From Candidatus Komeilibacteria bacterium (GTDB taxonomy: Bacteria; Patescibacteriota; Patescibacteriia; UBA1558): a stretch of 64,000 nucleotides of DNA. Location of the stretch: contig JBLYPW010000003.1 in assembly GCA_048538275.1 (NCBI GenBank), positions 15,248 to 79,247 on the forward strand, written 5' to 3'. Under the pieces are notes generated by a model, which worked only from the letters and a program-made list of their open reading frames with translations, had not been told where the DNA came from and made no database searches. The position numbers and the translations under genes are program-made. Positions 1 to 64,000 of the stretch are shown piece after piece. How positions within the stretch are numbered: the first letter of the stretch is position 1; each line of letters opens with the position of its first letter.

Positions 1-315
1 AAAACCACCCCAATAACATTCTTGATAATAATAATTATCATCGCTGATATGCTCATTTTGTTCACGCTTACCTTTGATTGTAATCATTTCATTGTTGATA
101 GAGATATCAATATCTTCCGGACGTACGCCAGCAATAGTAGATTTGATTACGATATTATCGCCTTCATCGTAAACATCCACTGACAATTGTCCCTCATAGT
201 CGTCTTCATTAATCCATTGATCGTCAGCGCCACTTTGATTATTGGTGGTTTGCAGAAAATCTTCTGTGTTGTCGTTGTCAACAGGATTAATTTTTTTCTT
301 GCCCAGTTTAAACAT
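1..315 (-). CDS. Hsp20/alpha-crystallin family small heat shock protein (partial, continues beyond window start)
   Basis: Reverse-strand translation from ATG at 315: MFKLGKKKINPVDNDN...QLSVDVYDEGDNIVIKSTIAGVRPEDIDISINNEMITIKGKREQNEHISDDNYYYQECYWGGF. This matches the alpha-crystallin domain pattern VDV(Y)E..D.(V)V.A.LPGV..EDI.V.VE...L.I.G.R......YYRRERSYGSF. It was not in the ORF track because it is truncated. Confidence 0.7.
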   Translation of the reverse strand, partial: MFKLGKKKINPVDNDNTEDFLQTTNNQSGADDQWINEDDYEGQLSVDVYDEGDNIVIKSTIAGVRPEDIDISINNEMITIKGKREQNEHISDDNYYYQECYWGGF

Positions 316-367
316 ATGTTTAGCTGCTTAGAGAATTAATTGAGCATTATTATTATAAAATAAAACA

Positions 368-393
368 CCCCGCCTGCGCAAGCCCTGGCGGGG
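368..393 (-). terminator. Rho-independent terminator hairpin downstream of the 409..2202 gene
   Basis: CCCCGCC-N12-GGCGGGG stem. On the minus strand it is followed by GTGTTTTATTTTATAAT (T-rich). Confidence 0.5.
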
Positions 394-408
394 CGTTATT
401 AATATTTT

Positions 409-2202
409 TTATAAATTGTTGCCATCGGGATAATGCCAATAAGTGGGGATAGTAAATATTCTATCCCAACGGAAACGATAAGCATTGAAAGCTGCTGGGC
501 TAGTAATCCAGTGTTTAGTGCTATCTCGTAATAGGTAAACCTTAGCGCTATCGGCATATTTTATGAGCGTGCCATCGGGATGAATGAAATTATCTTTATT
601 GTATACTTCGTCATTTTCGTATAAACGTAGATGTTGCGCTGATACATAGTCAATCTGGTTCCAGTGATAGCCGGCACGTAGAAAGGTATCGGCGTCAGCC
701 AAAGCATGTAAACTACGATTGTCTACAACATAGACGGTGCTATCATCTGAGCGCAATAAGCTGCCCGCAGGATAAAGCAAGGGGCCAGCATAATGATAGG
801 CATCTATAGTGTTTTGATTTACAATGCGAATATTAGACCAGGCAAAGTTCCAAGCGGCAAATATTCTATCATTACCTATTATATAGGCTTGGTTGTCATT
901 AATATAATAAACAGCTGGATTGTTGGGCAGTTTTAGAAGCTGGCGTATTGGATTATGATAGACGGTTGGTTCTTGACCGCCCCAAGCTTGTCCTTGACCA
1001 TCCACCATGATCAGACGATAATAATACGTATTTCCTGGCATGACAGTATTGTCAGTATACTGGTTTTTTGTCAGACGGTCGGCAATGACCTCTCCTTGAT
1101 CATAAGAAAAGTGTGAACGATAAAGAGTGTAAAATTGAAAATTATCAGGAATGCCAGCCGCCCAGCTCAAACTAACATTATTATCACCTGTTGGCTGAGC
1201 TTTGAGACTAGTGTATAAGGCAGCGCTCTTTATTTTTAGATTGGTCCAATATAAATCATGGCTGCCGTCACTCATTTCTTTTTGCCAAACAACAATATCA
1301 CCAGATAGCTGAGGTTGGTTGTCATTAGCTGAGTCTTTGGTTAGGGCTATAGAACTTTTAGTTTCAGTATTGTATAGGTAAATGTCAGAATTATTACTTC
1401 GCCAAGTTTGAAAAACCACATTGGATCCAAAAATATCGGCGTTGACATTGGCATAAGGCTGATTGTCTATGATTTGCAGTGAGCCGGAGATCAGATTTTT
1501 GATATAAATAGTGTCTTGGCTTTGCCAGGCTACTTGATCACCAGAGACGCTGGGGAAATAATGATCCCAACTATTGTCCGATAAATTAGTGATTTCTTTT
1601 GTATTAAAATTATAGGCATAAATATTATCGTATGACCCTCGATTGTCTTGCCAAACCACCCAGTTATCAGTGATGGCTTGATTAGTTTGTTGGCTATCAA
1701 AAGTTCCACCTACACCTGTAAGTTCTTGGGTGTCTAAATTATAAATCATAAGACTGGCATGCGGATTGGCAAAGAACCAGCGTATGAAAGTCACATACTG
1801 ATCATTAATACGAGGGTGAGTATCGTGATACCAGCTTTGCGGATAGGCAATGGGTCGGGTATCGCCGCTAGTCAGGTCATAATACATAATATTCTTTTTG
1901 CCATCTTCGGCTTTAACATAAGCTAGGCCGACATTGCTTAGATCTGGTTCAAACGAGCCTTCCTTTTGTTGGGCGATTAATTGCTTGGTGTCAGCGCTAA
2001 TATCATAAAGATATAATTCGTAGTTTTCTTTGTTTGTTTGCGTATAGGCGATGTAGTGACCAGCTATACTATATTCAATTTGGTCAGCCGTATCCCGGGT
2101 TAAATTTATTGTCGGATTATCGTTTATTGCCGGTAGACTTGCCCCTCCCGGTAAGGACAGGAGCAATAGTAAAAAAAAGCTGAAAATAAGTATTTTTTTC
2201 AT
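409..2202 (-). CDS. Secreted beta-propeller repeat protein (PD40/TolB-like repeats plus FN3-like segment), function unknown
   Basis: 597-aa ORF with an N-terminal signal peptide (MKKILIFSFFLLLLLSLPGGASLPA). It has repeated D.(Q)P.(L)SGD.VVWQ / ..IY.YN..T motifs typical of 6-bladed propellers. Confidence 0.6.
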   Translation of the reverse strand: MKKILIFSFFLLLLLSLPGGASLPAINDNPTINLTRDTADQIEYSIAGHYIAYTQTNKENYELYLYDISADTKQLIAQQKEGSFEPDLSNVGLAYVKAEDGKKNIMYYDLTSGDTRPIAYPQSWYHDTHPRINDQYVTFIRWFFANPHASLMIYNLDTQELTGVGGTFDSQQTNQAITDNWVVWQDNRGSYDNIYAYNFNTKEITNLSDNSWDHYFPSVSGDQVAWQSQDTIYIKNLISGSLQIIDNQPYANVNADIFGSNVVFQTWRSNNSDIYLYNTETKSSIALTKDSANDNQPQLSGDIVVWQKEMSDGSHDLYWTNLKIKSAALYTSLKAQPTGDNNVSLSWAAGIPDNFQFYTLYRSHFSYDQGEVIADRLTKNQYTDNTVMPGNTYYYRLIMVDGQGQAWGGQEPTVYHNPIRQLLKLPNNPAVYYINDNQAYIIGNDRIFAAWNFAWSNIRIVNQNTIDAYHYAGPLLYPAGSLLRSDDSTVYVVDNRSLHALADADTFLRAGYHWNQIDYVSAQHLRLYENDEVYNKDNFIHPDGTLIKYADSAKVYLLRDSTKHWITSPAAFNAYRFRWDRIFTIPTYWHYPDGNNL

Positions 2203-2264
2203 AAGATTTTTTGTATATTAGTGTTTGCTTTTTAGCACGATGGTTTTTTTTTGTCAATATAAAA

Positions 2265-2291
2265 AACCACCTCGCTTCCGGCGAGGTGGTT
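2265..2291 (-). terminator. Hairpin terminator (AACCACCTCGC / GCGAGGTGGTT) between minus-strand genes
   Basis: 11-bp stem. On the minus strand it is followed by TTTTTTATATTGAC. Confidence 0.4.
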
Positions 2292-2497
2292 TGGGCTATT
2301 ATTTATTTGTTTGCGTATTTATCACGATTTATAAATTGTTTCCAGCGGCGTAATAGGCTGTGCTGGCCCACTTGTTTGTTATTGGGTGTTCGTTTGCGTA
2401 GTTTATGGTTGGAATACAAAGGGACAGATATTCTTTCTTGGTTAGCTAGTTGATCAATGTTTTTAGGAGTGGCGTCTGTTATTTTGCTAGTTGGAGT

Positions 2498-2920
2498 TTA
2501 GTGAATGGTTTGTCTTTTTTCTCGGGCAATCATTAATTTATCAGTATCATAATTTTCATCCGCTGCTTCAAAATGAGCTGAAGCAATAGAGCCGTCATTG
2601 TCATCTAATCTATGTTCATCAACGGGTTGAATCTTCTCGCGATTATCATATTGCTTGCCTATCACTGAGAGATCTTCGGGTGTGTCAATTTCTTCTTCCT
2701 CGGTATCAGCATCACCTAAAGCTTCAATGTTGTAAGCCTCAATTTTTTTATTTTGTGGATCATTAGCTTTTATACGCTCCTCTTCTTCTTTCCACTCACC
2801 ACCATCTAGCCAGCCGTCGTGCTTTCTACCGGGTCGGTTACCGACGTCTTTGTTGCGAGCTTGGCGTTTTTCCTCTTCTTTATCTAGTTGGTTATTCATT
2901 GATGGTTGTTCAAAGCTCAT
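2498..2920 (-). CDS. Highly acidic, low-complexity hypothetical protein (stress-protein-like composition)
   Basis: 140-aa ORF rich in E/D/K (EEEKRQARNKD...TEEEEIDTPEDL), with no recognisable catalytic motif. Confidence 0.45.
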   Translation of the reverse strand: MSFEQPSMNNQLDKEEEKRQARNKDVGNRPGRKHDGWLDGGEWKEEEERIKANDPQNKKIEAYNIEALGDADTEEEEIDTPEDLSVIGKQYDNREKIQPVDEHRLDDNDGSIASAHFEAADENYDTDKLMIAREKRQTIH

Positions 2921-2977
2921 ATAATTTTTTTAGTAGATTATGATTAAATTATATAGTATTGATTAGTAGCTGACAAT

Positions 2978-3565
2978 TTATAGTAGTTTTAGGGTTTGAT
3001 TAGCATTGGCTATTTCTTTGTCTAAGTCTTTAACAATTGAATTGTTTAGGTATTTTTTTAGTACGGCCAATACTGATTTATAATACCACATTTGTTGGTC
3101 AGGAGTGCCGGCAAAGCGTTGCCAGATACTGGCTCCTTGTTGGCGGTAAGCATTTTGCAGGGAGCGTAGGTTATGAATTTTATCAGCGGCTGCGATCAAT
3201 AATGCGCCTGAGTCAGCTTGTTCTAGTCCGGCAATATATTTTTCTTTTCGTTGTTGCCAAACAGATTTACCATTGGTTGGTTTGGTTATGGATTTATCTT
3301 CGCTGACTTGTTTTACCAATTTGGCTATATTTGCGCCAAAGTCGTCAGCTAAATTATTAAAATTATAGCCGGCTACATCTTCTATAACATCATGTAGGAG
3401 GCCGGCGGCAATAATATTTTCATCATCGGTATGTTCGGCTAGCAACCAAGCTACGCTAAAGGGGTGGACTATATAAGGTAGGTTGTCGTCGCTTTTTCTT
3501 TCCTGGCCATTATGTAGCTTGCTGGCTATATTAATAGCTTTTTGTATGAGAGGGGTTAGTTTCAT
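2978..3565 (-). CDS. HD-domain phosphohydrolase, RelA/SpoT-type (p)ppGpp hydrolase-like (small alarmone hydrolase)
   Basis: The HD motif context IVHPFSVAWLLAEH ... LLHDVIEDV matches the SpoT/Mesh1 hydrolase signature (H..HD..ED). It is about 195 aa with no synthetase domain. Confidence 0.55.
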   Translation of the reverse strand: MKLTPLIQKAINIASKLHNGQERKSDDNLPYIVHPFSVAWLLAEHTDDENIIAAGLLHDVIEDVAGYNFNNLADDFGANIAKLVKQVSEDKSITKPTNGKSVWQQRKEKYIAGLEQADSGALLIAAADKIHNLRSLQNAYRQQGASIWQRFAGTPDQQMWYYKSVLAVLKKYLNNSIVKDLDKEIANANQTLKLL

Positions 3566-3830
3566 TTTTTTGAGCTAGATTTAGATTTTATTATAGAGGA
3601 AAATTGATTTGAGAGCAAAATAAATTACTTCTGTTCTTGGCATAGCGGTTAACTTTTATTTATTTTGTAAATAATTATTGTCTAGAATAAAAAAACAGAT
3701 TTTCACTTGGCTAAGTCTTGCTAAATGCAGGACGTAGTAAGTGTGAACCTGAGATATGTAGACACTATGAGTTAAGCGGAATGACTTTGGCTTGACCGAA
3801 GACATGGAGCGGCGAAGAGTGACTAGGACG

Positions 3831-3905
3831 TGGTACCGCCTAGGGGAATCGAACCCCTGTTGCCAGGATGAAAACCTGATGTCCTAACCACTAGACGAAG
3901 GCGGC
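3831..3905 (-). tRNA. tRNA-Glu (anticodon UUC)
   Basis: Minus-strand read GCCGCCTTCGTCTAGTGGTTAGGACATCAGGTTTTCATCCTGGCAACAGGGGTTCGATTCCCCTAGGCGGTACCA. It shows a cloverleaf with a G1-U72 acceptor, the D-loop AGTGGTTAGG, anticodon loop TTTTCAT (U33, UUC, A37), a GGGGTTCGATTCCCC T-arm and an encoded CCA. Confidence 0.85.
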
Positions 3906-4046
3906 ACAAAACTGTATTAACTTTGATAATACTATACAATTTTTGGGATTTTGTCAAGGTTTATTAAAAAATCCCCGATATAATATCAGGGATTTTTTAG
4001 TTGTTTTTGCCTGTCAAAAACTTGCGAGGGCCATTGGCAAGCAAAA

Positions 4047-5357
4047 TCAATGAACGGTGGTAGACCATCGGGGAATGTGTAAGTGTTGGCGTTTGTTTTC
4101 ACCGGGTAACAATTTGTCCCAACGTTTTGTTACTTTGTCACGATTGCCACGTGCGCCATTATTTACTAGTAAGCTGGTTAGAGGGTGAATGGTGTGTTTG
4201 CCCCAGCGGTGATTAATGATATCTATGCTATTAGTCAGTCTGGCTGTTTTAGCAGTAATCTGTGGGTCAATAAATAAATTCATTTGTTTGTTGTTTTGGC
4301 TAGATAATTTTTCTAGCACAATGCCGGTGGCGCGATAGGAGGTGTGCGGCTGATAAATTTCTGAAAAATGCCGGCGCAATAAAGGAAGAATAGGAAGTTC
4401 GCTGTTTACCGATTGGTCTAATTTTATAGTCAAACCATGATAAGCAAAATTTTGTGTTTTTAAATAAAAGCTGATTTGACTGACGGTGAGGTGGTGGCGA
4501 CGCAGTTTATCGGTAGCTGATTCTAAGTTGCGTACTAATTGTGCTAGTAGCCAGTTGGCGTCTTGGCGAGGAGGGGTGAAGGTTTTGGTTTTGCTGATGG
4601 ATTGTTGGGCGGCTGGATGAGGGTTGATGGTATAAACCATTTGACCACGCAGCTCGTGCCAGATCTCTTGCCCAGGTTTGGTTAATTTTTGTTTAACCCA
4701 GTTCTCTGGACGGCTAGCAAAATCATAAGCGGTACGCAATCCTTGGTGTTGTAGATAAGCGGTGGTCTGTAGGCCAAAGCCCCAAATATCAGCTAAAGGG
4801 ATATTTTTTAAAAGAGCGTTAATTTGTTTACCTGGTATCATGGTTAAACCATTGGGTTTGCCTTGTTTGGCGGCCAACTTAGCTAAACTTTTATTGAGGC
4901 TTACTCCTACTGATATAGTAATGCCCAGTTCTTGATTGACGGTTTTACGAATATTGTCAGCGATATTTTTGTAGCTACTATTGAGAGGGCGTTGCAAGCC
5001 AGTGATATCAGCCCAGGCCTCGTCAATAGAATATTCTTCCACACTTTCGGTAAAACGCCGAACAATACTAAACATGCGTTGGGAAAAAATACTATAACTT
5101 TCATAGTCACTGGTGACAATTGCTATTTGTGGCCAGCGTTGTTTTACTTGATAAAGCGGCATGCCACGGGTGACACCCAGAGCTTTAGCTTCATAGCTGG
5201 CAGCGGAAACAATGCCGCGTTCAGCGCCGGTGACAATGGGCTGATTACGCAATTGTGGTTGTAAAGCCTGTTCGCAACTAGCAAAGAAAGCGTCAGCGTC
5301 CAAATGTAATATGGCACGCGGCCAGTCTTGGATTGTAAATAATTTTCCCTCCTGCAT
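4047..5357 (-). CDS. dinB: Y-family DNA polymerase IV (DinB/UmuC family)
   Basis: The N-terminal catalytic motifs LHLDADAFFASCEQ and SIDEAWADITG are DinB-typical. It is about 436 aa with a little-finger region, and lies 37 nt downstream of lexA. Confidence 0.85.
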   Translation of the reverse strand: MQEGKLFTIQDWPRAILHLDADAFFASCEQALQPQLRNQPIVTGAERGIVSAASYEAKALGVTRGMPLYQVKQRWPQIAIVTSDYESYSIFSQRMFSIVRRFTESVEEYSIDEAWADITGLQRPLNSSYKNIADNIRKTVNQELGITISVGVSLNKSLAKLAAKQGKPNGLTMIPGKQINALLKNIPLADIWGFGLQTTAYLQHQGLRTAYDFASRPENWVKQKLTKPGQEIWHELRGQMVYTINPHPAAQQSISKTKTFTPPRQDANWLLAQLVRNLESATDKLRRHHLTVSQISFYLKTQNFAYHGLTIKLDQSVNSELPILPLLRRHFSEIYQPHTSYRATGIVLEKLSSQNNKQMNLFIDPQITAKTARLTNSIDIINHRWGKHTIHPLTSLLVNNGARGNRDKVTKRWDKLLPGENKRQHLHIPRWSTTVH

Positions 5358-5394
5358 ATTGATATTCCCTTTTTATTAAAATACAAATGAGCTG

Positions 5395-5973
5395 TTATTT
5401 ATACTTTCTTATCGCAGCTACGATCACGCCGCCGATTTCTAATTCGTCTTGCGGTATCAATTGCGGATAATTGTCATTGGCAGCTTGTAAAAAAGTCTTT
5501 TTTCCTTGGTGACGTAAGTATTTTAAAGTCCAGTCACCGTCAATCTTGGCCAGGACAATATCATTGTCATGCGCTTGACGTTTACGATCCACCACTACCA
5601 AATCGTGCGGATGAAGACCGGCATCAAGCATGGATTCGCCGCTTACTTCTACCAAGAAACTAGCGGTAGGATTGTCTATCAAGTATTCATCCAATGTTAA
5701 AGTATCTATCAATTCTTCTTCTGCCGGAGAGGGAAAGCCGGCTTGCACACTACCTAACCAAGGTAGGGCAGAGAATAGCTTGCCAGGAATTAAACGTCCG
5801 GTCTTGTCTTGATCCACGATTTGTTCTTCTCGTAGGCGCTTAATTAATTTACTGGCGGCATTTTTAGAAGCATAGCCACAAAGTTTAGCTAGTTCAGCAA
5901 AAGAGGGTAGGCGCTTATTTTGGCGCCAGAAGCGGTGTAGCTGATCAGTTGTTTTTTTTATACTTTCGTCCAT
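5395..5973 (-). CDS. lexA: LexA repressor (S24 peptidase with N-terminal HTH); the track ORF extends to 6042, but the start at 5973 is preferred
   Basis: The HTH is LPSFAELAKLCGYASKNAASKLIKRL, the Ala-Gly cleavage site is QAGF, the serine motif is VSGESM, and the catalytic Lys is in DWTLKYL. The long ORF would place the SOS box inside the coding region, whereas the start at MDESIKK puts the box 15 nt upstream. Confidence 0.8.
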   Translation of the reverse strand: MDESIKKTTDQLHRFWRQNKRLPSFAELAKLCGYASKNAASKLIKRLREEQIVDQDKTGRLIPGKLFSALPWLGSVQAGFPSPAEEELIDTLTLDEYLIDNPTASFLVEVSGESMLDAGLHPHDLVVVDRKRQAHDNDIVLAKIDGDWTLKYLRHQGKKTFLQAANDNYPQLIPQDELEIGGVIVAAIRKYK

Positions 5974-5987
5974 ATAAACATTATAGG

Positions 5988-6001
5988 TGAACGTTCGTTC
6001 A
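5988..6001. promoter_or_regulatory. LexA operator (Cheo-box-like palindrome TGAACGTTCGTTCA, GAAC-N4-GTTC)
   Basis: A perfect GAAC-N4-GTTC palindrome lies immediately upstream of the preferred lexA start. It matches the Gram-positive SOS box consensus CGAACRNRYGTTCG. Confidence 0.55.
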
Positions 6002-6084
6002 CTTGTCAAGGAAATGATTGTGGACAAGTTTGGCTGTAACACAATTCTTTTTTATCCGTCTAAATAAGTAGAGAGGAAAAAAAT

Positions 6085-6261
6085 ATGAATAATGCAAAAG
6101 ACAATCAGATAAAGAATCAACAGCATCCAAAAGCTATGATTAATCGCGGCTGGGTATCTTATGATGCCAAGTCTTTTTTGGTGGACACTGAGAAGCAGTG
6201 GACCCAGGCGGTTTATCATGCGGTTGCTGATTATAGCGGATTGCAATTGGATAGCAATTAA
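6085..6261 (+). CDS. Small hypothetical protein (58 aa)
   Basis: ATG is preceded by GAGAGGAAAAAAAT (a good SD). The product is MNNAKDNQIKNQQHPKAMINRGWVSYDAKSFLVDTEKQWTQAVYHAVADYSGLQLDSN. A hairpin at 6289-6316 follows it. The minus-strand track ORF 6052..6246 is its antisense shadow. Confidence 0.35.
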   Translation: MNNAKDNQIKNQQHPKAMINRGWVSYDAKSFLVDTEKQWTQAVYHAVADYSGLQLDSN

Positions 6262-6288
6262 TTATTCGTAAATAATTTAGATAAACAT

Positions 6289-6316
6289 AACCCCTGGGAT
6301 TACCACTCAGGGGTTC
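6289..6316 (+). terminator. Hairpin AACCCCTG-N11-CAGGGGTT followed by a T-rich tract
   Basis: 8-bp GC-rich stem, then CTTTGTACCTTGTT. Confidence 0.4.
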
Positions 6317-6357
6317 TTTGTACCTTGTTAACTTAAAATCAAAGAAAGGAGGGCGTC

Positions 6358-7554
6358 ATGGCCAAGCGAATATTGATGACTTATTTAGTCTTGACGTGGT
6401 TAGGTTCTATGTTGGTCACTTTACACGCACCGATTTATGTCATGTTTTTATTGCAAACGTTAAATTATTGGCAAGTTGGTTTGGTAAATACTGTCTTCAT
6501 GGTTGGCGTTGTACTGTGGGAAATTCCGACTGGTGCGGTAGCTGATCGTTGGGGACGGAAGTTGTCCTATGTATTGTCACATGTAGTTGTCGGCGGTGGA
6601 TTTCTTATCTACTATTGTGCGGGGGATTGGTTGGGCTATATGTTAGCTGAAGCTGTAATCGCTATTGGCGTCACTCTAGCCTCAGGTTCTTTTCGGGCCT
6701 GGGTGGTGGATAGTTTGGCAGCTCATGGTTGGACCGGGCAATTAAGCTATTTATTTCGTTGGGAAGGACGGGTGATGAAAACTGCTAGTATTGTTGGTGG
6801 TTTAATGGGCGCTTGGTTGGGCGCACGTGATTTGTCCTTGCCCTTTATAGTCTCCGGTATCGGTTTTATAATATTGGCGATTTTTTCATGGTTGGCTATT
6901 GTAGAAGATAGGTTGGTTATAGTAGATGACGCAACACAACAGTTGAGTTGGCGACAATTAATGGTGCATGGTATTGGTATTAGTTGGCAACGACCAGTAG
7001 TGAAGATTATAGTTTTGGTAAGCTTTGTCTTTGGACTGGCCTTCCAACCGCTTAATATGTACTGGCAGCCTTGGTTCCAAGCTCATCAGTTGACCACGCA
7101 GGACTTCGGTTTGATTTGGACAGGTATTGTAATATTCTCATTAGCTGGTAACGAATTGGTGGATTGGTTTAGTCGGCTACATTCCCAACATAGTCGCGTT
7201 TACAGCTATTTGTCGGTGTTTATAGGAGTGGTGATCATTTTTACGGTAGCGGCCGGGCATTGGTATTGGACATTAGTTTGGTTTTTAATACACGAAATCG
7301 GTCGGGGCATGATTCAGCCCTTGCAAAATAGCTGGCTACAAGCAGAGCTTACTAGTCAAACAAGAGCAACGGTTGATTCTTTTGTTTCCATGATCGGTAA
7401 AGCCGGCGCCGCTATCGGTCTGGTCGGATTTGGTTGGTTGACCGAGTTTGCTGGCATTGGCTGGTCTTGGTCATTAGCGGCGGTATTATTAATAATAATT
7501 TTGCCCACGCTATTATGGTTGTGGCAGCAAAATCAACAAAAACCGTCCCTTTAA
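6358..7554 (+). CDS. MFS-type membrane transporter
   Basis: 398 aa with about 12 predicted TM helices. The MFS-like loop GAVADRWGRK (G-x-x-x-D-R-x-G-R-K/R) lies between TM2 and TM3. The RBS is AAAGGAGGG. Confidence 0.6.
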   Translation: MAKRILMTYLVLTWLGSMLVTLHAPIYVMFLLQTLNYWQVGLVNTVFMVGVVLWEIPTGAVADRWGRKLSYVLSHVVVGGGFLIYYCAGDWLGYMLAEAVIAIGVTLASGSFRAWVVDSLAAHGWTGQLSYLFRWEGRVMKTASIVGGLMGAWLGARDLSLPFIVSGIGFIILAIFSWLAIVEDRLVIVDDATQQLSWRQLMVHGIGISWQRPVVKIIVLVSFVFGLAFQPLNMYWQPWFQAHQLTTQDFGLIWTGIVIFSLAGNELVDWFSRLHSQHSRVYSYLSVFIGVVIIFTVAAGHWYWTLVWFLIHEIGRGMIQPLQNSWLQAELTSQTRATVDSFVSMIGKAGAAIGLVGFGWLTEFAGIGWSWSLAAVLLIIILPTLLWLWQQNQQKPSL

Positions 7555-7595
7555 AAGGGGCGGTTTTGCCTTATAGCACTGATGTCATTTAAATA

Positions 7596-8384
7596 TTATT
7601 TCCAAGGATTTTCCACTGCGTCAGCAAAGCCAAATATTGTTTCAAATAGAACATTTATCATATTAACGATGTTTTTGTGTTGTATTATAACAACTAAAGA
7701 ATTGTCTGGGGTTAAGAAAGCAACCTTAGAGTTGTAGAGAAGAATGAGGTTGTCAACAGGCAGTTGATTTTCTTTTAACAATCTCATATTCCACATCCTA
7801 TCGGAAAATTTTTTGTAGCTGGAGTGGGACATTTGCTTTCTAACAGTATTTATAAGTTCATTTGTAAATAAAGCTTTGGTAATAATTCTTTTTTGTATTA
7901 TTTTTTTAAAAAAAGATTCCCACTGTTCATCAGTCAATAAGGATAATTCTGCTTCCCCAGATTTATTATTTTCCAGTACTTTAAACTCAGCACCTTGTGG
8001 CATATTAGATATTTCTTCATAGACTTGTTTAAAACCCAGAGCTGATTCGTAAATTTCTATTTGCGGCAATGTATTTTCAGTACTGGTCAGAGCGTTTAAC
8101 TGGGGGATTAGATTTTTAAATATATTAACATTCGTTTGTAATGTTTTAACAAGGTGAGAAGGCGGCGTGGGCGTAATTAATATTTTGGTTCCTTTTTTTG
8201 ATTCTTGTAGGACGTTTTTGTTAATTAAATTTTTTATATGAAAATAGGCATTAGTGCGACTAAGCTTAGCCTTATGAGCTATTTGACTAATAGGAGATTT
8301 GCCCAATTCTAAGGCAGCGAGATATATCTTAACTTCTTGATCGGTAAAGGAAAATTTTTGCAGTATTTGGGTTATTCCATCCAT
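7596..8384 (-). CDS. TrmB-family transcriptional regulator (N-terminal wHTH)
   Basis: The N-terminus FTDQEVKIYLAALELGKSPISQIAHKAKLSRTNAYFHIKNLINKNVL resembles the TrmB HTH. The protein is 262 aa. Confidence 0.5.
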   Translation of the reverse strand: MDGITQILQKFSFTDQEVKIYLAALELGKSPISQIAHKAKLSRTNAYFHIKNLINKNVLQESKKGTKILITPTPPSHLVKTLQTNVNIFKNLIPQLNALTSTENTLPQIEIYESALGFKQVYEEISNMPQGAEFKVLENNKSGEAELSLLTDEQWESFFKKIIQKRIITKALFTNELINTVRKQMSHSSYKKFSDRMWNMRLLKENQLPVDNLILLYNSKVAFLTPDNSLVVIIQHKNIVNMINVLFETIFGFADAVENPWK

Positions 8385-8527
8385 ATTAATAAGGTATTGT
8401 ATTGTTTATGTAGTATATAATATAGAAAACTATATTATTTGTCAAATAATTTTTTCAACAGTATATATTGATAAAATGCTGTAAATAGCCTATTATTGAC
8501 ATTTTATATCAGCATTATAAAAAAGAA

Positions 8528-8556
8528 TTGACAGTTTATTCAGTTTAGGTTATACT
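8528..8556 (+). promoter_or_regulatory. Sigma70-like promoter: TTGACA-N17-TATACT
   Basis: A near-consensus -35/-10 pair with 17-bp spacing lies about 75 nt upstream of the 8631 ORF. Confidence 0.4.
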
Positions 8557-8630
8557 GTTTTATTAACCTAAAGGTGGGTTAAGGAATATTGAAAACTTAA
8601 TAAAGGTAAACACCTCAAGAGGAGAGAAAA

Positions 8631-8930
8631 ATGAGTAAAAATTTTAAGAGAGATGATATGGGGAACTGGTCGGGTGATTTAACGGTAAAGAAAAAGGTGA
8701 TGAGTATGAGAGTAATTTTTTTTGGGTTGGTCTATGGATTCAGCGCTACGTTTTATGGCGCAATTGTGCTATATAGAGTAGTTATAAACGAGGCGCCCCG
8801 CGGCGATTTTGTACTTGCTGGAATCACGATGCTTATGGGTCTCTCAGTTCTGGTTTGGAGCATTTTTCAGACCTTTAAGAGCTATTTCAGCTCAAAAGTT
8901 GATTTATATCAACGGATTACCTGGAAATAA
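8631..8930 (+). CDS. Small membrane protein, hypothetical
   Basis: 99 aa with two hydrophobic helices and the RBS GAGGAGAG. Confidence 0.5.
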   Translation: MSKNFKRDDMGNWSGDLTVKKKVMSMRVIFFGLVYGFSATFYGAIVLYRVVINEAPRGDFVLAGITMLMGLSVLVWSIFQTFKSYFSSKVDLYQRITWK

Positions 8931-8949
8931 ATAATTATTTTCTGGGATT

Positions 8950-8983
8950 CCCCAAGTCAGTTACAAAGTAACTGGCTTGGGGA
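8950..8983 (+). terminator. Perfect 15-bp hairpin CCCCAAGTCAGTTAC-AAAG-GTAACTGGCTTGGGG
   Basis: Inverted repeat directly after the stop of the 8631..8930 ORF. Confidence 0.4.
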
Positions 8984-9222
8984 GTAAAATTATTCATCAG
9001 GTTGAGATAAGGAGATGATATGGAGCAAGTTTATTGATTTTTATATATAGATTTAGTAATGATGCACCTCTCATAGCTGAGTAAAAAAATGCAGTGAGGT
9101 TTTACGGATTTAGTTAATTATATTTATTAATATCCTACGTTATGTAGGTTTTTTTATTTATTTTAAGATTGTTTAATAAAATATTTGAACAATCAGATAA
9201 GCATAGGTATAATGTTAGCATT

Positions 9223-10266
9223 ATGAGAATACTAGGTATAGAAAGTAGTTGTGATGAGACAGCCTTTTGCCTGCTCAAGATAAGCGGCTCTAAAATTGAA
9301 GTGGAGCGCAATTTAGTGTCGTCACAAATTGATATTCACTCTCGTTATGGCGGAGTGGTGCCGGAAGTGGCTGCCCGTCAGCATACGGAAGTGATTATTC
9401 CTTTATTACAAGAGACCTGGGGTAGAAAATATCGTCCGCAGGATATTGATTTGTTGGCTGTCACGCAGGGGCCGGGTTTGATCACCTCTTTGCTCATCGG
9501 TTTGCAAACTGCTCAGACCTTATCTTATGTTTGGCAAAAACCATTACTTGGCGTCAATCATTTAGCCGGCCATCTTTATTCTAGTTGGTTGGAGAGTGAC
9601 GAGTTGAATGCTAAGAGTAAAAATATTTTTCCGGCTTTGGGTTTATTGGTCTCCGGCGGCCATACGGAATTGGTTTTAATACGAGATTATGATAGTTATA
9701 AATTAATTGGTCATACAAGGGATGATGCGGCTGGAGAGGCTTTTGATAAAGTAGCTAAAATATTGGGTATGGGTTATCCGGGGGGGCCAGCCATTGCCGA
9801 AGCGGCCGCCGAAGGCAATCCGAGCGAGATAAATTTTCCACGGCCGATGCTTAATAGCAAAAATTTTGATTTTTCTTTTTCCGGTTTAAAAACCGCTGTG
9901 CGTTATTATGTATCAGAACATCGTTTACGTGAACGCCAGATTAATAATGTTTGTGCGAGTTTTCAGCAGGCGGCAGTGGATGTATTGGTAGAAAAAAGCA
10001 AACGAGCTATAGACAAATATCAGGTTAAAAGTTTGCTATTGGGTGGTGGCGTAGCGGCTAATAAAAAATTGCGTAAAGAATTATTGATCATGGCTGATCG
10101 TCAGGGTGTGCAATTTTATTGTCCTCGGATGAAATATACTGGGGATAATGCCGCTATGATTGCTTTGGCTGCTTATTTTCGTTGGCGACATTTATCCATT
10201 AAACAACGGAAGGATTTATTGACCAATTGGTATCGTTTAGAACCAAAACCAAATTGGGATTTATAG
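9223..10266 (+). CDS. tsaD: tRNA N6-adenosine threonylcarbamoyltransferase TsaD (Kae1/Gcp family)
   Basis: MRILGIESSCDETAFCLL...HSRYGGVVPEVAARQHTE is the canonical TsaD N-terminus with the metal-binding motif region. The track ORF begins 18 codons upstream (9169), and the internal Met is the conserved start position. Confidence 0.85.
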   Translation: MRILGIESSCDETAFCLLKISGSKIEVERNLVSSQIDIHSRYGGVVPEVAARQHTEVIIPLLQETWGRKYRPQDIDLLAVTQGPGLITSLLIGLQTAQTLSYVWQKPLLGVNHLAGHLYSSWLESDELNAKSKNIFPALGLLVSGGHTELVLIRDYDSYKLIGHTRDDAAGEAFDKVAKILGMGYPGGPAIAEAAAEGNPSEINFPRPMLNSKNFDFSFSGLKTAVRYYVSEHRLRERQINNVCASFQQAAVDVLVEKSKRAIDKYQVKSLLLGGGVAANKKLRKELLIMADRQGVQFYCPRMKYTGDNAAMIALAAYFRWRHLSIKQRKDLLTNWYRLEPKPNWDL

Positions 10267-10355
10267 TAATAAATTTTTTTAACTACATTTTCAGTTAAGT
10301 CCGCTTCTTATATGGGCGGATTGATTTTTTAGCTAAAATAAGGTATAATTAAAAT

Positions 10356-10796
10356 ATGAAGCAAAAGCATAAAAGTAAAAATGAGGCAGAAACATTGAAT
10401 TTAGCTAAAGAGTTAGCTAAAAATTTTAAAGGTGGTGAAGTTGTTGCCTTGACCGGAGATTTGGGTGCCGGTAAGACGGTTTTTACCAAAGGACTAGCTC
10501 AAGGGGTGGGCTATAAAAAAGTCATTACTAGCCCTACTTTTGTTTTGATGAAAGTTTATCATCCGGACAATTTGACGGTGAAAAATTTTGTTCACGTTGA
10601 TTGTTATCGGATAGATTCTTCTGATGATCTTTATGGCATTGGTTTTAACGATTATTTAGGTAGAGCAGATACGGTAGTAGCTATAGAGTGGGCGGACAAA
10701 GTGAGTGATTTATTACAGAATAAAAAAGGTCATATTATCAATGTAAAAATTAAGGCGGGGCGTAAGGATTTAGAGAGAATAATTGACATAAATTAA
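10356..10796 (+). CDS. tsaE: tRNA threonylcarbamoyladenosine biosynthesis ATPase TsaE (YjeE)
   Basis: Contains the P-loop ALTGDLGAGKTVFTKG and the SPTFVLM motif. It is about 146 aa and lies immediately downstream of tsaD. Confidence 0.8.
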   Translation: MKQKHKSKNEAETLNLAKELAKNFKGGEVVALTGDLGAGKTVFTKGLAQGVGYKKVITSPTFVLMKVYHPDNLTVKNFVHVDCYRIDSSDDLYGIGFNDYLGRADTVVAIEWADKVSDLLQNKKGHIINVKIKAGRKDLERIIDIN

Positions 10797-10798
10797 TT

Positions 10799-12100
10799 AT
10801 GTATAATAAAGAAAATCCATTAGCAGGTAATAATTATGAAAATAAAGAAGTGGCGGAGGGCTTGATAGAAGCCGCTTTGCTTTATTCTCGCAAGGTTAAT
10901 GAAGGTAATAATGGTATTATCAACCAGTTGCAGCTGGATCAGTTAGCGCCGGAAATTTTAAATTATTTTCGTGAGGCTAGCGATGGGCAAATAAATGAAC
11001 AAGAGAGTGTAGCTACTAAATTATTAAAAGTGTATTCACCGGAAGTGGGTAAAACAGAAGCTGCGCGTCAGCAGCAAGCTTATAAAATTTGGGAAGCGGC
11101 GGAAGACAAGAGTGCTTTAGCCAAGGTGCCACGCTTATTATTTTATAAAGAAATAACTATAAAAAATCAGGAATTATTGGAGCGCCTGAGTAATGATGGT
11201 GTGCATGCCATGGACGGCAAGGTAGCGGTTTTGGTGATGGATTTTATTGAGGGGGAAGATTTAGCCATGTACTTAGTTAAGCAAATAGTAGCTCATCATC
11301 CAGAACTGGCTGATTTGCAACAAGCTTTGCAGGATGGCGCAGATATTTCTTTCGCACAATTACATAGTGGCATGTCGGCCGCTTTGGGGTTTGCTACAGC
11401 AGGCGGTCAGCATCGCAATTTGAATGACAATATTTTTGAAGAACAAAAAGTGAATAATGATAATGTTAAGTTAATGGTTGAATTCATGCGACGCAAGGGT
11501 ATAATTATTAATTCAGATATTTTACGAAAGGTTAAAAATACCATTGATCTGTTTCATGCCAATGATTTCCAACACGGAGATTTACATGAGCGCAATATCA
11601 TGTTGCAGTTTGATGAGGCACATAATTTAGCGGATGTTTTTATCATTGATTATGGTCAGCCACCGGCGGAGTTGGAAGAAGAGGGTAGTAAAATTAAATT
11701 GAATGATTATTTATTGTATGCGCGTTATTGGGATTTGACTTTGACGCCAGAGGAAAGAGAAGCAAGCGAGCATAATAAATTGTGGCAAAAACTAGATCGG
11801 TTGGAAAAACGATTACAAGGACAGGCGGATTGGATAACCTTGGCGGACCAGTTGGTGGATAAAGAAAAAAAACTGACCGTAGTCAGTTTAGAAAGATTAT
11901 TTAAAATCAATATTGGTAAGATAACGATGGATCAAGAATTATATTGGGACATAGTCATGGTGGCTTGGCGCAAGTTATTAAAGACAAGACCAAATTTAGC
12001 TTATGAGCACTTGGGACAGGTAGTGGCTAGTAATTTGCCGATTTTTATTCGCAATAAGGTGCGTCAGTTTTGGTCAGCTTTAGAAAAGAGTAAAGCCTAG
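10799..12100 (+). CDS. Protein-kinase-like fold protein (Bud32/RIO/APH-type atypical kinase signature), function unknown
   Basis: It has a hinge-like VAVLVMDFIEGEDL, a catalytic-loop-like HGDLHERNIML, a DFG-like FIIDYGQ, and a candidate VAIK lysine in ATKLLKVY. Its start lies 3 nt after the tsaE stop. Confidence 0.5.
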   Translation: MYNKENPLAGNNYENKEVAEGLIEAALLYSRKVNEGNNGIINQLQLDQLAPEILNYFREASDGQINEQESVATKLLKVYSPEVGKTEAARQQQAYKIWEAAEDKSALAKVPRLLFYKEITIKNQELLERLSNDGVHAMDGKVAVLVMDFIEGEDLAMYLVKQIVAHHPELADLQQALQDGADISFAQLHSGMSAALGFATAGGQHRNLNDNIFEEQKVNNDNVKLMVEFMRRKGIIINSDILRKVKNTIDLFHANDFQHGDLHERNIMLQFDEAHNLADVFIIDYGQPPAELEEEGSKIKLNDYLLYARYWDLTLTPEEREASEHNKLWQKLDRLEKRLQGQADWITLADQLVDKEKKLTVVSLERLFKINIGKITMDQELYWDIVMVAWRKLLKTRPNLAYEHLGQVVASNLPIFIRNKVRQFWSALEKSKA

Positions 12101-12282
12101 GTTTTCCCAGGCTTTAAAAATTGATTAATTGTCTGTATAGACAATGTTTGTTTATTGGCTATTTTAGGGTGGTCATATAAAGTCACCGCACCGTTTTCGT
12201 GGAAACTTATATTTTTCCAGCCCCGAGCTCTAAAAGTTTCTATCAGGGCTTTTTTTTGCTGGGGGTTTAGCTTTTTTAGCAT
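12097..12282 (-). CDS. Small basic protein (61 aa), weak HicA-toxin-like pattern
   Basis: On the minus strand the RBS AAGGAAAAACC precedes the ATG. The product MLKKLNPQQKKALIETFRARGWKNISFHENGAVTLYDHPKIANKQTLSIQTINQFLKPGKT loosely resembles the HicA consensus (..LIKLLEKNGW...GSHH.F.HP.G..TVP.H..KDI..GTL..ILKQAGL). Confidence 0.35.
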   Translation of the reverse strand: MLKKLNPQQKKALIETFRARGWKNISFHENGAVTLYDHPKIANKQTLSIQTINQFLKPGKT

Positions 12283-12372
12283 ATTGGTTTTTCCTTTATG
12301 TAGCCTATTTTTTGTTTGGATGTCTAATCTATCATATTATGAATAGTTTGTCAACCCTATGTAAAAGAAGCT

Positions 12373-14064
12373 TTACTCTGTTTTATCAAACACTTCTTCT
12401 AAAGAAGTGATGCCGTCTTTGGCTTTGAGTAAACCATCTTGAATCATTGTTACCATCCCGTGTTGGATGGCAATATTTTGTGCTTCTTCTTCTGACACTT
12501 TGCCGGACATAACCATTTTTTCAATATCAGTATTCATGGTAAGCACTTCATAGACACCAATGCGGCCTTTGTAGCCAGCATGACATTTATCACAACCCAC
12601 AGCTTTATAAAATTTGAGTTTATCTAACTCTTCTGTTGATAAGGCATCACCAGATTGGGGAGAGATATTGCTGAGTTCATCTTTTACCTTTTGTAGAGTA
12701 TCATCGTCCGGTTTATATTCTTGTTTACAATGTTCACAAAGTTTTCGGACTAAACGTTGGCCAATAAAAGCATTGATAGCAGGAGCGAGTAAAAATGGTT
12801 TGACGCCCATTGCTAAAAAACGAGGTATGGCACCGGCTGCCGAATTAGTATGTAGGGTTGATATCATCAGGTGTCCGGTCAAGGCGGCATTGATGGCCAC
12901 TTCAGCTGTTTCCAAGTCGCGAATTTCACCCACCATCACAATGTCTGGGTCCTGGCGTAAAATAGAGCGCAGGCCGGACGCAAAAGTATAGCCCTTGCTA
13001 GGATCAATTTGGCTTTGATTGATGCCAGCCAGTTTGTATTCTACCGGATCTTCTAAAGTAATGATTTTACTATTTTCATTATTCAGTTTATTGAGAATAG
13101 CATACAGTGTAGTCGTTTTACCTGAACCGGTGGGACCGGTAGTCACGATCATGCCATTGGGACGATTTATATTTTCTTCCATGTCTTGGAAAGAGCGGCC
13201 GCGCAAACCCAGCTGTTCAAATTTTAATCCAACGGAAGAAGATTTTAATAAACGCATGACAATAGATTCGCCATAGCTAGTGGGCATAGTAGAAACACGC
13301 ACATCAATTTTGTCATCGGGTAGAAATATAGTGAAACGACCATCTTGGGGGGCGGTGGTCAGATTTAGCTTTAATCCGGATAACAATTTTACACGAGCGG
13401 TAATTTTAGGCCAATCACTTTTATTCATGGCAGCCATGGTGGTTAGCTCACCGTCAATACGCAGACGCAGCTTAACACTTTTTTCCTCGGCTTCTACATG
13501 AATGTCAGAGGTGTCAAAACGTAAGGCGCTAGCAATGATGAGGGTGACGATTTGGCTGGTGTTGGCTGTATTTAGTTTATTTTGTAAATCTTTTTTGTCC
13601 TGGATACTGTCTTGTAGCTTGGTTAGTTCATCAGCGTCTATCTTTACGCCAGTGCTGATTTCTTGTTGTTTTGGTACACGAGCATACACTTCCATACCCT
13701 TGTCAAAACTTGTTTTAGAAACTAAATACAATTCATACTCTGCGTGCTGCTCTTTTGCCAGAGCTTGACTGGCATTTTGCACGGCTTTATTTTGTGGGTC
13801 GGTAGAAGCGAGGCGCAATTTTTTACCATCATAAAAAAAACAAAGTAAGGGTAACTTGCGTGCTTCGCTTTCTTCTAGCAAGGCCAAAGCTTCTGGGTCA
13901 ATCGGGTAGTCACGCAGATTTATATAAGACAGGCCGCTGCGTTGGGCGCGTTGTTTAATCTCGTCTTCTTGTTCATCAGCTTTGATATTGGCTAATTTAC
14001 TGGCTAGCTCTTCAGCCTTTTCATCACTGCTAATATGAAGTTGTGGTTTTTTATCCTCGGTCAT
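12373..14064 (-). CDS. pilB: Type IV pilus/type II secretion assembly ATPase (PilB/GspE family), paralog 1
   Basis: Shows the Walker A GPTGSGKTTT, the Asp box EDPVEY, Walker B DIVMVGEIRD, the His box GHLMISTLHT, a C-terminal tetracysteine (CEHC...CDKC) and an N-terminal GSPII_E_N-like domain. Confidence 0.85.
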   Translation of the reverse strand: MTEDKKPQLHISSDEKAEELASKLANIKADEQEDEIKQRAQRSGLSYINLRDYPIDPEALALLEESEARKLPLLCFFYDGKKLRLASTDPQNKAVQNASQALAKEQHAEYELYLVSKTSFDKGMEVYARVPKQQEISTGVKIDADELTKLQDSIQDKKDLQNKLNTANTSQIVTLIIASALRFDTSDIHVEAEEKSVKLRLRIDGELTTMAAMNKSDWPKITARVKLLSGLKLNLTTAPQDGRFTIFLPDDKIDVRVSTMPTSYGESIVMRLLKSSSVGLKFEQLGLRGRSFQDMEENINRPNGMIVTTGPTGSGKTTTLYAILNKLNNENSKIITLEDPVEYKLAGINQSQIDPSKGYTFASGLRSILRQDPDIVMVGEIRDLETAEVAINAALTGHLMISTLHTNSAAGAIPRFLAMGVKPFLLAPAINAFIGQRLVRKLCEHCKQEYKPDDDTLQKVKDELSNISPQSGDALSTEELDKLKFYKAVGCDKCHAGYKGRIGVYEVLTMNTDIEKMVMSGKVSEEEAQNIAIQHGMVTMIQDGLLKAKDGITSLEEVFDKTE

Positions 14065-14190
14065 AAGTTTAACCTTTATGCTATTCTAGAATACAGTTTT
14101 TTTTCGCTTTTTACAAGCTAAAAATCTGATCATAAAAATAAAACCCCTATCATTTTAAAAGATGAGAGGGGTAAAATTGTATATATAATT

Positions 14191-15228
14191 TTATAATTTT
14201 GCTTGGCTTTTTTTAACGGCACGAGCGGCTACCCAACGGACAATTTTAGCAAATACTTGACCGGATTGTAATTTACGGAATAATAATGTCCAAGCGACAT
14301 TTTGCCAGGCAGTAAAGACAGCGCTACCAAATAAGAATATAGCGGCGCTTATAACCAGGGCAGCGCCCAAGAAGATATAGAATAATTGGGAGTTGCCACT
14401 CAGCATGCCAATGACTAATAATGGAGAGGCCAGCAGTAGACTCGCCAGGCTCATAATAAAAGCCAAGGCAATGTAAACGATCAAAGCGATAATAGCCATT
14501 TCAATACTGATGAGCCAGTGTTGGGCAAATAGACGCCAACCATGACCAAAGGATTCCCAGAATTTATGCTTTTCTAAAACTACAAAGTTGATAGCGTATT
14601 TGGTTACAAAAGATAGGATGATAGTGAGCGGGACGAAAATGACTAGGGTTATTATGGTCATAGGTAGAGCCCAGGCGCTGCCATTAGCCACCAATATCGT
14701 CAGTAACGGAGTTATTAATAAAGTAAGCAATATAAAGATAATTACCTTGGCTAAAAGATTTAGACCAAAGGCGCGCCAGAAAAATTTATGACTATTTTGC
14801 AGAAGACGAGGCCATTTGAAAGATTTGTCTTCCCTGATGTCATCAGCCGCTTGAATGATTGTAACTTGTGAGACAGTAGCCAACCAAGCCATGACAATGA
14901 CTAATAATATCCCCAACAGGATGGTCAGTAATACGGCTAAAAGATTAGCTAGGGGCAGTTGCCAAATAGCTTGCCAAGCAGTGCCATAGATGGTTATAGT
15001 TCTGGCAATAGCATCATAGACGTTCGGTTGATTACTTAAACGGGATAATTCTACAAAGAGGCTTTTATATTCTGCTACTGTGCCAAAAAACATGGCAAAT
15101 AATCCTAAAAGCCAGAAAAATTTGTATTTTTTTACCATTTCCCAAGAGCGAGCAATGATATTACGATAGAGTGAAGTCATACTTACCCTCCTTTTTGCTA
15201 AATAATTAAGCGCGGTTATTGCCGCCAA
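14191..15228 (-). CDS. Polytopic membrane protein, hypothetical
   Basis: 345 aa with multiple TM helices and no catalytic motif recognised. A terminator-like hairpin lies at about 14120-14155. Confidence 0.5.
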   Translation of the reverse strand: MAAITALNYLAKRRVSMTSLYRNIIARSWEMVKKYKFFWLLGLFAMFFGTVAEYKSLFVELSRLSNQPNVYDAIARTITIYGTAWQAIWQLPLANLLAVLLTILLGILLVIVMAWLATVSQVTIIQAADDIREDKSFKWPRLLQNSHKFFWRAFGLNLLAKVIIFILLTLLITPLLTILVANGSAWALPMTIITLVIFVPLTIILSFVTKYAINFVVLEKHKFWESFGHGWRLFAQHWLISIEMAIIALIVYIALAFIMSLASLLLASPLLVIGMLSGNSQLFYIFLGAALVISAAIFLFGSAVFTAWQNVAWTLLFRKLQSGQVFAKIVRWVAARAVKKSQAKL

Positions 15229-15278
15229 TCAAATACTGATAATAGGCATATATCCGCGCTTATATTTTACCACGATTA

Positions 15279-17096
15279 TTAATTGGCGAAAAGAGCGGCG
15301 AATTCATCTTTCTCCAAAGTTTCTTTAGCCAAAAGAGTGTCGGCAATTTTATCCAATTGTTTGCGATGTTTGCTTATCACTTCATTAGCTTTGTCAGCAC
15401 ATTGGTTGATGATATTGGATACTTCCTTATCAATCGCTTCTGCTGTTTTTTCGCTATAATCACGGCGTTCGTGAATTTCGTTTCCTAAGAAAATCATTTC
15501 TTCTTTTTCGCCAAAAGTTCTCGGTCCAAGATTTTGGTTCATGCCATATTGGGTGACTAGCTGGTTAGCCAATTTTGTGGCACGTTGTAAGTCATTACTA
15601 GCTCCGGTTGTTACTTGACCAAAGATATTTTTTTCAGCTAGATAACCGCCGAGCATGACGCTTATTTCCGCTAAAAATTCAGAATAAGTGTGCAGGTGTT
15701 TATCTTCGGTAGGGAGTTTCATGGTATAGCCGGCAGCGCGTCCGCGTGATATGATGGAGACTTTATGTACCGGATCAGCTTCGGGCAAGATATGAGCTAT
15801 GAGAGCATGACCACCTTCATGATAGGCTGTAACTTTCTTTTCTTTGTCAGATAAAATATGACTTTTGCGTTGCGGTCCGATGGTAACTTTTTCTAATGCT
15901 TCTAATAAATCTTCCATATTTATTTTTTTACGATCTTCCCGACCCGCCAAGATAGCCGCTTCATTGAGAATATTAGCCAAATCTGCTCCGGCTAGACCGG
16001 GGGTTCGTTCGGCGATAGGGCGTAAAGCAACGTCAGCCGATAGCGGCTTGTTAGTGGCATGTATTTTGAGAATAGCTTCTCTTTCCTTTATATCCGGTAA
16101 ATCAATAACCACCTGACGGTCAAAACGTCCTGGTCGCAGGAGAGCCGGGTCTAGGACGTCAGGGCGATTGGTCGCTGCCAGAACAATAATATTGGTAGTT
16201 TGTTCAAAGCCATCCATTTCTACCAAGATTTGATTGAGTGTTTGTTCACGTTCATCGTGTGAACCGCCCAAACCAGCGCCACGACGACGACCAACGGCAT
16301 CTATTTCATCAATAAAGATTATACAAGGAGAAGTTTTTTTAGCGCGTTTGAAAAGATCACGCACTCGAGAAGCACCTACGCCGACAAACATTTCTACAAA
16401 TTCAGATCCAGAAATATGAAAAAATGGAACCTTAGCTTCTCCTGCCACAGCCCGAGCTAAAAGCGTTTTTCCAGTACCGGGAGCGCCAAGTAACAGCGTG
16501 CCTTTTGGTATTTTAGCGCCTAAGTCAAGGAATTTTTTGGGATTGCGTAAAAATTGTACCACTTCTTCTAGTTCTTGTTTGGCCTCCGTACTGCCAGCTA
16601 CGTTTTTGAAAGTAACATTATTTTTACCCAAAGGACTAATTTTTGCACCAGACTGCCCAAAAGATAAAGCTCTATTATTTGCACCCTGTACTTGGCGAAA
16701 CATAAAGAATATGAATAAACCAATGAATAGGATTGGCAGTACAATGGGTAAAATAGCAGTTAGCCAAATGGAGCTTTCCGTATTGGTGGCAATATCTAGA
16801 TTCAAATTTTGTAGCTTTTCACCACTGACGCCATAATTGCGCAGGGTTGTCGTCAGCGATTCGCCAACTTCTTTTTTAGCTAGTTTGGTAGAGCCGTCAG
16901 TCAGCTTGACTACTAGCTCTTCGCCGTCCACTTGGATATTATTGATTTGATCAGACTGAATATATTGTACCAGTTGATTGAGATTTATTTTTTCCGATAC
17001 TTGCTGTTTGGTATTGTATAAGCTGAAAAAAGAAGCTAATAACAAGAATACAAATAGAAAGACAAAGAAATTTTTTGTCAGATTATTTTTTTTCAT
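15279..17096 (-). CDS. ftsH: ATP-dependent zinc metalloprotease FtsH
   Basis: An N-terminal TM region is followed by the AAA Walker [19 protein letters not shown], Walker B IIFIDEID, the SRH, and the zinc site HEGGHAL. Confidence 0.9.
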
Positions 17097-17114
17097 AAGT
17101 AAGTTAGTTAGATT

Positions 17115-18383
17115 TTAGCTTTGGGTTACTTTATTATCAGTGGCTGTTGTTTCATCTTTTGTATTCTGTTTGGTTTTTGCTTCAGCGACTGACGAGACCG
17201 GTTTCTTTTTTTCCTCTTTTTTATCTTCATTAGTTTGAGTCTCGACCGGTTTTTCTTTTGCTTTGGACTCAGTTTTCACTTTGTCGGCGATCAAACTCAA
17301 GCCCAGACGATGATTGGTGGGCTCTATGGAAATGATAGTAAATTTATAAGTTTCATCAGGCTGTACCACCTCACTAGGGTCGGCAATTTCTTTAGTTGAT
17401 AGTTCGGAAACATGAGCCAAGCCATGAATATCTTCATCTAGTTCTACAAAAGCACCAAAAGGATTGGTTTTCAATACCTTGCCCTCAACCTGCTGACCGA
17501 TTTTGTACTTATCGGTAATTTCTTTCCAGGGATCAGTCTTTAATTTTTTAATAGATAAAGATATTTTAGAATTTTCAATAGCAATAATGGCGGCTTTAAT
17601 TTTATCACCCACATGGATAATGTCACGTGGGTCATCAATGCGCTGCCAGGCTAATTCAGAAATATGAACCAAGCCTTCTAGATTATCACCAAATTCTACG
17701 AAAGCGCCAAAATCAACTACTCCGGTGACCACACCTTCAATAGTGCTACCAACCTTATATTCAGAGATCGCGGCTTGCTGTTTTTCTTCCCAAGCGGCTT
17801 TTTCTGAAACAATAAGTTTTTCTTCCGCTTCATTGACATCAATAATTTTGACTTTAAACTCATCACCAATAAATTCTTTCAAGTGGGCAAGAATTTTATT
17901 ACGATCACCACCTTCTACACGTGGATAATGTTCGGTGGTCAACTGGGATACAGGCAAAAAGCCGACTACATTGCCAACTTTTATCATCAGACCGCCCTTA
18001 TTAGCATCAATGATTTTAGCCATGACAATTTCTCCAGACTCTTGTAATTCATCCAATTGTTCCCAAGCTTTTTGATGTCCAGCATAACGGAAGGATAATT
18101 CCATCAAGCCATTTTCATTTTCTAGATCCAGTACAGTGGCGGCGGCTGTGTCGCCTATTTTTATATTATCCAGATCACCTGACTCATCTTGAATTTCTTT
18201 ACCACGCACCACGCCACTAGTGACACCGTTGATATCTAGATGAACTTCATTTTTGCCGATACTTATTATAGTACCCTCTACCAAGTCACCCACTTGCGGT
18301 ACATTGATAGCATTGGGTTCTTGCGCCAATAGCTCTGCCATTTTGCTTCCGGAGGCGTCTTTTTTATTTAGTGTTTTAGACAT
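17115..18383 (-). CDS. rpsA: 30S ribosomal protein S1 (four S1 domains) with Lys/Glu-rich C-terminal tail
   Basis: Repeated S1-domain cores (GDLVEGTIISI..., GFLPVSQL, GLVHISEL, GLAHVSEL) sit in a 422-aa protein. Confidence 0.8.
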   Translation of the reverse strand: MSKTLNKKDASGSKMAELLAQEPNAINVPQVGDLVEGTIISIGKNEVHLDINGVTSGVVRGKEIQDESGDLDNIKIGDTAAATVLDLENENGLMELSFRYAGHQKAWEQLDELQESGEIVMAKIIDANKGGLMIKVGNVVGFLPVSQLTTEHYPRVEGGDRNKILAHLKEFIGDEFKVKIIDVNEAEEKLIVSEKAAWEEKQQAAISEYKVGSTIEGVVTGVVDFGAFVEFGDNLEGLVHISELAWQRIDDPRDIIHVGDKIKAAIIAIENSKISLSIKKLKTDPWKEITDKYKIGQQVEGKVLKTNPFGAFVELDEDIHGLAHVSELSTKEIADPSEVVQPDETYKFTIISIEPTNHRLGLSLIADKVKTESKAKEKPVETQTNEDKKEEKKKPVSSVAEAKTKQNTKDETTATDNKVTQS

Positions 18384-18804
18384 TTAATGATTAGATTAGC
18401 CCAAAATTTGAGCGCCTGAACGGTTTGACCATAAATTGGCCGCCGCCAGGCTTAATTAATTAGTAAAATAGCTATGACAGCTTACAATATTTCTACTTTT
18501 TTGGCAAGGGGTAGAGGAGTAATTTTGTTTTTGGGTATTTTTATTGCAAGGGGGCTGATTTTTTGTTTATTTTTATAAATTTATAAATAACCATAATTAA
18601 TTATAATATGGCTAGTTTTATACTTGATTTATGCAGTTTTTTTTGTTAAAATAAAGGAGCTGTATGTTAAACTTTTATTCTTGCCACAGCGGGTCGGTGG
18701 GGTAAATGTGAAGCCATCATTTGTGTTCCCGGCGGGCCGATTTTGGCTCGTAAGTGATTTTGTGCCGGGGCTATAAAGGTGTTTTATTTTTATATTAAAA
18801 AAAT

Positions 18805-19428
18805 ATGCATGTCCAATGGTTTGGCAATACTTGTTTAAAGATTCAGTCTAATGGCGCTACGGTGGTTATTGATCCTTATAAGATCGGTAATTTAAAATCA
18901 CCACGCATGGCGGCTGACGTTTTATTATTAACTAGTCAAGATTTTTTTGGAGCCTCTTCTAGTGTGAGTGGCGATAAGTTTTTGATAGATTCGCCGGGAG
19001 AATACGAGGTTAAGAATATTATGATCACGGCTTTATCCAGCAATGGCAATGGTGATACCAAGGCGCAAACTTTTTATTATCTTGATTTGCATGGTATTTC
19101 CGTGGCTCATTTGGGACGCGCGCAGAAGGGTCAGCTGTCTGATAAACAATTGGAGATGTTGGAAAACGTAGACTTGTTATTTGTGCCGGTTGGTGGTAGC
19201 AATGCGGTAGATGCTAAGGGAGCCGCACAGTTGGTCAGTCAGATTGATCCTAAAATTGTCGTGCCTATATATTATAGTACGACTAAGTTGAAAATGAAGT
19301 TGGATAGTTTAGACAAGTTTATTAAAGAAATGAGTGTGAAGTCAGAATCAACCGATAAAATTTCTTTGAAGGCTAAAGATTTGCCAGTAGATGATATGAA
19401 AATGATAATTCTTCAACCATCAGTTTGA
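18805..19428 (+). CDS. MBL-fold hydrolase-like protein (UPF0173-like), metal-binding motif apparently degenerate
   Basis: The N-terminus MHVQWFGNTCLKIQSNGATVVIDPYK matches the MBL-fold UPF0173 start. The position of HxHxDH is occupied by LLLTSQDFFGAS. Confidence 0.4.
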   Translation: MHVQWFGNTCLKIQSNGATVVIDPYKIGNLKSPRMAADVLLLTSQDFFGASSSVSGDKFLIDSPGEYEVKNIMITALSSNGNGDTKAQTFYYLDLHGISVAHLGRAQKGQLSDKQLEMLENVDLLFVPVGGSNAVDAKGAAQLVSQIDPKIVVPIYYSTTKLKMKLDSLDKFIKEMSVKSESTDKISLKAKDLPVDDMKMIILQPSV

Positions 19429-19429
19429 T

Positions 19430-20152
19430 ATGACAGCGCAACACATTAAAAAACAATGGTATGGATGGGTTATAATTCTAGTTATTTTGGTTATCATTAT
19501 GTGGTTTGTAACTTGGCAGAACGAATGGTATCAGAGTCGTCAAGTAAATAATGAAGACAGTTTGCAATCTACTTGGCAGGATTTGGCCAAGCAGTGGCAA
19601 AAATTGCAAGGGGAGACTAATGTAAATAGCAATAAAGTGGCTGCAATATTACGCCAATGGAGACAACAGACAACTAATGATCTTGGTGCTGGCGAGTGGT
19701 TAAATTATCTTAGTCAAAGGATAGATACCTGGCAACTGGCTGATTGGCAAGAGGTTAGCATGGCCACATTAAACTGGCGCATGCCGGCTGATTGGCAGGC
19801 GCAAGAGGAGGACGGTGTTATTTTGATAATGAATGATATTGCTGAACCAGTAATGCGCATAGTTTCTCTGGCGCAAGCTAGTGATTTGCCGGATAATATT
19901 AACAATTTAACTTTAATTGATTGGTTGGATCAGCAGCAGCAGCGTGCTTTAGGCATCGTGGCTGATTGGCAAGAGCAAAGCATGCATGACATTTCTGATG
20001 GCTATTTAGTAACTTATAAAAACAATGATTGGCAAACCGGGTTTTGGTGGCAAATGGGTGACGGCGTTTATCATATTGATGCTACCAGTATTATAGACAA
20101 TAATCTTTTTTCATTAATTATTTCAACTTTAAATTATAACAATGCCAGCTAA
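19430..20152 (+). CDS. Membrane-anchored protein with periodic DWQ/WQ repeats, hypothetical
   Basis: An N-terminal TM helix is followed by about 7 W-Q containing repeats ([51 protein letters not shown]). The gene is tightly coupled to its neighbours. Confidence 0.45.
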
Positions 20153-22715
20153 AAAAACTAATAAGAAAAAAACAGCTAAAGCAAAGGTTCGGACAAAAGC
20201 AGCCAAAGCCAAAGCGGTGCAGCCCCAAAAAACCGTTGCAAAAAAGGCCAAGCCGGTGGAAGATAGCAAGGTGAAAGAACCTGCCCGCATTGAGCATCTG
20301 TCCATCGTACAGGAGATGGAGACTTCCTATTTGGATTATGCTATGAGTGTTATTGTGCAGCGCGCTTTGCCTGATGTACGTGATGGTTTAAAGCCGGTAC
20401 ACCGCCGTATTTTATATGCTATGTGGGGGATTGGTTTGAAGCCGGGGGCTAAATTTAGAAAATCTGCCACTGTGGTTGGTGAGGTGTTGGGTAAATATCA
20501 TCCGCACGGTGATTCGGCGGTTTATGATTCTATGGTGCGTATGGCACAGGATTTTGCTATGCGTTATCCACTAGTAAATGGCCAAGGTAACTTTGGTTCT
20601 ATGGACGGCGACACAGCGGCGGCTATGCGTTATACAGAAGCTAAGTTAATGCCGGTAGCGGAAGAAATGTTAGCTGACTTGGATAAGGATACGGTTAATT
20701 TTATACCCAATTATGATGGTACTCAAAAAGAGCCATCTGTATTACCGGCTCGCTTGCCCAATCTATTATTAAACGGTGCTATGGGCATTGCGGTGGGCAT
20801 GGCGACCAATATTCCGCCCCACAATTTAACTGAGTTGGCCGATGGCATTATTTATTTGTTGGAACATAGCGATGCCACAGTGGATGATTTGATGCAATTT
20901 GTTACTGGCCCTGATTTTCCAACCGGCGGTATTATTTATGATATTAATGAAATCAAATCTGCTTATGCTTCAGGTAAAGGTTCTATCGTGATGCGCGGCA
21001 GAGCCGAGATAGTAGAGGCCGGTAATGACCGTTTTAATATTATCATTACCGAAGTTCCTTATCAGGTAAATAAAGCAACGATGCTGGAACAGATTGCCGA
21101 CTTGGTGAAAAATAAGAAAATTGACGGCATTAAAGATTTGCGTGATGAATCAGATAAAGATGGCGTGCGCGTCGTGATTGAATTAAAAAAAGATGCCTAC
21201 CCCAAGAAAGTTCTTAATAGTTTGTATAAACATACCCAATTGCAATCAAGTTTCCATGTCAATATGTTGGCTCTGGTGGACGGTTTACAACCCAAAGTAC
21301 TAACTTTGAAAATGATTTTGGAAGAATATGTTAAACACCGAGAAGAAGTAGTCAGACGACGGACACAGTATGATTTGGATAAGGCTAAAGATAGAGCACA
21401 TATTTTAGAAGGTTTAGTATTGGCTTTGCATGATATTGATAAGGTGATCGCCACTATCAAAAAATCCAAAGATCGTGATGATGCCAAAATAAATTTGATT
21501 AAAAAGTTTAAGCTAAGTGAATTGCAGGCTCTGGCTATTTTAGAAATGCGCTTACAGCAATTAGCCAATTTGGAGCGCATCAAAGTAGAAACTGAATTAA
21601 AAGAAAAACAAAAGTTAATTAAAGAATTAACGGCTATTTTGAAGAGTGTACAGAAGATTCGCGCTATTATAAAAAAGGAAGTAGAGGACTTGCGTGATAA
21701 ATATGGTGATGAACGCCGTACCAAAGTAGTAAAATCAGCTGTCAACAAATTATCATCAGAAGATCTTATTCCCAATGAAGCCACAGTTGTGATGGTGACC
21801 AGAGATGGTTATATCAAGCGCCTGGCACCGGATACTTTCCGTAGTCAAGGTCGGGGTGGTAAGGGCGTAATTGGTTTAACTACCAAAGAGGAAGATATGG
21901 TAGATCAATTCTTTTCCACTAATACGCATGCCGACTTGATGTTTTTTACCACGCGAGGACGGGTATTTAAGCTCAAGGCTTATGAAGTGCCGACCGGCAG
22001 TCGTCAGGCTAAGGGTCAGGCGATTGTGAACTTTTTACAATTGGCGCCGGAAGAAAAAGTTACTTCCATATTGTCTTTGGAAGATTTGACGCCGTATAAG
22101 TATTTACTCATGGTAACGCGACAAGCGGTTATCAAAAAAGTGTCTTTGGATGCCTTTACTAATGTACGTCGTTCTGGTTTGATCGCTATCAAGCTTAAAG
22201 AAGATGATGTGTTGGAATGGGTCAAGCCGACTTCAGGCAAAGACAATATTATATTAGTTAGCGCCAAAGGACAGGCGATTCGTTTCAAAGAGGACGATGT
22301 GCGAGCAATGGGCCGCGGTGCGGCCGGTGTACGCGGGATTCGGCTCAAAGGCGATGATGTGGTAGTGGGAATGGATGTTTTGGATAGCGGTAAGGCCAGT
22401 AATACTGAGCAGTTATTGGTGGTAATGTCCAAAGGTTATGGCAAGCGTACGGCTTTAAGCGCTTATAAGATTCAACACCGTGGCGGCACTGGCATTCGCA
22501 CGGCGCGTATTACCGATAAGACCGGAGAGATTATCGGAGGTTTCATTGTAGATGCTAAACGAGAAAAAGAAGACATTATTATTATTTCGGAAAAAGGTCA
22601 GGTGATTCGTTTACAGCTCAAGACCGTCAATGTGATTGGTCGTGACACGCAAGGCGTGCGTCTGATGAAATTTAAAGATGTAGAAGATAAAGCAGCTAAT
22701 GTGACTTTTATTTAA
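20142..22715 (+). CDS. gyrA: DNA gyrase subunit A with a 43-codon in-frame Lys/Ala-rich N-terminal extension (alternative start GTG 20271)
   Basis: [33 protein letters not shown] is followed by the active-site AAMRYTE (Tyr) and the GyrA box QGRGGKG. The C-terminus has beta-pinwheel repeats. Confidence 0.9.
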
Positions 22716-22721
22716 TTTTTT

Positions 22722-22752
22722 AAGCCGCGAGACAAGCTTGTCTCGCGGCTTA
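22722..22752. terminator. Perfect 15-bp palindrome AAGCCGCGAGACAAG/CTTGTCTCGCGGCTT (HindIII site at centre)
   Basis: Lies between the convergent gyrA and M23 peptidase genes. Confidence 0.5.
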
Positions 22753-22756
22753 ACAC

Positions 22757-22794
22757 AAAACCCCCACTTTGCCGATGGCATAGTGGGGGTTTTA
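22757..22794. terminator. Second hairpin AAAACCCCCACT-N13-AGTGGGGGTTTT, followed by a T-rich tract on plus
   Basis: 11-bp stem. It is probably the gyrA terminator and bidirectional. Confidence 0.5.
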
Positions 22795-22805
22795 TTAATA
22801 AATTA

Positions 22806-24068
22806 TTATTTGATATATTCCAGCGGATTTACTTTTTTGTCATTGGATCTGACTTCAAAATGGATATGAGGACCGGTGGATCGTCCGGTAGAGCCAATAG
22901 CGGCAATTATATCTCCACGAGATACGGTTTCACCTTTTTTTACATATAGTTTGGAACAATGCCCGTAGAGCGTTTTTAATCCACCACCGTGATTAATTAT
23001 AATATAGTAACCATAACCACCATTATTCCAACCAGCTGCTTCAACTTTGCCGGATTCGGCCGCGTAAATTGGTTGGCCTACGCCATTGCCTATATCTAGA
23101 CCGGTGTGACGCCAGCTAAAATACTGAGTGATACGTCTAGACGTAGTGGGCCATAAGAAACGTCCGCCAGCATCAGTAGCGGGGTCATTGGCGGTGGGCT
23201 GACTACTAAAAACATTGGTAACGGGTTTACTTACTGGGCGGTATGTTGCTGGCTTGATACCGCCGGGCAGTATCAAATCTTCGCCCGCTCTAATATCGTT
23301 GGCAGAGGCTAATTTGTTGAATTCTATAATTTTATTGATATCCGACTGATAGGTAGTGGCAATTTTTTCTAAAGTATCACCACTTTTAACACTGTAAAGT
23401 AATCCGCTGGTAGGCATTATTTTTAATTTTTGACCAGGCCGAATAATGCTGTAAGCGGTTAAGTCATTTGCCCACAGTAGAGTGTCGGTGCTGATATTAA
23501 ATTGCGCCGCAATGGTGGATAAAACATCGCCAGATTGCACGGTGTATTCTATAATTTCTCGTGTTTGGCTAGGCTCTGGCGTGGCGCCACCGGTATCAAC
23601 CGCCTGCAATGAACTCTCATCCGGTGTTAGCATGGCTAGGTCTGGTTTGCTGACAGGAGGCTCGTCTAAAATCACATCTTCTTCCGACAAAGCTTCATTA
23701 CGTAAAAATGATTGAGGCGGTGTTAGTTGGCTGTCGCTTAGAGGACCTTCTGTGACTTCTTCATTTTCATGAAAATCTTCTCCGCTATTTGTTAAAGAAA
23801 AAATAAGAGTATCGCGTGCGAAATTTTCTGGAGCAACATTTTGGGCATGCAAGCTTTGCCAGGCAGTTAATAATAGTATAATTATTATTAGAGAGTAGGG
23901 TAAATAGCGAGATAACCAGCGCAAAATATTTTGGCGATTTTCATATAATTTGCTTAGGCGGTAACCAGATTTTTTTAGTAATGAATATAGCGGTAATAGT
24001 AGCCATCGCCACAATAATAATAGTAGCCACCGCAAAGGAGTTATAAACCATAAAAAAACTTGCCGCAA
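22806..24068 (-). CDS. LysM-domain M23-family metallopeptidase (LytM/NlpD-like cell wall hydrolase)
   Basis: An N-terminal TM is followed by two LysM repeats (DVLSTIAAQFNIS..., DTLEKIATTYQSD...). The M23 signatures are HTGLDIG...GGYGYYIIINHGGGLKTLYGHCS and GRSTGPHIHFEV. Confidence 0.85.
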   Translation of the reverse strand: MRQVFLWFITPLRWLLLLLWRWLLLPLYSLLKKSGYRLSKLYENRQNILRWLSRYLPYSLIIIILLLTAWQSLHAQNVAPENFARDTLIFSLTNSGEDFHENEEVTEGPLSDSQLTPPQSFLRNEALSEEDVILDEPPVSKPDLAMLTPDESSLQAVDTGGATPEPSQTREIIEYTVQSGDVLSTIAAQFNISTDTLLWANDLTAYSIIRPGQKLKIMPTSGLLYSVKSGDTLEKIATTYQSDINKIIEFNKLASANDIRAGEDLILPGGIKPATYRPVSKPVTNVFSSQPTANDPATDAGGRFLWPTTSRRITQYFSWRHTGLDIGNGVGQPIYAAESGKVEAAGWNNGGYGYYIIINHGGGLKTLYGHCSKLYVKKGETVSRGDIIAAIGSTGRSTGPHIHFEVRSNDKKVNPLEYIK

Positions 24069-24455
24069 GCCTCTGCCAATATAGAAAAGAAACTTGATAG
24101 CAAGTAATAAACTTTTGAGTAGTATTTGTTTGAATCGTATAGAGATACGATTAAATCTTCTAAAGTAATAAGCTTTTTAAGCGCATTATTAAACAGCGTC
24201 TAACCAGCTTAAAACTATCATTTATGATAGACAAAATATAATAGATTTATCTTAAAATGTCAAAACGCTTTTTCAGCTTTTTCAACCTTGGTGGTTGAAA
24301 CCTTGTATAATTTTATTTTTACGCTAATTTCTGCTAAAATATAAAGGTTAATATCAATTTTATGAAAAAATACAATCAGGTAGAGATTGAAAATAAATGG
24401 CCCCGCGGCATTGCTCGGGACCCATCTTAAATGAGGCAGGTTTTATTTATATATT

Positions 24456-26834
24456 ATGGAAAAGTATAATCACAGAGAAATAGAGAGTAGCTGGCAAGAA
24501 TATTGGGAAAAGCAAAAGCTCAACCAAGTGCCGGTAGGCGATCATAGTCGTCCAAAAAAGTATATTTTGGATATGTTCCCTTACCCGTCCGCTCAGGGTT
24601 TACACGTTGGTCATCCCGAGGGTTATACAGCTACCGATATATATAGCCGTTATTTGCGTTATCAAAAATTCAATGTTCTTCATCCCATGGGTTGGGACGC
24701 TTTTGGCTTGCCGGCAGAAAATTATGCTATCAAGACCGGTACTCAGCCGGCTGTGGTTACCACCAAAAATATTGAAAATTTTAAACGCCAGATTATGTCG
24801 CTTGGTTTATCTTATGACTGGTCACGTGAAGTCAATACTACGGATCCTAAATATTTTCAGTGGACGCAGTGGATTTTTTTACAACTATTTAAAAAAGGCC
24901 TTGCCTATGAAGCAGTGGTACCAATTAATTGGTGTCCTTCTTGCAAAACCGGATTAGCCAATGAAGAAGTAGTAGCCGGTAAATGCGATCGTTGCGGGCA
25001 GGTGGTGGTCAAGCAGGATATGAAGCAATGGATGCTGAAAATTACCGCTTATGCCGATAGATTATTAAATGGCTTGGATGAATTGGATTGGCCGGAGTCT
25101 ATTAAATCTCTGCAAAAAAACTGGATTGGCCGTTCGGAAGGCGCGGAAGTTGATTTTAGTATTGCCGATAGTGCAGAAAAGTTGACGGTTTTTACTACCC
25201 GGCCGGACACTTTGTTTGGCGCAACCTATATGGTAGTCGCCCCGGAGCATGAAATTATTAATAAGCTAAAAAATAAAATTTCCAATTGGGATAAAGTGCA
25301 GGATTATATTAAACAAGCAAAGAACAAATCTGATTTGGAACGGACTGATTTGGCCAAAGAAAAAAGCGGTGTTGAGTTGAAAGGCATTCAGGCTATCAAC
25401 CCCGTGAATAATAAAGAAATTCCTATTTGGGTGGCGGATTATGTTTTAGCGTCTTATGGCACGGGCGCAATTATGGCGGTGCCCGCGCATGATGAGCGCG
25501 ATTATGAGTTTGCTAGCAAGTTTAGATTGGATATCATTCAAGTTGTAGACGGAGGTAAAGAAAAATTGTTTATCGGCGACGGCATAGCTATGAATTCTGG
25601 TGAGTATAATGGTTTATCCACAGCCGAGTTTAAGAAAAAAATTATTCAATGGTTAGAAAAGCATAAAGCAGGTCGGGCGGCGGTGAATTATAAATTACGC
25701 GACTGGGTTTTTTCTCGGCAGCGTTATTGGGGCGAGCCTATTCCATTAATACATTGTGCCAAGTGTGGAATAGTACCAGTAGATGAAAAGGATTTACCAT
25801 TAGAGCTTCCAGAGGTAGATAAATACGAGCCGACCGGCACCGGTGAGTCACCACTAGCTGGCATAATGGATTGGGTGAATACAAAATGTCCGCAATGCGG
25901 TGGTGCGGCCAAGCGCGAGACAAATACCATGCCTCAGTGGGCCGGGTCCTCTTGGTACTGGTTACGTTTTACGGATCCAAACAATGAGAAAGTTTTTGCC
26001 GATCAGGCAGAATTAAAATATTGGTTACCGGTGGATGTTTATGTCGGTGGCGCCGAACACGCGGTCTTGCATTTATTATATGCGCGCTTTTGGAATATGG
26101 TTTTGTTTGACCTGGGATTTGTTCCTATTGAAGAACCGTTTAAAAAACTAATTAATCAAGGGTTGATATTGGGTCCTGATGGCGAGAAAATGTCAAAGTC
26201 ACGTGGCAATGTAATCAATCCAGATAGCGTGGTGGAAGAATACGGCGCTGACACCTTGCGTTTGTATGAGATGTTTATGGGGCCCTTGGAAGATTCTAAA
26301 CCGTGGGATACCAAAAGTATTGTTGGTGTGCGCAGATTTTTGGACAAGGTTTATAGATTAAGCGATAAGATTGGCAATGCAGATAAAGACAATATTTTAT
26401 TGCATAAGACTATTAAAAAAGTTGGTGAAGATATTGTCGGTTTTCGTTTTAATACAGCGATTTCTGCTATGATGATTTTTATTAACGAAGCCAAGATTAT
26501 CAGTAAAAACGATTGGGAAAAATTTTTAATTATTCTTTCTCCTTTTGCGCCGCACTTGGCGGAAGAATTGTGGCATAGACTAGGCTATCAAGATTCTATC
26601 TTCTTGAGTGATTGGCCGCAGTATGATAAAAAATTGGCACAAGACGATAAATTTGAATTAGTAGTACAAGTGAACGGTAAGGTGCGGGATAAGGTGTTGG
26701 TTAAAACAGGTATTAGCCAAATAGAGGTAGAGAAATTGATTCAAAAATCAGACAAGGTGCAAAAATATTTAGATGGCGCGACTGTTAAAAAAATTATTTA
26801 TGTGCCCAATAAACTGGTTAATATAGTTTTTTAG
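24456..26834 (+). CDS. leuS: Leucyl-tRNA synthetase
   Basis: Has the HIGH motif HVGHPEGY and the KMSKS motif KMSKSRGN, with a class-I LeuS N-terminus and editing-domain architecture. The protein is 792 aa. Confidence 0.9.
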
Positions 26835-27042
26835 TTATTGACTAATAAAAGTATTTCTTGCGCTGAAAGACGACTCATTTTTTGAATGGTTGCAGGCTAG
26901 AGTTCAAGTTGTCGGCGATAACGGTCCACGATTTTCTGTGTTAGATGGTTGGACAAAATTATCCGTTTTTTATCGGCTCAGAGCGAAGTTTAAGCATTGT
27001 TCAGTGTGTTATAATATGAAAGTAAATAATAATTCTTTTTTT

Positions 27043-28212
27043 ATGCAACATAAAATTCATCAACTGATGACTTTTTTGCCACAGCGGATGCGGCAGGAGA
27101 TTCGTGAGCTATATTCGTCAGCTCTAATTCTCAATTTTGGTTTAGCGTTGATTTTTATTTTTGAGCCGATTTACTTATTCCGATTGGGTTATTCTTTGCA
27201 ACAGATTATGTTGTTTTGGGTTATGGTCTATGGTATTTATGTTTTTACTTTGCCACTGGGAGCAAAGGTAGCGGAAAGGTTTGGTTATGAACATACTATG
27301 TTTTACGGAACTTTCTTTTGGATTTTGCTATATTTAAGTATGTATATGATTCAGATTTATCCGGTTTTTTTCTATATTACGCCACTGATTTATGTATTGC
27401 AGAAATCATTGTACTGGCCGGCATATCATGCTGATTTCGCCAAATATTCGGAAGGTAGCGAAGGTGGCAGGGAAATAAGCACTTTGACTACTTTAAATTC
27501 TCTCATTTTTATTATTGGCCCGGCTTTGGGCGGTTTTATATTGTATGAATGGGGCTTTTCGGTTTTGTTTATTTTGGTATCGGTGATATTTTTATTGTCC
27601 AATATTCCCATGTTGATAACCAAAGAAAAGTTTGTGCCGGTGAAAATTGATTATGAGCATTCATTAAAGCGATTATTTAGACCAGAGCATCGCAAGAGTT
27701 TTTTGGCTTATTTGGGATTTGGCGAAGAAATTTTAGTGGTAGTGGTGTGGCCTATTTTTATTTCTTTATTTATCAAAAGTTATTTATCTATCGGCGGCTT
27801 GATCGCAGCCACCACTTTGTTGACGGCGGTGGTTACTATGCTGTCCGGGCGTATGTCTGATCAGATGGATAAGCGGCGCATCTTGCGTTATGGCGTGTCT
27901 TTTTATTTTATCTCTTGGATGATGCGTATATTTTGGCATTCGTCAGTGGGTATTTTTTTCACCGATACTTTGTCTCGTTTGTCTAAATCCGGTTTAATCG
28001 CCGTGCCTTTGACCGCAATCACTTATGAAAATGCCAAAAATGGTAAGGTAATAAACACCATTTTGCTATTTGAAATGAGTTTGGCTTTGGGTAAATTTTT
28101 AGCCGTACTGGCGGTATTTATTTTATTGTTTATGTTTGGCGGCGGTCTGTGGCCGTTTTATATTGCTTTTATTGTGGCTAGTTTGCTTACTTTATTGTAT
28201 GCCATTTTATAA
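27043..28212 (+). CDS. MFS-like polytopic membrane transporter (track ORF 26890..28212; start adjusted)
   Basis: About 12 TM helices. An extended -10 TGTTATAAT at 27007-27015 sits just upstream of the ATG at 27043 (MQHKIHQL...), which argues against the longer upstream extension. Confidence 0.45.
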   Translation: MQHKIHQLMTFLPQRMRQEIRELYSSALILNFGLALIFIFEPIYLFRLGYSLQQIMLFWVMVYGIYVFTLPLGAKVAERFGYEHTMFYGTFFWILLYLSMYMIQIYPVFFYITPLIYVLQKSLYWPAYHADFAKYSEGSEGGREISTLTTLNSLIFIIGPALGGFILYEWGFSVLFILVSVIFLLSNIPMLITKEKFVPVKIDYEHSLKRLFRPEHRKSFLAYLGFGEEILVVVVWPIFISLFIKSYLSIGGLIAATTLLTAVVTMLSGRMSDQMDKRRILRYGVSFYFISWMMRIFWHSSVGIFFTDTLSRLSKSGLIAVPLTAITYENAKNGKVINTILLFEMSLALGKFLAVLAVFILLFMFGGGLWPFYIAFIVASLLTLLYAIL

Positions 28213-28216
28213 ATTT

Positions 28217-29098
28217 ATGCATAGGGATTTAGCAGCGGAAACTAAATATTTGTTAAAACAGTATAATATGTCCGCCGGTCGAACAGCGGGGCAAAATTTT
28301 TTGATTGACGATAAAGTTTTACAGGACATCATTGCAGCGGCTGACATTCAGCCGTCTGATTTTGTTTTGGAAGTGGGGGCTGGTTTAGGAATATTGACTA
28401 CCCAATTGGCAAAAAGAGCTAAGCGAGTATTGGCCGTGGAATATGATGAGCGCTGTTTTCCGGCTCTACAAAAATTATCTTCCTTGCATGATAATTTGAT
28501 AATTATTCACGATGATATTCTACGATTAGCAAATAAAGAATTAGCACGGCATTTGTCCGGCGATGATTATAGAGTGATTGCCAATATACCTTATCAGATA
28601 ACGGCTAAGCTGATTTATAAATTTATACAAGACGTACCACCGGCTCAAGATTTGGTTTTATTAGTACAGCAAGAGGTGGCGGAGCGGATTACGGCTGAGC
28701 CGGGACAGATGAGCTTGTTGGCTTTAAGTGTACAGTTTTATGCTCAGGTAGAAATTATTCGTCAGGTGGATAAGCACTGTTTTTGGCCGGTGCCGGCGGT
28801 AGATTCTGCTTTGATTCATATTATTCGTCAGCCGCAAAAAATGATAGAAAGAGAGAGGCGAAATATTGATGAAAAGAGATTATGGCAGATATTGCGTAGT
28901 GGTTTTTCCAGTAAGCGCAAAACCCTGGCTAATAATTTAGCAAATAGTTTGCATTTAACCCGCACAGAGATAGAAGAAAATTTGAACAGAGTTGGTTTGT
29001 CAAAAAACTGTCGGGCACAAGAATTGTCGCTTCAGCAGTGGCTTGATTTGGTGGATATCCTGCCCGCGGGGCAGGCTTACCCCGCGGGCAGGATTTAG
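28217..29098 (+). CDS. rsmA: 16S rRNA (adenine1518/1519-N6)-dimethyltransferase RsmA/KsgA
   Basis: GQNFLIDDKVLQDII and the SAM motif VLEVGAGLGILT are present. The start is adjusted to the internal Met (MHRDLAAE), because the upstream extension overlaps the preceding gene and encodes a hydrophobic segment. Confidence 0.8.
   Translation: MHRDLAAETKYLLKQYNMSAGRTAGQNFLIDDKVLQDIIAAADIQPSDFVLEVGAGLGILTTQLAKRAKRVLAVEYDERCFPALQKLSSLHDNLIIIHDDILRLANKELARHLSGDDYRVIANIPYQITAKLIYKFIQDVPPAQDLVLLVQQEVAERITAEPGQMSLLALSVQFYAQVEIIRQVDKHCFWPVPAVDSALIHIIRQPQKMIERERRNIDEKRLWQILRSGFSSKRKTLANNLANSLHLTRTEIEENLNRVGLSKNCRAQELSLQQWLDLVDILPAGQAYPAGRI
29057..29094 (+). terminator. Perfect 15-bp hairpin ATCCTGCCCGCGGGG-N8-CCCCGCGGGCAGGAT that overlaps the last 14 codons of rsmA
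   Basis: Inverted repeat with a T-rich tract after it. It encodes the tail ...DILPAGQAYPAGRI. Confidence 0.45.
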
Positions 29099-29099
29099 G

Positions 29100-29128
29100 T
29101 TGTGAACATATGTAATTCCTGTTATAAT
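29100..29128 (+). promoter_or_regulatory. Sigma70-like promoter TTGTGA-N17-TATAAT upstream of the accessory-island operon
   Basis: Sequence TTGTGAacatatgtaattcctgtTATAAT, about 24 nt upstream of the ATG at 29152. Confidence 0.4.
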
Positions 29129-29151
29129 TTAATAGAAAAATGATCTGATTT

Positions 29152-29928
29152 ATGCCAGAATATTTAGATAAAGACGTACAACAACAAAAAGAGGGCCAAC
29201 AACCCTCTAATCCTTATTTATATTTAGGTGTTTTAGTGGGCGCAATGGTAATTTTTGGTATGACTTTTTGGCAAGTACAGCATAATATAAAAGCTCCCTT
29301 TGCCGACGATAATTCTGATAATAATGATAATCAAGTAATAGCTAATGCCGATAATCTTGATATTGAAAAACTCAAAAAACAAGATACGGACGGTGATGGT
29401 TTATCAGATTATTTGGAGCAATATGTTTATGGCACCTCCTCTTATATCGCGGACACGGATTCGGATGACATAAGTGATTCTGACGAAGTATTACAAGGTA
29501 CGGATCCATTGTGTGGTCAGGATGGTGGCTGCGCTCAGCCTATTAATACGCCCAGCGCAATGACTGGTGATGATTCTTTGGATGCTTTAATCAATAATGA
29601 TCAAGTTAATAATGATACCGGCGCATCCTCAGCAGATGGCATGACGCGTCAGCAATTAACGGATATTTTAGTACAGATGGGTTTCAATGCCACGGACCTG
29701 GCCAATGTAAGTGATCAAGATTTAGCTTTATTATACGACGAGGCTTTGCGTATGGCGCAAAATAGTGGTGATACTATAAACCCAGTCAATGATACTGGCA
29801 ATATCACGGCGGAGGAAATTCGCCAAGCCTTATTAGACAGTGGTGTTAGCGCCAGTCAGCTGGAAGGTATCACCGATGAAGAATTGATACAACTTTATCA
29901 GCAAGCTATTAGTAGCCAAGCACAATAA
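29152..29928 (+). CDS. Membrane-anchored Asp-rich protein with dockerin/thrombospondin-type-3-like Ca-binding motifs and a duplicated C-terminal helical motif
   Basis: Has a TM helix (LYLGVLVGAMVIFGMTFW), the motifs DTDGDGLSDYLE and DTDSDDISDSDE, and two approximately 35-aa repeats (...LTDILVQMGFNATDLANVSDQDLALLYDEA / ...IRQALLDSGVSASQLEGITDEELIQLYQQA). Its stop overlaps the start of the giant gene (TAATG). Confidence 0.5.
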   Translation: MPEYLDKDVQQQKEGQQPSNPYLYLGVLVGAMVIFGMTFWQVQHNIKAPFADDNSDNNDNQVIANADNLDIEKLKKQDTDGDGLSDYLEQYVYGTSSYIADTDSDDISDSDEVLQGTDPLCGQDGGCAQPINTPSAMTGDDSLDALINNDQVNNDTGASSADGMTRQQLTDILVQMGFNATDLANVSDQDLALLYDEALRMAQNSGDTINPVNDTGNITAEEIRQALLDSGVSASQLEGITDEELIQLYQQAISSQAQ

Positions 29929-32900
29929 TGTTTAATCCCCAACAAAAATTAATCTCTAGTATTGTATTGGTGGTGATGTTGTTTTTTGTTATCAGTGGTG
30001 CTGTGGTGACTCCACAGCCGGCTCATGCTTCTACGTTTGGTGTCATTGCCGTCAATACCGCCAAGTGGGTGTGGGAGAAAGTGGGTGATATTTATACTGC
30101 CTTAAAGTCGCGTTTAAGCACGACATTAATTACTAATTCGGTTGATTTATTTGCGCAGCGCATGGCGGTAAATATGGCTAAAACACTAGCTACTGGGGGA
30201 AGAGGTCAGCAGCCGATGTTTAGTACCAAGGTTTTTAATGATGTTGTGAAGGATGCAGCTGGGGCAGCGGCTGGTGATTTTATTGGGCAATTGAGTAGTG
30301 CGTGGGGTGATTTAGGCATTAATTTATGTGAGCCCAGTCTGGATGTAAAGGCTACCATCACTATGTCATTGCTTAAATCGCAGAAAGCGCCAGAACCAAA
30401 ATGTGATCTTGCTAGTGTAGTACGTAACTGGGATAGTTTTATTAAAACAAATACTGACCCCAAGGCCTTGGCTGAAGGCTTACAGGTGCAGTTTCAAACG
30501 GGAAAAAGTGATTTTTCTGCGTCTTTTGCTTTGAATAATAAATTATTGAACCAGATAAAAAGTGATGAACTGGTAGCATTGTTTGATACAGAAAGCCAAG
30601 GATATAAAAGCAAAACCAATACTACGAATACCGAAATTCAAACTCCTAGCTCTTCGGTAGAAGACACAGCGGAAGCACCAGCTAGAGAGGCTAGCAATGC
30701 GCAGCTGGCTAAAACCTTTGCTGCTATTACCAGTCAGGATACTATCTTTGGCAGGGCTTTGAGTACATTTGGTAATACTTTTCTTTCCCAGTTATTAAAT
30801 CGTTGGATCTTAGATGGCATGAATAAACTGAATAATTGGAAAAATAGTCAGGTAGCCAGTACTGGCGGGGCGAATAGCATAAATTTTGATAATAATTCTG
30901 GGCCTGGTCCTGAAGCGGCTAGCGCCTACTATAGTAATTTAATATCAGTGAGTTTCAATAGCGTAGATGACTATACACCAACGTCTGATTTTACCATTTG
31001 TCCAACTACGGGTATTGTCCCATATAATAATTGTGTGATGAATCAAAAGTTTTATTCTGCGTTCAATCGTACTCAGCCCATGACAGTGCAACAAGCGATT
31101 GATGCTAAATTATTGAGCCCTGATTTGCCTTTGATTAGCCAGGATGATCCACGTAACAATGATGTTAATTATTGTTATAATAGTGCTTTGTGTTATTCTA
31201 ATTTGCAAAAAATGCGTTTGGCTCGTTTGATTCCCTTGGGCTGGGAAATTGCTGCTAGCATAAGCTCAGCTAACACTCCTGCGACCATGGGTGAGGTTTT
31301 GGCGGCATTTGATAACCCAGATAGCCCTTATCATAATTTGATTGATCCCAATTGGGTATTAAAAGAGCCACGAGCACAATGTTTGGCTATGGGTCCTGGA
31401 CCTCAATTACAGTCTATTGGCAGTGACCAACGTACGGAGATGTGTGTGGACAGTCAGACTTGTCTGCGTAGTGATGACAATGGTGAATGTTTGCCGGGAG
31501 CGTGGGGCTATTGTACACGCGAAGAAAATATTTGGCGCTTTGGTGGTCAGCAGTGTTCTCCGGCTTATGCTTCTTGTCGTAATTATAAGGCTGATGGGCA
31601 GACATACAGCTATATCAAAGATACTTTAGATTTTTGTACGGCTGATGAAGTGGGTTGTCAGTGGTATAGCGTAGCTCAAGAATTGGGTGCTGCTGCCACT
31701 GAGACTTTTAGCCCTCCCCAAGTAGATTTTAATAATGTTCCTTCCACTATTACATATGACCAGGCGTCGGCTGATCAGTTTTGTTTGCAGCGGGGCTATG
31801 ATTTTGCTCAAAGTTATGACCAAGAGGGAGCCGGCACAGGAGATATCATTTGGAATAGTGAGCAGAGTAGCTGGGAGTTGAATACCGCTGCTGCGCCACA
31901 TGCTATCATCTCAGATATAAGCTGTGTGAGGCAAGGGTATGATTGGCTGGCTGATGAAAACATTTATCTGAATGCTCAGGCTGGTGATTGCGACGCTACT
32001 GATGCCGGTTGTACTAAGTTGTTACCGATCCAATGGGGAGTTAATTTATTATATAATGGTGGTTTTGAAAAAGTAGGTTCTAATAATAACAGGCCAGACG
32101 GCTGGTATTGGTCTGACACTGATGTAAGTTTAACTGACAACAGATCAGAAGTTTTCGCTGGTGAACGAGCTGTCAGCACTATGAATAATTATAGTTATGT
32201 CTATACTGATGTGCCATTGATTGGTGGCCTACCTTATTATATTGCCATAGCCGCCAAAACCAATGATAGTAAAGCGATGGGTGTGACCATTAAGTTTTAT
32301 GATAGCAACGACGCTCTTATCATGCCTACTAATGATGATGATATTGATATAGGCGATAGTAGTGTGGTGAATTGGCGTGAGGGCTGTGGTGGTGGCGTCT
32401 GTCATTTTAGTGGCGACCTGACTATAACCAATCAATATGTTAAATATGACTTGCCTTTTATAGCACCGGAGGGAGCTGTCAAAATTATTATTGGTATGGG
32501 CACTGGTGGTGCCGGTTCTGGTGATGTTTACCTTGATAATGTCCAGCTCAGCCTTGGTAATTCAGCTATGAGTTATCGTGATTATAATAGTAATTCTTTT
32601 AATTATCTTAAAATAGCCCCGGATTATTTAGATTGTAGTAATAGTAGCAGCGTAGAATGTGCCAATTATGCCCCTAGCTGTACGGCTGAGGAAATGGGAT
32701 GCCAATTATATACTCCGGTAAATGGTGATCCGGCCGTGGCGGGCGTGGTAAATAGCGGTGATTATTGTAGTCAAAGTTGTGCCGGATTGGATCAATATTG
32801 GCAAAAACAAACCACTATTGAAAATATGTTTGGTGATGATCCGGCCGGTGCTTTTGTGAATTTTATACCCAGCAGCGCCCAACAATGTCAGGTGCAAGAT

Positions 32901-35900
32901 GTGGGCTGTGAAGAATTTACTAATTTAGATAGAAATGAAGCGTTAGAATATTATAGTGATCTGCGTATGTGTGTATCAGAAGCGGATGTAGATATAGCCA
33001 CTTATTATACTTGGGAGGGATCGGATACGGCCGGTTATCAGCTGAAGACTTGGCGTTTGTTGAAAAGTAATGATAATGATGGCCCTTGTACAAATATAGC
33101 TTTTGATGGAGAAAACAATATTTGCGTTGATAGTGAAGTGAGTGCGCCTGCTTGTGATACTAGTGCCGGTGATGATTGTCGTACTTTTATTGATGCCGAG
33201 CAAAATAGTTTTGTAGTGAACCAAGCGCAAGTTATCAAAGCTAGCGCCGATTGCACGCTTGTGCGGCGCACTGCAAACCCTCAGGATATTGCCGTCATTT
33301 TGCCTAGCGAATCAAATAGTTGTACAGTTGCTGCTGTTGGTTGCCATGCTTATCAAGGCAATAGCGCTGGTAATACGCGCATTATAAGTTATGATGATTT
33401 TGAAAGTGGTCAAGCCGGTTGGAGTGGCGGTGGTTTGACGACAGAGTCTTTAACAGCCGGTGGACATTCGCTTTGGAGCAATGGTGATATAAACAAATCT
33501 TTATTCATTAATGATAATCATAGTTTCACCCTTTCCTTTTATGCCAAGAGGCAAGAGATCGGTAATTCTAATTTGTCAGCTCAATTATTGGTCGGTGATC
33601 ATGTTTATGATTTGGGGAGCGTTGCTATTAATGATGAGTGGCAACAGTATGCCTTGGGTCCGATAGGTGTTCATGAAGCTAGTAGTGAGATTTTGGAAGC
33701 GACATTGCAATTTTCCATTGGTAGTACGACAGGCTATTTTTTGGATAATATAAATCTTAAGCAAATTAATTCTGATTTGTATTTATTAGCTGGTTCTTGG
33801 CAAACACCAGATATATGTTTGAACGGTAATAATGGTCCGGTGCTGGGCTGTCAGGAGTATAAGGACGTAGCTAATAATAGCCATCATCTCTATCAGTTTT
33901 CATCTTTATGCGGTGAGGATAAAGTAGGTTGCAGCGCCTTTATAAATACGCAGAATAGCACTAGTCCTTTAGCGCAGAGCTGGCCGATGGGAGCGGATGA
34001 TGAGATCATTACTGTGTCGGCTGATAAACTAGTTTATCTGGTGGATCGTCCTGAGTTTAGGTGTGATGCTGGGGTCCAAGGTTGTTCGGCTTTGGGTGAA
34101 CCGGTGATGCAAACAGATCCGGCCACTGGTAATCAGAGCGTGGCCAGCTGGTCTGATGTCTATAAATTGAATAATCCGGATAATTATGAAGGTTCTTTGT
34201 GTCGGGAAGATGCCTTATATTGTCGGGCCTATCAAAGTGATGAAGGCGTTGTCTATATCACTGATCCGGGCGACAAGACTTGCGCTTATCTGGAAAATTA
34301 TACTTACGATGGCACAACTTATGAGCCGGGCTGGTATTTGAGCAGTAGTTTATCCGGCGAGCCACAGGAGTGTGGCCCAGGCATTGAGCTACCAAAACGC
34401 CGTGACGACAACTACCAAGGTTATGCTGGTTTATGCATTCCAGAGGCCAATGGTTGTACCGAGTTTATTGATCCGGTAGGTACTACCGGCGATGATTTGA
34501 TCCGCAATGGTAATTTTGAGTTTAATAATAATACGCTTACTACCCCAGATTTTTGGAGCTATAATAAGAATTTGGCTGATAATATTCGTTGGGATGCGAG
34601 TGAGGGCTGGGATGATAGTTATGCTGCTAGTGCTCTTTATGCTGATAATACGTCTTATGTGCAGAATATTTCAGGATTATCTGGCGGTGTAGATTATGTG
34701 GTGCGCATAAAAGCCAAAGGAATTGCCAATGGTGATAGACTACGTCTTGGTTTGGAGTGTGAAGGAGCAAATATTAGCTCCCGAGACAATAGTTTTATTA
34801 TCAGTGGTAATGTGGGTGATAGGCAATTTATCATTAATAATACTAATGGCGATTTTGTAGATGTCTCGGCCAAGTTTAGAATCAACAATAATATAGATAA
34901 TAATAGTTGTGATATAAGTTTAGGATTTGCGGGCAATGATTTAGATGGTCGTTATTTTGATAATGTTAGTGTCAGGCGCTTGCAGTCTTATTATTATATA
35001 AACGATGACAAGCTTAATGGCGTTAGTTGTAGTGGGCAGGTTTCACAGGATAAGGGGTGTGTTTTGGTAGAAGATACGTCACAATTGTCATTGGATGATG
35101 GGCAGATAATCACTCAGTATGATAGTAGTAGCACGTATCATAATAGCACACAAAATAGTGGTAATTTGGTATTGCCAGTCAGTTGCCAAGATGGATCAGT
35201 CGGTTGTGATGCTAATCGTATTATTAGTGTTAGTCGTGATCGTCAATGCTCAGAGTGGCTAGCTTGTCAGTCTTCTACTGTTATCACTCAGCCTGATGGT
35301 AGCCAACAACAATTGTGCTATGATCTCGGTCGTTGTACTCAATTGTCGCCGGATGGTACGCAATGTTTACAGTGGGTGGATAGGCCGGTGACAGAGAAGC
35401 TGGATGTGGCTAAGTACCAGTCTCGCGAAGTAGGCTGGTCGGGGCAGGATTATAGTGGTTATTCTTTGTTGGATATACCGCCTTTGGAGACTTTGGTGTC
35501 TAGTGCCAATAATGATACTTTGACTTTGCATTTGCCGACTGGCACTGAAGGTATGTCATTTAATTCCATATCGCCCTCTTGTCGTCTTTATCCCAGCACC
35601 AATGCGCCGTTTTCCACAGAGAATATGACTGTCCGACGAGATGATAATGGTAATATTATAAGCAAACCGCAGACTTTTGCGCAGGCTAATCTTTGCGATG
35701 AAGGCGGCGCTGGTTGTGAGTGTAGCTATCGGGAGATAAGTTATAGTCAGGGAGAAACTAGGTATTATGGTTTGGACTATCAATATCCTGATGCTATTAC
35801 TCACACGGATGGCTCTCCAGACAGTACTATAACCAAGATAAATGAATATCGTGGCGCTTGGGGATTCTGTTTACAAAGAGATATGTCCCGTACTATTCAA

Positions 35901-38567
35901 GGTGTCGGCGGTCAAGAACATCCTTGTATTACTTGGTTGCCATTGAATATATTAAGCGGAGAATATGATCCTAATGCTGTTGATGTGCAAGCTTCATTAA
36001 ATTTGCCTATCGGTAATATGTATTATTGCGCTGCAGGTAGTAGTGACGAAGTAACTCTGCCATCTGGTGATTATAGCAGTCTTGTACAATTTGGAGATAT
36101 GTCCCAATTAGATAGCGGTGATCTGCCACAGGGTGGGTGGACGGCGTATCCGAGTAATGTTTCTAATCAGCAAGGGTCGTCTTGCATTAGTTATCCTGCT
36201 GCCAATCAGGGAACTAGTTGGATGGAACTTTATGCCCCATCAGGTTCGTGTTATATAGAGAACAATAATTTGGGTGATGTTACGCTAGGTCCTGATAATC
36301 AATATCATTATCGTTTGACTTTTGAGTTGGGTGATATATATGGCACTATTAGTGATCAAATACCTTATTTCGCGGTTGAATTATCGTGTAATCAGACAGA
36401 CTATCTTGCTACTATTCCTGACGGTGGAAATGATGATGTTTTATTGGATATTAATTCTCCGGTTCCTTGTGATTCTGTTGTTGTGGGCGTTGTTGGTAGT
36501 GGCGAGGAAAGATTAATGCAGATCAGAAATTTAGTAGTATCTACACCTGATTATATTACGCAACAACAAACCATGTGTACCGATATAGTGCAAGTTGAAT
36601 ACCCCAAATTCAATCAATTAATTAATCCGCCTGTTACTTTGGCAGCTTGGCCCAATCAGTATAAAGATTGGTATGGACGAATGTCCGTCTCTGCTGATAC
36701 TGTTTTGAATAATTATAATACCCCAATTAATGTAGAGTCGGTGGGGCAGTTTTCTGGCGTGGATGTAATTAATAGTGCTGGGACACCTTATAGTAATATT
36801 TCTGGTAGTGAGGATATACCCTATTCTCAATGTGTGGGCGTTGCAGCTGCTGCGGGCGCCACTTGTGCCGGCGGTGAGAGAGAGGGTCAGTCATGCAGTA
36901 GCGACATGCAGTGCCCCGTGAATCACAATGATACTTGTGAAGGTTATATAGAGTCTCAAATTGATCAGAGCAGTTGTGATTATGAGGCTGGCCAATATAC
37001 TCATTGCGATACTATTCCTGAAGTTATGGGCACCTGTGTTAATTCTGGTGCTAGTTGTCGTGTTGATAATGATTGCGCTCCTTATAATACTTACGCTATT
37101 TGCCAATCAAGTAACGCTACATACGATTGTCACACAGACGAGGGTAAAGATAATTGTTATGCAGCCGGTGGTCGTTGCTTGGGTCTTGATACAGCTACTC
37201 CACTGACCGTATATAATCAGATTAATGATGTTGATAATACTGGATTTGCCAATGTTTTTAGTGTTATTAAGGAATTATTTGCAAAAATAGTAGCTCGTTT
37301 CAGTTGGTCAAATGGTAGTTATCAATCAAATAGTAGTGAAGTAGGCGGATCAATCAGTGATGCCGAAGTGGTCACAATCAGGCCAGTTATCACCCTTGCT
37401 GGCGAGGAGACAGCCGGATCTAGCAAGGGCATCACTATCAATAGCAAGACAAGCGGTGATATTTCTTTTGCTAAGGATAGTGCCAATGTTACCATGAAGT
37501 TTTATGCTTATAATGTAAGCGGTGATCAGATACCGTTGAATAATTTAGTAGTGGACTGGGGTGATGGTAGTATCTTTGGTGGTTCAGGTAGCGGGAATTC
37601 TATTGTACCAGGTGACGTGTCATTGAAAAATCATCAATCCATGTGTATTAATAATTGTTCTACCGGCATACTGGACGATGCTTTTGGTGCCCCGGCGTTT
37701 TCTGCTACTGCTAATAATTTTAATTTTTATGCTTATCCCAATACCCAGCACGATTGGCATTCAGGCTATGCTTATATGACGCAAAAAACAGGATATGATG
37801 CATCTAATAATTCAACTCGTAATTGGATGACATTGCGTTTGCCAGCGAATAAGATGAGTGCTATCCCTCGTTTTGCCGCCGGAGATGTGTTGACTTTGGA
37901 GTATGATTATCAAATTAGTCCTGGCTTCTTAAAGAATGGAATAGCAAATCATATTTGTTATGGTATCGGTTATTGTAGTCAAGGCAAGCAGTATCCCTTT
38001 TTGAGCTTTGCCACGCTTGACAGTATGGATGATTTTGATAGCCATGTTAATACTTGGGGACATTATAGCAGCACAGCCGTAGTGACCCCTGATATGGTTA
38101 GCGCTTGCGTGGATAATAATAATCCCTCCGGTTATTGTTTGCGAGAACTGGCGGTAGCGAATTTGCGTGATCAGGCATTGGCCTCCCCACAAACTATTAG
38201 AATTAAAAATGTTCATTTGTTGTGGGGTTGTCGTAATAATAATAGCTGTACGGCCAGCAAATTTGGCAATCTGGGTCAGTGCCAAGCCATAGATATCGGC
38301 GATGACTTGCGTTTTTGCGTGGATGACTATCAAAATAGCATTGGTTATTTTAGCTTTAATCATACTTATACTTGTGCTGATCCGAATCCACCTGGTGATA
38401 TTGATGGTAGTAGTAATTCTTGTATCTATAAGCCTAAAGTTTATATAGAAGATAATTGGGGCTATTGCACGGAGGGGAGTAGTAATGTTTGTAAAGATAA
38501 TTATTCTAATTCGATACAATCTACTGGTTGGTTTGAATATCCAGGCAGTATAAGATTAACACCATAG
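29928..38567 (+). CDS. Giant (2879 aa) secreted Cys-rich surface protein with three CBM4/9-like beta-sandwich modules
   Basis: Has a signal peptide (…VTPQPAHA/S), more than 100 Cys often in paired spacing, and three modules. The modules begin LLYNGGFE...GWYWSD...VYLDNVQLS, ISYDDFESGQAGWSGG...YFLDNINLKQ and LIRNGNFEFNNN...DFWSY...RYFDNVSVRR. It is one uninterrupted 8.6-kb ORF in an AT-rich genome. Confidence 0.7.
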   Translation: MFNPQQKLISSIVLVVMLFFVISGAVVTPQPAHASTFGVIAVNTAKWVWEKVGDIYTALKSRLSTTLITNSVDLFAQRMAVNMAKTLATGGRGQQPMFSTKVFNDVVKDAAGAAAGDFIGQLSSAWGDLGINLCEPSLDVKATITMSLLKSQKAPEPKCDLASVVRNWDSFIKTNTDPKALAEGLQVQFQTGKSDFSASFALNNKLLNQIKSDELVALFDTESQGYKSKTNTTNTEIQTPSSSVEDTAEAPAREASNAQLAKTFAAITSQDTIFGRALSTFGNTFLSQLLNRWILDGMNKLNNWKNSQVASTGGANSINFDNNSGPGPEAASAYYSNLISVSFNSVDDYTPTSDFTICPTTGIVPYNNCVMNQKFYSAFNRTQPMTVQQAIDAKLLSPDLPLISQDDPRNNDVNYCYNSALCYSNLQKMRLARLIPLGWEIAASISSANTPATMGEVLAAFDNPDSPYHNLIDPNWVLKEPRAQCLAMGPGPQLQSIGSDQRTEMCVDSQTCLRSDDNGECLPGAWGYCTREENIWRFGGQQCSPAYASCRNYKADGQTYSYIKDTLDFCTADEVGCQWYSVAQELGAAATETFSPPQVDFNNVPSTITYDQASADQFCLQRGYDFAQSYDQEGAGTGDIIWNSEQSSWELNTAAAPHAIISDISCVRQGYDWLADENIYLNAQAGDCDATDAGCTKLLPIQWGVNLLYNGGFEKVGSNNNRPDGWYWSDTDVSLTDNRSEVFAGERAVSTMNNYSYVYTDVPLIGGLPYYIAIAAKTNDSKAMGVTIKFYDSNDALIMPTNDDDIDIGDSSVVNWREGCGGGVCHFSGDLTITNQYVKYDLPFIAPEGAVKIIIGMGTGGAGSGDVYLDNVQLSLGNSAMSYRDYNSNSFNYLKIAPDYLDCSNSSSVECANYAPSCTAEEMGCQLYTPVNGDPAVAGVVNSGDYCSQSCAGLDQYWQKQTTIENMFGDDPAGAFVNFIPSSAQQCQVQDVGCEEFTNLDRNEALEYYSDLRMCVSEADVDIATYYTWEGSDTAGYQLKTWRLLKSNDNDGPCTNIAFDGENNICVDSEVSAPACDTSAGDDCRTFIDAEQNSFVVNQAQVIKASADCTLVRRTANPQDIAVILPSESNSCTVAAVGCHAYQGNSAGNTRIISYDDFESGQAGWSGGGLTTESLTAGGHSLWSNGDINKSLFINDNHSFTLSFYAKRQEIGNSNLSAQLLVGDHVYDLGSVAINDEWQQYALGPIGVHEASSEILEATLQFSIGSTTGYFLDNINLKQINSDLYLLAGSWQTPDICLNGNNGPVLGCQEYKDVANNSHHLYQFSSLCGEDKVGCSAFINTQNSTSPLAQSWPMGADDEIITVSADKLVYLVDRPEFRCDAGVQGCSALGEPVMQTDPATGNQSVASWSDVYKLNNPDNYEGSLCREDALYCRAYQSDEGVVYITDPGDKTCAYLENYTYDGTTYEPGWYLSSSLSGEPQECGPGIELPKRRDDNYQGYAGLCIPEANGCTEFIDPVGTTGDDLIRNGNFEFNNNTLTTPDFWSYNKNLADNIRWDASEGWDDSYAASALYADNTSYVQNISGLSGGVDYVVRIKAKGIANGDRLRLGLECEGANISSRDNSFIISGNVGDRQFIINNTNGDFVDVSAKFRINNNIDNNSCDISLGFAGNDLDGRYFDNVSVRRLQSYYYINDDKLNGVSCSGQVSQDKGCVLVEDTSQLSLDDGQIITQYDSSSTYHNSTQNSGNLVLPVSCQDGSVGCDANRIISVSRDRQCSEWLACQSSTVITQPDGSQQQLCYDLGRCTQLSPDGTQCLQWVDRPVTEKLDVAKYQSREVGWSGQDYSGYSLLDIPPLETLVSSANNDTLTLHLPTGTEGMSFNSISPSCRLYPSTNAPFSTENMTVRRDDNGNIISKPQTFAQANLCDEGGAGCECSYREISYSQGETRYYGLDYQYPDAITHTDGSPDSTITKINEYRGAWGFCLQRDMSRTIQGVGGQEHPCITWLPLNILSGEYDPNAVDVQASLNLPIGNMYYCAAGSSDEVTLPSGDYSSLVQFGDMSQLDSGDLPQGGWTAYPSNVSNQQGSSCISYPAANQGTSWMELYAPSGSCYIENNNLGDVTLGPDNQYHYRLTFELGDIYGTISDQIPYFAVELSCNQTDYLATIPDGGNDDVLLDINSPVPCDSVVVGVVGSGEERLMQIRNLVVSTPDYITQQQTMCTDIVQVEYPKFNQLINPPVTLAAWPNQYKDWYGRMSVSADTVLNNYNTPINVESVGQFSGVDVINSAGTPYSNISGSEDIPYSQCVGVAAAAGATCAGGEREGQSCSSDMQCPVNHNDTCEGYIESQIDQSSCDYEAGQYTHCDTIPEVMGTCVNSGASCRVDNDCAPYNTYAICQSSNATYDCHTDEGKDNCYAAGGRCLGLDTATPLTVYNQINDVDNTGFANVFSVIKELFAKIVARFSWSNGSYQSNSSEVGGSISDAEVVTIRPVITLAGEETAGSSKGITINSKTSGDISFAKDSANVTMKFYAYNVSGDQIPLNNLVVDWGDGSIFGGSGSGNSIVPGDVSLKNHQSMCINNCSTGILDDAFGAPAFSATANNFNFYAYPNTQHDWHSGYAYMTQKTGYDASNNSTRNWMTLRLPANKMSAIPRFAAGDVLTLEYDYQISPGFLKNGIANHICYGIGYCSQGKQYPFLSFATLDSMDDFDSHVNTWGHYSSTAVVTPDMVSACVDNNNPSGYCLRELAVANLRDQALASPQTIRIKNVHLLWGCRNNNSCTASKFGNLGQCQAIDIGDDLRFCVDDYQNSIGYFSFNHTYTCADPNPPGDIDGSSNSCIYKPKVYIEDNWGYCTEGSSNVCKDNYSNSIQSTGWFEYPGSIRLTP

Positions 38568-38589
38568 GAGTTTGTTATAGTAAAAATAA

Positions 38590-38618
38590 AACCGGTCTAG
38601 TTTGCTACTAGACCGGTT
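38590..38618. terminator. Hairpin AACCGGTCTAG-N7-CTAGACCGGTT between the convergent giant gene and T9SS-CTD paralog 1
   Basis: 11-bp perfect stem. Confidence 0.45.
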
Positions 38619-38638
38619 ATGCCTTTCATTTCAACAAA

Positions 38639-39889
38639 TCATTTCAACAAAATCATCTTATATGTTTTGTTGAAGTTACCGGCCCGCAACTGGTAGAAAT
38701 AGATTCCCGTTCCAACTTGCTGTCCGGCATTATTAAGACCATCCCAAACCACGGCCTGATACCCTGCTGCTTTTTCATCGTTCACCAAAATTCGGATTGG
38801 TTGACCAAGCTGATTGAAGATGGTCAGGCTTACCAAGGCTGGTTCGGGCAGTTCATATGATATGACCGTACTGGCGTTGAACGGATTGGGATAGTTTTGC
38901 TCTAGCGAGTATTGCTGTGGCATTGACAATGAATTGGTTGGAATAATAGCGGTCACCAGGTCAGTACTCACAATGTCTCCTTGATAATTGACCATCCAAA
39001 GGATCCCGTTCTGATCCTTCATAATATCATTGAATAGCACACTTATACCGGTAGGGTAGCTTTGCCACGAGTTGCCATTATCAATAGAGTGATGCATATC
39101 GTGTCCAGCGGTCACGATTTCTGTCGGGCCTGCCATGAACAAGGTCATGGTGTAGTCATTTGGGTTGGGATTACTGATTTCATCCCATGTTTGGCCATTA
39201 TCATTGCTTTGCAATAATAAACCTCCCAAAGCTGCAAAAACAGTGCCGTTGTTGTGATCCATATCATATACACGGCCCTCTGAGACGTGATCGCTAACAA
39301 TGGTCCAGCTTTCACCATAATCAATTGATCTGAGCATGACATACGGATCGCCACCGGCTAAGAGTACGCCATTACCCAAATAATCAACACAGTATAAGTA
39401 ACTCTCAGTCACGCCGGCGCCGACTTGGGTCCATGATTCCCAACCGTCTGATGTTTTGATAATAAATCCATCGTCACCTACTGCAATCGCATCATTGTCT
39501 GACCAAAATACCAGGTCGTGAACCGGATGTCCGTCAAGGCGTTTCCATTCCCAGTTTAAACCAGCGTCAACACTTTTGATTATAACGCCATGGCCTAAAG
39601 AGGCCCACCCGCTAATATAAAAAATACTGTCATCAATTGCAACCATTTTTTTTAAGTGCCAACCTAGATTTTGTTGCAACACAAAATGATCAGACTCCGG
39701 CGTTTTCAGAAGCCAGGTGCCGTTGGCACCGACCATATTGATATTGCCATTCGGTTGAATGGCAATGCTGGACAGGCTGTAACCTACCGGACTTTCCCAG
39801 TAGGTAAACTGTACGTCTTGAGCTTCCTGACCAAGCAGGTTACCGTTACTCAAAATAACCAAAATCATTAAAGACATCATCTTTTTCAT
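38639..39889 (-). CDS. Secreted BNR/Asp-box repeat beta-propeller protein with T9SS-type C-terminal sorting domain (paralog 1)
   Basis: A signal peptide is followed by Asp-box motifs (KSVDAGLNW, SIDYGESW, SNDNGQTW, SIDNGNSW). The C-terminus NYPNPFNASTVISYELPEPALVSLTIFNQLGQ...GIYFYQLRAGNF matches the Por secretion CTD pattern. Confidence 0.6.
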   Translation of the reverse strand: MKKMMSLMILVILSNGNLLGQEAQDVQFTYWESPVGYSLSSIAIQPNGNINMVGANGTWLLKTPESDHFVLQQNLGWHLKKMVAIDDSIFYISGWASLGHGVIIKSVDAGLNWEWKRLDGHPVHDLVFWSDNDAIAVGDDGFIIKTSDGWESWTQVGAGVTESYLYCVDYLGNGVLLAGGDPYVMLRSIDYGESWTIVSDHVSEGRVYDMDHNNGTVFAALGGLLLQSNDNGQTWDEISNPNPNDYTMTLFMAGPTEIVTAGHDMHHSIDNGNSWQSYPTGISVLFNDIMKDQNGILWMVNYQGDIVSTDLVTAIIPTNSLSMPQQYSLEQNYPNPFNASTVISYELPEPALVSLTIFNQLGQPIRILVNDEKAAGYQAVVWDGLNNAGQQVGTGIYFYQLRAGNFNKTYKMILLK

Positions 39890-39989
39890 GATGAGCCCTC
39901 CTTTTTCTTTAATTTATTGTTTTGTTAGTTTTCAAGGTTCTTTATCTCCTGAAAAAGGGGATAAATTATCACTTTTATGATAACATATT

Positions 39990-40018
39990 ATCATACATTA
40001 TTTTAGTAGATTTGTCAA
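39990..40018 (-). promoter_or_regulatory. Promoter of paralog 1 (minus strand): TTGACA-N17-TATGAT
   Basis: The minus-strand read is TTGACAaatctactaaaataatgTATGAT. The identical sequence recurs upstream of paralog 2 at 41509-41537. Confidence 0.45.
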
Positions 40019-40192
40019 GCTAAGTAGGGCTGGCTCATTTTTTTTAATATTTCTTCCCTTATTTGATTTTTCTAGCTATAGTACCAGATTGATTAGGGTC
40101 AATCCAGCCTAGCTAGTTCAATCGTGCTTTGTACAGGTGGCAAATAAAAAAGCCGATCTTTGTTAAGACCGGCTTGGTTTATTTTTTGATTA

Positions 40193-41443
40193 TTATTTTA
40201 TTATTGTTAGTTTTCTACTCAGTTGTTTATTCTGAGCAGTTATAACAACAATGTATGTGCCACTGGCAATATTGCCCGGTGACCAGTTAATCTCGTGCTG
40301 CCCAGCTGTTTGCCAGTTATTTATCAGCTGAGCCATTTGTTCACCTTTCATATTATATACAGACAGTTGAACTTGCCCGGACTGTGGCAGTTCATAGCTT
40401 ATGACCGTACTGGCATTGAAAGGGTTGGGATAATTGGGCAAAAGCGCATAATCCTGTGCGCTTATTGGCTCGGTTTCAAGGGCGGTGATATTGTATTCCG
40501 CACTTAAAATTATTCCGTTATAGCTGATAGTCCACAAGACTTCATTAATTTTTAGCTGGGCGCTGAAGAAATCCATACCGTCCAGTGGAGGATCAATGAT
40601 ATGTGACTGCCAAGTATTGCCATGATTTTCTGAGGCGTGTAATAGTTGGCCGCCCGTTATTATTGTCTGTTCATTCACCACAGTAAGCACCGTAGTCGGA
40701 TCAAAATTATCCGGAGTAGTAGGATAATTTATCACATTCCAGCTCAATCCCGCGTCATTACTGATCAAGATGGCATCCAGAGCGGTTGCATATATGGTAT
40801 TGCCACTGGTTTGCATTGTGGATATGCCCCAACCACCTATATTATACATAACCAATGACCAGGTGACGCCATAATTATCAGAGCGATAGATGCTATTGCT
40901 AAAGGGGTAGCTACCCATCAGCAAAACACCGTCACCAAGTTCCAGTAGGCCGTTTAAGCCGCTGCTAATGTCAACGCTCATTACTTGCCAACTGGACCCG
41001 CTATTCATTGATTTGGCCATAAAGCCGTTTGCCCCTACTACCAACATAGTTGAATTTGATAATTCAATTATGTCATAAATATGGGTTGCTTGGTTGAAAA
41101 CGGTTTTTGTCCATCCCGACTCATCACCTCGCAACACATATCCTTCGCCACGACTATGACCACCGACAATATAGAAATTATTGTCAGAGCTTAGCAGGGC
41201 ATCATACACTTCTTCGTGATCCAACTCTTTTATGAGCTGAAGACCAAATTCTGTATCATCCGGTGCTTTTTTGAGCCATATCCCGTTATTGCCGAATACA
41301 TTGATTGTGTCATTATTCGGTACGATGGCACGCAGCTGGCCAACCACTGGTGGATGATCCCAACTCATTATATTGGTAATACCAGCTATTGCGGTATTAT
41401 ACACCAATGATATTGCCAAGGTTATAATAAAACTTGATTTCAC
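40193..41443 (-). CDS. Secreted BNR/Asp-box repeat protein with T9SS-type C-terminal sorting domain (paralog 2)
   Basis: Same length (416 aa) and architecture as paralog 1. Asp-box motifs are SMNSGSSW, RSDNYGVTW, SNDAGLSW and SENHGNTW. The C-terminus NYPNPFNASTVISYELPQSGQVQLSVYNMKGE...GTYIVVITAQNK follows the same CTD pattern. Confidence 0.6.
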   Translation of the reverse strand: MKSSFIITLAISLVYNTAIAGITNIMSWDHPPVVGQLRAIVPNNDTINVFGNNGIWLKKAPDDTEFGLQLIKELDHEEVYDALLSSDNNFYIVGGHSRGEGYVLRGDESGWTKTVFNQATHIYDIIELSNSTMLVVGANGFMAKSMNSGSSWQVMSVDISSGLNGLLELGDGVLLMGSYPFSNSIYRSDNYGVTWSLVMYNIGGWGISTMQTSGNTIYATALDAILISNDAGLSWNVINYPTTPDNFDPTTVLTVVNEQTIITGGQLLHASENHGNTWQSHIIDPPLDGMDFFSAQLKINEVLWTISYNGIILSAEYNITALETEPISAQDYALLPNYPNPFNASTVISYELPQSGQVQLSVYNMKGEQMAQLINNWQTAGQHEINWSPGNIASGTYIVVITAQNKQLSRKLTIIK

Positions 41444-41508
41444 GAGAAACCTCCCTACATTTTTGGTTAAAGTACAATTTTTATAGCTAAGCTATAAATA
41501 ATTATATT

Positions 41509-41537
41509 ATCATACATTATTTTAGTAGATTTGTCAA
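41509..41537 (-). promoter_or_regulatory. Promoter of paralog 2 (minus strand): TTGACA-N17-TATGAT, abutting the repeat element
   Basis: Identical 29-nt promoter block to the one at 39990-40018. The -35 hexamer ends exactly at the left inverted repeat of the element. Confidence 0.45.
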
Positions 41538-41675
41538 CCCCGTTAGAGGTTTAGATAATTTTTTAACCTATTTTTACTATAGTTTTGCTTAGGTTTTGTG
41601 TCTAGTGTTTTTTAGTTACACTATATTGTATATGGTGTAAGAAAGTGTATTTATAGACCCAAACCTCTAACGGGG
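41538..41675. repeat. MITE-like intergenic element, copy A (138 bp) with 15-bp terminal inverted repeats CCCCGTTAGAGGTTT ... AAACCTCTAACGGGG
   Basis: It is about 85% identical over its length to copy B at 49732-49866. It has perfect terminal inverted repeats, is AT-rich internally and has no ORF. Confidence 0.6.
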
Positions 41676-41739
41676 CGGGTCTTCAAGAGATGATAATTTT
41701 CTGGTATAATAATAATGTAATTTATAACCGGTCAACACC

Positions 41740-44700
41740 GTGTTAAAACCTTTTCGGCCAGCGAAAAAAAAGAATGGCTATCGGCAACTGCGGGCAGTAC
41801 AATTACCCCTGGTTGTCTTGTTTTTGTTGGTGGCGGGAGCCGCTCTGTTTTGGTTGGTACCGCAGCCGGTCTTGGCTGTTGCTAGTATTAGTGATGCCAT
41901 TGCTAGCGCTCTAGCTACTATTTTGAATTGGGTGCTGAATTTTATTGGCAGCTTGATTAGTTCTATCCTCATACCCGTATTATCGCAATTGGCTGTTTTT
42001 AATGACTTTACCGGCTCCGGAGCCGTGGTGCAGGGATGGAAGTTGGTGCGTGATATCTGCAACATGTTTTTCATTGTCATGATGTTGGTGATATCAGTGG
42101 GTACAGTATTGAATATATCTTCTTATAGCTATAAGAATTTTCTTAAAAAGATTATTTTTATGGCTATTTTAATAAATTTTTCTAAAACCATTGCTGGTGC
42201 TTTGATTGATGTCGCGCAAATCGTCATGCTGACTTTTGTCAGCGCTTTCAAGGATAGCTTGATCGTGGGTTTTGCGCAGGCTTTTGGCTTGAATAAATTG
42301 ACCAGTTTAGGGACTACTGTGAATGACGCTGGCTATGTTGAAAAAGACAATTGGTCTATTTTGATGGGCGTTGTTTTTGCTATAGTGATAGCGGCCATAT
42401 TAGCGATTGTTTTGATTGGTATGATTATTATGTTAGCTGCCCGTATTGTGATGTTATGGGTTTTGGTAGTCTTATCACCCTTTGCGTATTTGGCCAATAT
42501 TTTGCCCGGCCGCTTGTCTTCATTGGGTGGACAGTGGTGGAAACAATTTACTGATCAGTTGATAGTTGGCCCGGTAATTGCCTTCTTTTTATGGTTAGCT
42601 TTATCTGTTGCCGGATCACCGGGTGGTTTTATTGGTGAAAACGTTGATACGAGCAATCAGCCTACCAGTTTGATTGACAGTAGCTTGGCTAATGCTAGTT
42701 TTTTGATGAATTATGTGATGGGTATTTTGATGTTGATAGTGGGTATGAAAATGGCTAAGAGCATGGGTGGAGCGGCCGGCGCTGCTTTTGGTAAGGGCAC
42801 TGGTTGGGCGCAGAAATATGGTTGGCAAGGGGTCAAGGGATCTTTCAAAGGCGTTGGCAAGTCTGTTTCTTGGGCTAGAGATGCTAGTAAGGCTTTTGGT
42901 CGTAAAGGGGGTAGTAAAGAATATTTGGATGAATTGGATCAAAAACGTGACGCCTATGCTGCTCGGGGTGGCGTTATGGGAACTTTAAATTCTTTGCGCT
43001 TGGCACGTAAAATTGATAAATATAAAGGTAGGGAAAAGAGTAGAAAGGAAGCAGCGGGGATTGTTTTGAAAAAATTTGGTTTGGATGGCGAGGCCGCTCA
43101 AAAGACTTTAGTGACTGCTAGTCAAATAAGGGAAGATAAGAAAAAAAATAACATTAAGAGAGTAGTTGTTGATGAGGTAAGTAAGGAGTTTGCCGGTGAT
43201 GATAAATTAGCGCAAGTGAAGACAGATATTAAGACGAAAAAAGCTAAGACATTGTTATCTGGTGATAAAGAAAGCGCGATGATGAATTATTATGCTGATA
43301 AAGAAATCAACGTCACCGAAGAAGATAAACAGGCTTATCGTGAAAAAAATCCCTCTGCTATATCGCCAGATTATGATTTGACTGATGATCAGCTGCGTGA
43401 AGTCAGGGAACAGAAAACCAAAACGGCCTGGCAAAAGTTGAGCAAAAAGGAACAAGGTGAATGGCAGGACAGGTTTTTGCAGGATATAAATAATAAACCA
43501 TTTCTCAATGAACAACCAGTTACTGAGGAAGATATAGAGCAGTTCAAACAAGAAGAAATAAATCAACGTACGGAAGCAAAGTTGAAAGATTTTACTTATA
43601 GGCCACGGGGCATGAGTATGACCGCTCCGGCTAATATTATGCGCTATGCGGTTGACTGGGCTAAGGGCAAACAGGAAGACCGTTTGAATATGGAAAAATT
43701 AGGTCAGGTTTTGCCCGCTAATCCTGACTCTTTTAGAGCTTATAATATTTTGGATCCATTGAACGCAGTTAAACCAGCGGCAGCAGAAGCGATCATGAAA
43801 CAAATGGACGCGAATGCAATATATAAGCAGTATAAGCATTTGGATGACAAAGTAAATGATGCCGAAACCAAAGAAAAAAGACAAAAGGCCAATAAAGCAA
43901 GAACAGCATGGCTAATGGGAGCCCAATTTCTTAAGGGAAAATTATCTCAAGTGGATGAGTTCCTTGGTCGTTTACCAGATGGTGTGAGCGTGGTGCAGCC
44001 TGATGAAAAGGTTGAGGCGTTAAGTAGTGTTAAAATAGAAAAATCCAAACGTGATTTCCGTGTGGACAATACCGATATTGAAAAAATGGAAAATACCAAG
44101 CGTGCCGCCATGGAACACATGATAAGCCTGGGACCCGAAGAGACGGTAAATAGTATTAAAGGTGAGTCTGGCTGGCAGATTGACACGACCAATTCTGACT
44201 TGGATGCCGATCAGGTGGTGCTGAAAAATGGTGATCAAAGTCAAACTATGACTACGGATCAATTTGTACGTAGCAACGGCAAGTTAATGTCGGAGCGATT
44301 TTATGATAGCGCTAGCGCAAAAATGGGTAGTGATAATTTTGTGGAGAAAGATAAGTTTGATGACTATACTCGGATACGTCAGAGTAGCCAATATGGCGTT
44401 ACTTTGCGGGCCGGCAATGACAAAGCAGCGGTTGATTTTGATCGTTTGCAAGAAGTAGTTGGTGACAAATTGGATATAAACGATATAGCTTTGCAAGGTG
44501 AAAATGTTAATGGTGATGAAGCTGTGATTATTGCCAATGGTATGCGACAAATGATAGAAGAGCAAAAGCAGGCTTTGGCTGACAGCGAAGATGAAGAACA
44601 GACCAGGCAGATATTGTTTGATTATTTTGGTAAAGATACGTCGGCCTCTGGTGAAAAATTGGCAAAAATAAAAAATGAAACCTTGATAAACGCGGATGCC

Positions 44701-46875
44701 AATATAGCAAATTTGGACATGGCCGATGCCACAAATGTTCAAACAATGCGTGAAAATGGTTTGCGTTTATTTAACAAACATCGGGCGGGCGGAGAGATAA
44801 GGCAGTTGTACGAACATGAAACTAAACATGGTTGGTTGGATAAGGTTGATCCGGATAAATCTATGCGCCAGCAAGCTTGGGCCGATATGACAGAGACAGA
44901 TCGCCAGGCTGCCAAAGATTATATTATACGCACGAGAGGCGAGGGTGATTGGACTGATGAAGAAATCGCTGGTGAGTATTTGGTGGATGCTTTGCAAAAA
45001 CGGCAAAGCAAGGATTCGGCTGAACGACCACCAGAGTTACCACAAGCTATTAAGCGACGTTTCACGGAAGCAGAAGATTATCAGATAAGTGAAGAATCTG
45101 GCTCAGCAGTAGATCATGAGTCTATGATCAAGACTTTAGCCGGTAAATATGTTGCTCGTAAAAATATCAAACAGCAAGATTATGAACAATCAGCCAGAGA
45201 ACAAAATACCTCTTTCTTGAATGCGGCTGCCAGAGCCGAGCAAGCGAACCAGCAAGCCAAAGTTGAGTTTAAGACAGCGACTAGTAAAGCACGACAAGAC
45301 AGCATTGGCAGCGCGCCCCAATCTATTGGCGGTAGCCAAACATTTGTTAGTACTGCACAGCGAGCTGATTTGGAAAAACGTTTTGGCCGCACTCTTTCTA
45401 GTGAAGAAGTTAAAAAATTCTCCGATATGAAGCGTAAAGAATTGAACCAAACAATAGAGGGGGAAAAGGCCAAGCAATTACGACAACAAGAGTCTGAGCG
45501 CGCGGCCGAGCTTAGTAAACAATATTATAGCGAACAAGAACGTAAACAGGATTATCTACGCAACAAAGCCAAGGAAGTTAATAAATATAGAGACGAGCAA
45601 AAGTATTATAATAATAATGCGGCAGCTCGTCAGGTGATAGCTGATAATGTAAAAAGTGGTGACTTGCCTATTGGTCAGTTAATGAAAATGAGTTCTACGG
45701 AAAGACAAGAACAACTTACCAATCTTTTACAACAAGCTGTCAAAGAGGGCGGGCTTGATGTGCAAGCTGAGTCATTACCCGCTATTGTTAACAATATAGA
45801 GGCGCAGCTGGATACAGAGGATATTAAAGTAGGTAACACATATGATCAAGGAGTAGCTTATCAAGCTTTACAGAGTCAGGCTAAGACGGATAAGAAGCTA
45901 GCAAATGATGCTGGTAAAGAAGCTGATAAATCTGTTAAATTTTGGGACAAAGAGATTACCAAGATTGATAGATCTGCTGGTCAGATAAAGACACGGGCAG
46001 AAAAAAGCGCGGCAGCTGCCAAGGCAACGACGACTGGCGGAAGTGATGCAATATCATCAATGCGCCAGGAATCAGCTAAACAACAGTCTGGCAAAAGACC
46101 AGTAGCGCCCAGCACAAGCAGTCGTTCTGATAATATGCCCGCTACTGGATCAGATGGAGTTGAACGAATGGAGCAGCGGTCAGAGCAGCGGTCAGAGCAG
46201 CGGTCAGAGCAGCGGTCAGAGCAGCGGTCAGAGCATGAGCGTAAGACCGACACGAGGACGCAATCCAATCAGACCGGGTCGGCTGAAAAGAAGGCTACGG
46301 ATCGTGTGATTCGTAGTGAAAAGAATACTATCACTTCGTCAGAAGCTGGCGCAAAGCCTGCCAGTCCGACAGCTGCACCGGCTGCCAAACCGCTTGGCAA
46401 AGCGACAGAGGCACCTTCTCAGCCAGCAGGCAATATAACTAGTACGGTTGAGCAGAGTGATAAAGTAGTTGGATTGTTAAATGATATTAGAGGTTTATTG
46501 AACGGACGTACTGGTCCTATAGCAGCCAGCAATACGTCTGTTATGGGACAGGCTTTGATGTCGCCGCAGCAATTTAAGTTATTAAAAAAACAATTTCAGT
46601 CTTTGGCCGCCAGTATAGCTGCCAATAAATCAAGTCAGAAAGTACTGGGTCAGGAAACAATGGATAAGTTAAATCACGTGAATAGCGCCTTACAGTCCAC
46701 GCAAGTAGATGATGATCATGATGTTGATATTGATTTGACAATGCAGGCAATGGATATAAATCCGTCCGACCTGGCCGCGATTTTAAAGAAAGTGGAGGAG
46801 CAACAAAAGAAAGATGCGGAAGATGATCAGGATGATGATATCCAGCCGCCCGCTAATTTACCAACAGCCACTTAG
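41740..46875 (+). CDS. Giant (1711 aa) polytopic membrane protein with about 1350-aa charged, low-complexity C-terminal region; VirB6/TrbL-like architecture is speculative
   Basis: The N-terminal roughly 340 aa have 6-8 TM helices. Downstream are a Gly-rich linker (GGAAGAAFGKGTGW) and a long E/K/Q/D-rich region with coiled-coil character that contains a (EQRS)5 repeat. Confidence 0.6.
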   Translation: MLKPFRPAKKKNGYRQLRAVQLPLVVLFLLVAGAALFWLVPQPVLAVASISDAIASALATILNWVLNFIGSLISSILIPVLSQLAVFNDFTGSGAVVQGWKLVRDICNMFFIVMMLVISVGTVLNISSYSYKNFLKKIIFMAILINFSKTIAGALIDVAQIVMLTFVSAFKDSLIVGFAQAFGLNKLTSLGTTVNDAGYVEKDNWSILMGVVFAIVIAAILAIVLIGMIIMLAARIVMLWVLVVLSPFAYLANILPGRLSSLGGQWWKQFTDQLIVGPVIAFFLWLALSVAGSPGGFIGENVDTSNQPTSLIDSSLANASFLMNYVMGILMLIVGMKMAKSMGGAAGAAFGKGTGWAQKYGWQGVKGSFKGVGKSVSWARDASKAFGRKGGSKEYLDELDQKRDAYAARGGVMGTLNSLRLARKIDKYKGREKSRKEAAGIVLKKFGLDGEAAQKTLVTASQIREDKKKNNIKRVVVDEVSKEFAGDDKLAQVKTDIKTKKAKTLLSGDKESAMMNYYADKEINVTEEDKQAYREKNPSAISPDYDLTDDQLREVREQKTKTAWQKLSKKEQGEWQDRFLQDINNKPFLNEQPVTEEDIEQFKQEEINQRTEAKLKDFTYRPRGMSMTAPANIMRYAVDWAKGKQEDRLNMEKLGQVLPANPDSFRAYNILDPLNAVKPAAAEAIMKQMDANAIYKQYKHLDDKVNDAETKEKRQKANKARTAWLMGAQFLKGKLSQVDEFLGRLPDGVSVVQPDEKVEALSSVKIEKSKRDFRVDNTDIEKMENTKRAAMEHMISLGPEETVNSIKGESGWQIDTTNSDLDADQVVLKNGDQSQTMTTDQFVRSNGKLMSERFYDSASAKMGSDNFVEKDKFDDYTRIRQSSQYGVTLRAGNDKAAVDFDRLQEVVGDKLDINDIALQGENVNGDEAVIIANGMRQMIEEQKQALADSEDEEQTRQILFDYFGKDTSASGEKLAKIKNETLINADANIANLDMADATNVQTMRENGLRLFNKHRAGGEIRQLYEHETKHGWLDKVDPDKSMRQQAWADMTETDRQAAKDYIIRTRGEGDWTDEEIAGEYLVDALQKRQSKDSAERPPELPQAIKRRFTEAEDYQISEESGSAVDHESMIKTLAGKYVARKNIKQQDYEQSAREQNTSFLNAAARAEQANQQAKVEFKTATSKARQDSIGSAPQSIGGSQTFVSTAQRADLEKRFGRTLSSEEVKKFSDMKRKELNQTIEGEKAKQLRQQESERAAELSKQYYSEQERKQDYLRNKAKEVNKYRDEQKYYNNNAAARQVIADNVKSGDLPIGQLMKMSSTERQEQLTNLLQQAVKEGGLDVQAESLPAIVNNIEAQLDTEDIKVGNTYDQGVAYQALQSQAKTDKKLANDAGKEADKSVKFWDKEITKIDRSAGQIKTRAEKSAAAAKATTTGGSDAISSMRQESAKQQSGKRPVAPSTSSRSDNMPATGSDGVERMEQRSEQRSEQRSEQRSEQRSEHERKTDTRTQSNQTGSAEKKATDRVIRSEKNTITSSEAGAKPASPTAAPAAKPLGKATEAPSQPAGNITSTVEQSDKVVGLLNDIRGLLNGRTGPIAASNTSVMGQALMSPQQFKLLKKQFQSLAASIAANKSSQKVLGQETMDKLNHVNSALQSTQVDDDHDVDIDLTMQAMDINPSDLAAILKKVEEQQKKDAEDDQDDDIQPPANLPTAT
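46171..46230 (+). repeat. Five perfect tandem copies of GAGCAGCGGTCA (12 nt) inside the 41740..46875 CDS
   Basis: They encode EQRSEQRSEQRSEQRSEQRS, and a degenerate sixth unit (GAGCATGAGCGT) follows. Confidence 0.8.
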
Positions 46876-46876
46876 T

Positions 46877-47686
46877 ATGGTTAAAGAAAAAAATGTTAAA
46901 CAATATCTAGAAGATGATGAAACAGCTGCCAAGCTGGATATTTTGAGTTATAAATATAATATTCCTGCGCGAGCCGTGGCGAGCGCGATATTGTCGGGTG
47001 AGTTACCGCATGATTTGGTCACCGGCTTTTTAGAAGAGGAGTTAAAGTTGGAAGCAGAACAAGCCAAAGAATTATGGATCAGTATTCAAGAAGTGATTAT
47101 TGCTCCTTGGCAAGATTGGCAGCCGGTCAAGACTACTATTGCTGCGCCAGAAGATAATTCTGGATCTATACATTTTCACAAGGATAGCTGGCGTGAATTT
47201 TTGAAACCGGATAATTTATTGGCCGCGCAAGCCGAGTTACAACGGGTCAGTAGCGGTCAGATAGCAAAAATAGTTGATTATTTATGGCAATCACTAGGCC
47301 TGGAGAAAAAGCAAGAAGTAATTACTATTTTAGTATATCTTGCAAAAAAAGGTCAGTTATTAAAATTGTGGCAAGACCATAGGCTAGCCGGTATATTACG
47401 TAAGTACTTGATAGTAGATAAACAATTTGGTGAGGCTCAGGTAGAAAAATGGCTCAATTCGCCTTGGACTGCCGGTATGTTGAGCCTAGCTTTGCGCCAG
47501 ATTTTACAGAGTAAACTTGGTTTTGATAATAGCGAGGCAGCACAAATTAGCTTGTCTATTATTGATCAGCTGGGGCCGGCCGATAAAGCTCGCTTTATTT
47601 TGATAGCTTATGTTGATACTAAAGATAATAAACTTTATTGGTCTGAGGTAGAGCCGGATGATAGCGGTTTATTGCTAGCGGTGTGA
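46877..47686 (+). CDS. Hypothetical protein (269 aa); start adjusted to the ATG overlapping the upstream stop (TAGTATG)
   Basis: The track ORF 46814..47686 overlaps the giant gene by 62 nt, whereas the internal Met at 46877 follows its stop codon directly. No motif was recognised. Confidence 0.45.
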   Translation: MVKEKNVKQYLEDDETAAKLDILSYKYNIPARAVASAILSGELPHDLVTGFLEEELKLEAEQAKELWISIQEVIIAPWQDWQPVKTTIAAPEDNSGSIHFHKDSWREFLKPDNLLAAQAELQRVSSGQIAKIVDYLWQSLGLEKKQEVITILVYLAKKGQLLKLWQDHRLAGILRKYLIVDKQFGEAQVEKWLNSPWTAGMLSLALRQILQSKLGFDNSEAAQISLSIIDQLGPADKARFILIAYVDTKDNKLYWSEVEPDDSGLLLAV

Positions 47687-47708
47687 GCTGTATAAAAATA
47701 TTAAAAAA

Positions 47709-47735
47709 CCTCTGCCCTAAGGCAGAGGTTTTTTG
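47709..47735. terminator. Hairpin CCTCTGCC-CTAA-GGCAGAGG followed by TTTTTTG, bidirectional between convergent genes
   Basis: 8-bp stem with a T-run on plus and an A-run upstream that gives a T-run on minus. Confidence 0.55.
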
Positions 47736-47754
47736 AACCTAATACAATTATGAT

Positions 47755-48312
47755 TTAAGCCCTTTCCACATATTCGCCAGTTTCGGTATTGACACGAATT
47801 GTGTCGCCTTGATTAATAAACAAAGGAGCTTTGATTTCCGCACCGGTTTCCAGCGTTACCACTTTATTAGCAGATCCAGCAGTGTCACCCTTGATTCCAG
47901 GAGGAGCCTCTGTTACTTTCAGCTCAACTTTGGTGGGCAGCTTGATTGATACTGGCTTATTATTAAATACTAAAGTATCAACTGTCATACCATCCATGAT
48001 AAAGTCAGCAGCCAAGCCAACTTCGTCCAAGTTTAGTTCAAACTGCTCAAAAGATTCATTATTCATAAAGTGAAAAGCGTCTCCTTCGCGGTAAAGAAAG
48101 TTAGCTTTTTGTCTTTGCAGGTTGGCTTCTTCTACTTTATCTCCGCCAGAAAAAGTTTTTTCCAAAGTTTGTCCGGTGACAAGATTTTTTAATTTAGTGC
48201 GTAGACTGGCGCCGCCGCGGGCAACTTTTATGTGTTGAGTATAGGTGATTTGATAAGGTTGGCTGTCTATATCTATGACCGTTCCTAGTTTTAGTTCACT
48301 CATTGATAACAT
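47755..48312 (-). CDS. efp: Elongation factor P, Arg-type loop (R at the position of the modified Lys)
   Basis: ...YQITYTQHIKVARGGASLRTKLKNLVTGQ...HFMNNESFEQFEL...GDTAG... runs through all three domains. Where E. coli has KPGKGQA, the loop reads VARGGAS. Confidence 0.85.
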   Translation of the reverse strand: MLSMSELKLGTVIDIDSQPYQITYTQHIKVARGGASLRTKLKNLVTGQTLEKTFSGGDKVEEANLQRQKANFLYREGDAFHFMNNESFEQFELNLDEVGLAADFIMDGMTVDTLVFNNKPVSIKLPTKVELKVTEAPPGIKGDTAGSANKVVTLETGAEIKAPLFINQGDTIRVNTETGEYVERA

Positions 48313-48351
48313 AAGTTTTATTTTAGTTAATAAGTGTATTTGATAAAAAAA

Positions 48352-48393
48352 CCCGCCCCAGTCCGTCGCCCGAAGGGGACGGACTGGGGCGGG
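48352..48393 (-). terminator. 16-bp perfect GC-rich hairpin CCCGCCCCAGTCCGTC-N10-GACGGACTGGGGCGGG downstream of rpsR
   Basis: On the minus strand TTTTTTTATCAAATAC follows it. Confidence 0.6.
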
Positions 48394-48403
48394 AGGAAAA
48401 TAA

Positions 48404-48637
48404 TTATTTACTGGTATAGGGGAGGAGAGCCATAAAACGAGCCCGTTTGATAGCTTGGGACATTATGCGTTGGTGCTTATTGCAGACTCCGCTACGTTTG
48501 CGCGGGACAATTTTACCATAGGAGGATAAGAACCGTTGTAGCAGTTGTACATTCTTAAAGTCAATATCAGCGATACCATTAACACAGAAATGACAGTATT
48601 TTTTATCAGTTTTTATCAATTGATTATTCTTGGCCAT
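48404..48637 (-). CDS. rpsR: 30S ribosomal protein S18
   Basis: ...CHFCVNGIADIDFKNVQLLQRFLSSYGKIVPRKRSGVCNKHQRIMSQAIKRARFMALLPYT is the S18 signature. Confidence 0.85.
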   Translation of the reverse strand: MAKNNQLIKTDKKYCHFCVNGIADIDFKNVQLLQRFLSSYGKIVPRKRSGVCNKHQRIMSQAIKRARFMALLPYTSK

Positions 48638-48662
48638 AATTTTTTAGTGATTTAAATCTTGT

Positions 48663-49594
<932 letters not shown>

Positions 49595-49702
49595 TAGGTC
49601 TCCATCTTACCCCACGGTGACTAAATCCGGGGGACTGTCGGCCGCGAACAGCCGATAGCACGGTTAAGACTAAATAATAAAATATACTTTAAAAGCGTTT
49701 GT

Positions 49703-49731
49703 ATTCTAGATTATATTGTTTTTTTTGTCAA
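49703..49731 (-). promoter_or_regulatory. Candidate rpsF operon promoter (minus strand): TTGACA-N17-TAGAAT, abutting repeat copy B
   Basis: The minus-strand read is TTGACAaaaaaaacaatataatcTAGAAT. It would give an approximately 105-nt GC-rich structured leader before the rpsF ATG. Confidence 0.4.
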
Positions 49732-49866
49732 CCCCGTTAGAGGTTTAGATAATTTTTCAACCTATTTTTACTATAGTTTCTTCAGGTTTTATGTTTAGTG
49801 TTTTTTGTTGAACTAGATTATATGTGGTGTAGGGAAATGTATTTATAGACCAAACCTCTAATGGGG
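49732..49866. repeat. MITE-like intergenic element, copy B (135 bp), with terminal inverted repeats CCCCGTTAGAGGTTT ... AAACCTCTAATGGGG
   Basis: About 85% identical to copy A. It lies between the rpsF promoter and the htpX stop codon (49867-49869). Confidence 0.6.
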
Positions 49867-50769
49867 TTAGTTTTCAAGGTTGAAACTTTGCAGTTTTGCT
49901 ATCCGTTCTTCAATGGGTGGATGAGTTGCTAGGGCGCGGGCAAACAATTTTTTTGTATTAGCCCAGGGACTGGCAATATAGAGATGAGCAGTCGCATTAT
50001 TAGCGTGGCGTAGAGGTTGGTTTTGTTGTTTTATTTTACTTAGTGCATTGGCTAGGCCAGCGGGATAGCGTGTTAACATGGCGCCTGCAGCATCTGCCAA
50101 ATATTCTCTGCGCCGGGAGATGGCTAGTTGGATTAGTTTGGCAAACAAGGGAGATAAAATAGCTAATATAATACCAATTATCAAAATGATACCACCGGCA
50201 TTATTATTGCGATTATTATTGTGACCACCCAGGCCGTATAGACGGGTGCGTAGTAGCCAGTCCGCAACCAAAGTAATCAAACCTATGCAAACGATAACTA
50301 TCATCATCAGACGAATATCATAATTTTGAATATGAGATAATTCGTGCGCTATGACGCCTTCTAACTCTTCATTGGCCAGCTGGTCAATGGCGCCGCTGGT
50401 GATGGCGATAGAGGCGTGCTTGGGGTCGCGTCCGGTGGCAAAAGCATTGATGGCCGGATCGTTGATAATATAAATTTTTGGTAATGGCAAGCCCGCGGTA
50501 ATGCACAAATTCTCTACCATCCGATAGACATAAGCATTGTCCTGCTTGCTAATTTGTTTAGCGCCAGCAGTGGCTAAAGCTACTTTGTCACCGCCATAAT
50601 AACTACTTAAAGACAAAAGCAAGGCAATAATTATTGCCCCTAAGAAAAAAATATAACTGCCATTACCATACCAAAGACTTATTATATAACCGAGCGCGCT
50701 GATTATGATTATAAATAATAGCAGTAAAAGCCAAGTTTTACGCTTATTGGCGGTGATTGCTTGGTACAT
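49867..50769 (-). CDS. htpX: Zinc metalloprotease HtpX (M48 family)
   Basis: N-terminal TM helices are followed by the HEXXH motif HELSHIQNYD and the downstream glutamate region REYLADAAGA. Confidence 0.85.
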   Translation of the reverse strand: MYQAITANKRKTWLLLLLFIIIISALGYIISLWYGNGSYIFFLGAIIIALLLSLSSYYGGDKVALATAGAKQISKQDNAYVYRMVENLCITAGLPLPKIYIINDPAINAFATGRDPKHASIAITSGAIDQLANEELEGVIAHELSHIQNYDIRLMMIVIVCIGLITLVADWLLRTRLYGLGGHNNNRNNNAGGIILIIGIILAILSPLFAKLIQLAISRRREYLADAAGAMLTRYPAGLANALSKIKQQNQPLRHANNATAHLYIASPWANTKKLFARALATHPPIEERIAKLQSFNLEN

Positions 50770-50770
50770 T

Positions 50771-51322
50771 TTAGAACTTTATTTTTACCGGTTCTTTGCT
50801 TTCCGCTTCGGTAACAAAAAAATCGCGCGCCTTAAAGCCTAGCAGTTTAGCAATGAGATTGCTGGGAAAAGTTTGTAAGGCAATGTTTAGATCGCGGACA
50901 TTGGTATTATAAAAACGTCTAGCGGCTTGGATTTTATTTTCCGTATCAGTCAGCTCATCCTGCAATTGGAGAAAATTTTGATTAGCTTTGAGATCCGGAT
51001 AATTTTCCGATAGCGCGAAAATAGATTTGAGAGTAGCTGATAGTTCATTTTCCGCTTGAGCCTTGTCAGCTCCTTGAGCCTGCATGGCGGAGTTACGAGC
51101 TTTGATTACTTTGTCTAGTGTTTCCTGTTCATGTTTGGCATAACCTTTGACTGCCTCTACCAGATTGGGGATAAGGTCATAGCGTCTTTTTAGCTGGACA
51201 TCTATATCAGACCAGGCTTCTTGGCAGCGATTGCGCAAGTTTATCAATTTATTGTAAAGCGCGATTAACCAGATGATGACAAGCGCTATTATTATTAAAA
51301 TGTATTTTGTTATAGTGTTCAT
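50771..51322 (-). CDS. lemA: LemA family protein
   Basis: An N-terminal TM is followed by NKLINLRNRCQEAWSDIDVQLKRRYDLIPNLVEAVKGYAKHEQETLDKVIKAR, the LemA signature. It is adjacent to htpX, a common pairing. Confidence 0.8.
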   Translation of the reverse strand: MNTITKYILIIIALVIIWLIALYNKLINLRNRCQEAWSDIDVQLKRRYDLIPNLVEAVKGYAKHEQETLDKVIKARNSAMQAQGADKAQAENELSATLKSIFALSENYPDLKANQNFLQLQDELTDTENKIQAARRFYNTNVRDLNIALQTFPSNLIAKLLGFKARDFFVTEAESKEPVKIKF

Positions 51323-51331
51323 AGTTTTTTA

Positions 51332-51643
51332 TTATTCAATTGGTGGCGTTGGGACGCTATTATTATTTTGATTGGGGGCTGAGGTGGCCGGTTGTTGATT
51401 GTCTAATGGTGGCAAGGGAACTCCTGTTGTAGGGCTGTTTGGATCATTTGTTGGTGGGGAAACATTATTCTTGTCTTGATCATAACCAAGATCACCCTGG
51501 TATTTGTTAATGATGTCTTGCCCACTAGCCAAACCATTGCGATAGCCCCAATTATAGCCCCACAGGGTAAATAGTGCCAGCACTATCAGGCCGGCGATAA
51601 TGAACAGGGCAATGCTTTTGCTTGTCCAATTTGTATTGTTCAT
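51332..51643 (-). CDS. Small membrane-anchored Pro/Asn-rich protein, hypothetical
   Basis: 103 aa with an N-terminal TM and a low-complexity P/N/T-rich tail. Confidence 0.45.
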   Translation of the reverse strand: MNNTNWTSKSIALFIIAGLIVLALFTLWGYNWGYRNGLASGQDIINKYQGDLGYDQDKNNVSPPTNDPNSPTTGVPLPPLDNQQPATSAPNQNNNSVPTPPIE

Positions 51644-51739
51644 AGGATTATTTTTATCTTGTCGTATTTATGAATATATTGTATAATAAAGTCAGTAACT
51701 AGTCAAAAAAATTATTATTTTATTAGTAAAATCAAAATT

Positions 51740-53260
51740 ATGAGACAAAGCAAATTTTTACTGTTGTTTTTTGCCTTTGCTCTGCTTTTATTTTTACCGC
51801 AAGGCAGCAATGCGGCGTGGTCAGATCCAACTTGTGCTCCCCCTGGTTGCAATCGGCCACAACCAATTACAGTGGAAGGGGGTACTATTCAGTCCGGTAG
51901 TTTAAATCTGTCTAATGGCGTTCCACTTCAAGCTGGCGACATAAGTGTAGATGATTCTGGTATTACCGTAGGAGCGAAATTGGTTCCCAATGGCGGCTTA
52001 TCTGGGTATGATGATAAGTATCTTGTTTGTAGCTGGGACAGCGGTGCAGAACAATTGGTATGCACGGAAGAATCCTTAGGAAAAACCGCTCACACTTTAG
52101 CAAATGATTTATTGGTTGCTACTAATAATATTTTACTGACCAATGATGGTATTTTAAATATGACGGGGGGTAATAATAGAATTTATATAGCAGAGGGTGG
52201 GGAAGGCGTTGGTGGTTATGGTTTGTATAGCCAAGCCCACAGTATTGCAAAGGAGGTAGAGTCTATAGAGTCTTACAATAGCGCTGTTCATGGCAAGTCT
52301 GCTGACACCACTACTGCGGCTAAGTTTGTGAGTTATGGTGTAATAGGACAGGCATTAGCCGGGTCTAATAGTATTGGTGTCTATGGCACGGCGCCGGCTG
52401 CTGGTTTCGGTGTTTACGGTTATAATAGTGGCGGCGCATCTGCTACCGGTTATGCTGGTTATTATTATGGCAATTTTAAAGTGAAATTACCCCGTTCTGG
52501 TGGCTTGGGCAATGCTTTTATAGTGCAAAGTGATTGGGGCAGCGGTGTTGTGCCGCAGGTGATTACCATAGAACCTTCCAGCACCAGTGGTACGGATAAT
52601 ATTTTCTTTGATGGTGATGTTTATATTGGTGGCGATACGCGAGGCACGCATCAAATTTGTTTGAATGATAGCGGTAATGGGCAAAATTGTGTTAGTAGTT
52701 GGGATGAAGTATCTGGCCAGGGTACGGGTAATGCTGTATTCAAAACCGTAGACGTGCCCACTGGTACTGATCCGGTCGCTGATAATGCGGCTGATATTTT
52801 AACAGTTAGTGGCGATACAAATATTTTAGTTTATGGCAATGCTTCTATAGATAGCATCGGCATTTCTTTAAATAGTAGTTTGAGCAATATAGTAGCGGTT
52901 AACGGTGAAATTGATGATTATCTTTATCTTAATGGCGATGATAAGTTTGGCGTCCAAGTTTATGACGCTTTGTTGGTTGATGGTAATGTGACAGTCAATG
53001 GCTTGTCAGCTAATTGTGATAAGGTGACTACTGATGGAAATAAAATTTTAACTTGTGGCACAGATGCAGTAGATGATGCGGATAGCAGTTCAACTAATGA
53101 GATTCAGGGCTTGGGGGATGTTACTAAAATAGATAGCATGACTAAAGACGACATTACTACCGGCTCTATTACTATTAATTCTGCTACGGGACAACTATGC
53201 ATTGGTACTACGTGTATGACGGAGTCTGATTTGATAGATCTTCTTAAGTTACTTAAATAA
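51740..53260 (+). CDS. Secreted Gly/Tyr-rich beta-rich protein, hypothetical (possibly pilus- or surface-associated)
   Basis: Has a signal peptide (LLLFLPQGSNA/AW), GVYG/GYNSGG/GYAGYYYGN Gly-Tyr repeats and a C-terminal Cys pair. It is the first gene of the plus-strand block that leads into the pil operon. Confidence 0.5.
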   Translation: MRQSKFLLLFFAFALLLFLPQGSNAAWSDPTCAPPGCNRPQPITVEGGTIQSGSLNLSNGVPLQAGDISVDDSGITVGAKLVPNGGLSGYDDKYLVCSWDSGAEQLVCTEESLGKTAHTLANDLLVATNNILLTNDGILNMTGGNNRIYIAEGGEGVGGYGLYSQAHSIAKEVESIESYNSAVHGKSADTTTAAKFVSYGVIGQALAGSNSIGVYGTAPAAGFGVYGYNSGGASATGYAGYYYGNFKVKLPRSGGLGNAFIVQSDWGSGVVPQVITIEPSSTSGTDNIFFDGDVYIGGDTRGTHQICLNDSGNGQNCVSSWDEVSGQGTGNAVFKTVDVPTGTDPVADNAADILTVSGDTNILVYGNASIDSIGISLNSSLSNIVAVNGEIDDYLYLNGDDKFGVQVYDALLVDGNVTVNGLSANCDKVTTDGNKILTCGTDAVDDADSSSTNEIQGLGDVTKIDSMTKDDITTGSITINSATGQLCIGTTCMTESDLIDLLKLLK

Positions 53261-53276
53261 TGTTTTGTTTTTTTAG

Positions 53277-54743
53277 TTGATGAAAATTATCACTCACATT
53301 TTTCACTATTTATTAATTTTGGTTTTGGGTTTGGCAGCGATTGTTTGGTGGTTGATTGCCAGCCAGCCCAGTATTCAGGCTGCCTTGGATAATGGCGAGA
53401 TTACGGGTTGGGGATGGACTGATACAGTGGGTTGGATATCTTTGAATTGTGAAAATGTTTATGCCGGTGAAAATCAAGGCCAATTAAGCAGTCATTGTGA
53501 TGACAGCAATTATGGCGTGATTATTGATCCAGATAGCGGTGCTATTTCTGGCCAAGCTTGGTCTTCCAATATAGGTTGGATTGATTTTAATCCAACGGTC
53601 GGTGAGTCTAGTATTGGCTCTCTACCTACCATAACCGGCGGCGATGATTTTGCTTATCCCGTAGCCATGGATTCGGATACTAAGGAATTGTCAGGTTGGG
53701 CGGTGGCTACTTTTTCTGATTTTGATCCCAATAATAATGCCTGGATACGATTTAGAGCGGGTAATACTTGTGATACTAGTGTGACGCCGGCAGAGGATAC
53801 TTATTGTGTGCGGCAGAATGACGCCGGTTATCTCGTTGGCTGGGCGTGGAGTGGTGGTGACAATGGTTTGGGTTGGATTCGTTTTGAGCAGACTTTTTCC
53901 GGTGGCCCTTATGTGAAAACAGAATATAGCGACGTATATAGCGGCGGCGATATCAGAGGCTCTCGTGCGCCAGAAGGCGAGTATAATGCTACTTATTGTA
54001 TTATTTCTCAGAGTTCTGCCAGCAATATCACCTTATCCAGTAGCAAAGCTTGTTTGGTAGGCAATATTGATTTAGATTTTCCCAGCACTACCAATACCTA
54101 TAGCACGTCTATAGTAGAGATTGATTTAGATGATTTGTCGTCTCAAGCCACTAACAATGACACTTATTTTGATATTACCGAGGGTACGAGTTATGACATT
54201 AGTCAAAATTTATTAAATAATGGAGCTTTGAATGGAGCGGTTTATTATTTTACCAGTAGCGATGATAGCGTCAGTCAGTGGCGTTTATCAGAGGCGCGAG
54301 CTTTTAGTGATGCGGTGGGCCCAAATATTAGTGGCGAGGGAACTATAGTAATAGATGGCGATTTGTATATTGATCAAGCTTTGACTTATAACCCCGGTAC
54401 GCCTAGCGACCTCAGCCAGATTGCCTCAGTGGCTTGGATTGTTTTGGGCAATGTTTACATTGATCCTGCCGTTAGTGAAGTGGTTGGCACCTATGTGTTA
54501 TTGGGTGATGGCACTATTGCCAGCGGCAAATTATTTACTGGTGATGATTCTTCTTTAAACGACGGTGTCGGTAATCAGTTAGTATTTTCTGGCATGGTGA
54601 TAGCTAAAGAGATAGATTTTCAACGTAAATATTTTGTTGGTTTGAAAGCAGCGGAGGTATTTAGTTATGATGGTCGTACCTTGGTAAATACGCCCCCTGG
54701 TTTGCAAAACTTAGCTGGCTATCTGCCCAGTTGGAATAGGTAG
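53277..54743 (+). CDS. Membrane-anchored W-repeat extracellular protein, hypothetical (candidate pilus-associated adhesin)
   Basis: An N-terminal TM is followed by five GW-containing repeats of about 45 aa (GWGWTDTVGWISLNCEN, SSNIGWIDFNP, GWAVATFSDFDP, AWIRFRAGNTC, GWAWSGGDNGLGWIRFEQ). Confidence 0.5.
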   Translation: MMKIITHIFHYLLILVLGLAAIVWWLIASQPSIQAALDNGEITGWGWTDTVGWISLNCENVYAGENQGQLSSHCDDSNYGVIIDPDSGAISGQAWSSNIGWIDFNPTVGESSIGSLPTITGGDDFAYPVAMDSDTKELSGWAVATFSDFDPNNNAWIRFRAGNTCDTSVTPAEDTYCVRQNDAGYLVGWAWSGGDNGLGWIRFEQTFSGGPYVKTEYSDVYSGGDIRGSRAPEGEYNATYCIISQSSASNITLSSSKACLVGNIDLDFPSTTNTYSTSIVEIDLDDLSSQATNNDTYFDITEGTSYDISQNLLNNGALNGAVYYFTSSDDSVSQWRLSEARAFSDAVGPNISGEGTIVIDGDLYIDQALTYNPGTPSDLSQIASVAWIVLGNVYIDPAVSEVVGTYVLLGDGTIASGKLFTGDDSSLNDGVGNQLVFSGMVIAKEIDFQRKYFVGLKAAEVFSYDGRTLVNTPPGLQNLAGYLPSWNR

Positions 54744-54774
54744 AGTTTGCTCAATTAGTTAGAAAATTTATAAG

Positions 54775-55932
54775 TTGGTAATTTTCAAGATGGGACTTTT
54801 CTCCAAAACAAAAACTTATGTCGGCGTTGATGTTGGTACCGCTAGTATTAAATTGGTACAATTAACACACGATGGAAAAAATATTAAGCTGGATACTTTT
54901 GGTTATGTTGATGTAGCCAATGATATTATTCATGACAATACTCCGGAAAGTAAAACTAAGTTAATTAGCGTTCTGAAGTCTTTGCTTGCCAAAGCGGGTG
55001 TTACCAGTAAGCAAGCCATTGCTGCTTTACCTACTTTTGCTGTTTTTACTTCAATTATAAATTTACCGAAACTGCCTGGTAAAGAATTAACGTCGGCTAT
55101 TAATTGGGAGGCAAAGAAATATATTCCCTTGCCGTTGGAAGAAATGGTATTGGACTGGAAGATGGTAGATAATGATTTGGCGGAGGAAAAGAAAAAAGAT
55201 GATGGTTGGCAGCTGTTTAAAAAGAAGGAAGAAAATGCGGATAGTATCACGTCCGAACAACCAGAAGTCAAAGACAAGATTATTTCTAAACAGCAGGATT
55301 ATATAAAAGTTTTGATAACCGCCGCGCCCAAAAGTTTGGTGAATAAATATGTAGAAGTTTTTCAAGGCGCGGGATTGAATTTGGTATCTTTGGAAACCGA
55401 GGCCTTTGCTTTGAGCAGGTCTTTATTGCCGCAAGATGGCCAATTGGCTATGATCGTGGATATTGGTTCTATTACCACGGATATTTGCGTGATCGCCAAC
55501 CGCATTCCCGTATTAAATCGTAGTATAGATGTAGGCGGCTTGACTATCACCAAAGCGATTGCCGCTAGCTTAAATGTCAGCCAAGAAAGAGCAGAGCAGT
55601 TTAAGCGGGACTTTGGTTTGGTTTTGGGCGAAGCACAACGTGGTATTCCCAAAACAATTGAAGCTTCACTGGGCCCGATTATCAATGAAATAAAATATGT
55701 TTTTGATATGTATCGTAGCCAATCGGCGCGCGGTATAGAGAAAATTTTATTAGCTGGCGGTTCTTCAGAATTGCCTAATTTGACTGATTATTTTGGTAAT
55801 TTATTCAAAGTGCCTATTTATATTGGCAATCCTTGGGTAGATTTACAATATGCTGATGAGCTGCAACCCATGCTTGATCAGATCGGTACCCGCATGGCAG
55901 TGGCCATTGGCTTGGCACGGCGTGATCTGTAA
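54775..55932 (+). CDS. pilM: Type IV pilus assembly protein PilM (actin-like ATPase fold)
   Basis: YVGVDVGTASIKLVQL is the N-terminal phosphate-1 motif. The protein is 385 aa and lies upstream of pilN/pilO. Confidence 0.75.
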   Translation: MVIFKMGLFSKTKTYVGVDVGTASIKLVQLTHDGKNIKLDTFGYVDVANDIIHDNTPESKTKLISVLKSLLAKAGVTSKQAIAALPTFAVFTSIINLPKLPGKELTSAINWEAKKYIPLPLEEMVLDWKMVDNDLAEEKKKDDGWQLFKKKEENADSITSEQPEVKDKIISKQQDYIKVLITAAPKSLVNKYVEVFQGAGLNLVSLETEAFALSRSLLPQDGQLAMIVDIGSITTDICVIANRIPVLNRSIDVGGLTITKAIAASLNVSQERAEQFKRDFGLVLGEAQRGIPKTIEASLGPIINEIKYVFDMYRSQSARGIEKILLAGGSSELPNLTDYFGNLFKVPIYIGNPWVDLQYADELQPMLDQIGTRMAVAIGLARRDL

Positions 55933-55938
55933 AATATT

Positions 55939-56790
55939 ATGGTAGATTTTTTAGATAAAAAAGATAATAAAAAAATAGAAAAATCTGACACTAAAGGATG
56001 GTCAGCTCGTTTATTGCAGCCATTGCATAAAAAAGATCAGGCTGGTAAAGATTTGACTGTTGATTTATTAGCTGCCGGACAAGGTCAGGCCGGCGCGGAT
56101 AAAATAAAAAAACCAGCACCCAAGCAAAATAAAAATGCCGCTGATGATAAGGGGGCAAAGTTAAAAGTAAAGGCCGCCCCAACAAGTCGGCCAAAAGATG
56201 ATGACGATGAAGAGGGTGGTTTTGAGGTCAATTTGTTGCCCGCCAGTCTTGGTTTTCAGTCCAATAAAAAAATATTTTTACAATTGGCCGGATGGGCTTT
56301 GTTGGCTATTTTAGTGGTGGCTGGGATATCTATAATTATTTCTATTTATGGGCAGTCTATCAGTGATGAGGCCATCAGTTTGCAAGAGGAAATAGATTAT
56401 CTAGATGCGCAAAGTCGCCAATACAATCAAGCCTTGGCTTTAGGCACTACTTTGGAGACCAAAGCAACAGCCGTTGACACATTATTACGGTCTCACATTT
56501 ATTGGACAAATTTTTTTACTGCTTTAGAAAAAGTAACCTTACCCAAAGTTTATTATCAAGGTTTTACTGCTAGTATTATTAGCTTGGATATAAATTTAAG
56601 TTCTTTTGCTCCTACTTTTACCGATGTAGCCAGACAATTAGTAGCTTATGAAAAATTTCCCCAAGTATTCAGTAATTATAGTGTCAGTGAAGCTTCTTTG
56701 AGTAAAGGAGTGGGTGTAAATTATACAGCTCGCGTGACATTGGATCCCACCTTATTTTACGATGCAGCTTTTATTATCACACCAAAATAA
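55939..56790 (+). CDS. pilN: PilN-like type IV pilus assembly protein with basic N-terminal extension
   Basis: EVNLLPASLGF and a single TM (LAGWALLAILVVAGISIIISI) are followed by a coiled-coil periplasmic part. The gene is positioned after pilM. Confidence 0.55.
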   Translation: MVDFLDKKDNKKIEKSDTKGWSARLLQPLHKKDQAGKDLTVDLLAAGQGQAGADKIKKPAPKQNKNAADDKGAKLKVKAAPTSRPKDDDDEEGGFEVNLLPASLGFQSNKKIFLQLAGWALLAILVVAGISIIISIYGQSISDEAISLQEEIDYLDAQSRQYNQALALGTTLETKATAVDTLLRSHIYWTNFFTALEKVTLPKVYYQGFTASIISLDINLSSFAPTFTDVARQLVAYEKFPQVFSNYSVSEASLSKGVGVNYTARVTLDPTLFYDAAFIITPK

Positions 56791-57494
56791 TGGTAGAACA
56801 AAAAGAAAAAAATGAGGTCAGTGTTTTGAATATAACTCTCAATAAGTATAAGAGTATTTTTGCTATCGTGACAGTGGTAATTATTGTTTTGGTTGGAGCT
56901 GTCTTGGTGTGGTGGCCGGCTTGGCAAACTATCAATCATGATAATCAAAACCGAGTGCCCCAGTTACGCGCGGATCGCGACAGTAAAGCCAATTATTTAC
57001 AACAATTGAAAAGACTTGACCAACGTTTACAAACTTTGCAACGATCAGGAGATGATTCTATTGCTGTATTAGACGAGATATTGCCTAGCCAGGCTTCCGC
57101 GCAGTTACTTTTTGTAGCCATAGAAAATATGGTACAGCAAGCCGGCTTTGCTATGCAGAAAATCACCGTCACTGAATCCAAAACAGATATTAATGATTTG
57201 GCAGAATTTCAGACGCAAGATTTTATGAGTTTACCCGCCTTACCAGATCAGGTGAAAGCTTTGGATGTCAACATTATAGTGGAAGGCGGTGGTTATAATC
57301 AGTTTAAAAATTTATTGGCCAGAATTGAGCGCGATAGTCGTTTATTTAATATCATTACAGTAAATTTTGCGGCTTTGTCTGATCGGGGATATGTTAATGA
57401 GCAAGGTGATGAGGTGGCTAGTAAACAATATTCTTTTAATTTGCGGACTTATTATTTGAGTGATAACAATGCTGAAGCAAAAGGGACCAAGTAA
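56790..57494 (+). CDS. pilO: PilO-like type IV pilus assembly protein
   Basis: A single TM near the N-terminus is followed by a coiled coil (YLQQLKRLDQRLQTLQ). The start overlaps the pilN stop (ATAATG). Confidence 0.5.
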   Translation: MVEQKEKNEVSVLNITLNKYKSIFAIVTVVIIVLVGAVLVWWPAWQTINHDNQNRVPQLRADRDSKANYLQQLKRLDQRLQTLQRSGDDSIAVLDEILPSQASAQLLFVAIENMVQQAGFAMQKITVTESKTDINDLAEFQTQDFMSLPALPDQVKALDVNIIVEGGGYNQFKNLLARIERDSRLFNIITVNFAALSDRGYVNEQGDEVASKQYSFNLRTYYLSDNNAEAKGTK

Positions 57495-57804
57495 AAAGAA
57501 AAATATTATATTGATATCTATTTTAGGCATCTCTGTTTTGGGTATTGTTTTTATGCTCTGGCAGCAAAGCGCCCCGGTAAGCGTTCCAGAAGTGGAAGAG
57601 GGCGGATCCTTGTCTACTGATTTTATTCTCAATCGTAAGATAAAAAAAGTAAAATCTATTTTACAGTCTTTGGATTTTCCTTTTATAGAATATGATGTTT
57701 ATAAAAGACTGAGCAAACCAGTGCCAGTACCCGAGGTGACAGACGATGAGGTGGGCAATGATTTACCTTTTCAGATACAAGAATTTTTTCCTCAATCTTT
57801 TTAA
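57460..57804 (+). CDS. Small membrane-anchored protein in the pil operon (PilP-like position), hypothetical
   Basis: 114 aa with an N-terminal TM and a P/V-rich linker. It overlaps the pilO 3' end. Confidence 0.35.
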   Translation: MITMLKQKGPSKKKNIILISILGISVLGIVFMLWQQSAPVSVPEVEEGGSLSTDFILNRKIKKVKSILQSLDFPFIEYDVYKRLSKPVPVPEVTDDEVGNDLPFQIQEFFPQSF

Positions 57805-57813
57805 ATTATAATT

Positions 57814-59589
57814 ATGGTAAATAAAGTAACAAAAGATAGTCCTTTATTGGATAAGCTTTTGGAGAAAGGCTTGATAAGTAGCCAGCAGTACAGTGAAGTG
57901 ATGGCTAAAAAAGAAGCCGGCAATGCTTCGGTAGAAAGAATTTTACAAGAAGCTCAGCTGGTGAGCGAGGAAGAGCTGACTCGTGCCAAGGGAGAGGTTT
58001 TGAATGTGCCTTATGTTGATTTGCATGAGGCGGTTATCAATCAGCAGGATTTACGTTTTTTGCCTCAAAATTTGGCGCAAAATTATCAGATGATAGTTTT
58101 TGCTATTAAAGATAATCAATTGCAAGTTGGCTTGGTAGATCCGACCAATTTTCAAGCCCTAGAAGTTGTAGAATATTTAGCACGCAAAAATAATTATAAA
58201 GTAAAATATTATATTATTTCTCGCAGTGGGTTTGTTTGGGCTAGCAAAAAGTATGAATCATTGAAACAGGAAGTAGGTGAAGTACTGGGTGAAGCGGAAG
58301 AAAAATTTTCTCAGCGTCGCTCGGTAGCCAAAGGCATTAAATTGGATAAGGTAGAAGGTGATTTGGAAGATATTATTAAGTCTGCACCGGTATCAAAGAT
58401 GGTTTCTGTTATTATCCGTCACGCCGTGGAAGGCAAGGCTTCTGATATTCATATTGAGCCGGTTGGTGACGGTTCTCGCGTGCGTTATCGTATTGATGGC
58501 ATTTTGCATACTTCTTTAACCTTGCCCGAATATGTTCATTCCGCGATCGTAACGCGTATCAAAGTATTGTCAAATTTAAAAATTGATGAAACTCGTATAC
58601 CTCAGGATGGTCGTATCCGGCTTGATATCAATGATCGTGATGTGGATTTTCGTGTTTCCACTATTCCGCTGGTCGGTAAAGAAAAGGTAGTGATGCGTAT
58701 TTTAGAATCTCCGGACAAAGCTCCCACCTTGGAAGATCTTGGATTTATTGGCCATTATGCCACCATTCTCAAGCGGGAATTAAAAAAACCAAACGGTCTG
58801 TTTTTGGTGACTGGACCAACTGGGTCTGGTAAATCAACCACCTTATTTGCCACTTTAGATATTTTAAATCGTGAAGAGGTCAATATATCTACGCTGGAGG
58901 ATCCGGTTGAGTATTTTGTGCCGGGCGTCAATCAATCACAGGTGCATCCTGAAATCGGTTATACTTTTGCTTCTGGTTTGCGTTCTTTATTGCGTCAGGA
59001 TCCGGATATTGTCATGGTGGGTGAGATTCGTGATGGTGAAACGGCAGAGCTAGCCATACACGCTGCTTTGACCGGTCACTTTGTATTATCCACTTTGCAT
59101 ACCAATGACGCTCCCGGAGCTATTCCTCGTTTTCTTGATATGGGAGCAGAATCATTTTTATTGGGTTCAACTTTAAATGTTATTATAGCGCAACGTTTGA
59201 TTCGTAAAATTTGTGATAAATGTAAAGAGGAAATTCAAATTCCACCCGAGGCTATGGCTGAGGTGAAGGCGGAGGTTAGTAAGATCAAACCGGAGTATCG
59301 TTATGATGGTATTGATTTGGATAATATGAAATTTTATAAAGGCAAGGGTTGCCATTATTGTGGTGATACTGGCTATAAAGGACGTTTTGCCATTGCTGAG
59401 TTGATTGCCATAAATCAGACGATGCGCGAAATTATTACGGAGGAGTTTGATCAGGAAGCTTTAGAAAAAGAATTAGAGCGTCAAGGATTTTTCCCTATGA
59501 AAACGGATGGTTTTATGAAAGCATTGCTGGGCATTACTACCGTGGAAGAGATATTGCGCGTTACTCGTCAAGAAGAAGCAAAAGATTAA
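57814..59589 (+). CDS. pilB: Type IV pilus assembly ATPase PilB (paralog 2, inside the pil operon)
   Basis: Has an N-terminal GSPII_E_N domain, Walker A GPTGSGKSTT, the EDPVEY motif, Walker B DIVMVGEIRD, the His box GHFVLSTLHT, and the zinc motif CDKCKEE...CHYC. Confidence 0.9.
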   Translation: MVNKVTKDSPLLDKLLEKGLISSQQYSEVMAKKEAGNASVERILQEAQLVSEEELTRAKGEVLNVPYVDLHEAVINQQDLRFLPQNLAQNYQMIVFAIKDNQLQVGLVDPTNFQALEVVEYLARKNNYKVKYYIISRSGFVWASKKYESLKQEVGEVLGEAEEKFSQRRSVAKGIKLDKVEGDLEDIIKSAPVSKMVSVIIRHAVEGKASDIHIEPVGDGSRVRYRIDGILHTSLTLPEYVHSAIVTRIKVLSNLKIDETRIPQDGRIRLDINDRDVDFRVSTIPLVGKEKVVMRILESPDKAPTLEDLGFIGHYATILKRELKKPNGLFLVTGPTGSGKSTTLFATLDILNREEVNISTLEDPVEYFVPGVNQSQVHPEIGYTFASGLRSLLRQDPDIVMVGEIRDGETAELAIHAALTGHFVLSTLHTNDAPGAIPRFLDMGAESFLLGSTLNVIIAQRLIRKICDKCKEEIQIPPEAMAEVKAEVSKIKPEYRYDGIDLDNMKFYKGKGCHYCGDTGYKGRFAIAELIAINQTMREIITEEFDQEALEKELERQGFFPMKTDGFMKALLGITTVEEILRVTRQEEAKD

Positions 59590-59601
59590 TAATATTAGCT
59601 T

Positions 59602-59979
59602 ATGAACAATAAAGAAACAATTTTATTAATAGAAGACGATAGCTTTTTATTGCAAATGTATGCCACCAAATTAGAGCTGGCAGGCTTTGCTGTGGAAGTG
59701 GCTAGCGATGGCGCTAAGGGATTACAAATGGCCGGCAAGATTTTACCCGATTTAATACTATTAGACTTGATCATGCCCAAGATGGATGGTTTTGTGGTAT
59801 TGGAGGCTTTGAAGAAGAATGATAACACTAAAGATATACCCGTGATTATCTTGACCAATTTAGGACAACGGGAGGATGTACAAAAGTGTTTGGCTATGGG
59901 AGCGGTGGATTATATGATTAAGGCGCATTATGTTCCGGCTGAGGTGGTGAGCAAGATTAGAGCGGTATTGGGCCAATAA
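59602..59979 (+). CDS. Stand-alone CheY-like response regulator receiver (PilH-like)
   Basis: LLIEDDSFLL carries the acidic pocket, DLILLDLIMPKMDG carries the phospho-acceptor Asp, and ILTNLGQ and K in MIKAHY are present. There is no output domain. Confidence 0.8.
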   Translation: MNNKETILLIEDDSFLLQMYATKLELAGFAVEVASDGAKGLQMAGKILPDLILLDLIMPKMDGFVVLEALKKNDNTKDIPVIILTNLGQREDVQKCLAMGAVDYMIKAHYVPAEVVSKIRAVLGQ

Positions 59980-60009
59980 TAAATTATGAATGATACGGAT
60001 GATAACTCT

Positions 60010-60045
60010 GCCCCGCCCCGTCAGCTTGAGCTGACGGGGCGGGGC
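60010..60045 (+). terminator. 16-bp perfect hairpin GCCCCGCCCCGTCAGC-TTGA-GCTGACGGGGCGGGGC after the receiver gene
   Basis: GC-rich stem in an AT-rich context. Confidence 0.55.
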
Positions 60046-60092
60046 AAGCTAATAAGTTTTAGATTTTAATTATTTAATTTTTTTATAGGCAC

Positions 60093-61169
60093 ATGGCAAC
60101 TACAGACACTTTAATTATCAATAGAATATTGGGAGCGGCCGCTGAACGACGGGCATCAGATTTACACTTGTCCGCTGGTAATTATCCAGTCATGCGGATC
60201 AATGACGAGCTGGTTCCTTTGGAGGGAGAGGAGGTTATTACCCCTGATTTTGTCCAACAGTTGGTAGAGTTTTTTATCCCTGAAGATAAGCGAGAGGAAT
60301 TTAATAAAAATAAAGAGATTTTATTGATTCATGAGTGGATGAACCAACTACGTTTGAAAGTAGCTATTTTTTATCAGAAAAATTTACCGGTGGTAGCAAT
60401 ACATATTATTCCGGAAGTGGTTCCTGAGTTGCGTAGCTTGGGCCTACCCCAGGGAGTAGACAATTTGATAAATAGCAAAAAAGGTTTGCTGTTGATTGGC
60501 GGCACTTTTGGTTCTGGCCGTTCTACCACGGCCGCAGTTTTATTAAACACTATTAATGCCCAGCGTAAGGAAAGAATTTTGACCATAGAGGAGCCGATAG
60601 AATTTTTATTGGCCAATAATCAAAGCATGATTGCACAACAGGAGGTGGGTAAGGATATTGTTTCTCGTCGCGATGGTTTGGCACAGGCTATGAATCAAGA
60701 CATTGACGTATTATTTGTCAGTGAAGTGTCAGACTGGGAAGAATGGGAGCTAGTATTGAAGCATGCTGAGGCTGGCCGGTTGGTATTGGTGGTGATGACA
60801 GCAGAAAGTTCTACCTTGGCTTTAGAGCGGATTATCAATGCTTATCCAGAAGATAAACAGAATTGGGCTAGAGAATTATTAGCGAATCACTTGGAGGCAG
60901 TTTTAATACAGCGTTTATTGCCAAGGGTAGGTGGCGGCTTGGCTATGGCTAGCGAGTTGTTATTTAATAATCAAGCGGTAGCCGGCTCTATCAAAGAAAA
61001 CAAACTTTATCAGATTTTTAGTATTTTACAGAGTAATCGTGATATGGGCATGCTAGCTCTTGATCAGTCACTGCTAGAATTGGTGCGTACCGGCGAGGTT
61101 GCGAAAGAAGATGCTTTGCCCGAAGTTATTGATAAAGTTAATTTTAATAATTCATTAAAGAAATTTTAG
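60093..61169 (+). CDS. pilT: PilT-like protein (twitching-motility ATPase family) with degenerate Walker A and His box
   Basis: It aligns to PilT throughout (INRILGAAAERRASDLHL..., IEEPIEF, DVLFVSEVSD). However, Walker A reads GGTFGSGRSTT (Lys to Arg) and the His-box region reads GRLVLVVMTAES in place of GHLV..TLHT. Confidence 0.65.
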   Translation: MATTDTLIINRILGAAAERRASDLHLSAGNYPVMRINDELVPLEGEEVITPDFVQQLVEFFIPEDKREEFNKNKEILLIHEWMNQLRLKVAIFYQKNLPVVAIHIIPEVVPELRSLGLPQGVDNLINSKKGLLLIGGTFGSGRSTTAAVLLNTINAQRKERILTIEEPIEFLLANNQSMIAQQEVGKDIVSRRDGLAQAMNQDIDVLFVSEVSDWEEWELVLKHAEAGRLVLVVMTAESSTLALERIINAYPEDKQNWARELLANHLEAVLIQRLLPRVGGGLAMASELLFNNQAVAGSIKENKLYQIFSILQSNRDMGMLALDQSLLELVRTGEVAKEDALPEVIDKVNFNNSLKKF

Positions 61170-61225
61170 CTATTTATTGTGGAATTATTCCTCATCAATA
61201 GTATTGCAGTTTTTAAATTATATAC

Positions 61226-62434
61226 ATGGCTATTTTTAAATATCGCGCTCATCGGGGTCAGGATATTACCACTGGCATGGTAGAGGCTCCTAATCTGGAG
61301 GCAGCCTCGGAAATTTTAGGCGATCGCGGTTTAAACATTATAAATATCAGTGAGGCAGAAGAGGGTAAAAAGGGCCTGTCTTTAAATATTGCTATTTTAC
61401 AAAGAGTCAAGCCTAAAGATTTGGTGATTTTTTCACGTCAGCTTTCCGTGATGATATCAGCGACTTTGCCGATTGTGCAGGCTTTGCGTATTTTAGTCAA
61501 ACAAACTACCAATCCATTTTTCAAAGGTATTATTTCTGAGCTGGCTGATGAAGTGGAGGGTGGACAAAAATTTTCTGTGGCCTTAGGTAAGCACCGTAAT
61601 ATTTTTTCCAACTTTTATGTCAGTATGGTCAAGAGCGGTGAGACCTCGGGCAAGCTGGATGATGTCTTAGAATATTTAGCGGATCAATTGGAAAAAGATT
61701 ATGATTTACGGAGCAAGATAAAAGGTGCCATGATTTATCCGGCTTTTATTATCTCCGGTTTGGTAGTGGTAGGTATAGTAATGATGATTTTTGTCATTCC
61801 GAAATTAACGGAAATGTTGACGGCTTCCGGTCAAGAATTACCCATTGCCACTCGTATGTTAATAGCTACCAGCACTTTTATGCGTGATTATTGGTGGTTG
61901 TTGATTGTATTGGTATTGGGCATAGTCTTTGGTTTGCGTTATGTGATTAAGACTAAAAAAGGAAAAAAAGCCTTTGATTTGTTATTGATTAAGTTGCCGG
62001 TATTTGGCAAATTATTTCAGCGTATTTATTTAGTACGTTTAACGCGCTCTTTATCCACCCTGATCGTGGGTGGCGTGCCGTTGACAGCGGGTTTGAAGAT
62101 TGTTAATGAGGTAGTGGGCAATACCGCCTATCAAGAAATTATTGAGGAAACTATCAAGGTAGTGGAAGATGGTGATTCGGTAGCCAGTATTATGCTTAAT
62201 TCTAATATTATTCCCAGCTTGGTGTCGCAAATGATGAGCGTGGGAGAAAAAACCGGTCGTTTGGATGAGGTGCTGCGCCGGGTATCTGATTTTTATTCTC
62301 GTGAAATTGAAAATATTGTGTCTAATTTGACCAGCTTAATAGAGCCTTTTATTATGGTTGTGATTGGCGTGGCAGTGGGTGGCATGGTGGCAGCCATTAT
62401 TTTACCAATGTATAACTTAGCGAATCAGTTTTAG
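61226..62434 (+). CDS. pilC: Type IV pilus inner-membrane platform protein PilC (GspF family)
   Basis: Two GspF repeats and three TM segments. The N-terminus is MAIFKYRAHRGQDITTGMVEAPNLEAASEILGDRGL. Confidence 0.85.
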   Translation: MAIFKYRAHRGQDITTGMVEAPNLEAASEILGDRGLNIINISEAEEGKKGLSLNIAILQRVKPKDLVIFSRQLSVMISATLPIVQALRILVKQTTNPFFKGIISELADEVEGGQKFSVALGKHRNIFSNFYVSMVKSGETSGKLDDVLEYLADQLEKDYDLRSKIKGAMIYPAFIISGLVVVGIVMMIFVIPKLTEMLTASGQELPIATRMLIATSTFMRDYWWLLIVLVLGIVFGLRYVIKTKKGKKAFDLLLIKLPVFGKLFQRIYLVRLTRSLSTLIVGGVPLTAGLKIVNEVVGNTAYQEIIEETIKVVEDGDSVASIMLNSNIIPSLVSQMMSVGEKTGRLDEVLRRVSDFYSREIENIVSNLTSLIEPFIMVVIGVAVGGMVAAIILPMYNLANQF

Positions 62435-62557
62435 CATTTTCGCCAGTTTTTATTTACCGTTTATGAAAAATATTGTATAATTATAATACCTGTGGATATC
62501 TTTGGTAATTTAACTTACCTAGTTTCCTATAATATTTAGTGATTAAATTGTAATATT

Positions 62558-63031
62558 ATGAAAAATAACAAAGGTTTTACCTTGATTGAGTTATTGGTAG
62601 TGATTGCCATCATTGGTTTACTTTCCACTTTAGCGGTGGTTTCTTTGAATTCGGCTAGATCAAAAGCTAGGGATGCTCGCCGTACTTCTGATATCAGACA
62701 ATTACAGACCGCTTTAGAGATGTATTTTAATGATAAGGGAGCTTATCCAGCAACGCCAAGTAACTCAACATACTTGGGTGAGGATACCACTGGCACTGAT
62801 GATCCACGAGTATTAACCAGCGCTGGTTTTGAGGAAACAGGAACTGCTGGTGAAACTGTATTTATGAATCAAGTACCTTCTGATCCCCAGCCAGATACTT
62901 ATCATTACGATTACGCTGCAACTGGCACGGGCAATACGGGTTATACAATAAGTTTTACACTTGAAAATGATAATTCCAGTTGGGGTGGAGATGTGTGTGT
63001 AGCGTCTCCCGGGCAAATTTCCTGTAATTAA
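62558..63031 (+). CDS. pilA: Type IV major pilin (class III signal peptide, C-terminal disulfide)
   Basis: The prepilin leader and cleavage site are MKNNKG/FTLIELLVVIAIIGLL, with Glu at +5. C-terminal Cys lie at ...DVCVASPGQISCN. A strong terminator follows. Confidence 0.85.
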   Translation: MKNNKGFTLIELLVVIAIIGLLSTLAVVSLNSARSKARDARRTSDIRQLQTALEMYFNDKGAYPATPSNSTYLGEDTTGTDDPRVLTSAGFEETGTAGETVFMNQVPSDPQPDTYHYDYAATGTGNTGYTISFTLENDNSSWGGDVCVASPGQISCN

Positions 63032-63046
63032 TAGTTGATTATTTAA

Positions 63047-63077
63047 AACCCGCTAGGCCTATTTAGCGGGTTTTTTT
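63047..63077 (+). terminator. Hairpin AACCCGCTA-N8-TAGCGGGTT followed by TTTTTTT
   Basis: Canonical rho-independent terminator after the pilin gene. Confidence 0.6.
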
Positions 63078-63078
63078 A

Positions 63079-63879
63079 TTGGTTAAAAAATGCTATAATA
63101 TAGCCATGATTTACTTTATTTTAGTGATTTTAGGCTTATTGTTAGGTAGTTTTTATAATGCTTTAATTTATCGTTTATATAAAGGTGAAAGTATTGTTCG
63201 GGGGCGTTCTCATTGTCCGCATTGTGGTCATACTTTGAGCTGGCGGGACTTATTTCCTATTTTCAGTTGGTTGTGGTTAGGCGGGCATTGTCGCTATTGT
63301 CAGGCAAAGATTGGCTGGCAGTATCCAATGATTGAATTGGTGAGTGCGGGTTTATTAGTAATGGGTTATGCGGTTTTGGGACCAGCTCAGCCATTATTAA
63401 ATTTTACTACTTGGTTGCCATTTATTTATTATGCGATTGCCAGCGCCGGTTTATTAATCATCTTTATTTTTGACGGCCGTTATACTTTAATACCGGATAA
63501 AGTGAGCTTGCCACTGATGGTGGTGGCTTTATTGTTTACTTGGTTGACCGGGCAGGATTTAGTACAACATATTTTAGCTGGGGTAGTTGGTTTGGCGTGG
63601 TTTGGTTGGCAATATGTGATTTCTCGTGGGCGTTGGATTGGCGGGGGAGATTTACGGATGGGTTTGTTAATGGGTTTGTTGTTAGGTTGGCCGGGCATAG
63701 TCATAGCTTTATTTATATCTTATATTTTAGGCGCGGTGGTGGCTATTGGTTTATTACTTAGTCATCGTCGCCAAATTGGCAGTCAGCTGGCTTTTGGCAC
63801 TTTTTTGAGTGTAGCTGCTTTACTCACTTGGTTGTGGGGAGATCAATTATTACATTGGTATCTGAATTTATTTATTTGA
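63079..63879 (+). CDS. pilD: Prepilin peptidase PilD (A24 family) with N-terminal zinc-binding CxxC pairs
   Basis: CPHCGHTL...CRYCQAKI are the two CxxC pairs. It has multiple TM helices and the conserved Asp motif region (GGGDLRM). Confidence 0.85.
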   Translation: MVKKCYNIAMIYFILVILGLLLGSFYNALIYRLYKGESIVRGRSHCPHCGHTLSWRDLFPIFSWLWLGGHCRYCQAKIGWQYPMIELVSAGLLVMGYAVLGPAQPLLNFTTWLPFIYYAIASAGLLIIFIFDGRYTLIPDKVSLPLMVVALLFTWLTGQDLVQHILAGVVGLAWFGWQYVISRGRWIGGGDLRMGLLMGLLLGWPGIVIALFISYILGAVVAIGLLLSHRRQIGSQLAFGTFLSVAALLTWLWGDQLLHWYLNLFI

Positions 63880-63880
63880 T

Positions 63881-64000
63881 ATGAAATATAATTTTGTTTT
63901 CGTAAACAAAGGCTTCACCCTGATTGAATTAATAGTTTCCATGGGTATATTTATTAGCCTTTTTTTGATAGTGACGGTAAATTTTCGTTCTGGCGAATCA
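63881..64000 (+). CDS. Type IV (minor) pilin-like protein, partial (continues beyond window end)
   Basis: MKYNFVFVNKG/FTLIELIVSMGIFISLFLIVTV is a prepilin leader and hydrophobic alpha1 helix. The ORF is open to the window edge. Confidence 0.55.
   Translation, partial: MKYNFVFVNKGFTLIELIVSMGIFISLFLIVTVNFRSGES

Follow-up and report, generated by a model that had tools for sequence, protein, structure and literature searches.

A protein-kinase-like family of CPR bacteria with a micro-protein partner and a facultative genomic link to tsaE

Few tRNA modifications are universal, and t6A37 is among them; the accessory subunits of its synthesis differ by domain, being TsaB and TsaE in bacteria and Bud32, Cgi121 and Pcc1 in archaea and eukaryotes. 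Bud32, the atypical kinase of this set, is the functional analogue of TsaE and not of TsaB (PMC9654439). It is a minimal protein of ~200-260 aa that works as the ATPase switch of the Kae1 complex without TsaE, and consistent fusion or adjacency to Kae1/TsaD is one of its distinguishing traits. Our literature search found no paper linking TsaE or TsaB with CPR/Patescibacteria. The locus described here, from a Komeilibacteria genome, lies in a 64-kb stretch of DNA (the window, as the whole analysed stretch is called below) in which tsaD and tsaE are followed by a 433-aa reading frame, as the original prediction had placed them; all three genes are present (Table 1).

The t6A system encoded in the window is bacterial, with both TsaD and TsaE canonical by their NCBIfam scores: TsaD reaches 404.5 bits on TIGR03723 (cut-off 296) and 312 on PF00814, and TsaE 102.3 bits on TIGR00150 (cut-off 60) and 125 on PF02367. 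The TsaE motifs (Walker A GDLGAGKT, SPTF, HVDCYR and EWA) are intact in an alignment with 15 other CPR TsaEs. The suggestion that a kinase fills the tsaE slot therefore falls, since that slot holds a canonical tsaE. The longest tsaD frame opens with TTG at 9169, and a start at ATG 9223 yields the canonical N-terminus MRILGIESSCDET; a promoter-like TTGAAC-17-TATAAT upstream of the gene (9185..9213) is a consensus match only. The terminator-like and promoter-like signals between tsaD and tsaE are likewise consensus matches only, suggestive at best, and the hairpin has a fold z-score of only -1.3. Of the continuous operon proposed originally, what stands is the close coupling of the kinase to tsaE, whose near-zero spacing, overlapping at some other loci, points to probable co-transcription and translational coupling; the intergenic signals may set tsaD apart, so that the tight unit looks like tsaE plus kinase and tsaD is possibly transcribed separately.

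Table 1. Features of the tsaD-tsaE-kinase region, in window positions
Feature	Coordinates	Strand	Remarks
tsaD (t6A transferase subunit)	9223..10266	+	347 aa from ATG 9223; TIGR03723, PF00814
Terminator-like hairpin and T-run, tsaD/tsaE intergenic	10298..10332	+	consensus scan and sequence read
Promoter-like TTGATT-17-TATAAT, tsaD/tsaE intergenic	10321..10349	+	consensus scan; overlaps terminator-like hairpin
tsaE (t6A ATPase subunit)	10356..10796	+	146 aa; TIGR00150, PF02367
433-aa PKL (protein-kinase-like) enzyme, undescribed family	10799..12100	+	start 2 nt past tsaE stop
Putative glycine-rich nucleotide loop NEGNNGII, residues 34-41	10898..10921	+	between predicted strands 31-35 and 39-45
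Beta3 lysine K77 (in LLKVY)	11027..11029	+	invariant in alignment A1, nearly so in A3
AlphaC glutamate E87	11057..11059	+	invariant in alignments A1 and A3
Hinge VLVMDFIEGEDL, residues 144-155	11228..11263	+	M147, G152 invariant; D148, D154 nearly
Family-specific helical insert between hinge and alphaE, ~residues 156-232 (~75 aa)	11264..11494	+	predicted, model
Catalytic loop HGDLHERN, residues 259-266	11573..11596	+	D261, R265 invariant; H259, H263, N266 nearly (n=48)
Metal-binding DYG, residues 284-286	11648..11656	+	D284 invariant across 48 members
D303, then helical C-terminal region, residues 305-432	11705..12097	+	D303 invariant; region weakly conserved in sequence; model
11-bp palindromic hairpin, convergent kinase/micro-protein junction	12091..12116	.	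terminator-like scan
61-aa micro-protein gene	12097..12282	-	convergent with kinase; 4-nt overlap of 3' ends

The kinase hallmarks originally noticed in the 433-aa protein (the hinge, the catalytic-loop motif HGDLHERNIM at residues 259-268, IIDYG at 282-286 and a VAIK-type lysine, K77) are all found in the translation and are conserved in 48 homologues. In this diverse set K77, E87, M147, G152, D154, H259, D261, H263, R265, N266, D284 and D303 are invariant or nearly invariant, and G36 of NEGNNGII, which probably acts as the nucleotide loop, is nearly so. The catalytic core is complete, with beta3 Lys, alphaC Glu, HxD Asp, Asn and DFG Asp represented by K77, E87, D261, N266 and D284. Because the motifs are near-invariant and the AF2 model of the protein adopts a kinase fold, they are not chance look-alikes, and the gene apparently encodes an active enzyme, predicted to be a catalytically competent ATP-dependent phosphotransferase. 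The model places helices at residues 155-166, 168-178, 185-196 and 208-232 in the region of the insert, and solved kinases align with it over only 150-190 of the 433 residues. As regards the class of substrate, protein or small molecule, the enzyme has neither an APE motif or long activation segment nor the Ser/Thr-kinase lysine in the catalytic loop.

Comparison with Bud32, RIO, APH and choline kinases, envisaged from the start, upheld the kinase fold and yielded no family assignment. The stretch from the catalytic loop to DYG carries all Pfam, PDB and PADLOC kinase matches of the window protein, and Foldseek searches of the PDB returned nothing specific. Over 48 members of the family, Pfam matches were to Pkinase in 39, APH in 31, Kdo in 25, RIO1 in 13, EcKL in 10 and choline kinase (PF01633) in 1. 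The window protein scores 15.7 bits on Pkinase PF00069 (cut-off 31.7), and some relatives pass the gathering score of that model (e.g., P0016 at 43.3 bits). It differs from Hanks-type Ser/Thr kinases such as PknB and YabT in having His in place of the catalytic-loop Lys, no APE motif or P+1 loop, and an activation segment of ~19 residues, the distance from D284 to D303. RIO kinases occur mainly in archaea and eukaryotes; RIO PF01163 gives 20.4 bits (cut-off 22) over residues 107-164 only, and neither RIO-specific N-terminal elements nor a ribosome-maturation context was detected. The UbiB/ABC1 protein SEML1_0816 of Southlakia is similar in length (~450-480 aa), in its DxHxxN loop and in its presence in CPR, and is directly followed by a 62-aa ORF, which is reminiscent of the kinase and micro-protein pair described below. 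HipA-family Pfam matches were found neither in the window kinase nor in the 48 members. The kinase is outside the Bud32, RIO, APH, UbiB and HipA families.

It belongs instead to an undescribed family of the protein-kinase-like superfamily, with at least 341 clusters at 50% identity (E<1e-30), nearly all of 420-460 aa. The true family loci with a credible taxon on record were all in MAGs of CPR/Patescibacteria, bacteria of ultra-small size, in a GTDB scan, so that the family is CPR-only in our sample. The window kinase is 38% identical to its best homologue, versus 66% for the flanking T2SSE ATPase, and such a faster pace of evolution than that of its neighbours would not be expected of a core partner to a universal enzyme. 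Ten long members (488-558 aa) contain kinase matches only, with no TsaE-kinase fusion and hence no Rosetta-stone evidence among them. Apart from t6A genes the neighbourhoods are mixed (MFS, PBP, glycosyltransferases), and several loci adjoin tRNA-synt_1b or CysRS genes. Upstream of the closest homologue of the window kinase (L003) lies a partial ORF that was considered as a second tsaE-kinase case and discarded, as it is the end of an IS-type transposase and not TsaE.

In 56 scorable non-redundant loci of the family, the window among them, tsaE lies within 3.2 kb of the kinase in 10, from about four deeply divergent CPR lineages, versus ~0.45 expected; tsaD is as close in 4. Seven of the ten (the window, L015, L022, L023, L026, L060 and L091) have tsaE directly upstream with a gap of -32 to +4 nt, and in L028, L052 and L087 tsaD-tsaE is 1.2-3.2 kb away, the kinase of L087 being divergently adjacent to tsaD. 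When the two genes upstream of the kinase are tallied by Pfam family over 59 loci, TsaE also comes first, with 8 matches. The naive binomial probability is ~3e-11, and ~5e-5 for at least 4 of ~25 lineages; this recurrence makes it unlikely that co-transcription in the window is pure accident. The six loci with tsaE then kinase and no tsaD form a single TsaE clade and therefore count as one event. The linked kinases are 19-33% identical between groups (family median 25%), and the rough congruence of kinase and TsaE trees suggests vertical inheritance. Nevertheless, the tie of the kinase to tsaE is, while non-random, facultative and restricted to some lineages: only ~18% of loci are linked, and the other 46 of 56 (82%) have no t6A gene within reach. 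When sampled from the TsaE side, all six other CPR tsaE loci lack the kinase. Five of them (L100-L104), the closest relatives of the window genome, show the same DinB-LexA-MFS-tsaD-tsaE order as the window, with 66-78% identity, and have no kinase there, and the sixth (L105) retains the tsaD-tsaE-T2SSE-membrane-FtsH block of the window but not the kinase.

A steadier companion of the kinase is a micro-protein of 50-77 aa, encoded directly after it and usually convergent with it in 21 of 57 non-redundant loci (37%). A micro-protein HMM finds it beside the kinase in 20 of these 57, with one further copy within a longer ORF in L026; the model gave 34 matches among 7,715 small ORFs from all the loci collected, and the first-listed matches of each locus group all adjoin the kinase. 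The spacing is always -4 to +102 nt past the kinase, and of the 9 tsaE-linked loci that could be scored, 8 have the gene. A single-sequence AF2 model (pLDDT 78) predicts an alpha-beta-beta-beta-alpha arrangement. The micro-protein is a dedicated partner, and its gene accompanies the kinase family more consistently than any other, tsaE included.

The original prediction that tsaB is missing from the window was confirmed over its 64 kb, with TsaD as phmmer query on every ORF of at least 80 aa and with Pfam and NCBIfam scans of small and mid-size ORFs. Across all the loci collected, TsaD queries (phmmer and jackhmmer), an HMM of TsaD, a regex for the motif and NCBIfam scans detected only two weak, short TsaB-like ORFs (146 and 180 aa; 33 bits on TIGR03725), in the kinase-bearing genomes of L033 and L078, and tsaB was never beside tsaD-tsaE in the sampled CPR loci. 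The L033 ORF has five relatives in a large protein database, none of them from Komeilibacteria. The position held by the kinase in the window, right after tsaE, is taken in Southlakia by a 130-aa tsaB.

The best explanation of these data, to which we give somewhat better than even chances, is a new-family PKL kinase and micro-protein module that is linked to tsaE in some lineages and is not Bud32. The kinase would be a protein-directed kinase or an ATPase switch, not a small-molecule kinase, with the micro-protein as its likely regulator or substrate. As for the recurrent coupling to tsaE, it could stem from an optional regulatory connection with the TsaD-TsaE step of t6A synthesis or, in a broader sense, with translation. 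Such a kinase would be neither a Bud32 orthologue nor a substitute for TsaE or TsaB, and replacement of a t6A subunit by it is not supported. It seems to us quite unlikely that the pair forms a CPR-specific accessory or regulatory part of the TsaD-TsaE machinery (e.g., an ATP-driven switch or phospho-regulator of TsaE/TsaD that compensates for a truncated or missing TsaB in these reduced genomes), which would make a third t6A architecture beside TsaBDE and KEOPS. The original proposal, a Bud32-like accessory subunit creating a hybrid bacterial/KEOPS machine and possibly offsetting a missing TsaB, has in its favour that the top NCBIfam match of the window kinase is arch_bud32 (E 1.6e-5) and that the two share the PKL fold, the lack of a long activation segment, an HGDL...N loop and an association with the Kae1/TsaD family in some genomes; the non-random linkage (including the divergent L087 pair), the absence of tsaB from the window and from the tsaD-tsaE flanks, and the position of tsaB in Southlakia would also agree with it. 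However, Bud32 models are missed by a wide margin, at 13-24 bits against cut-offs of 125-447 (TIGR03724, 24.5 bits, cut-off 125; PRK14879 and PRK09605, 16.2-18.1, cut-offs 199-447), only 159 residues align with 4ww5_A, and a 433-aa protein with its insert and long helical C-terminal region contrasts with the minimal Bud32. A protein resembling Bud32, the analogue of TsaE, would be redundant next to the canonical TsaE. Fusion to TsaD was not seen in the ten long members and tsaD proximity is sporadic, Cgi121 and Pcc1 families are absent from the neighbour tallies of kinase loci, and the unlinked majority of loci, the kinase-free nearest relatives, the fast divergence of the kinase and the short TsaB-like genes of two kinase-bearing genomes all speak against the hybrid, which we judge very unlikely.

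The other possibility raised originally, a small-molecule kinase of APH, choline-kinase or Kdo type left beside tsaE by inherited synteny with no functional tie, we consider unlikely. The enzyme does resemble APH, choline and Kdo kinases (PF01636, PF01633, PF06293) in its Brenner-type HxDxxxxN loop without the Ser/Thr-kinase lysine, its post-hinge helical insertion and its short DFG-to-helix segment without APE; weak Foldseek matches include ethanolamine, choline and MTR kinases and APH(4), and the heterogeneous neighbourhoods fit as well. Yet none of these families is reached by score, the window protein staying below the gathering scores of APH (19.4/23.2), Kdo (16.5/21.3) and EcKL (21.3/22), and the APH and Kdo matches across the family are weak, whereas Pkinase is both the commonest and the strongest Pfam match (best 1.4e-11). 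Near-zero or overlapping spacing to tsaE in two separate lineages, with linkage in about four, is unlikely to come from drift alone; CPR genomes generally have very little small-molecule metabolism; and the dedicated micro-protein suggests a protein-protein system. That same tightly linked small partner could instead be the antidote of a HipA-like effector kinase, in a toxin-antitoxin or conflict module inserted at variable sites including tsaE. Fast evolution, absence from the syntenic site in close relatives and the transposase fragment at L003 would be compatible with such mobility, as would the synthetase genes adjoining several loci, aminoacyl-tRNA synthetases being targets of HipA and HipT, and weak PADLOC matches to the kinase defence proteins PD-T4-6, MkoA and mad6. 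But these matches, mostly ~45 residues long, cover only the generic catalytic loop, for which reason a defence-system reading was rejected, and the HipA family is not matched. A convergent orientation is atypical of type II pairs, each locus examined has one copy only, the roughly congruent trees suggest vertical inheritance, and 63% of loci lack the micro-protein or have it in no detected form; we judge a conflict module very unlikely.

The new-family kinase and micro-protein module thus brings three things to light: an apparently active kinase family, a previously unannotated micro-protein partner of that family, and an operonic association with tsaE that is optional yet statistically more frequent than chance would give. 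Should the association with t6A turn out incidental, the pair would still be a defined and testable bit of the 'dark matter' of CPR bacteria. A real association would represent a new mode of regulation for a universal tRNA modification.

The 433-aa ORF downstream of tsaE in this Patescibacteria (CPR) metagenome-assembled genome of Candidatus Komeilibacteria, listed by NCBI as 'hypothetical protein ACKKL5_03520' on a 110,939-bp contig, has a kinase fold but matches every family model below threshold: EcKL (21.3 bits, cut-off 22), RIO1 (20.4, cut-off 22), APH (19.4, cut-off 23.2), Kdo (16.5, cut-off 21.3), Pkinase (15.7, cut-off 31.7) and, as the top NCBIfam match, arch_bud32 (24.5, cut-off 125). 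No more than 150-190 of its 433 residues can be aligned to any of these models, Foldseek gave nothing more specific, and PDB sequences were matched in a profile search over the catalytic-loop/DFG stretch only. The kinase motifs of the original prediction are genuine: the glycine loop GNNG (G36), beta3 K77 and alphaC E87, hinge M147/G152/D154, catalytic loop H259-x-D261-L-H263-E-R265-N266, D284-(F/Y)-G and D303 are conserved across 48 diverse family members, and the protein is thus very probably an active enzyme. Distinctive of the family are a ~75-aa helical insert after the hinge and an APE-less stretch of only 19 residues between DFG and the conserved Asp that follows; the C-terminal region is long, helical and poorly conserved. 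Scanned singly, the 48 members matched Pkinase (39), APH (31), Kdo (25), PK_Tyr_Ser-Thr (21), RIO1 (13) and ABC1 (10), a mixture which places the family inside the kinase clan but in none of its families.

A word-indexed search returned only 8 relatives. When 1.84 billion cluster representatives were searched exhaustively with a profile, 341 clusters passed E<1e-30, almost all of them 420-460 aa long. Scanning one genome per GTDB species yielded ~40 true family loci, and a metagenome scan added others. Wherever the recorded taxon is credible, the GTDB-scan locus belongs to a Patescibacteria genome (Parcubacteria/Paceibacteria, Andersen-, Uhr-, Morani-, Buchanan-, Zambryskii-, Ryanbacteria and others). 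Many of the records are 'binchicken' TPA assemblies mislabelled 'uncultured Gammaproteobacteria bacterium' (L012, L013, L020, L022, L023, L026, L031 and others; L numbers denote loci from other genomes). They show CPR-type gene content and carry a kinase family otherwise confined here to CPR records, and their taxonomic labels look unreliable.

Right after the kinase, usually convergent and within -4 to +36 nt, lies a 50-77-aa ORF. An HMM seeded with 15 such ORFs, searched against the 7,715 small ORFs of all loci compared, gave 34 matches over 20 of 57 non-redundant loci, including members outside the seed, and the first-listed match of every locus group adjoins a kinase; another copy, inside a longer ORF of L026, makes 21 of 57. 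Orientation is co-directional in three loci (L024, L066, L067). The consensus is (L/F)Tx(E/Q)QKK.I....A(K/R)G(F/Y).V.F....V.I.K.DG. The copies are unannotated or called without name or family match, and a fairly confident single-sequence AF2 model (pLDDT 78) predicts an alpha-beta-beta-beta-alpha fold that matches no known family. Present in 8 of 9 scorable tsaE-linked loci, this micro-protein is a steadier partner of the kinase than tsaE, and we infer that it is a regulator or substrate. A possible parallel is found in the quinone-less Saccharibacterium Southlakia epibionticum, where the gene for a 483-aa UbiB/ABC1 kinase (SEML1_0816) overlaps by 4 nt a hypothetical 62-aa ORF that comes after it (SEML1_0815); both are non-essential by Tn-seq (PMC10633639 supplement).

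ORF calls and TIGR03723/TIGR00150 scores place tsaD, tsaE and the kinase as originally predicted. The 89-nt spacer between tsaD and tsaE contains a terminator-like hairpin and a promoter-like site, both consensus matches, which suggest that the tight unit would be tsaE with the kinase, tsaD standing apart. A TATAAT also precedes tsaD by 9 nt, like that ahead of tsaE, and hints that transcripts of both genes may be leaderless or near-leaderless.

Positions of features in the window and in loci from other genomes
Feature	Location	Strand	Remarks
DinB(IMS)-LexA-MFS-tsaD-tsaE synteny	4047..8930		compared with L100-L104
TrmB-like HTH gene	7596..8384	-	window alone, between MFS gene and tsaD
99-aa membrane ORF	8631..8930	+	window alone, between MFS gene and tsaD
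TATAAT	9208..9213		9 nt before tsaD ATG
tsaD	9223..10266	+	TIGR03723 404.5 bits, cut-off 296
Terminator-like hairpin with T-run	10298..10332		fold z-score -1.3
Promoter-like TTGATT-17-TATAAT	10321..10349		overlaps hairpin; 6 nt before tsaE ATG
tsaE	10356..10796	+	TIGR00150 102.3 bits, cut-off 60
Kinase-like ORF, 433 aa	10799..12100	+	starts 2 nt past tsaE stop
Micro-protein, window copy	12097..12282	-	4-nt overlap with kinase stop, at 11-bp palindrome
Micro-protein, other copies	L003 1545..1718; L001 7356..7538; L005 4266..4418; L009 7577..7837; L028 11321..11500; L052 4361..4528		others besides
tsaD-tsaE-T2SSE-FtsH block	window 9223..17096; L105 2946..8438; L052 5514 onward		
258-aa ORF	29152..29928		bacterial TSP3 repeat; just upstream of 2,879-aa ORF
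Giant ORF, 2,879 aa	29928..38567	+	may be large surface protein
Giant ORF, 1,711 aa	41740..46875	+	may be large surface protein
TsaB-like ORF, 146 aa	L033 5533..5973	-	~4 kb from kinase
TsaB-like ORF, 180 aa	L078 914..1456	-	~4 kb from kinase

Dropping kinases >90% identical left 60 loci, 56 with enough upstream sequence to score. In seven of these, tsaE is the same-strand gene immediately 5' of the kinase, the two being -32 to +4 nt apart (the window, L015, which is the same as L001, L022, L023, L026, L060 and L091); in three more, tsaD-tsaE lies 1.2-3.2 kb away, downstream of the kinase in L028 and L052 and divergent, head to head, in L087. When the two genes upstream of each kinase are sorted by Pfam family, TsaE comes first (8 matches in 59 loci; MFS 6, Der GTPase 4-5, PBP 4), and a naive binomial test gives P ~3e-11 (0.45 loci expected). 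In the TsaE tree the six loci with tsaE then kinase and no tsaD form one clade, scored as a single event to allow for relatedness, L028 and L087 are sisters, and L052 and the window each stand alone. Linkage thus reduces to ~4 lineages, between which the kinases are 19-33% identical, the family's median divergence. As it is significant even by lineage (at least 4 of ~25, P ~5e-5), the linkage is real; it is also facultative. All linked TsaEs retain the Walker A, SPTF, HxDxYR and EWA motifs. The original alternative of a small-molecule kinase, here taken to lie beside tsaE by inherited synteny, is in our judgement unlikely. Distant CPR genomes share with the window the order tsaD-tsaE-(variable)-T2SSE/PilB-like ATPase(-)-~340-aa membrane protein(-)-FtsH(-); what follows tsaE varies, the kinase with its micro-protein being one occupant of that slot.

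The other original proposal, a Bud32-like subunit of a hybrid t6A machine, did not find support, and several findings speak against any core part in t6A synthesis. Bud32 has been described as an ATPase 'molecular switch' that corresponds in function to TsaE (PMC9654439); a canonical TsaE is encoded beside the kinase in the window. Close relatives (L100-L104) keep the DinB-LexA-MFS-tsaD-tsaE block, with TsaE 75-78% and TsaD 66-69% identical to those of the window, and have no kinase after tsaE nor any remnant by tblastn; L105, from an 886-kb genome, shows the window order without the kinase (tsaD-tsaE-[116 aa]-T2SSE-membrane protein-FtsH), and L106 and L107 have tsaD-tsaE and no kinase. A search for TsaE-kinase fusions in ten long family members found none, and the kinase is fast-evolving, its nearest homologue (L003) being 38% identical versus 66% for the adjacent T2SSE ATPase. 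We consider a hybrid machine very improbable, and an accessory to t6A synthesis peculiar to CPR scarcely less so. Fast evolution, patchy placement, the small partner protein and an IS fragment in L003 would also suit a toxin-antitoxin or conflict-type kinase module; the convergent orientation, apparently vertical inheritance and PADLOC matches of a generic kind only count against it, and it too seems very unlikely.

As originally predicted, the ORFs of the 64-kb window include no tsaB-like one. A shortened TsaB does occur in CPR bacteria, a further point against a core t6A role for the kinase: for S. epibionticum, Tn-seq tables list TsaC, TsaD, a 393-nt (130-aa) TsaB and TsaE, all scored non-essential, with TsaE directly upstream of TsaB (PMC10633639 supplement). 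The very short, divergent ORFs of L033 and L078 match TIGR03725 (33 bits, E 6e-8) within a 37-residue 'SPGPFSATRASVSIANALAFAWDIPVV' core only, and have relatives with precomputed PF00814 matches; used as query, such an ORF found five relatives only. Together with the 130-aa protein, they suggest that CPR TsaB is often cut down to one subdomain and overlooked by standard annotation.

On balance we somewhat favour an active atypical kinase/ATPase of a new family, restricted to CPR in our sample, that would act jointly with its own micro-protein, presumably on a protein substrate. In some lineages it directly follows tsaE, an arrangement that points to co-expression and to a facultative, regulatory link with either the TsaD-TsaE step or translation. 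We regard the fold, the active site, both genomic linkages and the position outside the known families as shown, and the protein substrate, the part played by the micro-protein and any t6A tie as inferred. What is left standing is a sizeable uncharacterised protein-kinase-like family, non-randomly linked to tsaE, together with a micro-protein partner that had not been noticed before.

Follow-up and report, generated by a model that had tools for sequence, protein, structure and literature searches.

The 18-kb region between rsmA and efp in this Candidatus Komeilibacteria genome is a block of genes conserved among ultra-small Patescibacteria rather than a mobile island. The sequence comes from a metagenome-assembled genome of the Patescibacteria/CPR, and the window is the whole 64,000-nucleotide stretch that was analyzed (Table 1). 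Two proteins encoded in it match Candidatus Komeilibacteria proteins of a 110,939-bp contig with 100% identity. We consider it probable that ABY1-class Patescibacteria inherited the block vertically as a native locus and that it encodes the membrane-channel and cell-surface part of their type IV secretion system (T4SS), which is chromosomal and of conjugative origin. The locus would supply a giant adhesin, a TSP3-like protein as its anchor or chaperone, a VirB6 channel, and BNR proteins with a C-terminal T9SS sorting domain (CTD). The genes of these BNR proteins, which separate the giant gene from the VirB6 gene, were most likely captured from the FCB group.

Table 1. Features of the block and its surroundings, in window coordinates
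Feature	Coordinates	Strand	Basis
Sigma-70-like promoter, rsmA/TSP3-like gap	29100..29128	+	TTGTGA, 17 nt, TATAAT, extended TG; 10/12 matches; function inferred
TSP3-like protein, 258 aa, single-pass membrane, Asp-rich	29152..29928	+	TSP3_bac match, TM 22-40
Giant protein, 2879 aa, secreted, Cys-rich	29928..38567	+	motif counts, CBM-like modules, start overlaps upstream stop
GC-rich hairpin, T tracts on both sides	38590..38618	.	12-bp stem, found on the minus strand; probable shared terminator of convergent giant and BNR_A genes
BNR_A, 416 aa: signal peptide, BNR/Ycf48-like beta-propeller, T9SS type-A CTD	38639..39889	-	TIGR04183 37.1 bits; PSII_BNR 4e-9
34-nt exact box upstream of BNR_A	39985..40018	-	region's best promoter match: TTGACA, 17 nt, TATGAT
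Terminator-like hairpin past BNR_B	40150..40175	-	hairpin search
BNR_B, 416-aa paralogue, same architecture	40193..41443	-	TIGR04183 46.7 bits; 32% identical to BNR_A
34-nt box, copy 2, upstream of BNR_B	41504..41537	-	exact repeat
MITE-like element, copy 1	41538..41675	+	perfect 15-nt TIRs CCCCGTTAGAGGTTT / AAACCTCTAACGGGG
VirB6/TrbL-like polytopic membrane protein, 1711 aa	41740..46875	+	TM segments aa 1 to ~340, tail ~1350 aa
Soluble 269-aa protein	46877..47686	+	start 1 nt past VirB6 stop
MITE-like element, copy 2, rpsF/htpX gap, outside the flagged region	49732..49866	+	TIRs, similarity to copy 1

The first-pass annotation described the block as an accessory island that differs in character from its flanks, and suggested a role in cell-surface attachment or interaction. 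Every gene that it listed was found where it had been placed, and a surface module is a reasonable interpretation, but the claim of a variable island is refuted by the condition that the annotation itself had set, conserved synteny together with uniform composition. GC is 0.40-0.44 within the block versus 0.37-0.43 in the flanks. The TSP3-like, giant, VirB6 and 269-aa genes have typical codon usage and native GC, and the two BNR genes are the only codon-usage deviants. Three other Komeilibacteria (loci L085, L086 and L090; LeuRS 74-78% identical) have the whole block in the same order, with its BNR genes, its VirB6 with the long tail and, beside efp, the 269-aa gene, and the core order rsmA-TSP3-giant-VirB6 recurs across dozens of CPR genomes. 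No integrase, transposase or tRNA gene lies at the block borders; the sole tRNA gene is at 3831-3905. Horizontal acquisition of the whole 18 kb between core genes would agree with the large genes, which have no housekeeping analogues and, for the most part, no Pfam matches, with the MITE-like element inside the block, and with the deviant 4-mer profile at 34-38 kb (z ~3). However, this stretch corresponds to the C-terminal half of a native gene, that of the giant protein, where Cys, Gly, Asn and Ser are abundant. The island reading was rejected because composition is uniform, synteny is conserved, and the borders are free of integrase, transposase and tRNA genes; we regard it as scarcely credible.

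The 1711-aa protein would place the block within the secretion system. Its ~7-8 transmembrane segments (hydrophobic within aa 22-334) and its ~1350-aa tail of roughly balanced charge bear out the earlier description of a polytopic protein with a long charged tail. The AF2 model of the N-terminal domain is an all-helical bundle with a fold similar to that of solved VirB6. The PF04610 profile gives no match to the protein itself at E <= 0.1, while 4 of 17 close relatives match (best 1.1e-5), and several homologues of the N-terminal domain carry precomputed PF04610/PF19590 matches. Homologue matches and predicted fold support a VirB6/TrbL-type domain, and the protein would act as a VirB6-type channel or platform subunit. 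Extended VirB6 proteins, such as F-plasmid TraG and the Rickettsiales VirB6 paralogues, likewise join a VirB6-like N-terminus to a huge hydrophilic C-terminal extension. One of the Rickettsiales paralogues, Anaplasma VirB6-4, is 4322 aa long (PMC7648143). For the tail described here no sequence similarity was found, and it is K/E/Q/A-rich with low-complexity repeats. It contains a 12-nt tandem repeat encoding (EQRS)n at 46159-46247. Because of the positive-inside rule, this K/R-rich tail is probably cytoplasmic, and it may form a scaffold with the coupled 269-aa protein. The latter, previously taken for an orphan, has homologues in four other loci and is a partner conserved in Komeilibacteria and in L004.

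Gene order in relatives extends this assignment. Of the 58 loci with enough upstream flank, 48 have a giant homologue on the upstream side of VirB6; the two genes are 4-21 nt apart in 6 loci, and PrgI, TraC-like and VirB4 genes follow downstream in 47-50 of the 64 loci with enough downstream flank. In Parcubacteria Athens1014_10 the order is leuS-MFS-rsmA-TSP3-giant-VirB6-449aa-PrgI-TraC-like-VirB4-...-T4SS pilin-radA. A chromosomal, MPF-FATA-like T4SS has been described in Patescibacteria (Quinonero-Coronel et al. 2025, PMC12102498), with KsgA (RsmA) and radA near virB4 in ABY1 genomes. The present locus has the same VirB6-type polytopic protein and likewise KsgA (RsmA) and radA neighbours, its relatives continue into PrgI/VirB3, TraC-like, VirB4 and a VirB2-like pilin, and no relaxase was seen. 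It differs from the published description, which reports no adhesin and is silent on the TSP3-giant pair, a long-tailed VirB6 and T9SS-tagged proteins, and in Komeilibacteria the cluster is split. VirB4, PrgI and TraC-like genes are absent from the 64-kb window and from the close Komeilibacteria loci; in the more distant L089, they lie just beyond the efp-rpsF block. For this genome, the T4SS link is therefore drawn from homology and from the gene order of relatives. The first-pass annotation had not seen this link.

A promoter after rsmA would drive two translationally coupled genes. The first is predicted to encode a single-pass, Ca-binding, TSP3-like membrane protein, in which 35 of 258 residues are Asp (13.6%) and the single transmembrane segment spans residues 22-40. 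Pfam TSP3_bac matches residues 78-89 with 26.8 bits (cutoff 25), and the Ca-binding motif Dx(D/N)xDGxxDxxE is present. Of the earlier label "dockerin/TSP3-like Ca-motif membrane protein", the TSP3 and membrane parts stand and the dockerin part is unsupported, because the Dockerin_1 profile gives no match in the 258-aa protein. The reported TAATG overlap between its stop and the giant start is real (29926-29930). In 23-26 CPR loci a TSP3-like homologue immediately precedes the giant gene, and in L085, L086, L089 and L090 the two genes overlap or are separated by no more than 6 nt. Since this tight coupling is conserved, it is reasonable to see the Asp-rich protein as a partner of the giant protein, which it may anchor or chaperone at the membrane.

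The product of the second gene would be exported by Sec, rich in disulphides and equipped with three CBM4/9/22-like jelly-rolls. Its 100 Cys, together with one hydrophobic segment only, at the N-terminus, agree with the earlier description of a Cys-rich secreted protein, and the motif C-x5-6-GC-x2-[FY] occurs in seven copies. A sequence search places it in a family of 2000-3700-aa proteins restricted to CPR names. The three CBM4/9-like modules claimed earlier (aa ~700-880, 1139-1290 and 1580-1745) hold up unevenly. The protein's own modules do not reach significance with CBM_4_9 (PF02018; best E = 0.15, below threshold), but orthologues match this family where modules 1 and 2 fall (P0093, 3.3e-20; P0091, 1.5e-10; P0089, 6.1e-8). 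The AF2 model of module 2 (pLDDT ~90) resembles CBM22, CBM16 and a porphyran-binding CBM (TM 0.61-0.69; Foldseek matches 4xuo, TMt 0.68; 8xmz, 0.69; 2zey, 0.63), and the jelly-roll is shown for this module only. Module 1, to which module 3 is similar (E = 5e-5), yielded no fold in AF2 (pLDDT <30). With CBM4/9/16/22 modules the protein shares the jelly-roll fold seen in module 2, with significant Pfam scores among its orthologues. It differs from them in that its modules score below threshold and sit in a disulphide-rich protein without a recognisable catalytic domain.

It is plausible, judging from sequence, that the giant protein is the missing adhesin of the Patescibacteria T4SS, binding host glycans. 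The PrgB/PrgA/PrgC adhesins of Gram-positive conjugation (pCF10) are likewise large secreted surface proteins encoded beside MPF-FATA-type T4SS genes and proposed to act in cell-cell contact. The giant protein has no sequence relationship to the PrgB type; it is Cys-rich with CBM-like modules, and no LPXTG motif was noted. The published CPR survey detected no PrgB-like adhesin (PMC12102498), and the giant protein beside the T4SS genes is a candidate for that role. Alternatively, it could be an effector that degrades the host wall or forms pores, its CBMs targeting the substrate. CBM4/9/16/22 modules are usually found together with glycoside hydrolases, receptor-binding domains of binary toxins and Cry toxins are also among the Foldseek matches, and 1900 aa of the protein are without an assigned fold. 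However, searches of Pfam, NCBIfam and PDB sequences found no catalytic family in the giant protein, and the toxin matches, at TM only 0.15-0.23, appear to be due to the common jelly-roll. We think an effector unlikely and prefer the adhesin.

Between the giant and VirB6 genes lies a slot whose content appears to vary. Here it holds two divergently oriented genes (both on the minus strand), each with its own probable terminator and preceded by one copy of a 34-nt exact repeat that is predicted to be their shared promoter. Both products match the BNR/PSII_BNR/Sortilin propeller families, and TIGR04183 (Por_Secre_tail) matches above its cutoff of 23 bits at residues 333-413 of BNR_A and 338-414 of BNR_B, C-terminal in the 416 residues as in cargo. 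The two tandem T9SS-CTD BNR paralogues proposed earlier were thereby recovered. By inspection, their hydrophobic N-termini (MKKMMSLMILVILSNGNLLG and MKSSFIITLAISLVYNTAIAG) indicate Sec signal peptides, and the proteins would be Sec-exported propellers ending in a canonical type-A sorting domain. T9SS type-A cargo of the Bacteroidota/FCB (TIGR04183 / PF18962) likewise combines a signal peptide, a passenger and an 80-90-aa C-terminal beta-sandwich with YPNPF, GxY and a terminal K; the tagged genes here differ in lying in a CPR host, inside a T4SS-associated locus. This setting is surprising for a group in which neither an outer membrane nor a T9SS is known. No T9SS machinery (SprA, PorV, PorU, GldKLMN) was found among the scanned ORFs of the 64-kb window. 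In L090 the same tag is also borne by another passenger, a Pel9A-like beta-helix unrelated to the first.

To attribute the tagged genes to an assembly or binning artefact, with FCB DNA chimeric in a CPR contig, would account for the canonical FCB type of the tag, which is up to 53% identical to tags on non-CPR contigs with FCB-type sequences, and for a GC3 above that of the neighbours. Yet CPR genes lie on either side in one contig, the 4-mer profile across the BNR region is normal, and the promoter box is a plain TTGACA/TATGAT. Homologues occupy the same slot and strand in four independently assembled Komeilibacteria, and the slot is filled by tagged genes in eight other CPR loci; in these 12 loci it encodes secreted ~415-aa proteins with a C-terminal T9SS sorting domain. 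We give an artefact next to no credence.

The most likely origin of the slot genes is capture from bacteria of the FCB group, which have an outer membrane. Outside the CPR, their closest relatives were found on contigs that also carry POTRA and RND genes or arrays of Por_Secre_tail proteins. The Komeilibacteria tags retain the full canonical type-A motif set and are 39% identical to FCB tags, as they are among themselves, versus 22% to other CPR tags. In addition, BNR_A (GC3 0.475, codon z -5.5) and BNR_B (GC3 0.427, codon z -4.5) are deviant, and the BNR-CTD genes are GC3 outliers, higher than their neighbours, in all four Komeilibacteria genomes. Among the Komeilibacteria copies the CTD is 41% identical versus 24% for the propeller, which is consistent with genes that are retained for a role at the surface or in host interaction, evolve fast, and encode a C-terminal domain that may still be under selection.

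The CTD might instead no longer be a T9SS signal. It could be a generic Ig-like beta-sandwich reused on the CPR cell's own surface (e.g. S-layer, wall or giant protein), the tagged ~415-aa protein being an old native accessory subunit. In Falkowbacteria-type loci the same slot encodes similar-sized secreted proteins with a diverged 'YPNPA' tag and native GC3, and profile-profile comparison joins this family with that of Komeilibacteria (240 columns, probability 96.8%). The second passenger in L090 and the CPR background without a known outer membrane or T9SS also fit this idea. The full type-A motifs, the closer identity to FCB than to other CPR tags, and the outlier composition in every Komeilibacteria genome count against it; we hold it to be possible but rather doubtful. 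If the CTD genes have occupied the slot ever since the four Komeilibacteria separated, their lasting high GC3 is not explained by a simple old transfer. Because they are compositional outliers in every genome, repeated import fits better than old residence. A bolder version of the capture reading is that ABY1-class Patescibacteria, Komeilibacteria most clearly, repeatedly take up FCB T9SS cargo genes and keep the tag as acting on the host. After Sec export or T4SS delivery, the host's PorV shuttle and PorU sortase would recognise the tag, and the propeller would end up on the host's outer surface, either displayed there or covalently attached. We find this very unlikely; if true, the tag would be a means of hijacking host machinery to attach and, in the genome sequence, a clue to which hosts these lineages use.

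The MITE-like repeat reported earlier is indeed present, in two copies with perfect 15-nt inverted ends. It is a non-coding element of ~140-150 bp whose copies in the 64 kb are ~90% identical, and its 14-mer has four matches where 0.25 are expected. No clear target-site duplication was found at its ends, nor any transposase in the window, and the element is missing from all 88 loci examined, including those of Komeilibacteria L085 and L086. The repeat is separate from the 34-nt promoter box, and a promoter-like site at the left edge of copy 1 points toward the VirB6 gene.

The block between rsmA and efp (window ~29100-47700) is native to this genome and conserved. The first-pass annotation had called it an accessory island. 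Two of the window's proteins match, at 100% identity, proteins on a 110,939-bp contig of a metagenome-assembled Candidatus Komeilibacteria genome, which places the organism in Patescibacteria (CPR). Its list of ORFs agrees with the layout found here (Table), and the genes it described are real and were well described. The stop codon of the 258-aa TSP3-like gene overlaps the start codon of the 2879-aa giant gene (TAATG). Two 416-aa genes on the minus strand, BNR_A and BNR_B, come next, followed by a 1711-aa VirB6-type gene and a 269-aa gene whose ATG lies 1 base past the VirB6 stop. GC is flat, at ~0.40-0.44 within the block and 0.37-0.43 outside. Synonymous codon usage is uniform with the flanks and ordinary in the TSP3, giant, VirB6-like and 269-aa genes; only the two BNR genes deviate (z = -5.5 and -4.5 with the other 17 minus-strand genes as reference; next gene -2.8), with GC3 of 0.475 and 0.427 against ~0.36 typically. 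The 4-mer profile deviates at 34-38 kb, where the giant gene has its Cys/Gly/Asn/Ser-rich part. The Rfam search over the window found tRNA and no other RNA family.

Table. Features in and around the block (window coordinates).
Feature	Position	Strand	Description
Second PilB-like ATPase gene	12373-14064		
TSP3-like gene	29152-29928		258 aa
Giant gene	29928-38567	+	2879 aa
20-nt imperfect inverted repeat	38611-38630 / 41714-41733		borders BNR segment
BNR_A	38639-39889	-	416 aa
34-nt exact repeat, first copy	39985-40018		upstream of a BNR gene
BNR_B	40193-41443	-	416 aa
34-nt exact repeat, second copy	41504-41537		upstream of a BNR gene
MITE-like element, copy 1	41538-41675		~140-150 bp, perfect 15-nt inverted ends
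VirB6-type gene	41740-46875	+	1711 aa
12-nt tandem repeat	46159-46247		perfect, ~5 copies, codes for (EQRS)n
MITE-like element, copy 2	49732-49866		between rpsF and htpX; ~90% identical to copy 1
Type IV pilus cluster	51740-63879		4 kb downstream of block

Gene order is kept in Komeilibacteria and in other CPR. The entire block is shared with three other Komeilibacteria loci (L085, L086 and L090); in the first two, LeuRS is 74-78% and EF-P 77% identical to the window's. Minus-strand BNR/Por_Secre_tail gene(s) are present in all three, as are a VirB6 with a long tail (1697, 1807 and 1243 aa) and a ~270-aa gene adjoining efp-rpsR-ssb-rpsF. The locus of Parcubacteria Athens1014_10 runs leuS, MFS, rsmA, TSP3 (238 aa), giant (2096 aa), VirB6 (697 aa), a 449-aa gene, PrgI, TraC-like and VirB4-like, with a T4SS pilin and radA further along the same locus. 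Of the 58 loci compared whose upstream flank reaches 9 kb or more, 48 have a giant homologue on the same strand upstream of VirB6, and PrgI, TraC-like and VirB4 genes lie downstream in 47-50 of the 64 with enough downstream flank. The giant-VirB6 spacing is just 4-21 nt in six loci, and the two genes are predicted to be co-transcribed in many lineages. This conserved synteny refutes the island reading. The same CPR-specific locus is found in many public TPA assemblies whose titles name an 'uncultured Gammaproteobacteria bacterium' (L007, L011, L012, L016-L019 and others); this label seems to be a wrong taxonomic default.

The block probably represents those parts of the known T4SS of Patescibacteria that form the channel and the surface. 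A survey of that system reported VirB6 homologues with KsgA and radA as neighbours, found the T4SS essential in the one species tested, and identified no substrate and, explicitly, no adhesin (PMC12102498). The VirB6 type is common to both, whereas neither VirB4 nor PrgI was found within the 64-kb window. No earlier description appears to exist of the paired TSP3 and giant proteins, of the very long tail of VirB6 or of the T9SS-tagged proteins discussed below. In the more distant Komeilibacteria locus L089, the giant gene is followed directly by an 850-aa VirB6, with no tagged gene between them, and PrgI, TraC-like and VirB4 genes lie just past the efp-rpsF block. There (L089 15082-21177), an inverted efp-rpsR-ssb-rpsF block interrupts the T4SS cluster, which resumes ~3 kb beyond; this arrangement may be an intermediate on the way to the divided cluster of the window.

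The 1711-aa protein is a predicted VirB6/TrbL-type T4SS subunit. Homologues of the first 420 residues occur throughout CPR, some with PF04610 or PF19590, and relatives are found in at least 387 species-representative genomes. Pfam TrbL is matched by 4 of 17 family members, the window's protein itself giving no match, and a PDB sequence search with the VirB6 profile returned chance-level matches only. About 7-8 TM segments are followed by a ~1350-aa tail of balanced charge, in which Pfam at E <= 10 finds nothing. The K/R-rich stretch after the last TM segment suggests that the tail would be cytoplasmic. The (EQRS)n tract within it is likely slippage-prone and length-variable. VirB6 ORFs of 1793, 1513 and 1731 aa directly abut the giant gene in L009, L029 and L031, outside the close Komeilibacteria; therefore, tail expansion is recurrent.

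The giant protein has 100 Cys (3.5%), a single N-terminal hydrophobic segment and seven copies of the motif C-x5-6-GC-x2-[FY]. Its family comprises proteins of 2000-3700 aa from Komeilibacteria, Uhrbacteria and other CPR. Its own three CBM-like modules fall below Pfam thresholds; orthologues match CBM_4_9 where modules 1 and 2 lie, and module 3 is similar to module 1. The AF2 model of residues 919-1320 is confident (pLDDT ~90), and in it module 2 resembles CBM22, CBM16 and a porphyran-binding CBM (TM 0.61-0.69). AF2 gave no usable model for module 1, Pfam at E <= 10 found nothing in the N- and C-terminal regions, and a PDB sequence search with the giant protein yielded chance-level matches only. 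The TSP3-like partner has one TM segment. Its earlier label of dockerin/TSP3-like stands in part: TSP3_bac matches barely over cutoff and dockerin does not match. The tight TSP3-giant coupling recurs in L085, L086, L089 and L090. We infer that the pair may form an anchored, glycan-binding candidate adhesin of the T4SS. For the question of how CPR attach to and exploit their hosts, the locus supplies concrete and widely conserved candidates: the TSP3-anchored giant CBM protein and the tagged proteins of the slot between the giant and VirB6 genes.

Both 416-aa proteins in this slot have a signal peptide, BNR/Ycf48-like propeller matches and a C-terminal TIGR04183 sorting domain (the tag) over cutoff. 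They are 32% identical to each other and 24-30% to their Komeilibacteria counterparts, and their genes are the fastest-evolving of the block. Judged by mean identity (41% in the tag vs 24% in the propeller), the tag is under stronger constraint than the passenger domain; NYPNPFN, AG and GxY motifs and a terminal K are invariant in it. A PDB sequence search with BNR_B gave chance-level matches only. A scan for NYPNPF was negative elsewhere, which would make the BNR/CTD genes a Komeilibacteria-specific insertion. This reading was overturned by an HMM scan, which found secreted proteins of similar size that carry a diverged "YPNPA" tag (Por_Secre_tail 49-58 bits) in the same slot of eight other CPR loci; two further loci have tagged proteins nearby. 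Profile-profile comparison joins the two families over 240 columns with a probability of 96.8%. Of the 44 loci with a visible giant-VirB6 gap, 9 have a tagged gene in it. The most economical interpretation is that this T4SS-associated locus is conserved and contains a variable slot, in which tagged surface proteins are found repeatedly. The slot of L002 (Athens1014_10) holds a 23S_rRNA_IVP-family gene (9564-9926) and no tagged protein, consistent with a hotspot for variable content.

Within this slot, the Komeilibacteria tagged genes look as if they came in from FCB bacteria, perhaps in more than one event. Their tags are 39% identical to FCB-type tags (maximum 53%), 39% among themselves and 22% to other CPR tags. 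Tagged genes are GC3 outliers in all four Komeilibacteria genomes and are native-looking in GC3 in most other CPR loci. The nearest non-CPR relatives of the BNR proteins lie on contigs with POTRA and RND genes or Por_Secre_tail arrays. CPR are not known to have an outer membrane, so the tag is unexpected in these organisms. Being also constrained and FCB-like, it could point to the identity of the host or to a new use of the sorting domain. No paper in the literature searched places T9SS sorting domains in CPR, and a search on Komeilibacteria hosts turned up nothing useful. L090 encodes a second tagged protein, a Pel9A-like beta-helix protein with a T9SS-type CTD (18911-20115, minus strand, GC3 0.47) that adjoins rpsF; thus, the tag is not restricted to the BNR passenger in the Komeilibacteria lineage.

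The 34-nt exact repeat upstream of each BNR gene is the region's best predicted sigma-70-type promoter match (TTGACA, 17 nt, TATGAT). The DNA around the two copies has diverged. The box is exact, including the whole 17-nt spacer, although the BNR proteins are only 32% identical; this may reflect an operator common to both genes or a recent gene conversion. Its second copy ends exactly at the start of MITE copy 1. The MITE-like repeat of the first-pass annotation proved genuine. It is not the 34-nt repeat, which was ruled out by the separate element with terminal inverted repeats right beside it. Each copy has a promoter-like site (TTGTCA, 17 nt, GATAAT) at its left edge, and the element is absent from all of the first 88 loci compared, L085 and L086 included. 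The 20-nt inverted repeat bordering the BNR segment was treated as chance, its 10-nt core lying within a terminator hairpin.

Downstream of the block, the type IV pilus cluster encodes PilM, a PilB-like protein, a response regulator, a PilT-like protein, PilC, a pilin and a prepilin peptidase. Two ~500-aa genes that have high second-position GC and no Pfam match come before it, and a second PilB-like ATPase gene lies elsewhere in the window.

Follow-up and report, generated by a model that had tools for sequence, protein, structure and literature searches.

Why would a CPR bacterium in which no type IX secretion system (T9SS) is visible carry two tandem genes whose products end in a T9SS-type sorting domain? 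Such C-terminal domains (CTDs) are treated as a marker of T9SS cargo in diderm FCB bacteria. The question arose from a 64,000-nucleotide stretch of a Komeilibacteria contig, called the window below, in which the original prediction had pointed to two tandem 416-residue proteins sharing a motif about 80 residues before the stop. Both were found as described: the motif, NYPNPFNASTVISYELP, starts at residue 332 in one protein (85 residues before the end) and at residue 337 in the other (80 residues). In NCBI the two already carry the label "T9SS type A sorting domain-containing". The two genes and their terminal domains are located as follows.

38639..39889, minus strand: paralog 1 (P0002, NCBI MFW0838059.1), 416 aa, with a signal peptide, a Ycf48/BNR-like beta-propeller and a type A CTD
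38642..38896, minus strand: CTD of paralog 1 (residues 332–416), Ig-like beta-sandwich, TIGR04183 score of 37.1 bits against a cutoff of 23
40193..41443, minus strand: paralog 2 (P0001, NCBI MFW0838060.1), 416 aa, GTG start, architecture as in paralog 1
40196..40435, minus strand: CTD of paralog 2 (residues 337–416), 46.7 bits against 23 for TIGR04183 and 38.1 against 27 for PF18962

Both proteins exceeded the curated TIGR04183 cutoff for type A CTDs, as had been anticipated, and so did all five CTD proteins tested from Komeilibacteria-clade relatives (33–44 bits). With PF18962 the expectation was borne out for paralog 2 alone; paralog 1 scored 18.1 bits with this profile and cleared that of the FlgD Ig-like domain (PF13860 FlgD_ig, 33.2 bits against 27). 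The domain forms the last 85 and 80 residues of the two proteins, at the extreme C-terminus, and an N-terminal Sec signal peptide was recognised by eye (N-termini MKKMMSLMILVILSNGNLLGQ and MKSSFIITLAISLVYNTAIAG; helix at residues 2–14 according to AF2). The layout resembles that of the FCB T9SS cargo defined by TIGR04183/PF18962, in which a terminal domain of about 80 residues stands behind a signal peptide and a passenger, and the PNPFN, G.Y and terminal K..L.K motifs of this cargo are present. The invariant positions were PNPFN, I.Y.L, G, G and G.Y. Judged on these features, both C-terminal domains truly belong to the family of T9SS type A CTDs. Selection on the CTD was purifying (omega 0.13–0.23), and in our comparisons the CTD was always better conserved than the propeller.

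A CTD-only AF2 model of paralog 1 (residues 326–416; pLDDT 92.1, pTM 0.83) showed the Ig-like beta-sandwich of solved CTDs, and its Foldseek matches were PorU (TM 0.71–0.73), PorZ, the NucA CTD (8glk_D), mirolase and FlgD. The proposed resemblance to known CTDs was thus found, the model superposing on those of PorU, PorZ, NucA and mirolase, but FlgD and Gram-positive Ig-like domains were matched about equally well. Fold was dropped as a discriminator between T9SS CTDs and FlgD or other Ig-like domains, and the structure of the CTD consequently says nothing on its binding partner. The similarity to FlgD structures (30% identity, TM 0.63) is accounted for by the known relatedness of T9SS-type CTDs and FlgD Ig-like domains; unlike FlgD, the window proteins have no FlgD N-terminal domain.

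A custom CTD HMM found no third CTD in the 64-kb window. According to the record titles, the best 80 genome matches were mostly Ignavibacteriota, Balneolaceae, Marinimicrobia, Calditrichia, KSB1, Zixibacteria, Latescibacterota and Gemmatimonadota, so that the view of this domain as normally confined to Bacteroidota-type diderms proved too narrow. The named titles among these 80 were nearly all FCB-type, with two Bacillota-type and no CPR name. A literature search for T9SS CTDs in CPR or Patescibacteria returned nothing relevant.

The best structural matches of the propeller were Ycf48 (E 3e-11), GH74, PorZ and sortilin, and paralog 1 was above the Pfam cutoff for Ycf48 (PF14870, 36.5 bits against 27). 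The scores against the PSII assembly factor equivalog NF010237 were 40.9 and 19.5 bits, far below its cutoff of 326, so that the likeness to Ycf48 is one of domain and fold only. The window proteins are not orthologs of the seven-bladed propeller Ycf48/HCF136, their top structural match: they carry an added CTD and lie in a non-photosynthetic context. With the F510_1955 glycosylhydrolase (GH74-like) equivalog NF045728, whose cutoff is 175, the two proteins reached no more than 46.2 and 27.9 bits. PorZ of Porphyromonas gingivalis (PDB 5m11) also has propellers followed by a T9SS CTD and was matched by both the full-length and the CTD-only models. PorZ, however, is built with two propellers and belongs to the T9SS attachment complex, whereas the window proteins have a one-propeller architecture with a CTD; identity was just 10–16% and orthology is unsupported. 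The propeller is best read as a binding module that can be assigned to no catalytic family. A metagenome scan with the propeller of paralog 1 gave a single distant match (20% identity).

The CPR-like character ascribed to the host was confirmed by its LeuRS, whose closest relatives belong to Komeilibacteria and Patescibacteria (76–78% identity), and by a gene order shared with Komeilibacteria over more than 20 kb; Komeilibacteria housekeeping genes flank the pair on both sides. By these markers the host is a member of the Komeilibacteria (CPR). In agreement with the original prediction, no T9SS gene was detected in the 64 kb, and no outer-membrane family either, in a scan of 35 window ORFs, of which 33 were compared with Pfam and 12 with NCBIfam. 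T9SS families were likewise absent from approximately 116 kb of partly overlapping loci of relatives; GldK/L/M/N, SprA, PorV and PorU occurred neither there nor in the window, and the type IV pilus set of the window includes no secretin. Patescibacteria have been proposed in the literature to have no outer membrane and a monoderm-type T4SS. The host cell is probably single-membraned, and this genome likely encodes neither a T9SS nor an outer membrane. Here the window proteins depart from FCB cargo: in a CPR host thought to lack an outer membrane, with no visible T9SS, translocation across that membrane, cleavage by PorU and attachment to A-LPS are probably inapplicable, and the CTD must serve another function.

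The pair occupies a slot between two large genes:

29928..38567, plus strand: left border, giant secreted Cys-rich protein of 2879 aa (about 2.8 kaa in relatives)
41740..46875, plus strand: right border, polytopic membrane protein of 1711 aa, VirB6/TrbL-like according to the annotations of its homologues

No Pfam family was found in the giant protein. The same slot, from the giant surface-protein gene to the VirB6-like gene, was filled in three further Komeilibacteria-clade genomes, with two genes at locus L086, one at L088 and a 5'-truncated remnant at L089/L090. The 5'-truncation, seen in one relative (CG1_02_37_51), indicates that the gene can be lost. The ORFs were intact in three genomes, each with a near-consensus promoter, a ribosome-binding site (RBS) and a terminator. 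In L088 and L089/L090 the CTD was also present on a second type of protein, made of a beta-helix and a dockerin. New here are this second passenger type and the conservation of the slot across relatives, which, as judged from at least four Komeilibacteria-clade genomes, is not a one-off acquisition. IS200-like Y1 transposase genes adjoin the slot.

Its occupants share just 23–28% identity across genomes and have equal or better matches outside the clade. The composition of the L086 genes was fully native; both window genes were codon-usage outliers, with a GC3 at the top of the range of the window. From the codon usage, the low identity and the matches outside the clade, it follows that long vertical residence of the window alleles in the slot cannot be assumed. 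A first comparison favoured a clean monophyly of the Komeilibacteria propellers, and a wider one weakened it.

The original prediction had explained the similarities between the two copies by concerted evolution or recent duplication. The following elements bear on this point.

38590..38618, minus strand: intrinsic terminator of paralog 1
38861..38881, minus strand: micro gene-conversion tract in the CTD of paralog 1 (TTC AAC GCC AGT ACG GTC ATA), with its partner in paralog 2 at 40400–40420
39890..39901, minus strand: RBS and spacer of paralog 1, GGAGGGCTCATC, identical in the Marinimicrobia copy
39985..40018, minus strand: promoter of paralog 1 (TTGACA, 17 nt, TATGAT), an exact 34-nt repeat
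40150..40175, minus strand: intrinsic terminator of paralog 2
41504..41537, minus strand: promoter of paralog 2, the identical 34-mer

The promoters are identical, as had been stated: the 34-nt repeat TTGACAAATCTACTAAAATAATGTATGATAATAT, with its TTGACA -35 box, 17-nt spacer and TATGAT -10 box, was conserved at 34 of 34 positions, and no exact repeat of this length was expected by chance. The two copies were the only ones in the window, and the 34-mer occurred in none of the relatives' loci retrieved; a related motif, TTGACAAA..CTAAAAT..TGTAT, lies upstream of the relatives' genes. A MITE-like repeat beside gene 2 occurs again in the window at a distance of 8 kb. With a promoter, an RBS and a terminator each, the two genes are predicted to be transcribed independently.

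A recent tandem duplication was ruled out. The propellers of the two paralogs share 31% identity with saturated synonymous sites (32% identity over the whole proteins), and the pair is old. Of the 17 CTD codons in common, six show synonymous differences (for example AGC versus TCA). The 21-nt tract of paralog 1 matched paralog 2 at 20 of 21 positions and P0303, the Marinimicrobia copy, at 11 of 21, in a gene otherwise 84% identical to P0303 in DNA outside the tract. Concerted evolution thus stood, in the form of a homogenisation of the 34-nt promoter and of the 21-nt CTD tract by gene conversion. The L086 gene pair was similarly uneven, with CTDs 91% identical (dS 0.29) and propellers 35% identical (dS about 2). 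The CTDs on different passengers in L088 were roughly half identical by eye and not homogenised, so conversion seems limited to tandem paralogs.

Horizontal transfer, suspected from the beginning, is indeed involved. P0303, encoded at a Marinimicrobia locus (L087), matched paralog 1 at 80% of the protein residues and 84% of the nucleotides, the similarity being significantly mosaic, and the ortholog of paralog 1 was found in two Marinimicrobia genomes, in the second MAG at the same site. There the allele stands among other CTD-carrying genes. The proteins flanking P0303 cluster with proteins of Marinimicrobia MAGs at 90% identity or more, and the locus is not syntenic with that of Komeilibacteria. 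On these two grounds we discarded the idea that L087 derives from a high-GC Komeilibacterium; the names of Komeilibacteria MAGs presumably imply GC contents of up to 53%. The compositions of paralog 1 and of P0303 are both intermediate between those of the two genomes. The similarity of paralog 1 to P0303 shows an inter-phylum exchange of one allele between Komeilibacteria and Marinimicrobia, and at its 5' end the exchanged segment is bounded by the RBS and its spacer (39890..39901).

We propose, as the explanation that we consider rather probable as a whole, that the two genes encode Sec-exported propeller proteins in which the CTD serves as a T9SS-independent Ig-like module for binding at the surface or outside the cell. 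In this model, the CTD-bearing family is common to Komeilibacteria and the FCB superphylum, and exchange between them would be ongoing. Given the presumed absence of an outer membrane and of any visible T9SS, Sec export alone would place the proteins outside the cell, and since it suffices, the CTD most likely acts independently of a T9SS. It may hold the propeller on a surface, which could be a partner cell, the giant protein encoded next door or the envelope of the epibiont itself; alternatively, it may contribute to ligand binding. A surface or adhesive role of the proteins seems likely.

Four other readings were weighed against this one. The genes might be neutral leftovers of horizontal transfer from FCB neighbours, with a CTD that is functionless in the CPR cell. 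The atypical codon usage of the window genes, the truncated remnant in one relative and the transposase genes near the slot fit such an origin. We regard it as unlikely in view of the ORFs that stay intact in three genomes with their own expression signals, the low omega and retained invariant residues of the CTD, the persistence of the slot despite a LeuRS divergence to 76–78% identity between the genomes, and the native composition of the L086 genes. It is also conceivable, with a somewhat smaller probability, that the CTD is read by PorV, PorU and PorZ on the surface of an FCB-type partner, for instance a Marinimicrobium, thereby tethering the protein and the epibiont. It would then make sense that a lineage in which no T9SS is visible maintains a canonical CTD by purifying selection. 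The allele common to both phyla attests gene flow and suggests physical proximity, the CTD carried by the Marinimicrobia neighbours suggests that a CPR-type CTD would be acceptable there, and the slot adjoins VirB6-like and giant surface-protein genes, that is, cell-contact functions. Co-occurrence alone can, however, yield gene sharing, and a physical association is unsupported. The T9SS recognises the CTD during exit from the periplasm and is not known to capture an external substrate, which counts against this reading. The specific proposal that PorV, PorU or PorZ of an FCB host captures, or even covalently attaches, the CPR proteins, so that the secretion-attachment system of the host becomes the anchor of the epibiont, appears slightly less probable again.

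The genome could encode a functional T9SS elsewhere, or some analogue able to read the CTD, the pair being ordinary cargo. At least two passenger types bear the CTD in the clade, as in a cargo family, and our inspection covered part of the genome, the 64-kb window. The T9SS nevertheless requires the outer membrane that Patescibacteria are proposed to lack, their T4SS being of the monoderm type; the pilus set without secretin, the absence of T9SS families from the window and the relatives' loci, and the lack of a CPR name among the best 80 genome matches also make this very improbable. Least credible of all was an assembly or binning artefact that misplaced an FCB fragment in a CPR contig. It could invoke the high GC3 and the close Marinimicrobia relatives of one gene, but a chimeric assembly is effectively refuted by synteny: in three other Komeilibacteria-clade assemblies, which come from different projects, genes of this kind filled the same slot. 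Moreover, both junctions are intergenic, the promoter motif is common with relatives, and the MITE-like repeat near gene 2 recurs within the window.

The preferred reading, a T9SS-independent Ig-like module, bears on how such domains are annotated. A canonical CTD that is kept, under selection and homogenised within a CPR clade thought to have neither outer membrane nor T9SS means that type IX secretion cannot be deduced from the annotation "T9SS type A sorting domain" alone, and that the CTD must have a function that is independent of the T9SS or acts on another cell. The identity of the host ranks among the chief open problems for CPR organisms, and the allele shared with Marinimicrobia provides a testable lead to the partner or host of an uncultured CPR lineage.

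The two open reading frames were located on the minus strand at 38639–39889 (paralog 1, MFW0838059.1) and 40193–41443 (paralog 2, MFW0838060.1). Each encodes 416 aa, and every detail that the original prediction had observed in the pair was confirmed. The proteins are 32% identical and both contain NYPNPFNASTVISYELP, 85 (paralog 1) and 80 (paralog 2) residues from the C-terminus. The T9SS-type C-terminal domain (CTD) was recognized in both by TIGR04183, the curated NCBIfam model of the T9SS type A sorting domain (37.1 and 46.7 bits for paralogs 1 and 2, cutoff 23). PF18962 agreed for paralog 2 (38.1, cutoff 27) and not for paralog 1 (18.1), which cleared the related FlgD_ig model instead (33.2, cutoff 27). 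The N-terminal 330 residues of both matched BNR/Asp-box, Ycf48 and sortilin propeller models, and no catalytic family reached its cutoff on either protein. An exact 34-nt repeat, TTGACAAATCTACTAAAATAATGTATGATAATAT, precedes each gene, as expected from the claim of identical promoters; it is a near-consensus sigma-70 promoter (11/12 matches) with no further copy in the window. A GGAGG ribosome-binding site and a separate intrinsic terminator accompany each gene.

The full-length AlphaFold2 model had a mean pLDDT of 76.7, with a confident propeller core and the CTD at 93–97. Modelled alone (pLDDT 92.1, pTM 0.83), the CTD was predicted to be a beta-sandwich. The propeller model resembled Ycf48 (E 3e-11), GH74 enzymes, PorZ and sortilin. 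The CTD model matched the T9SS CTDs of PorU (TM 0.71–0.73), PorZ, NucA bound in the T9SS complex and mirolase, and about as well the Ig-like domains of FlgD and Gram-positive subtilases. The predicted fold confirms the class of the CTD and does not point to a partner.

The host is CPR-like, as anticipated. The LeuRS of the window is 78% and 76% identical to those of other Komeilibacteria, the remaining named matches being for the most part from Patescibacteria, and the same gene order exists in those Komeilibacteria genomes (T2SSE, FtsH, four-domain S1, GyrA, M23, LeuRS, MFS and KsgA, then a TSP3-repeat protein and a giant ~2.87-kaa protein); both agree with the Komeilibacteria label. Besides housekeeping genes, the window encodes a type IV pilus set (PilM, PilB, PilT, PilC) that lacks a secretin. 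Scanning 35 ORFs (33 against Pfam, 12 against NCBIfam) yielded zero T9SS or outer-membrane families, in line with the reported absence of T9SS context in the 64 kb, and a custom CTD HMM found no third CTD in the window. At 409–2202 (minus strand) lies the gene of a 597-aa propeller protein without a CTD, with TolB-like similarity and a match to TIGR04275 (beta-propeller repeat of the Methanosarcina type; 92.7 bits, cutoff 85). At 4047–6042 (minus strand) the gene of a DinB/IMS-family translesion polymerase adjoins that of a LexA/UmuD-like autoproteolytic repressor. In this reduced CPR genome the two form an SOS-type pair.

The two genes occupy a slot between a giant gene and a VirB6-like gene.

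Features in and around the slot (window coordinates unless a contig is named)
29928–38567, plus strand: giant protein gene (2879 aa, secreted, Cys-rich)
41740–46875, plus strand: VirB6/TrbL-like gene (1711-aa polytopic membrane protein)
41538–41675 (copy A) and 49732–49866 (copy B), same orientation: MITE-like element, ~138 nt
L088 (GCA_043819715.1), 9311–9916: IS200-like Y1 transposase gene, in or beside the slot
L089/L090 (Parcubacteria CG1_02_37_51), 9309–9914: IS200-like Y1 transposase gene, in or beside the slot
Contig L085, 7421–7921: IS200-like Y1 transposase gene, in or beside the slot

The giant protein had no match in Pfam. It is found at the same position in four relatives, with 2786–2874 aa, some of its relatives showing a faint CBM_4_9 signal; the stop of the small TSP3-repeat protein gene that precedes it overlaps its start. 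The 1711-aa protein, which belongs itself to no Pfam family, has a long tail that is charged and of low complexity, with RSEQ repeats. Of its 255 homologues, those named are almost all from Patescibacteria; a few with PF04610/PF19590 (TrbL/VirB6) and one annotated VirB6-like provide the label. The window ORFs scanned gave no match to a VirB4 family.

Homologues of this 1711-aa neighbour, transcribed divergently from the pair, served to locate the slot in relatives. In Ga0675941_002039 (L086; LeuRS 76%), the giant gene and the VirB6-like gene flank two tandem minus-strand genes, which encode proteins of 407 and 425 aa with a propeller and a Por_Secre_tail. The slot of GCA_043819715.1 holds one propeller-CTD gene (406 aa) and the transposase gene. 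In CG1_02_37_51, a 5'-truncated remnant sits beside the same transposase gene, which is consistent with turnover at the slot. Both of the latter genomes encode, a few genes off, a beta-helix and dockerin protein with the same CTD. TIGR04183 was cleared by 5/5 CTD proteins of the Komeilibacteria-clade relatives, with two passengers; secreted CTD proteins thus belong to the repertoire of this CPR clade, and their passengers are of at least two types.

The promoter motif TTGACAAA..CTAAAAT..TGTAT is common to slot genes across different genomes. On the minus strand, a TTGACAAA -35-like box adjoins each copy of the MITE-like element. Copy A comes immediately before the promoter of paralog 2, and copy B before a gene run starting with S6 (S6, SSB, EF-P; in relatives, SSB and EF-P are separated by an S18 gene). 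The element has perfect 15-nt terminal inverted repeats (CCCCGTTAGAGGTTT ... AAACCTCTAACGGGG), an RNA fold with z = -6.3, and copies roughly 90% identical by eye. It may supply or select promoter positions; in relatives, the same place 5' of slot genes is occupied by palindromes unrelated to it.

The duplication, proposed to be recent, is old, since the propellers are 31% identical and their synonymous sites are saturated; 6 of the 17 shared CTD codons differ synonymously. The other proposal, concerted evolution, was upheld, with gene conversion acting on the pair as judged from the promoters and a CTD tract. The promoters are identical at 34/34 nt (~65% for the two L086 promoters, by our own count). 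The 21-nt CTD tract is identical at 20/21 positions between the paralogs, synonymous sites included, and at only 11/21 between paralog 1 and its own 80%-identical Marinimicrobia relative, P0303. The whole CTD has been homogenized between the L086 tandem genes (91% aa identity and dS 0.29 for the CTDs, 35% and ~2 for the propellers). The CTD, with an omega of 0.13–0.23, is under purifying selection, and it was more conserved than the propeller in every comparison.

P0303 was the one close relative found by an exhaustive representative search with the paralog 1 propeller (80% identity). Its gene sits among three more CTD genes on a Logan contig of 23 kb and 52% GC. The ABC-F, GH20, D-aminoacylase, HisK_N and 233-aa CTD proteins of this contig share clusters (>=90% identity) with proteins from MAGs that NCBI names Candidatus Marinimicrobia / Neomarinimicrobiota. 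In GCA_021734045.1, another Marinimicrobia MAG, the same site is occupied by a partial ortholog, with 89% identity to P0303 and 83% to paralog 1. Paralog 1 and P0303 are homologous over a segment that starts 17 nt before the start codon, includes an identical ribosome-binding site GGAGGGCTCATC and ends ~40 nt short of the stop; on either side of it the sequences are unrelated. The copies show 84% DNA identity (dS ~0.45) and are significantly mosaic, with a window-identity variance 5x the permuted mean and a longest exact run of 65 nt (P = 0.0025). The suspected horizontal transfer is supported, as one that crossed phyla, between Komeilibacteria and Marinimicrobia.

Each copy is intermediate in composition between the two genomes (codon-fit difference ~0.01–0.02; window genes, +0.21 +/- 0.035; Marinimicrobia genes, -0.24 +/- 0.054), and P0303 is low-GC within its own genome (GC3 0.46 versus 0.57–0.62). 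Closest to the two in sequence come paralog 2, the tandem neighbour, and an L086 gene (107–110 bits), ahead of 149 representatives from the exhaustive search (<=91 bits); export from Komeilibacteria would on this basis be slightly favoured, in our judgement. Slot genes of other genomes have equal or better matches outside the clade, so hyper-fast divergence and cassette replacement are indistinguishable there.

Searched with the family alignment, the GTDB species representatives yielded at least 588 matches, the full-length identity being ~28% at most among those listed. Most titles of the best 80 named Ignavibacteriota, Balneolaceae, Marinimicrobia, Calditrichia, KSB1, Zixibacteria, Latescibacterota, Gemmatimonadota and similar groups; ~10 gave no phylum, 1 was labelled Acidobacteria, 2 were Bacillota-type, and none carried a CPR name. 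The nearest full-length homologues sit among other CTD genes, once beside a POTRA-domain gene. Propeller-CTD or CTD proteins also occur on L026 and L048, contigs of MAGs labelled Bacillota / Syntrophomonadaceae, and one CTD protein is on a record labelled "[archaeon]"; these are either mis-binned contigs or more T9SS-type CTDs outside T9SS lineages.

We propose that this CPR bacterium exports both proteins by Sec and that they serve as binding proteins at its surface or outside the cell, with the type A CTD kept as an Ig-like module that would act in retention or binding independently of a T9SS. The neighbourhood, with its giant surface protein and VirB6-like protein, would be one of cell contact. 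This is the best-supported reading, and probably the right one. That the genes are neutral relics of transfer is unlikely, being contradicted by selection on the CTD, by conservation and by the intact expression signals. Capture of the CTD by the T9SS attachment complex of a host, an attractive idea, seems rather more doubtful still. A cryptic T9SS elsewhere in the Komeilibacteria genome is very improbable given the envelope type: Patescibacteria have been proposed to lack an outer membrane, their T4SS being of the monoderm type (2025 study, PMC12102498). An assembly artefact is effectively refuted, as the slot is filled likewise in the relatives' assemblies.

The domain family was already known, as was the NCBI annotation: PGAP names both proteins "T9SS type A sorting domain-containing protein", encoded on a contig of 110.9 kb whose MAG bears the label Candidatus Komeilibacteria. 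A literature search for T9SS CTDs in CPR bacteria found no paper. What is new is the setting, a conserved slot, under selection and gene conversion, in a lineage without visible cognate machinery, and the inter-phylum allele, which names a candidate partner lineage.

Follow-up and report, generated by a model that had tools for sequence, protein, structure and literature searches.

A probable, previously undescribed MITE family of CPR bacteria that adjoins promoter -35 hexamers

Introduction

The bacterial MITEs MITEAba12 of Acinetobacter, Correia (CREE) of Neisseria, RUP of Streptococcus and Nezha of cyanobacteria are small, AT-rich and non-coding elements with terminal inverted repeats; they are accompanied by short duplications, occupy intergenic sites, fold into long hairpins and interact with neighbouring promoters. 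Correia and RUP duplicate TA. The elements described below, which we found in a Candidatus Komeilibacteria bacterium and in further genomes and metagenomes, share all these traits at a size of 124–138 bp, yet they show no sequence similarity to any of the four systems, reside in CPR/Patescibacteria hosts, have an apparently low copy number per genome and duplicate 4 bp instead of TA. Moreover, they land on a pre-existing -35 hexamer instead of carrying an outward promoter, and they possess a covarying internal hairpin. Judged by the definition of a MITE and by the features of MITEAba12 (PMC6382973), the family fits in its small non-coding size, its terminal inverted repeats, its target-site duplications (seen in the relatives) and its empty orthologous sites, save that the autonomous parent was not found. 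MITEs as a category are already well known, and what is new here is the family, along with some unusual features. Our literature search retrieved no paper describing a MITE in CPR/Patescibacteria, nor did the terminal-repeat sequence occur in the literature searched, and the family appears to be the first MITE family described for these organisms. CPR genomes are ~1 Mb in size, leave minimal room between genes and are thought to contain little mobile DNA, which makes a family of this kind noteworthy.

Regarding autonomous transposons, IS1380 and piggyBac have in common 4-bp target-site duplications and 5'-CC...GG-3' termini (PMC10045372). Our family resembles both of them (e.g., ISEcp1 within the IS1380 family) in these two respects, but differs from IS1380 in that no IS1380-type transposase gene (Pfam DDE_Tnp_1_4) and no full-length IS with these repeats was found, and from piggyBac, which targets TTAA, in the T-rich nature of its target (TTGA, TTTA, TTCA, CTTG). 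Beyond the CC, the terminal repeat of ISEcp1 is also unlike that of the family. A third point of comparison is IS200, whose left-end hairpins act as a terminator against read-in transcription and as a stem occluding the ribosome-binding site. As in IS200, a perfect palindrome is fixed at a short distance inside one end of our elements, where it could plausibly shield them from outside transcription, whereas IS200 has neither terminal inverted repeats nor target-site duplications and uses an HUH transposase. Finally, the family hairpin is not followed by a T-run, unlike the IS200 terminator, and its shielding role is putative.

Results and Discussion

Two Copies in a Komeilibacteria Chromosome

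The window, i.e., the whole 64-kb stretch of DNA that was analysed, is ordinary chromosomal DNA featuring gyrA, leuS, ftsH, rpsA, tsaD/tsaE, a type IV pilus cluster, rpsF-ssb-rpsR and efp, along with two BNR/T9SS-tail paralogs and giant ORFs without any Pfam domain. The encoded GyrA is 100% identical to a protein from a Candidatus Komeilibacteria bacterium MAG (NCBI), and its next matches belong to Komeilibacteria, Parcubacteria and Patescibacteria. Exact-protein look-ups led to short Logan contigs only for S6 and LemA, and to no match for the M48 peptidase and the BNR paralog. None of the 40 window ORFs annotated with Pfam is a transposase.

Two copies of the element (hereafter A and B; Table 1) had been reported in a first-pass annotation of the window as ~138-bp units of ~85% identity ending in inverted repeats. 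Our re-reading and alignment agree with this description: the copies measure 138 and 135 bp, their interiors are 85.3% identical, and their terminal repeats are 15 bp long, with no mismatch in A and a single one in B. Allowing up to 3 mismatches, the 15-mer CCCCGTTAGAGGTTT occurs at four sites in the 64-kb window, all of which are element ends, while nhmmer searches with profiles built from A and B revealed no third copy in the same 64 kb. The absence of coding potential was likewise borne out (no ORF of at least 50 aa inside either copy), as was the predicted folding into a long stem-loop in which the terminal repeats form the closing stem, for which we computed -43.3 kcal/mol (z = -6.0) in copy A and -37.7 kcal/mol (z = -3.5) in copy B. 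In the window, no Rfam match overlaps either copy at E<=1, and in 12 related loci, Rfam returned only tRNAs at E<=0.1, with nothing over the elements.

Table 1. Positions, within the 64-kb window, of the two copies, their terminal repeats, the hairpin remnant and the promoters discussed in the text.
Feature	Position	Strand	Remarks
Probable MITE, copy A	41538-41675	.	138 bp; flanked by two divergent promoters, that of the 416-aa BNR/T9SS-tail gene (-) and that of the 1711-aa ORF (+)
Probable MITE, copy B	49732-49866	.	135 bp; spans the entire gap from the M48 peptidase stop codon (49867-49869) to the -35 hexamer of the rpsF-ssb-rpsR promoter
Left terminal inverted repeat, copy A	41538-41552	+	CCCCGTTAGAGGTTT; 100% complementary to 41661-41675
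Right terminal inverted repeat, copy A	41661-41675	-	AAACCTCTAACGGGG
Left terminal inverted repeat, copy B	49732-49746	+	perfect 15-mer
Right terminal inverted repeat, copy B	49852-49866	-	AAACCTCTAATGGGG; one mismatch
Weak internal-hairpin remnant, copy A	41616-41640	+	TTACACTATAT-tgt-ATATGGTGTAA; 11 pairs including one G-T
Host promoter TTGACA-N17-TATGAT of BNR paralog 40193-41443	41509-41537	-	-35 directly adjoins copy A; insertion target, outside the element
Host promoter TTGACA-N17-TAGAAT of rpsF	49703-49731	-	-35 directly adjoins copy B; insertion target, outside the element
Paralogous promoter of BNR paralog 38639-39889	39990-40018	-	no element; 'empty site' of the first-pass annotation

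Relatives of the Element and Their Target-Site Duplications

To define the family, genomes of GTDB species and JGI metagenomes were scanned for the two terminal repeats lying 90–123 nt apart, a search for exact repeats that biases the family sample and leaves diverged members hidden. It yielded 16 further loci, 2 in GTDB genomes (one labelled Patescibacteria) and 14 in JGI metagenomes, with elements of 124–131 bp located on unrelated contigs. There is usually one element per contig at these loci, vs. two in 64 kb in our window. Throughout the family, the ends read 5'-CCCCGTTAGAGGTTT ... AAACCTCTAACGGGG-3', with CCCC...GGGG termini, and the repeat of 15 bp extends to 17 bp in several relatives. 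As for the interiors, they fall into subfamilies that are unalignable with each other or with the type found in the window.

Once identical and orthologous loci had been merged and only loci with both flanks visible considered, 11 independent insertions could be examined in the relatives. Perfect 4-bp direct repeats lie directly against CCCC/GGGG in 8 of these 11 (TTTA, TTGA, CTTG, TGAA, TTCA twice, CAAG and CCTG), which has a binomial probability of ~1.6e-13 given the composition of the flanks. Such target-site duplications, variable in sequence but fixed in length, indicate a DDE-type transposon. Altogether, the two ~138-bp copies are very probably members of an undescribed non-coding MITE family of CPR bacteria, moved in trans. 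The first-pass annotation had already proposed a novel MITE-like element mobilised in this way, and its proposal is strengthened by the 16 other loci bounded by the same repeats, by the duplications at 8 of 11 insertions and by the element-free orthologous loci described below.

Promoters at the Insertion Sites

The left repeat of both copies had been noted to adjoin a TTGACA hexamer of the minus strand, which we can confirm: together with the promoter of the other BNR paralog (40018-39990), the promoters at these two sites (41537-41509 and 49731-49703) are the three best consensus matches (11/12) in the region 39800-50100. When promoters are defined by a -35 hexamer with at most one mismatch to TTGACA, a spacer of 16–18 nt and a -10 hexamer with at most one mismatch, a -35 hexamer is located 0–1 nt from an element end in 5 of 12 independent events, both window copies included. 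With a background of 2.3e-4 per position and strand, the expectation is 0.0037 per event (P~5e-10). The abutted hexamers are TTGACA or TTTACA, and the duplication falls inside the hexamer (TTGA/CA, TTTA/CA, CTTG/ACA), while the other duplications, i.e., TTCA, TGAA (the reverse complement of TTCA) and CAAG (the reverse complement of CTTG), are compatible with a loosely defined target of the type TTNAY / TTGAC. Typically, the elements sit 0–17 nt past the upstream stop codon, directly before a promoter. In agreement with the target preference for -35 regions that had been suggested earlier, the best reading of this pattern is that the element prefers a -35-like target sequence, the mechanism of targeting being inferred. 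In very compact genomes, the pattern is probably made sharper by selection in favour of insertions that do no harm, and the association with -35 hexamers could partly reflect the survival of insertions in such genomes rather than a transposase preference alone.

At face value, the adjoining promoters might instead be part of the element, and the first-pass annotation had indeed considered that it carries outward-facing promoter pieces. We examined this possibility in light of the 34-nt identity between two promoter regions (see below) and of the flank of copy B (~65–73% similar to these regions), and rejected it, as element-free relatives hold both promoters. On the one hand, the gene order LemA-M48-rpsF-ssb-rpsR-efp is kept in related Komeilibacteria (M48 peptidase 68% identical), and the M48-rpsF spacers of three such loci (L036-L038) contain the rpsF promoter, with invariant TTGACA and TAGAAT hexamers, and no element. 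On the other hand, a syntenic locus of 21 kb (L041) has the BNR-gene promoter (TTGACA-N17-TATTAT) and no terminal repeat anywhere. Since both promoters are thus present in relatives devoid of the element, they are ancestral targets and not cargo. Copy B itself is present in a Logan contig of the same species obtained from another sample (L040). Regarding the promoter that had been read inside the element (plus-strand TTGTCA-N17-GATAAT), the match is there, with 10 of 12 consensus positions, but this inward motif is confined to the subfamily of the window copies.

The upstream region of the other BNR paralog (39985-40020) had been interpreted as an empty site. This holds for one side only, where 39985-40018 and 41504-41537 are identical over 34/34 nt; to the right of TTGTCAA, the two sequences are unrelated, and the region is a paralogous promoter, not an orthologous site lacking the element. 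The two BNR paralog proteins are 32% identical. In L041, the promoters of the paralogs resemble each other as well (TTGACAAAA...GTGTATTAT), which indicates that the 34-nt identity reflects conservation or conversion of a promoter common to the two paralogs. A fuzzy search for further copies of this promoter stretch recovered just the two paralog sites, a second reason for rejecting the promoter as part of the element. The segment 39985-40018 also marks where the host sequence ends at copy A.

Internal Hairpin and Retention at an Orthologous Site

An internal hairpin of 10–14 bp, either perfect or with G-U pairs, exists in all 12 elements studied outside the window (12/12), at 3–4 nt or 15–16 nt from one of the terminal repeats. 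These hairpins, which are A/T-rich, have a GC clamp and lack a T-run after the stem. For eleven elements, only 0–2 of 300 shuffled interiors reach the hairpin, vs. 20 of 300 for the twelfth (L006), in which the stem is 7 bp when restricted to Watson-Crick pairs. In an alignment of seven elements, the helix has 13 pairs, of which 10 show compensatory changes, and 100% of the cells pair; this was matched by none of 500 shuffles, and slid controls pair at 39–52%. The closing stem, which is invariant through the way the sample was collected, gives no covariation evidence. Of the window copies, A retains a weak hairpin, whereas the corresponding stretch of B no longer pairs, and a terminator scan detected no intrinsic terminator (stem + T-run) inside either copy. 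The hairpin probably derives from the parent IS, where, for example, it may have terminated transcription entering from outside or insulated against it, or may have been structurally required for transposition; its function is inferred.

Two of the relatives, L001 and L009, are orthologous loci, with a class II aldolase gene upstream (69% identical) and a ferredoxin gene downstream. In both, an element occupies the same TTTA site and its terminal repeats are perfect (30/30 bases), while the two interiors are 60% identical. In the 14-bp hairpin, four pairs differ between L001 and L009 on both sides of the stem and none is broken. Such retention is unexpected, in that it is not predicted for a purely selfish element decaying neutrally, and it suggests that the hairpin and the terminal repeats are constrained in a way that neutral decay does not explain. 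The cause may be a requirement for transposition, co-option by the host (as a binding site, insulator or terminator), a hot spot at which elements re-insert or self-correction of palindromes. Read together, the covariation of the hairpin and the persistence of the element at orthologous sites suggest either that the structure is required for transposition or that the host has co-opted it.

Alternative Explanations

Could the window pair have arisen without any transposition, a block made up of promoter and hairpin having undergone local segmental duplication or gene conversion within this genome? The window copies do lack target-site duplications, their similarity continues for a few bases on either side (TTTGTCAA to the left, GTyTTCAAG to the right) and a 34-nt promoter is perfectly doubled at 39985-40018 and 41504-41537. 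However, the flanks of A and B (100–300 nt) are 47–55% identical, which corresponds to the aligner background and is reached beyond ~10 nt, and this argues against a segmental duplication. Moreover, the match in the left flank is the -35 hexamer, ancestral at both loci, the 34-nt identity is a property of the two paralogs with a counterpart in the element-free L041, and the same repeats occur on 16 unrelated contigs of other organisms, with target-site duplications; a duplication origin is thus extremely improbable. Copy number, flanks and Rfam were the points on which the first-pass annotation had staked its reading, and we find more than two copies, differing flanks and no match to an Rfam family. 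Slightly less improbable, though still very unlikely, is a gene for a structured non-coding RNA, or a regulatory RNA element, that would consist of the closing end stem and the internal hairpin and would not be mobile. It would account for the stability of the folds (z = -6.0 in A and -3.5 in B), the covariation of the internal helix and the G-U pairs of some stems (L006, copy A), but not for the variable 4-bp direct repeats flanking the unit, which are a hallmark of transposition, nor for interiors that are unalignable between subfamilies outside the hairpin. In addition, the strand permitting G-U pairs is inconsistent between members, Rfam provides no match, no conserved promoter or terminator bounds a transcript (TTGTCA-N17-GATAAT occurring in one subfamily only) and the closing stem, invariant by sampling, carries no evidence of covariation.

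A different question is whether an element of MITE origin has been exapted and is kept by its hosts as a module for cis-regulation or insulation, with a regulator (possibly derived from a transposase) binding the repeat at -36 to -50 or with the stem and hairpin insulating from, or terminating, upstream transcription. This would agree with the integrity of the 30/30 repeat bases and of the hairpin in L001 and L009 (four compensatory and no disruptive changes in spite of the divergence of interiors and proteins), with the strong covariation of the hairpin across subfamilies, with the position of the elements 0–17 nt past a stop codon and directly before a promoter, and with copy B standing in for a whole spacer of ~55 nt that includes a small hairpin. 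Yet the hairpin is degraded in A and lost in B, neither window copy has a canonical stem + T-run terminator, the orientation of the element relative to the promoter varies, close relatives manage without the element at both window sites and no binding protein is known. Besides, perfect palindromes can persist by template-switch 'quasipalindrome correction' without selection. On balance, we regard exaptation as unlikely. The same low standing is given to a related proposal, namely that of a promoter-docking mobile module repeatedly retained by CPR hosts, in which the repeat at -36 to -50 and the hairpin would form a regulator site or an insulator/terminator between packed genes. If true, this proposal would explain why repeats stay perfect and the hairpin stays compensated in orthologues whose proteins are 69% identical, and the associated transposase would be without precedent among known prokaryotic enzymes in targeting the -35 hexamer itself.

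Parent Family and Proposed Mechanism

Returning to a MITE family moved in trans, the elements display both signature features of the IS1380 family, i.e., the 4-bp duplication and the CCCC...GGGG ends. IS1380 is most likely the parent family, this being a signature match and not a demonstrated membership. Neither the window (Pfam) nor the fetched loci contain an autonomous parent or a transposase with these repeats. A search of all loci for a second repeat 1–2 kb off produced a sole candidate (L011, position 1833), which was discarded because the enclosed segment has a D-Ala-D-Ala-ligase-like ORF and a small ORF, and no transposase. Scanning IMG/VR with the 15-mer gave 16 singletons in unrelated contexts and no inverted partner with <=4 mismatches, which we took as chance occurrences. 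Similarly, blastn of copy A against plasmids and phages found nothing, an AT-rich Clostridium match (E~0.1–0.4) being rejected.

Other parent families agree less well with the ends and the duplication. TIMEs (Tn3 family) have 38-bp inverted repeats starting with 5'-GGGG and a 5-bp duplication. A Tn3/TIME origin was rejected, given ends reading 5'-CCCC inward, repeats of 15–17 bp and a duplication of 4 bp. IS630 (TA duplication), IS5 (GG/GA ends), as well as IS200/IS605 and IS91 (no duplication), were rejected on the same grounds of ends and duplication length.

The mechanism that we propose is that of a non-coding, non-autonomous DNA transposon of the cut or copy type. A DDE transposase, supplied in trans, would bind the 15-bp terminal repeats and make a staggered cut of 4 bp in the target, the subsequent insertion leading to the 4-bp target-site duplication. 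The favoured target would be approximately TTGAC / TTNAY, corresponding to the first bases of the sigma-70 -35 hexamer, so that insertions would often occur within the -35 box. The duplication would then restore an intact TTGACA on one side, the downstream gene would keep its promoter, and this restored promoter may be what lets the element persist in very compact genomes. By landing in a -35 hexamer that is rebuilt in the process, the element would avoid silencing the gene that follows, in this case the ribosomal-protein operon of rpsF. The family also offers a testable case of promoter-directed targeting in bacteria, and its terminal-repeat signature is a handle for finding the parent transposase.

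Junctions of the Window Copies and an Assembly Break

The ends of the two window copies are without a 4-bp direct repeat, A being flanked by TCAA/CGGG and B by TCAA/TTAG. In both copies, TCAA recurs 7 nt past the right terminal repeat, and the 7 nt in between are identical at 3 of 7 positions between A and B. At site A, these 7 nt lie between two divergent -35 boxes, which are separated by 19 nt in L041 and by 6–7 nt plus the element in the window. At site B, the element adjoins the stop codon of the M48 gene, the C-terminus of which is KLQSFNLEN* vs. KLRNMA* in relatives, and the M48-rpsF spacer of the relatives (~55 nt, small hairpin included) is missing, with copy B in its place. Either this subfamily has 7 extra bases or adjacent deletions occurred during or after insertion.

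As a side observation, A and B have a stretch of 34 nt in common. A Logan contig (L033) breaks inside copy B, and we considered this break as a sign of extra copies before rejecting it, since the 34-nt stretch suffices to break an assembly at k=31. The terminal-repeat signature explains at least one break in the assembly of a CPR metagenome contig, namely that of L033.

Element insertions and rearrangement breakpoints

Two genomes outside the window (L001 and L009), whose aldolases share 69% identity, carry orthologous insertions of the element between the genes for a class II aldolase and a ferredoxin. Both elements have perfect terminal repeats, and four hairpin pairs differ by compensatory changes. 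Among the other loci, L007 and L013 have the left flank and the element in common (94–98% identity) next to unrelated right flanks, with no target-site duplication for the element. In L008 and L010, the element and its right flank are common to both, and the left flanks diverge 33 nt away. Rearrangement breakpoints between strains coincide with the ends of the element. In locus L012, two copies follow each other head-to-tail, the abutted terminal repeats being separated by 4 bp (CCTG); after the pair, CCTG occurs again, along with an 8-nt terminal-repeat remnant (CCCCGTTA). This arrangement could be a tandem insertion, a circular or dimer-type junction, or an assembly artefact.

The Logan contig L033, from the same species as the window, terminates 22 nt into copy B. 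Copies A and B have 34 nt in common across the junction between repeat and -35 hexamer, a stretch long enough to interrupt an assembly at k=31. Metagenome assemblies of this organism are therefore fragmented by the element.

Coordinates of the features discussed in this section
Feature	Sequence	Positions	Size
Core promoters of the BNR paralogs	window	39985-40018; 41504-41537	34 nt
Giant ORF	window	29928-38567	2879 aa
Giant ORF	window	41740-46875	1711 aa
Tandem 12-nt repeat	window	46159-46247	about 6 units
Hairpin 3' of efp	window	47703-47734	14 bp
Rfam "PsrR1" match	window	47704-47774	
rpsF 5' leader	window (minus strand)	49595-49670	
rpsF 5' leader, aligned region	L036-L038	around 3480-3566	
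C-terminus of M48/HtpX-like protein	window	49867-49890	
Element, aldolase–ferredoxin	L001	6850-6978	
Element, aldolase–ferredoxin	L009	4343-4470	
Element pair	L012	1-210	
Contig end within copy B	L033	1-22	22 nt

Neighboring genes and regulatory signals

The core promoters of the two tandem BNR/T9SS-tail paralogs, which extend from the -35 hexamer to slightly past the -10 hexamer, are 100% identical, even though the paralogs themselves have diverged to 32% protein identity and about 50% DNA identity. The paralog promoters of the syntenic relative L041 likewise resemble one another. This pattern points to either gene conversion or a common operator.

The stop codon of the M48 peptidase gene immediately adjoins copy B, and the 3' end of this gene may therefore have been reshaped by the insertion; the encoded protein ends in KLQSFNLEN* in the window, versus KLRNMA* in five relatives. 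When aligned to three related loci (L036-L038), the rpsF 5' leader displays blocks conserved across Komeilibacteria (e.g., CC.CGGA..TAGTC and G.GGTA.GAT). It has no match in Rfam and may be a variant of the S6:S18 autoregulatory leader.

Downstream of efp, a perfect A-tract/T-tract hairpin represents a typical bidirectional terminator, and it explains the weak, sub-threshold match to "PsrR1", which is due to chance. Neither giant ORF of the window matches Pfam. The shorter one is conserved in synteny in L041 (1697 aa); its tandem repeat (GAGCAGCGGTCA) probably marks a part of this giant surface protein that is of low complexity or variable.
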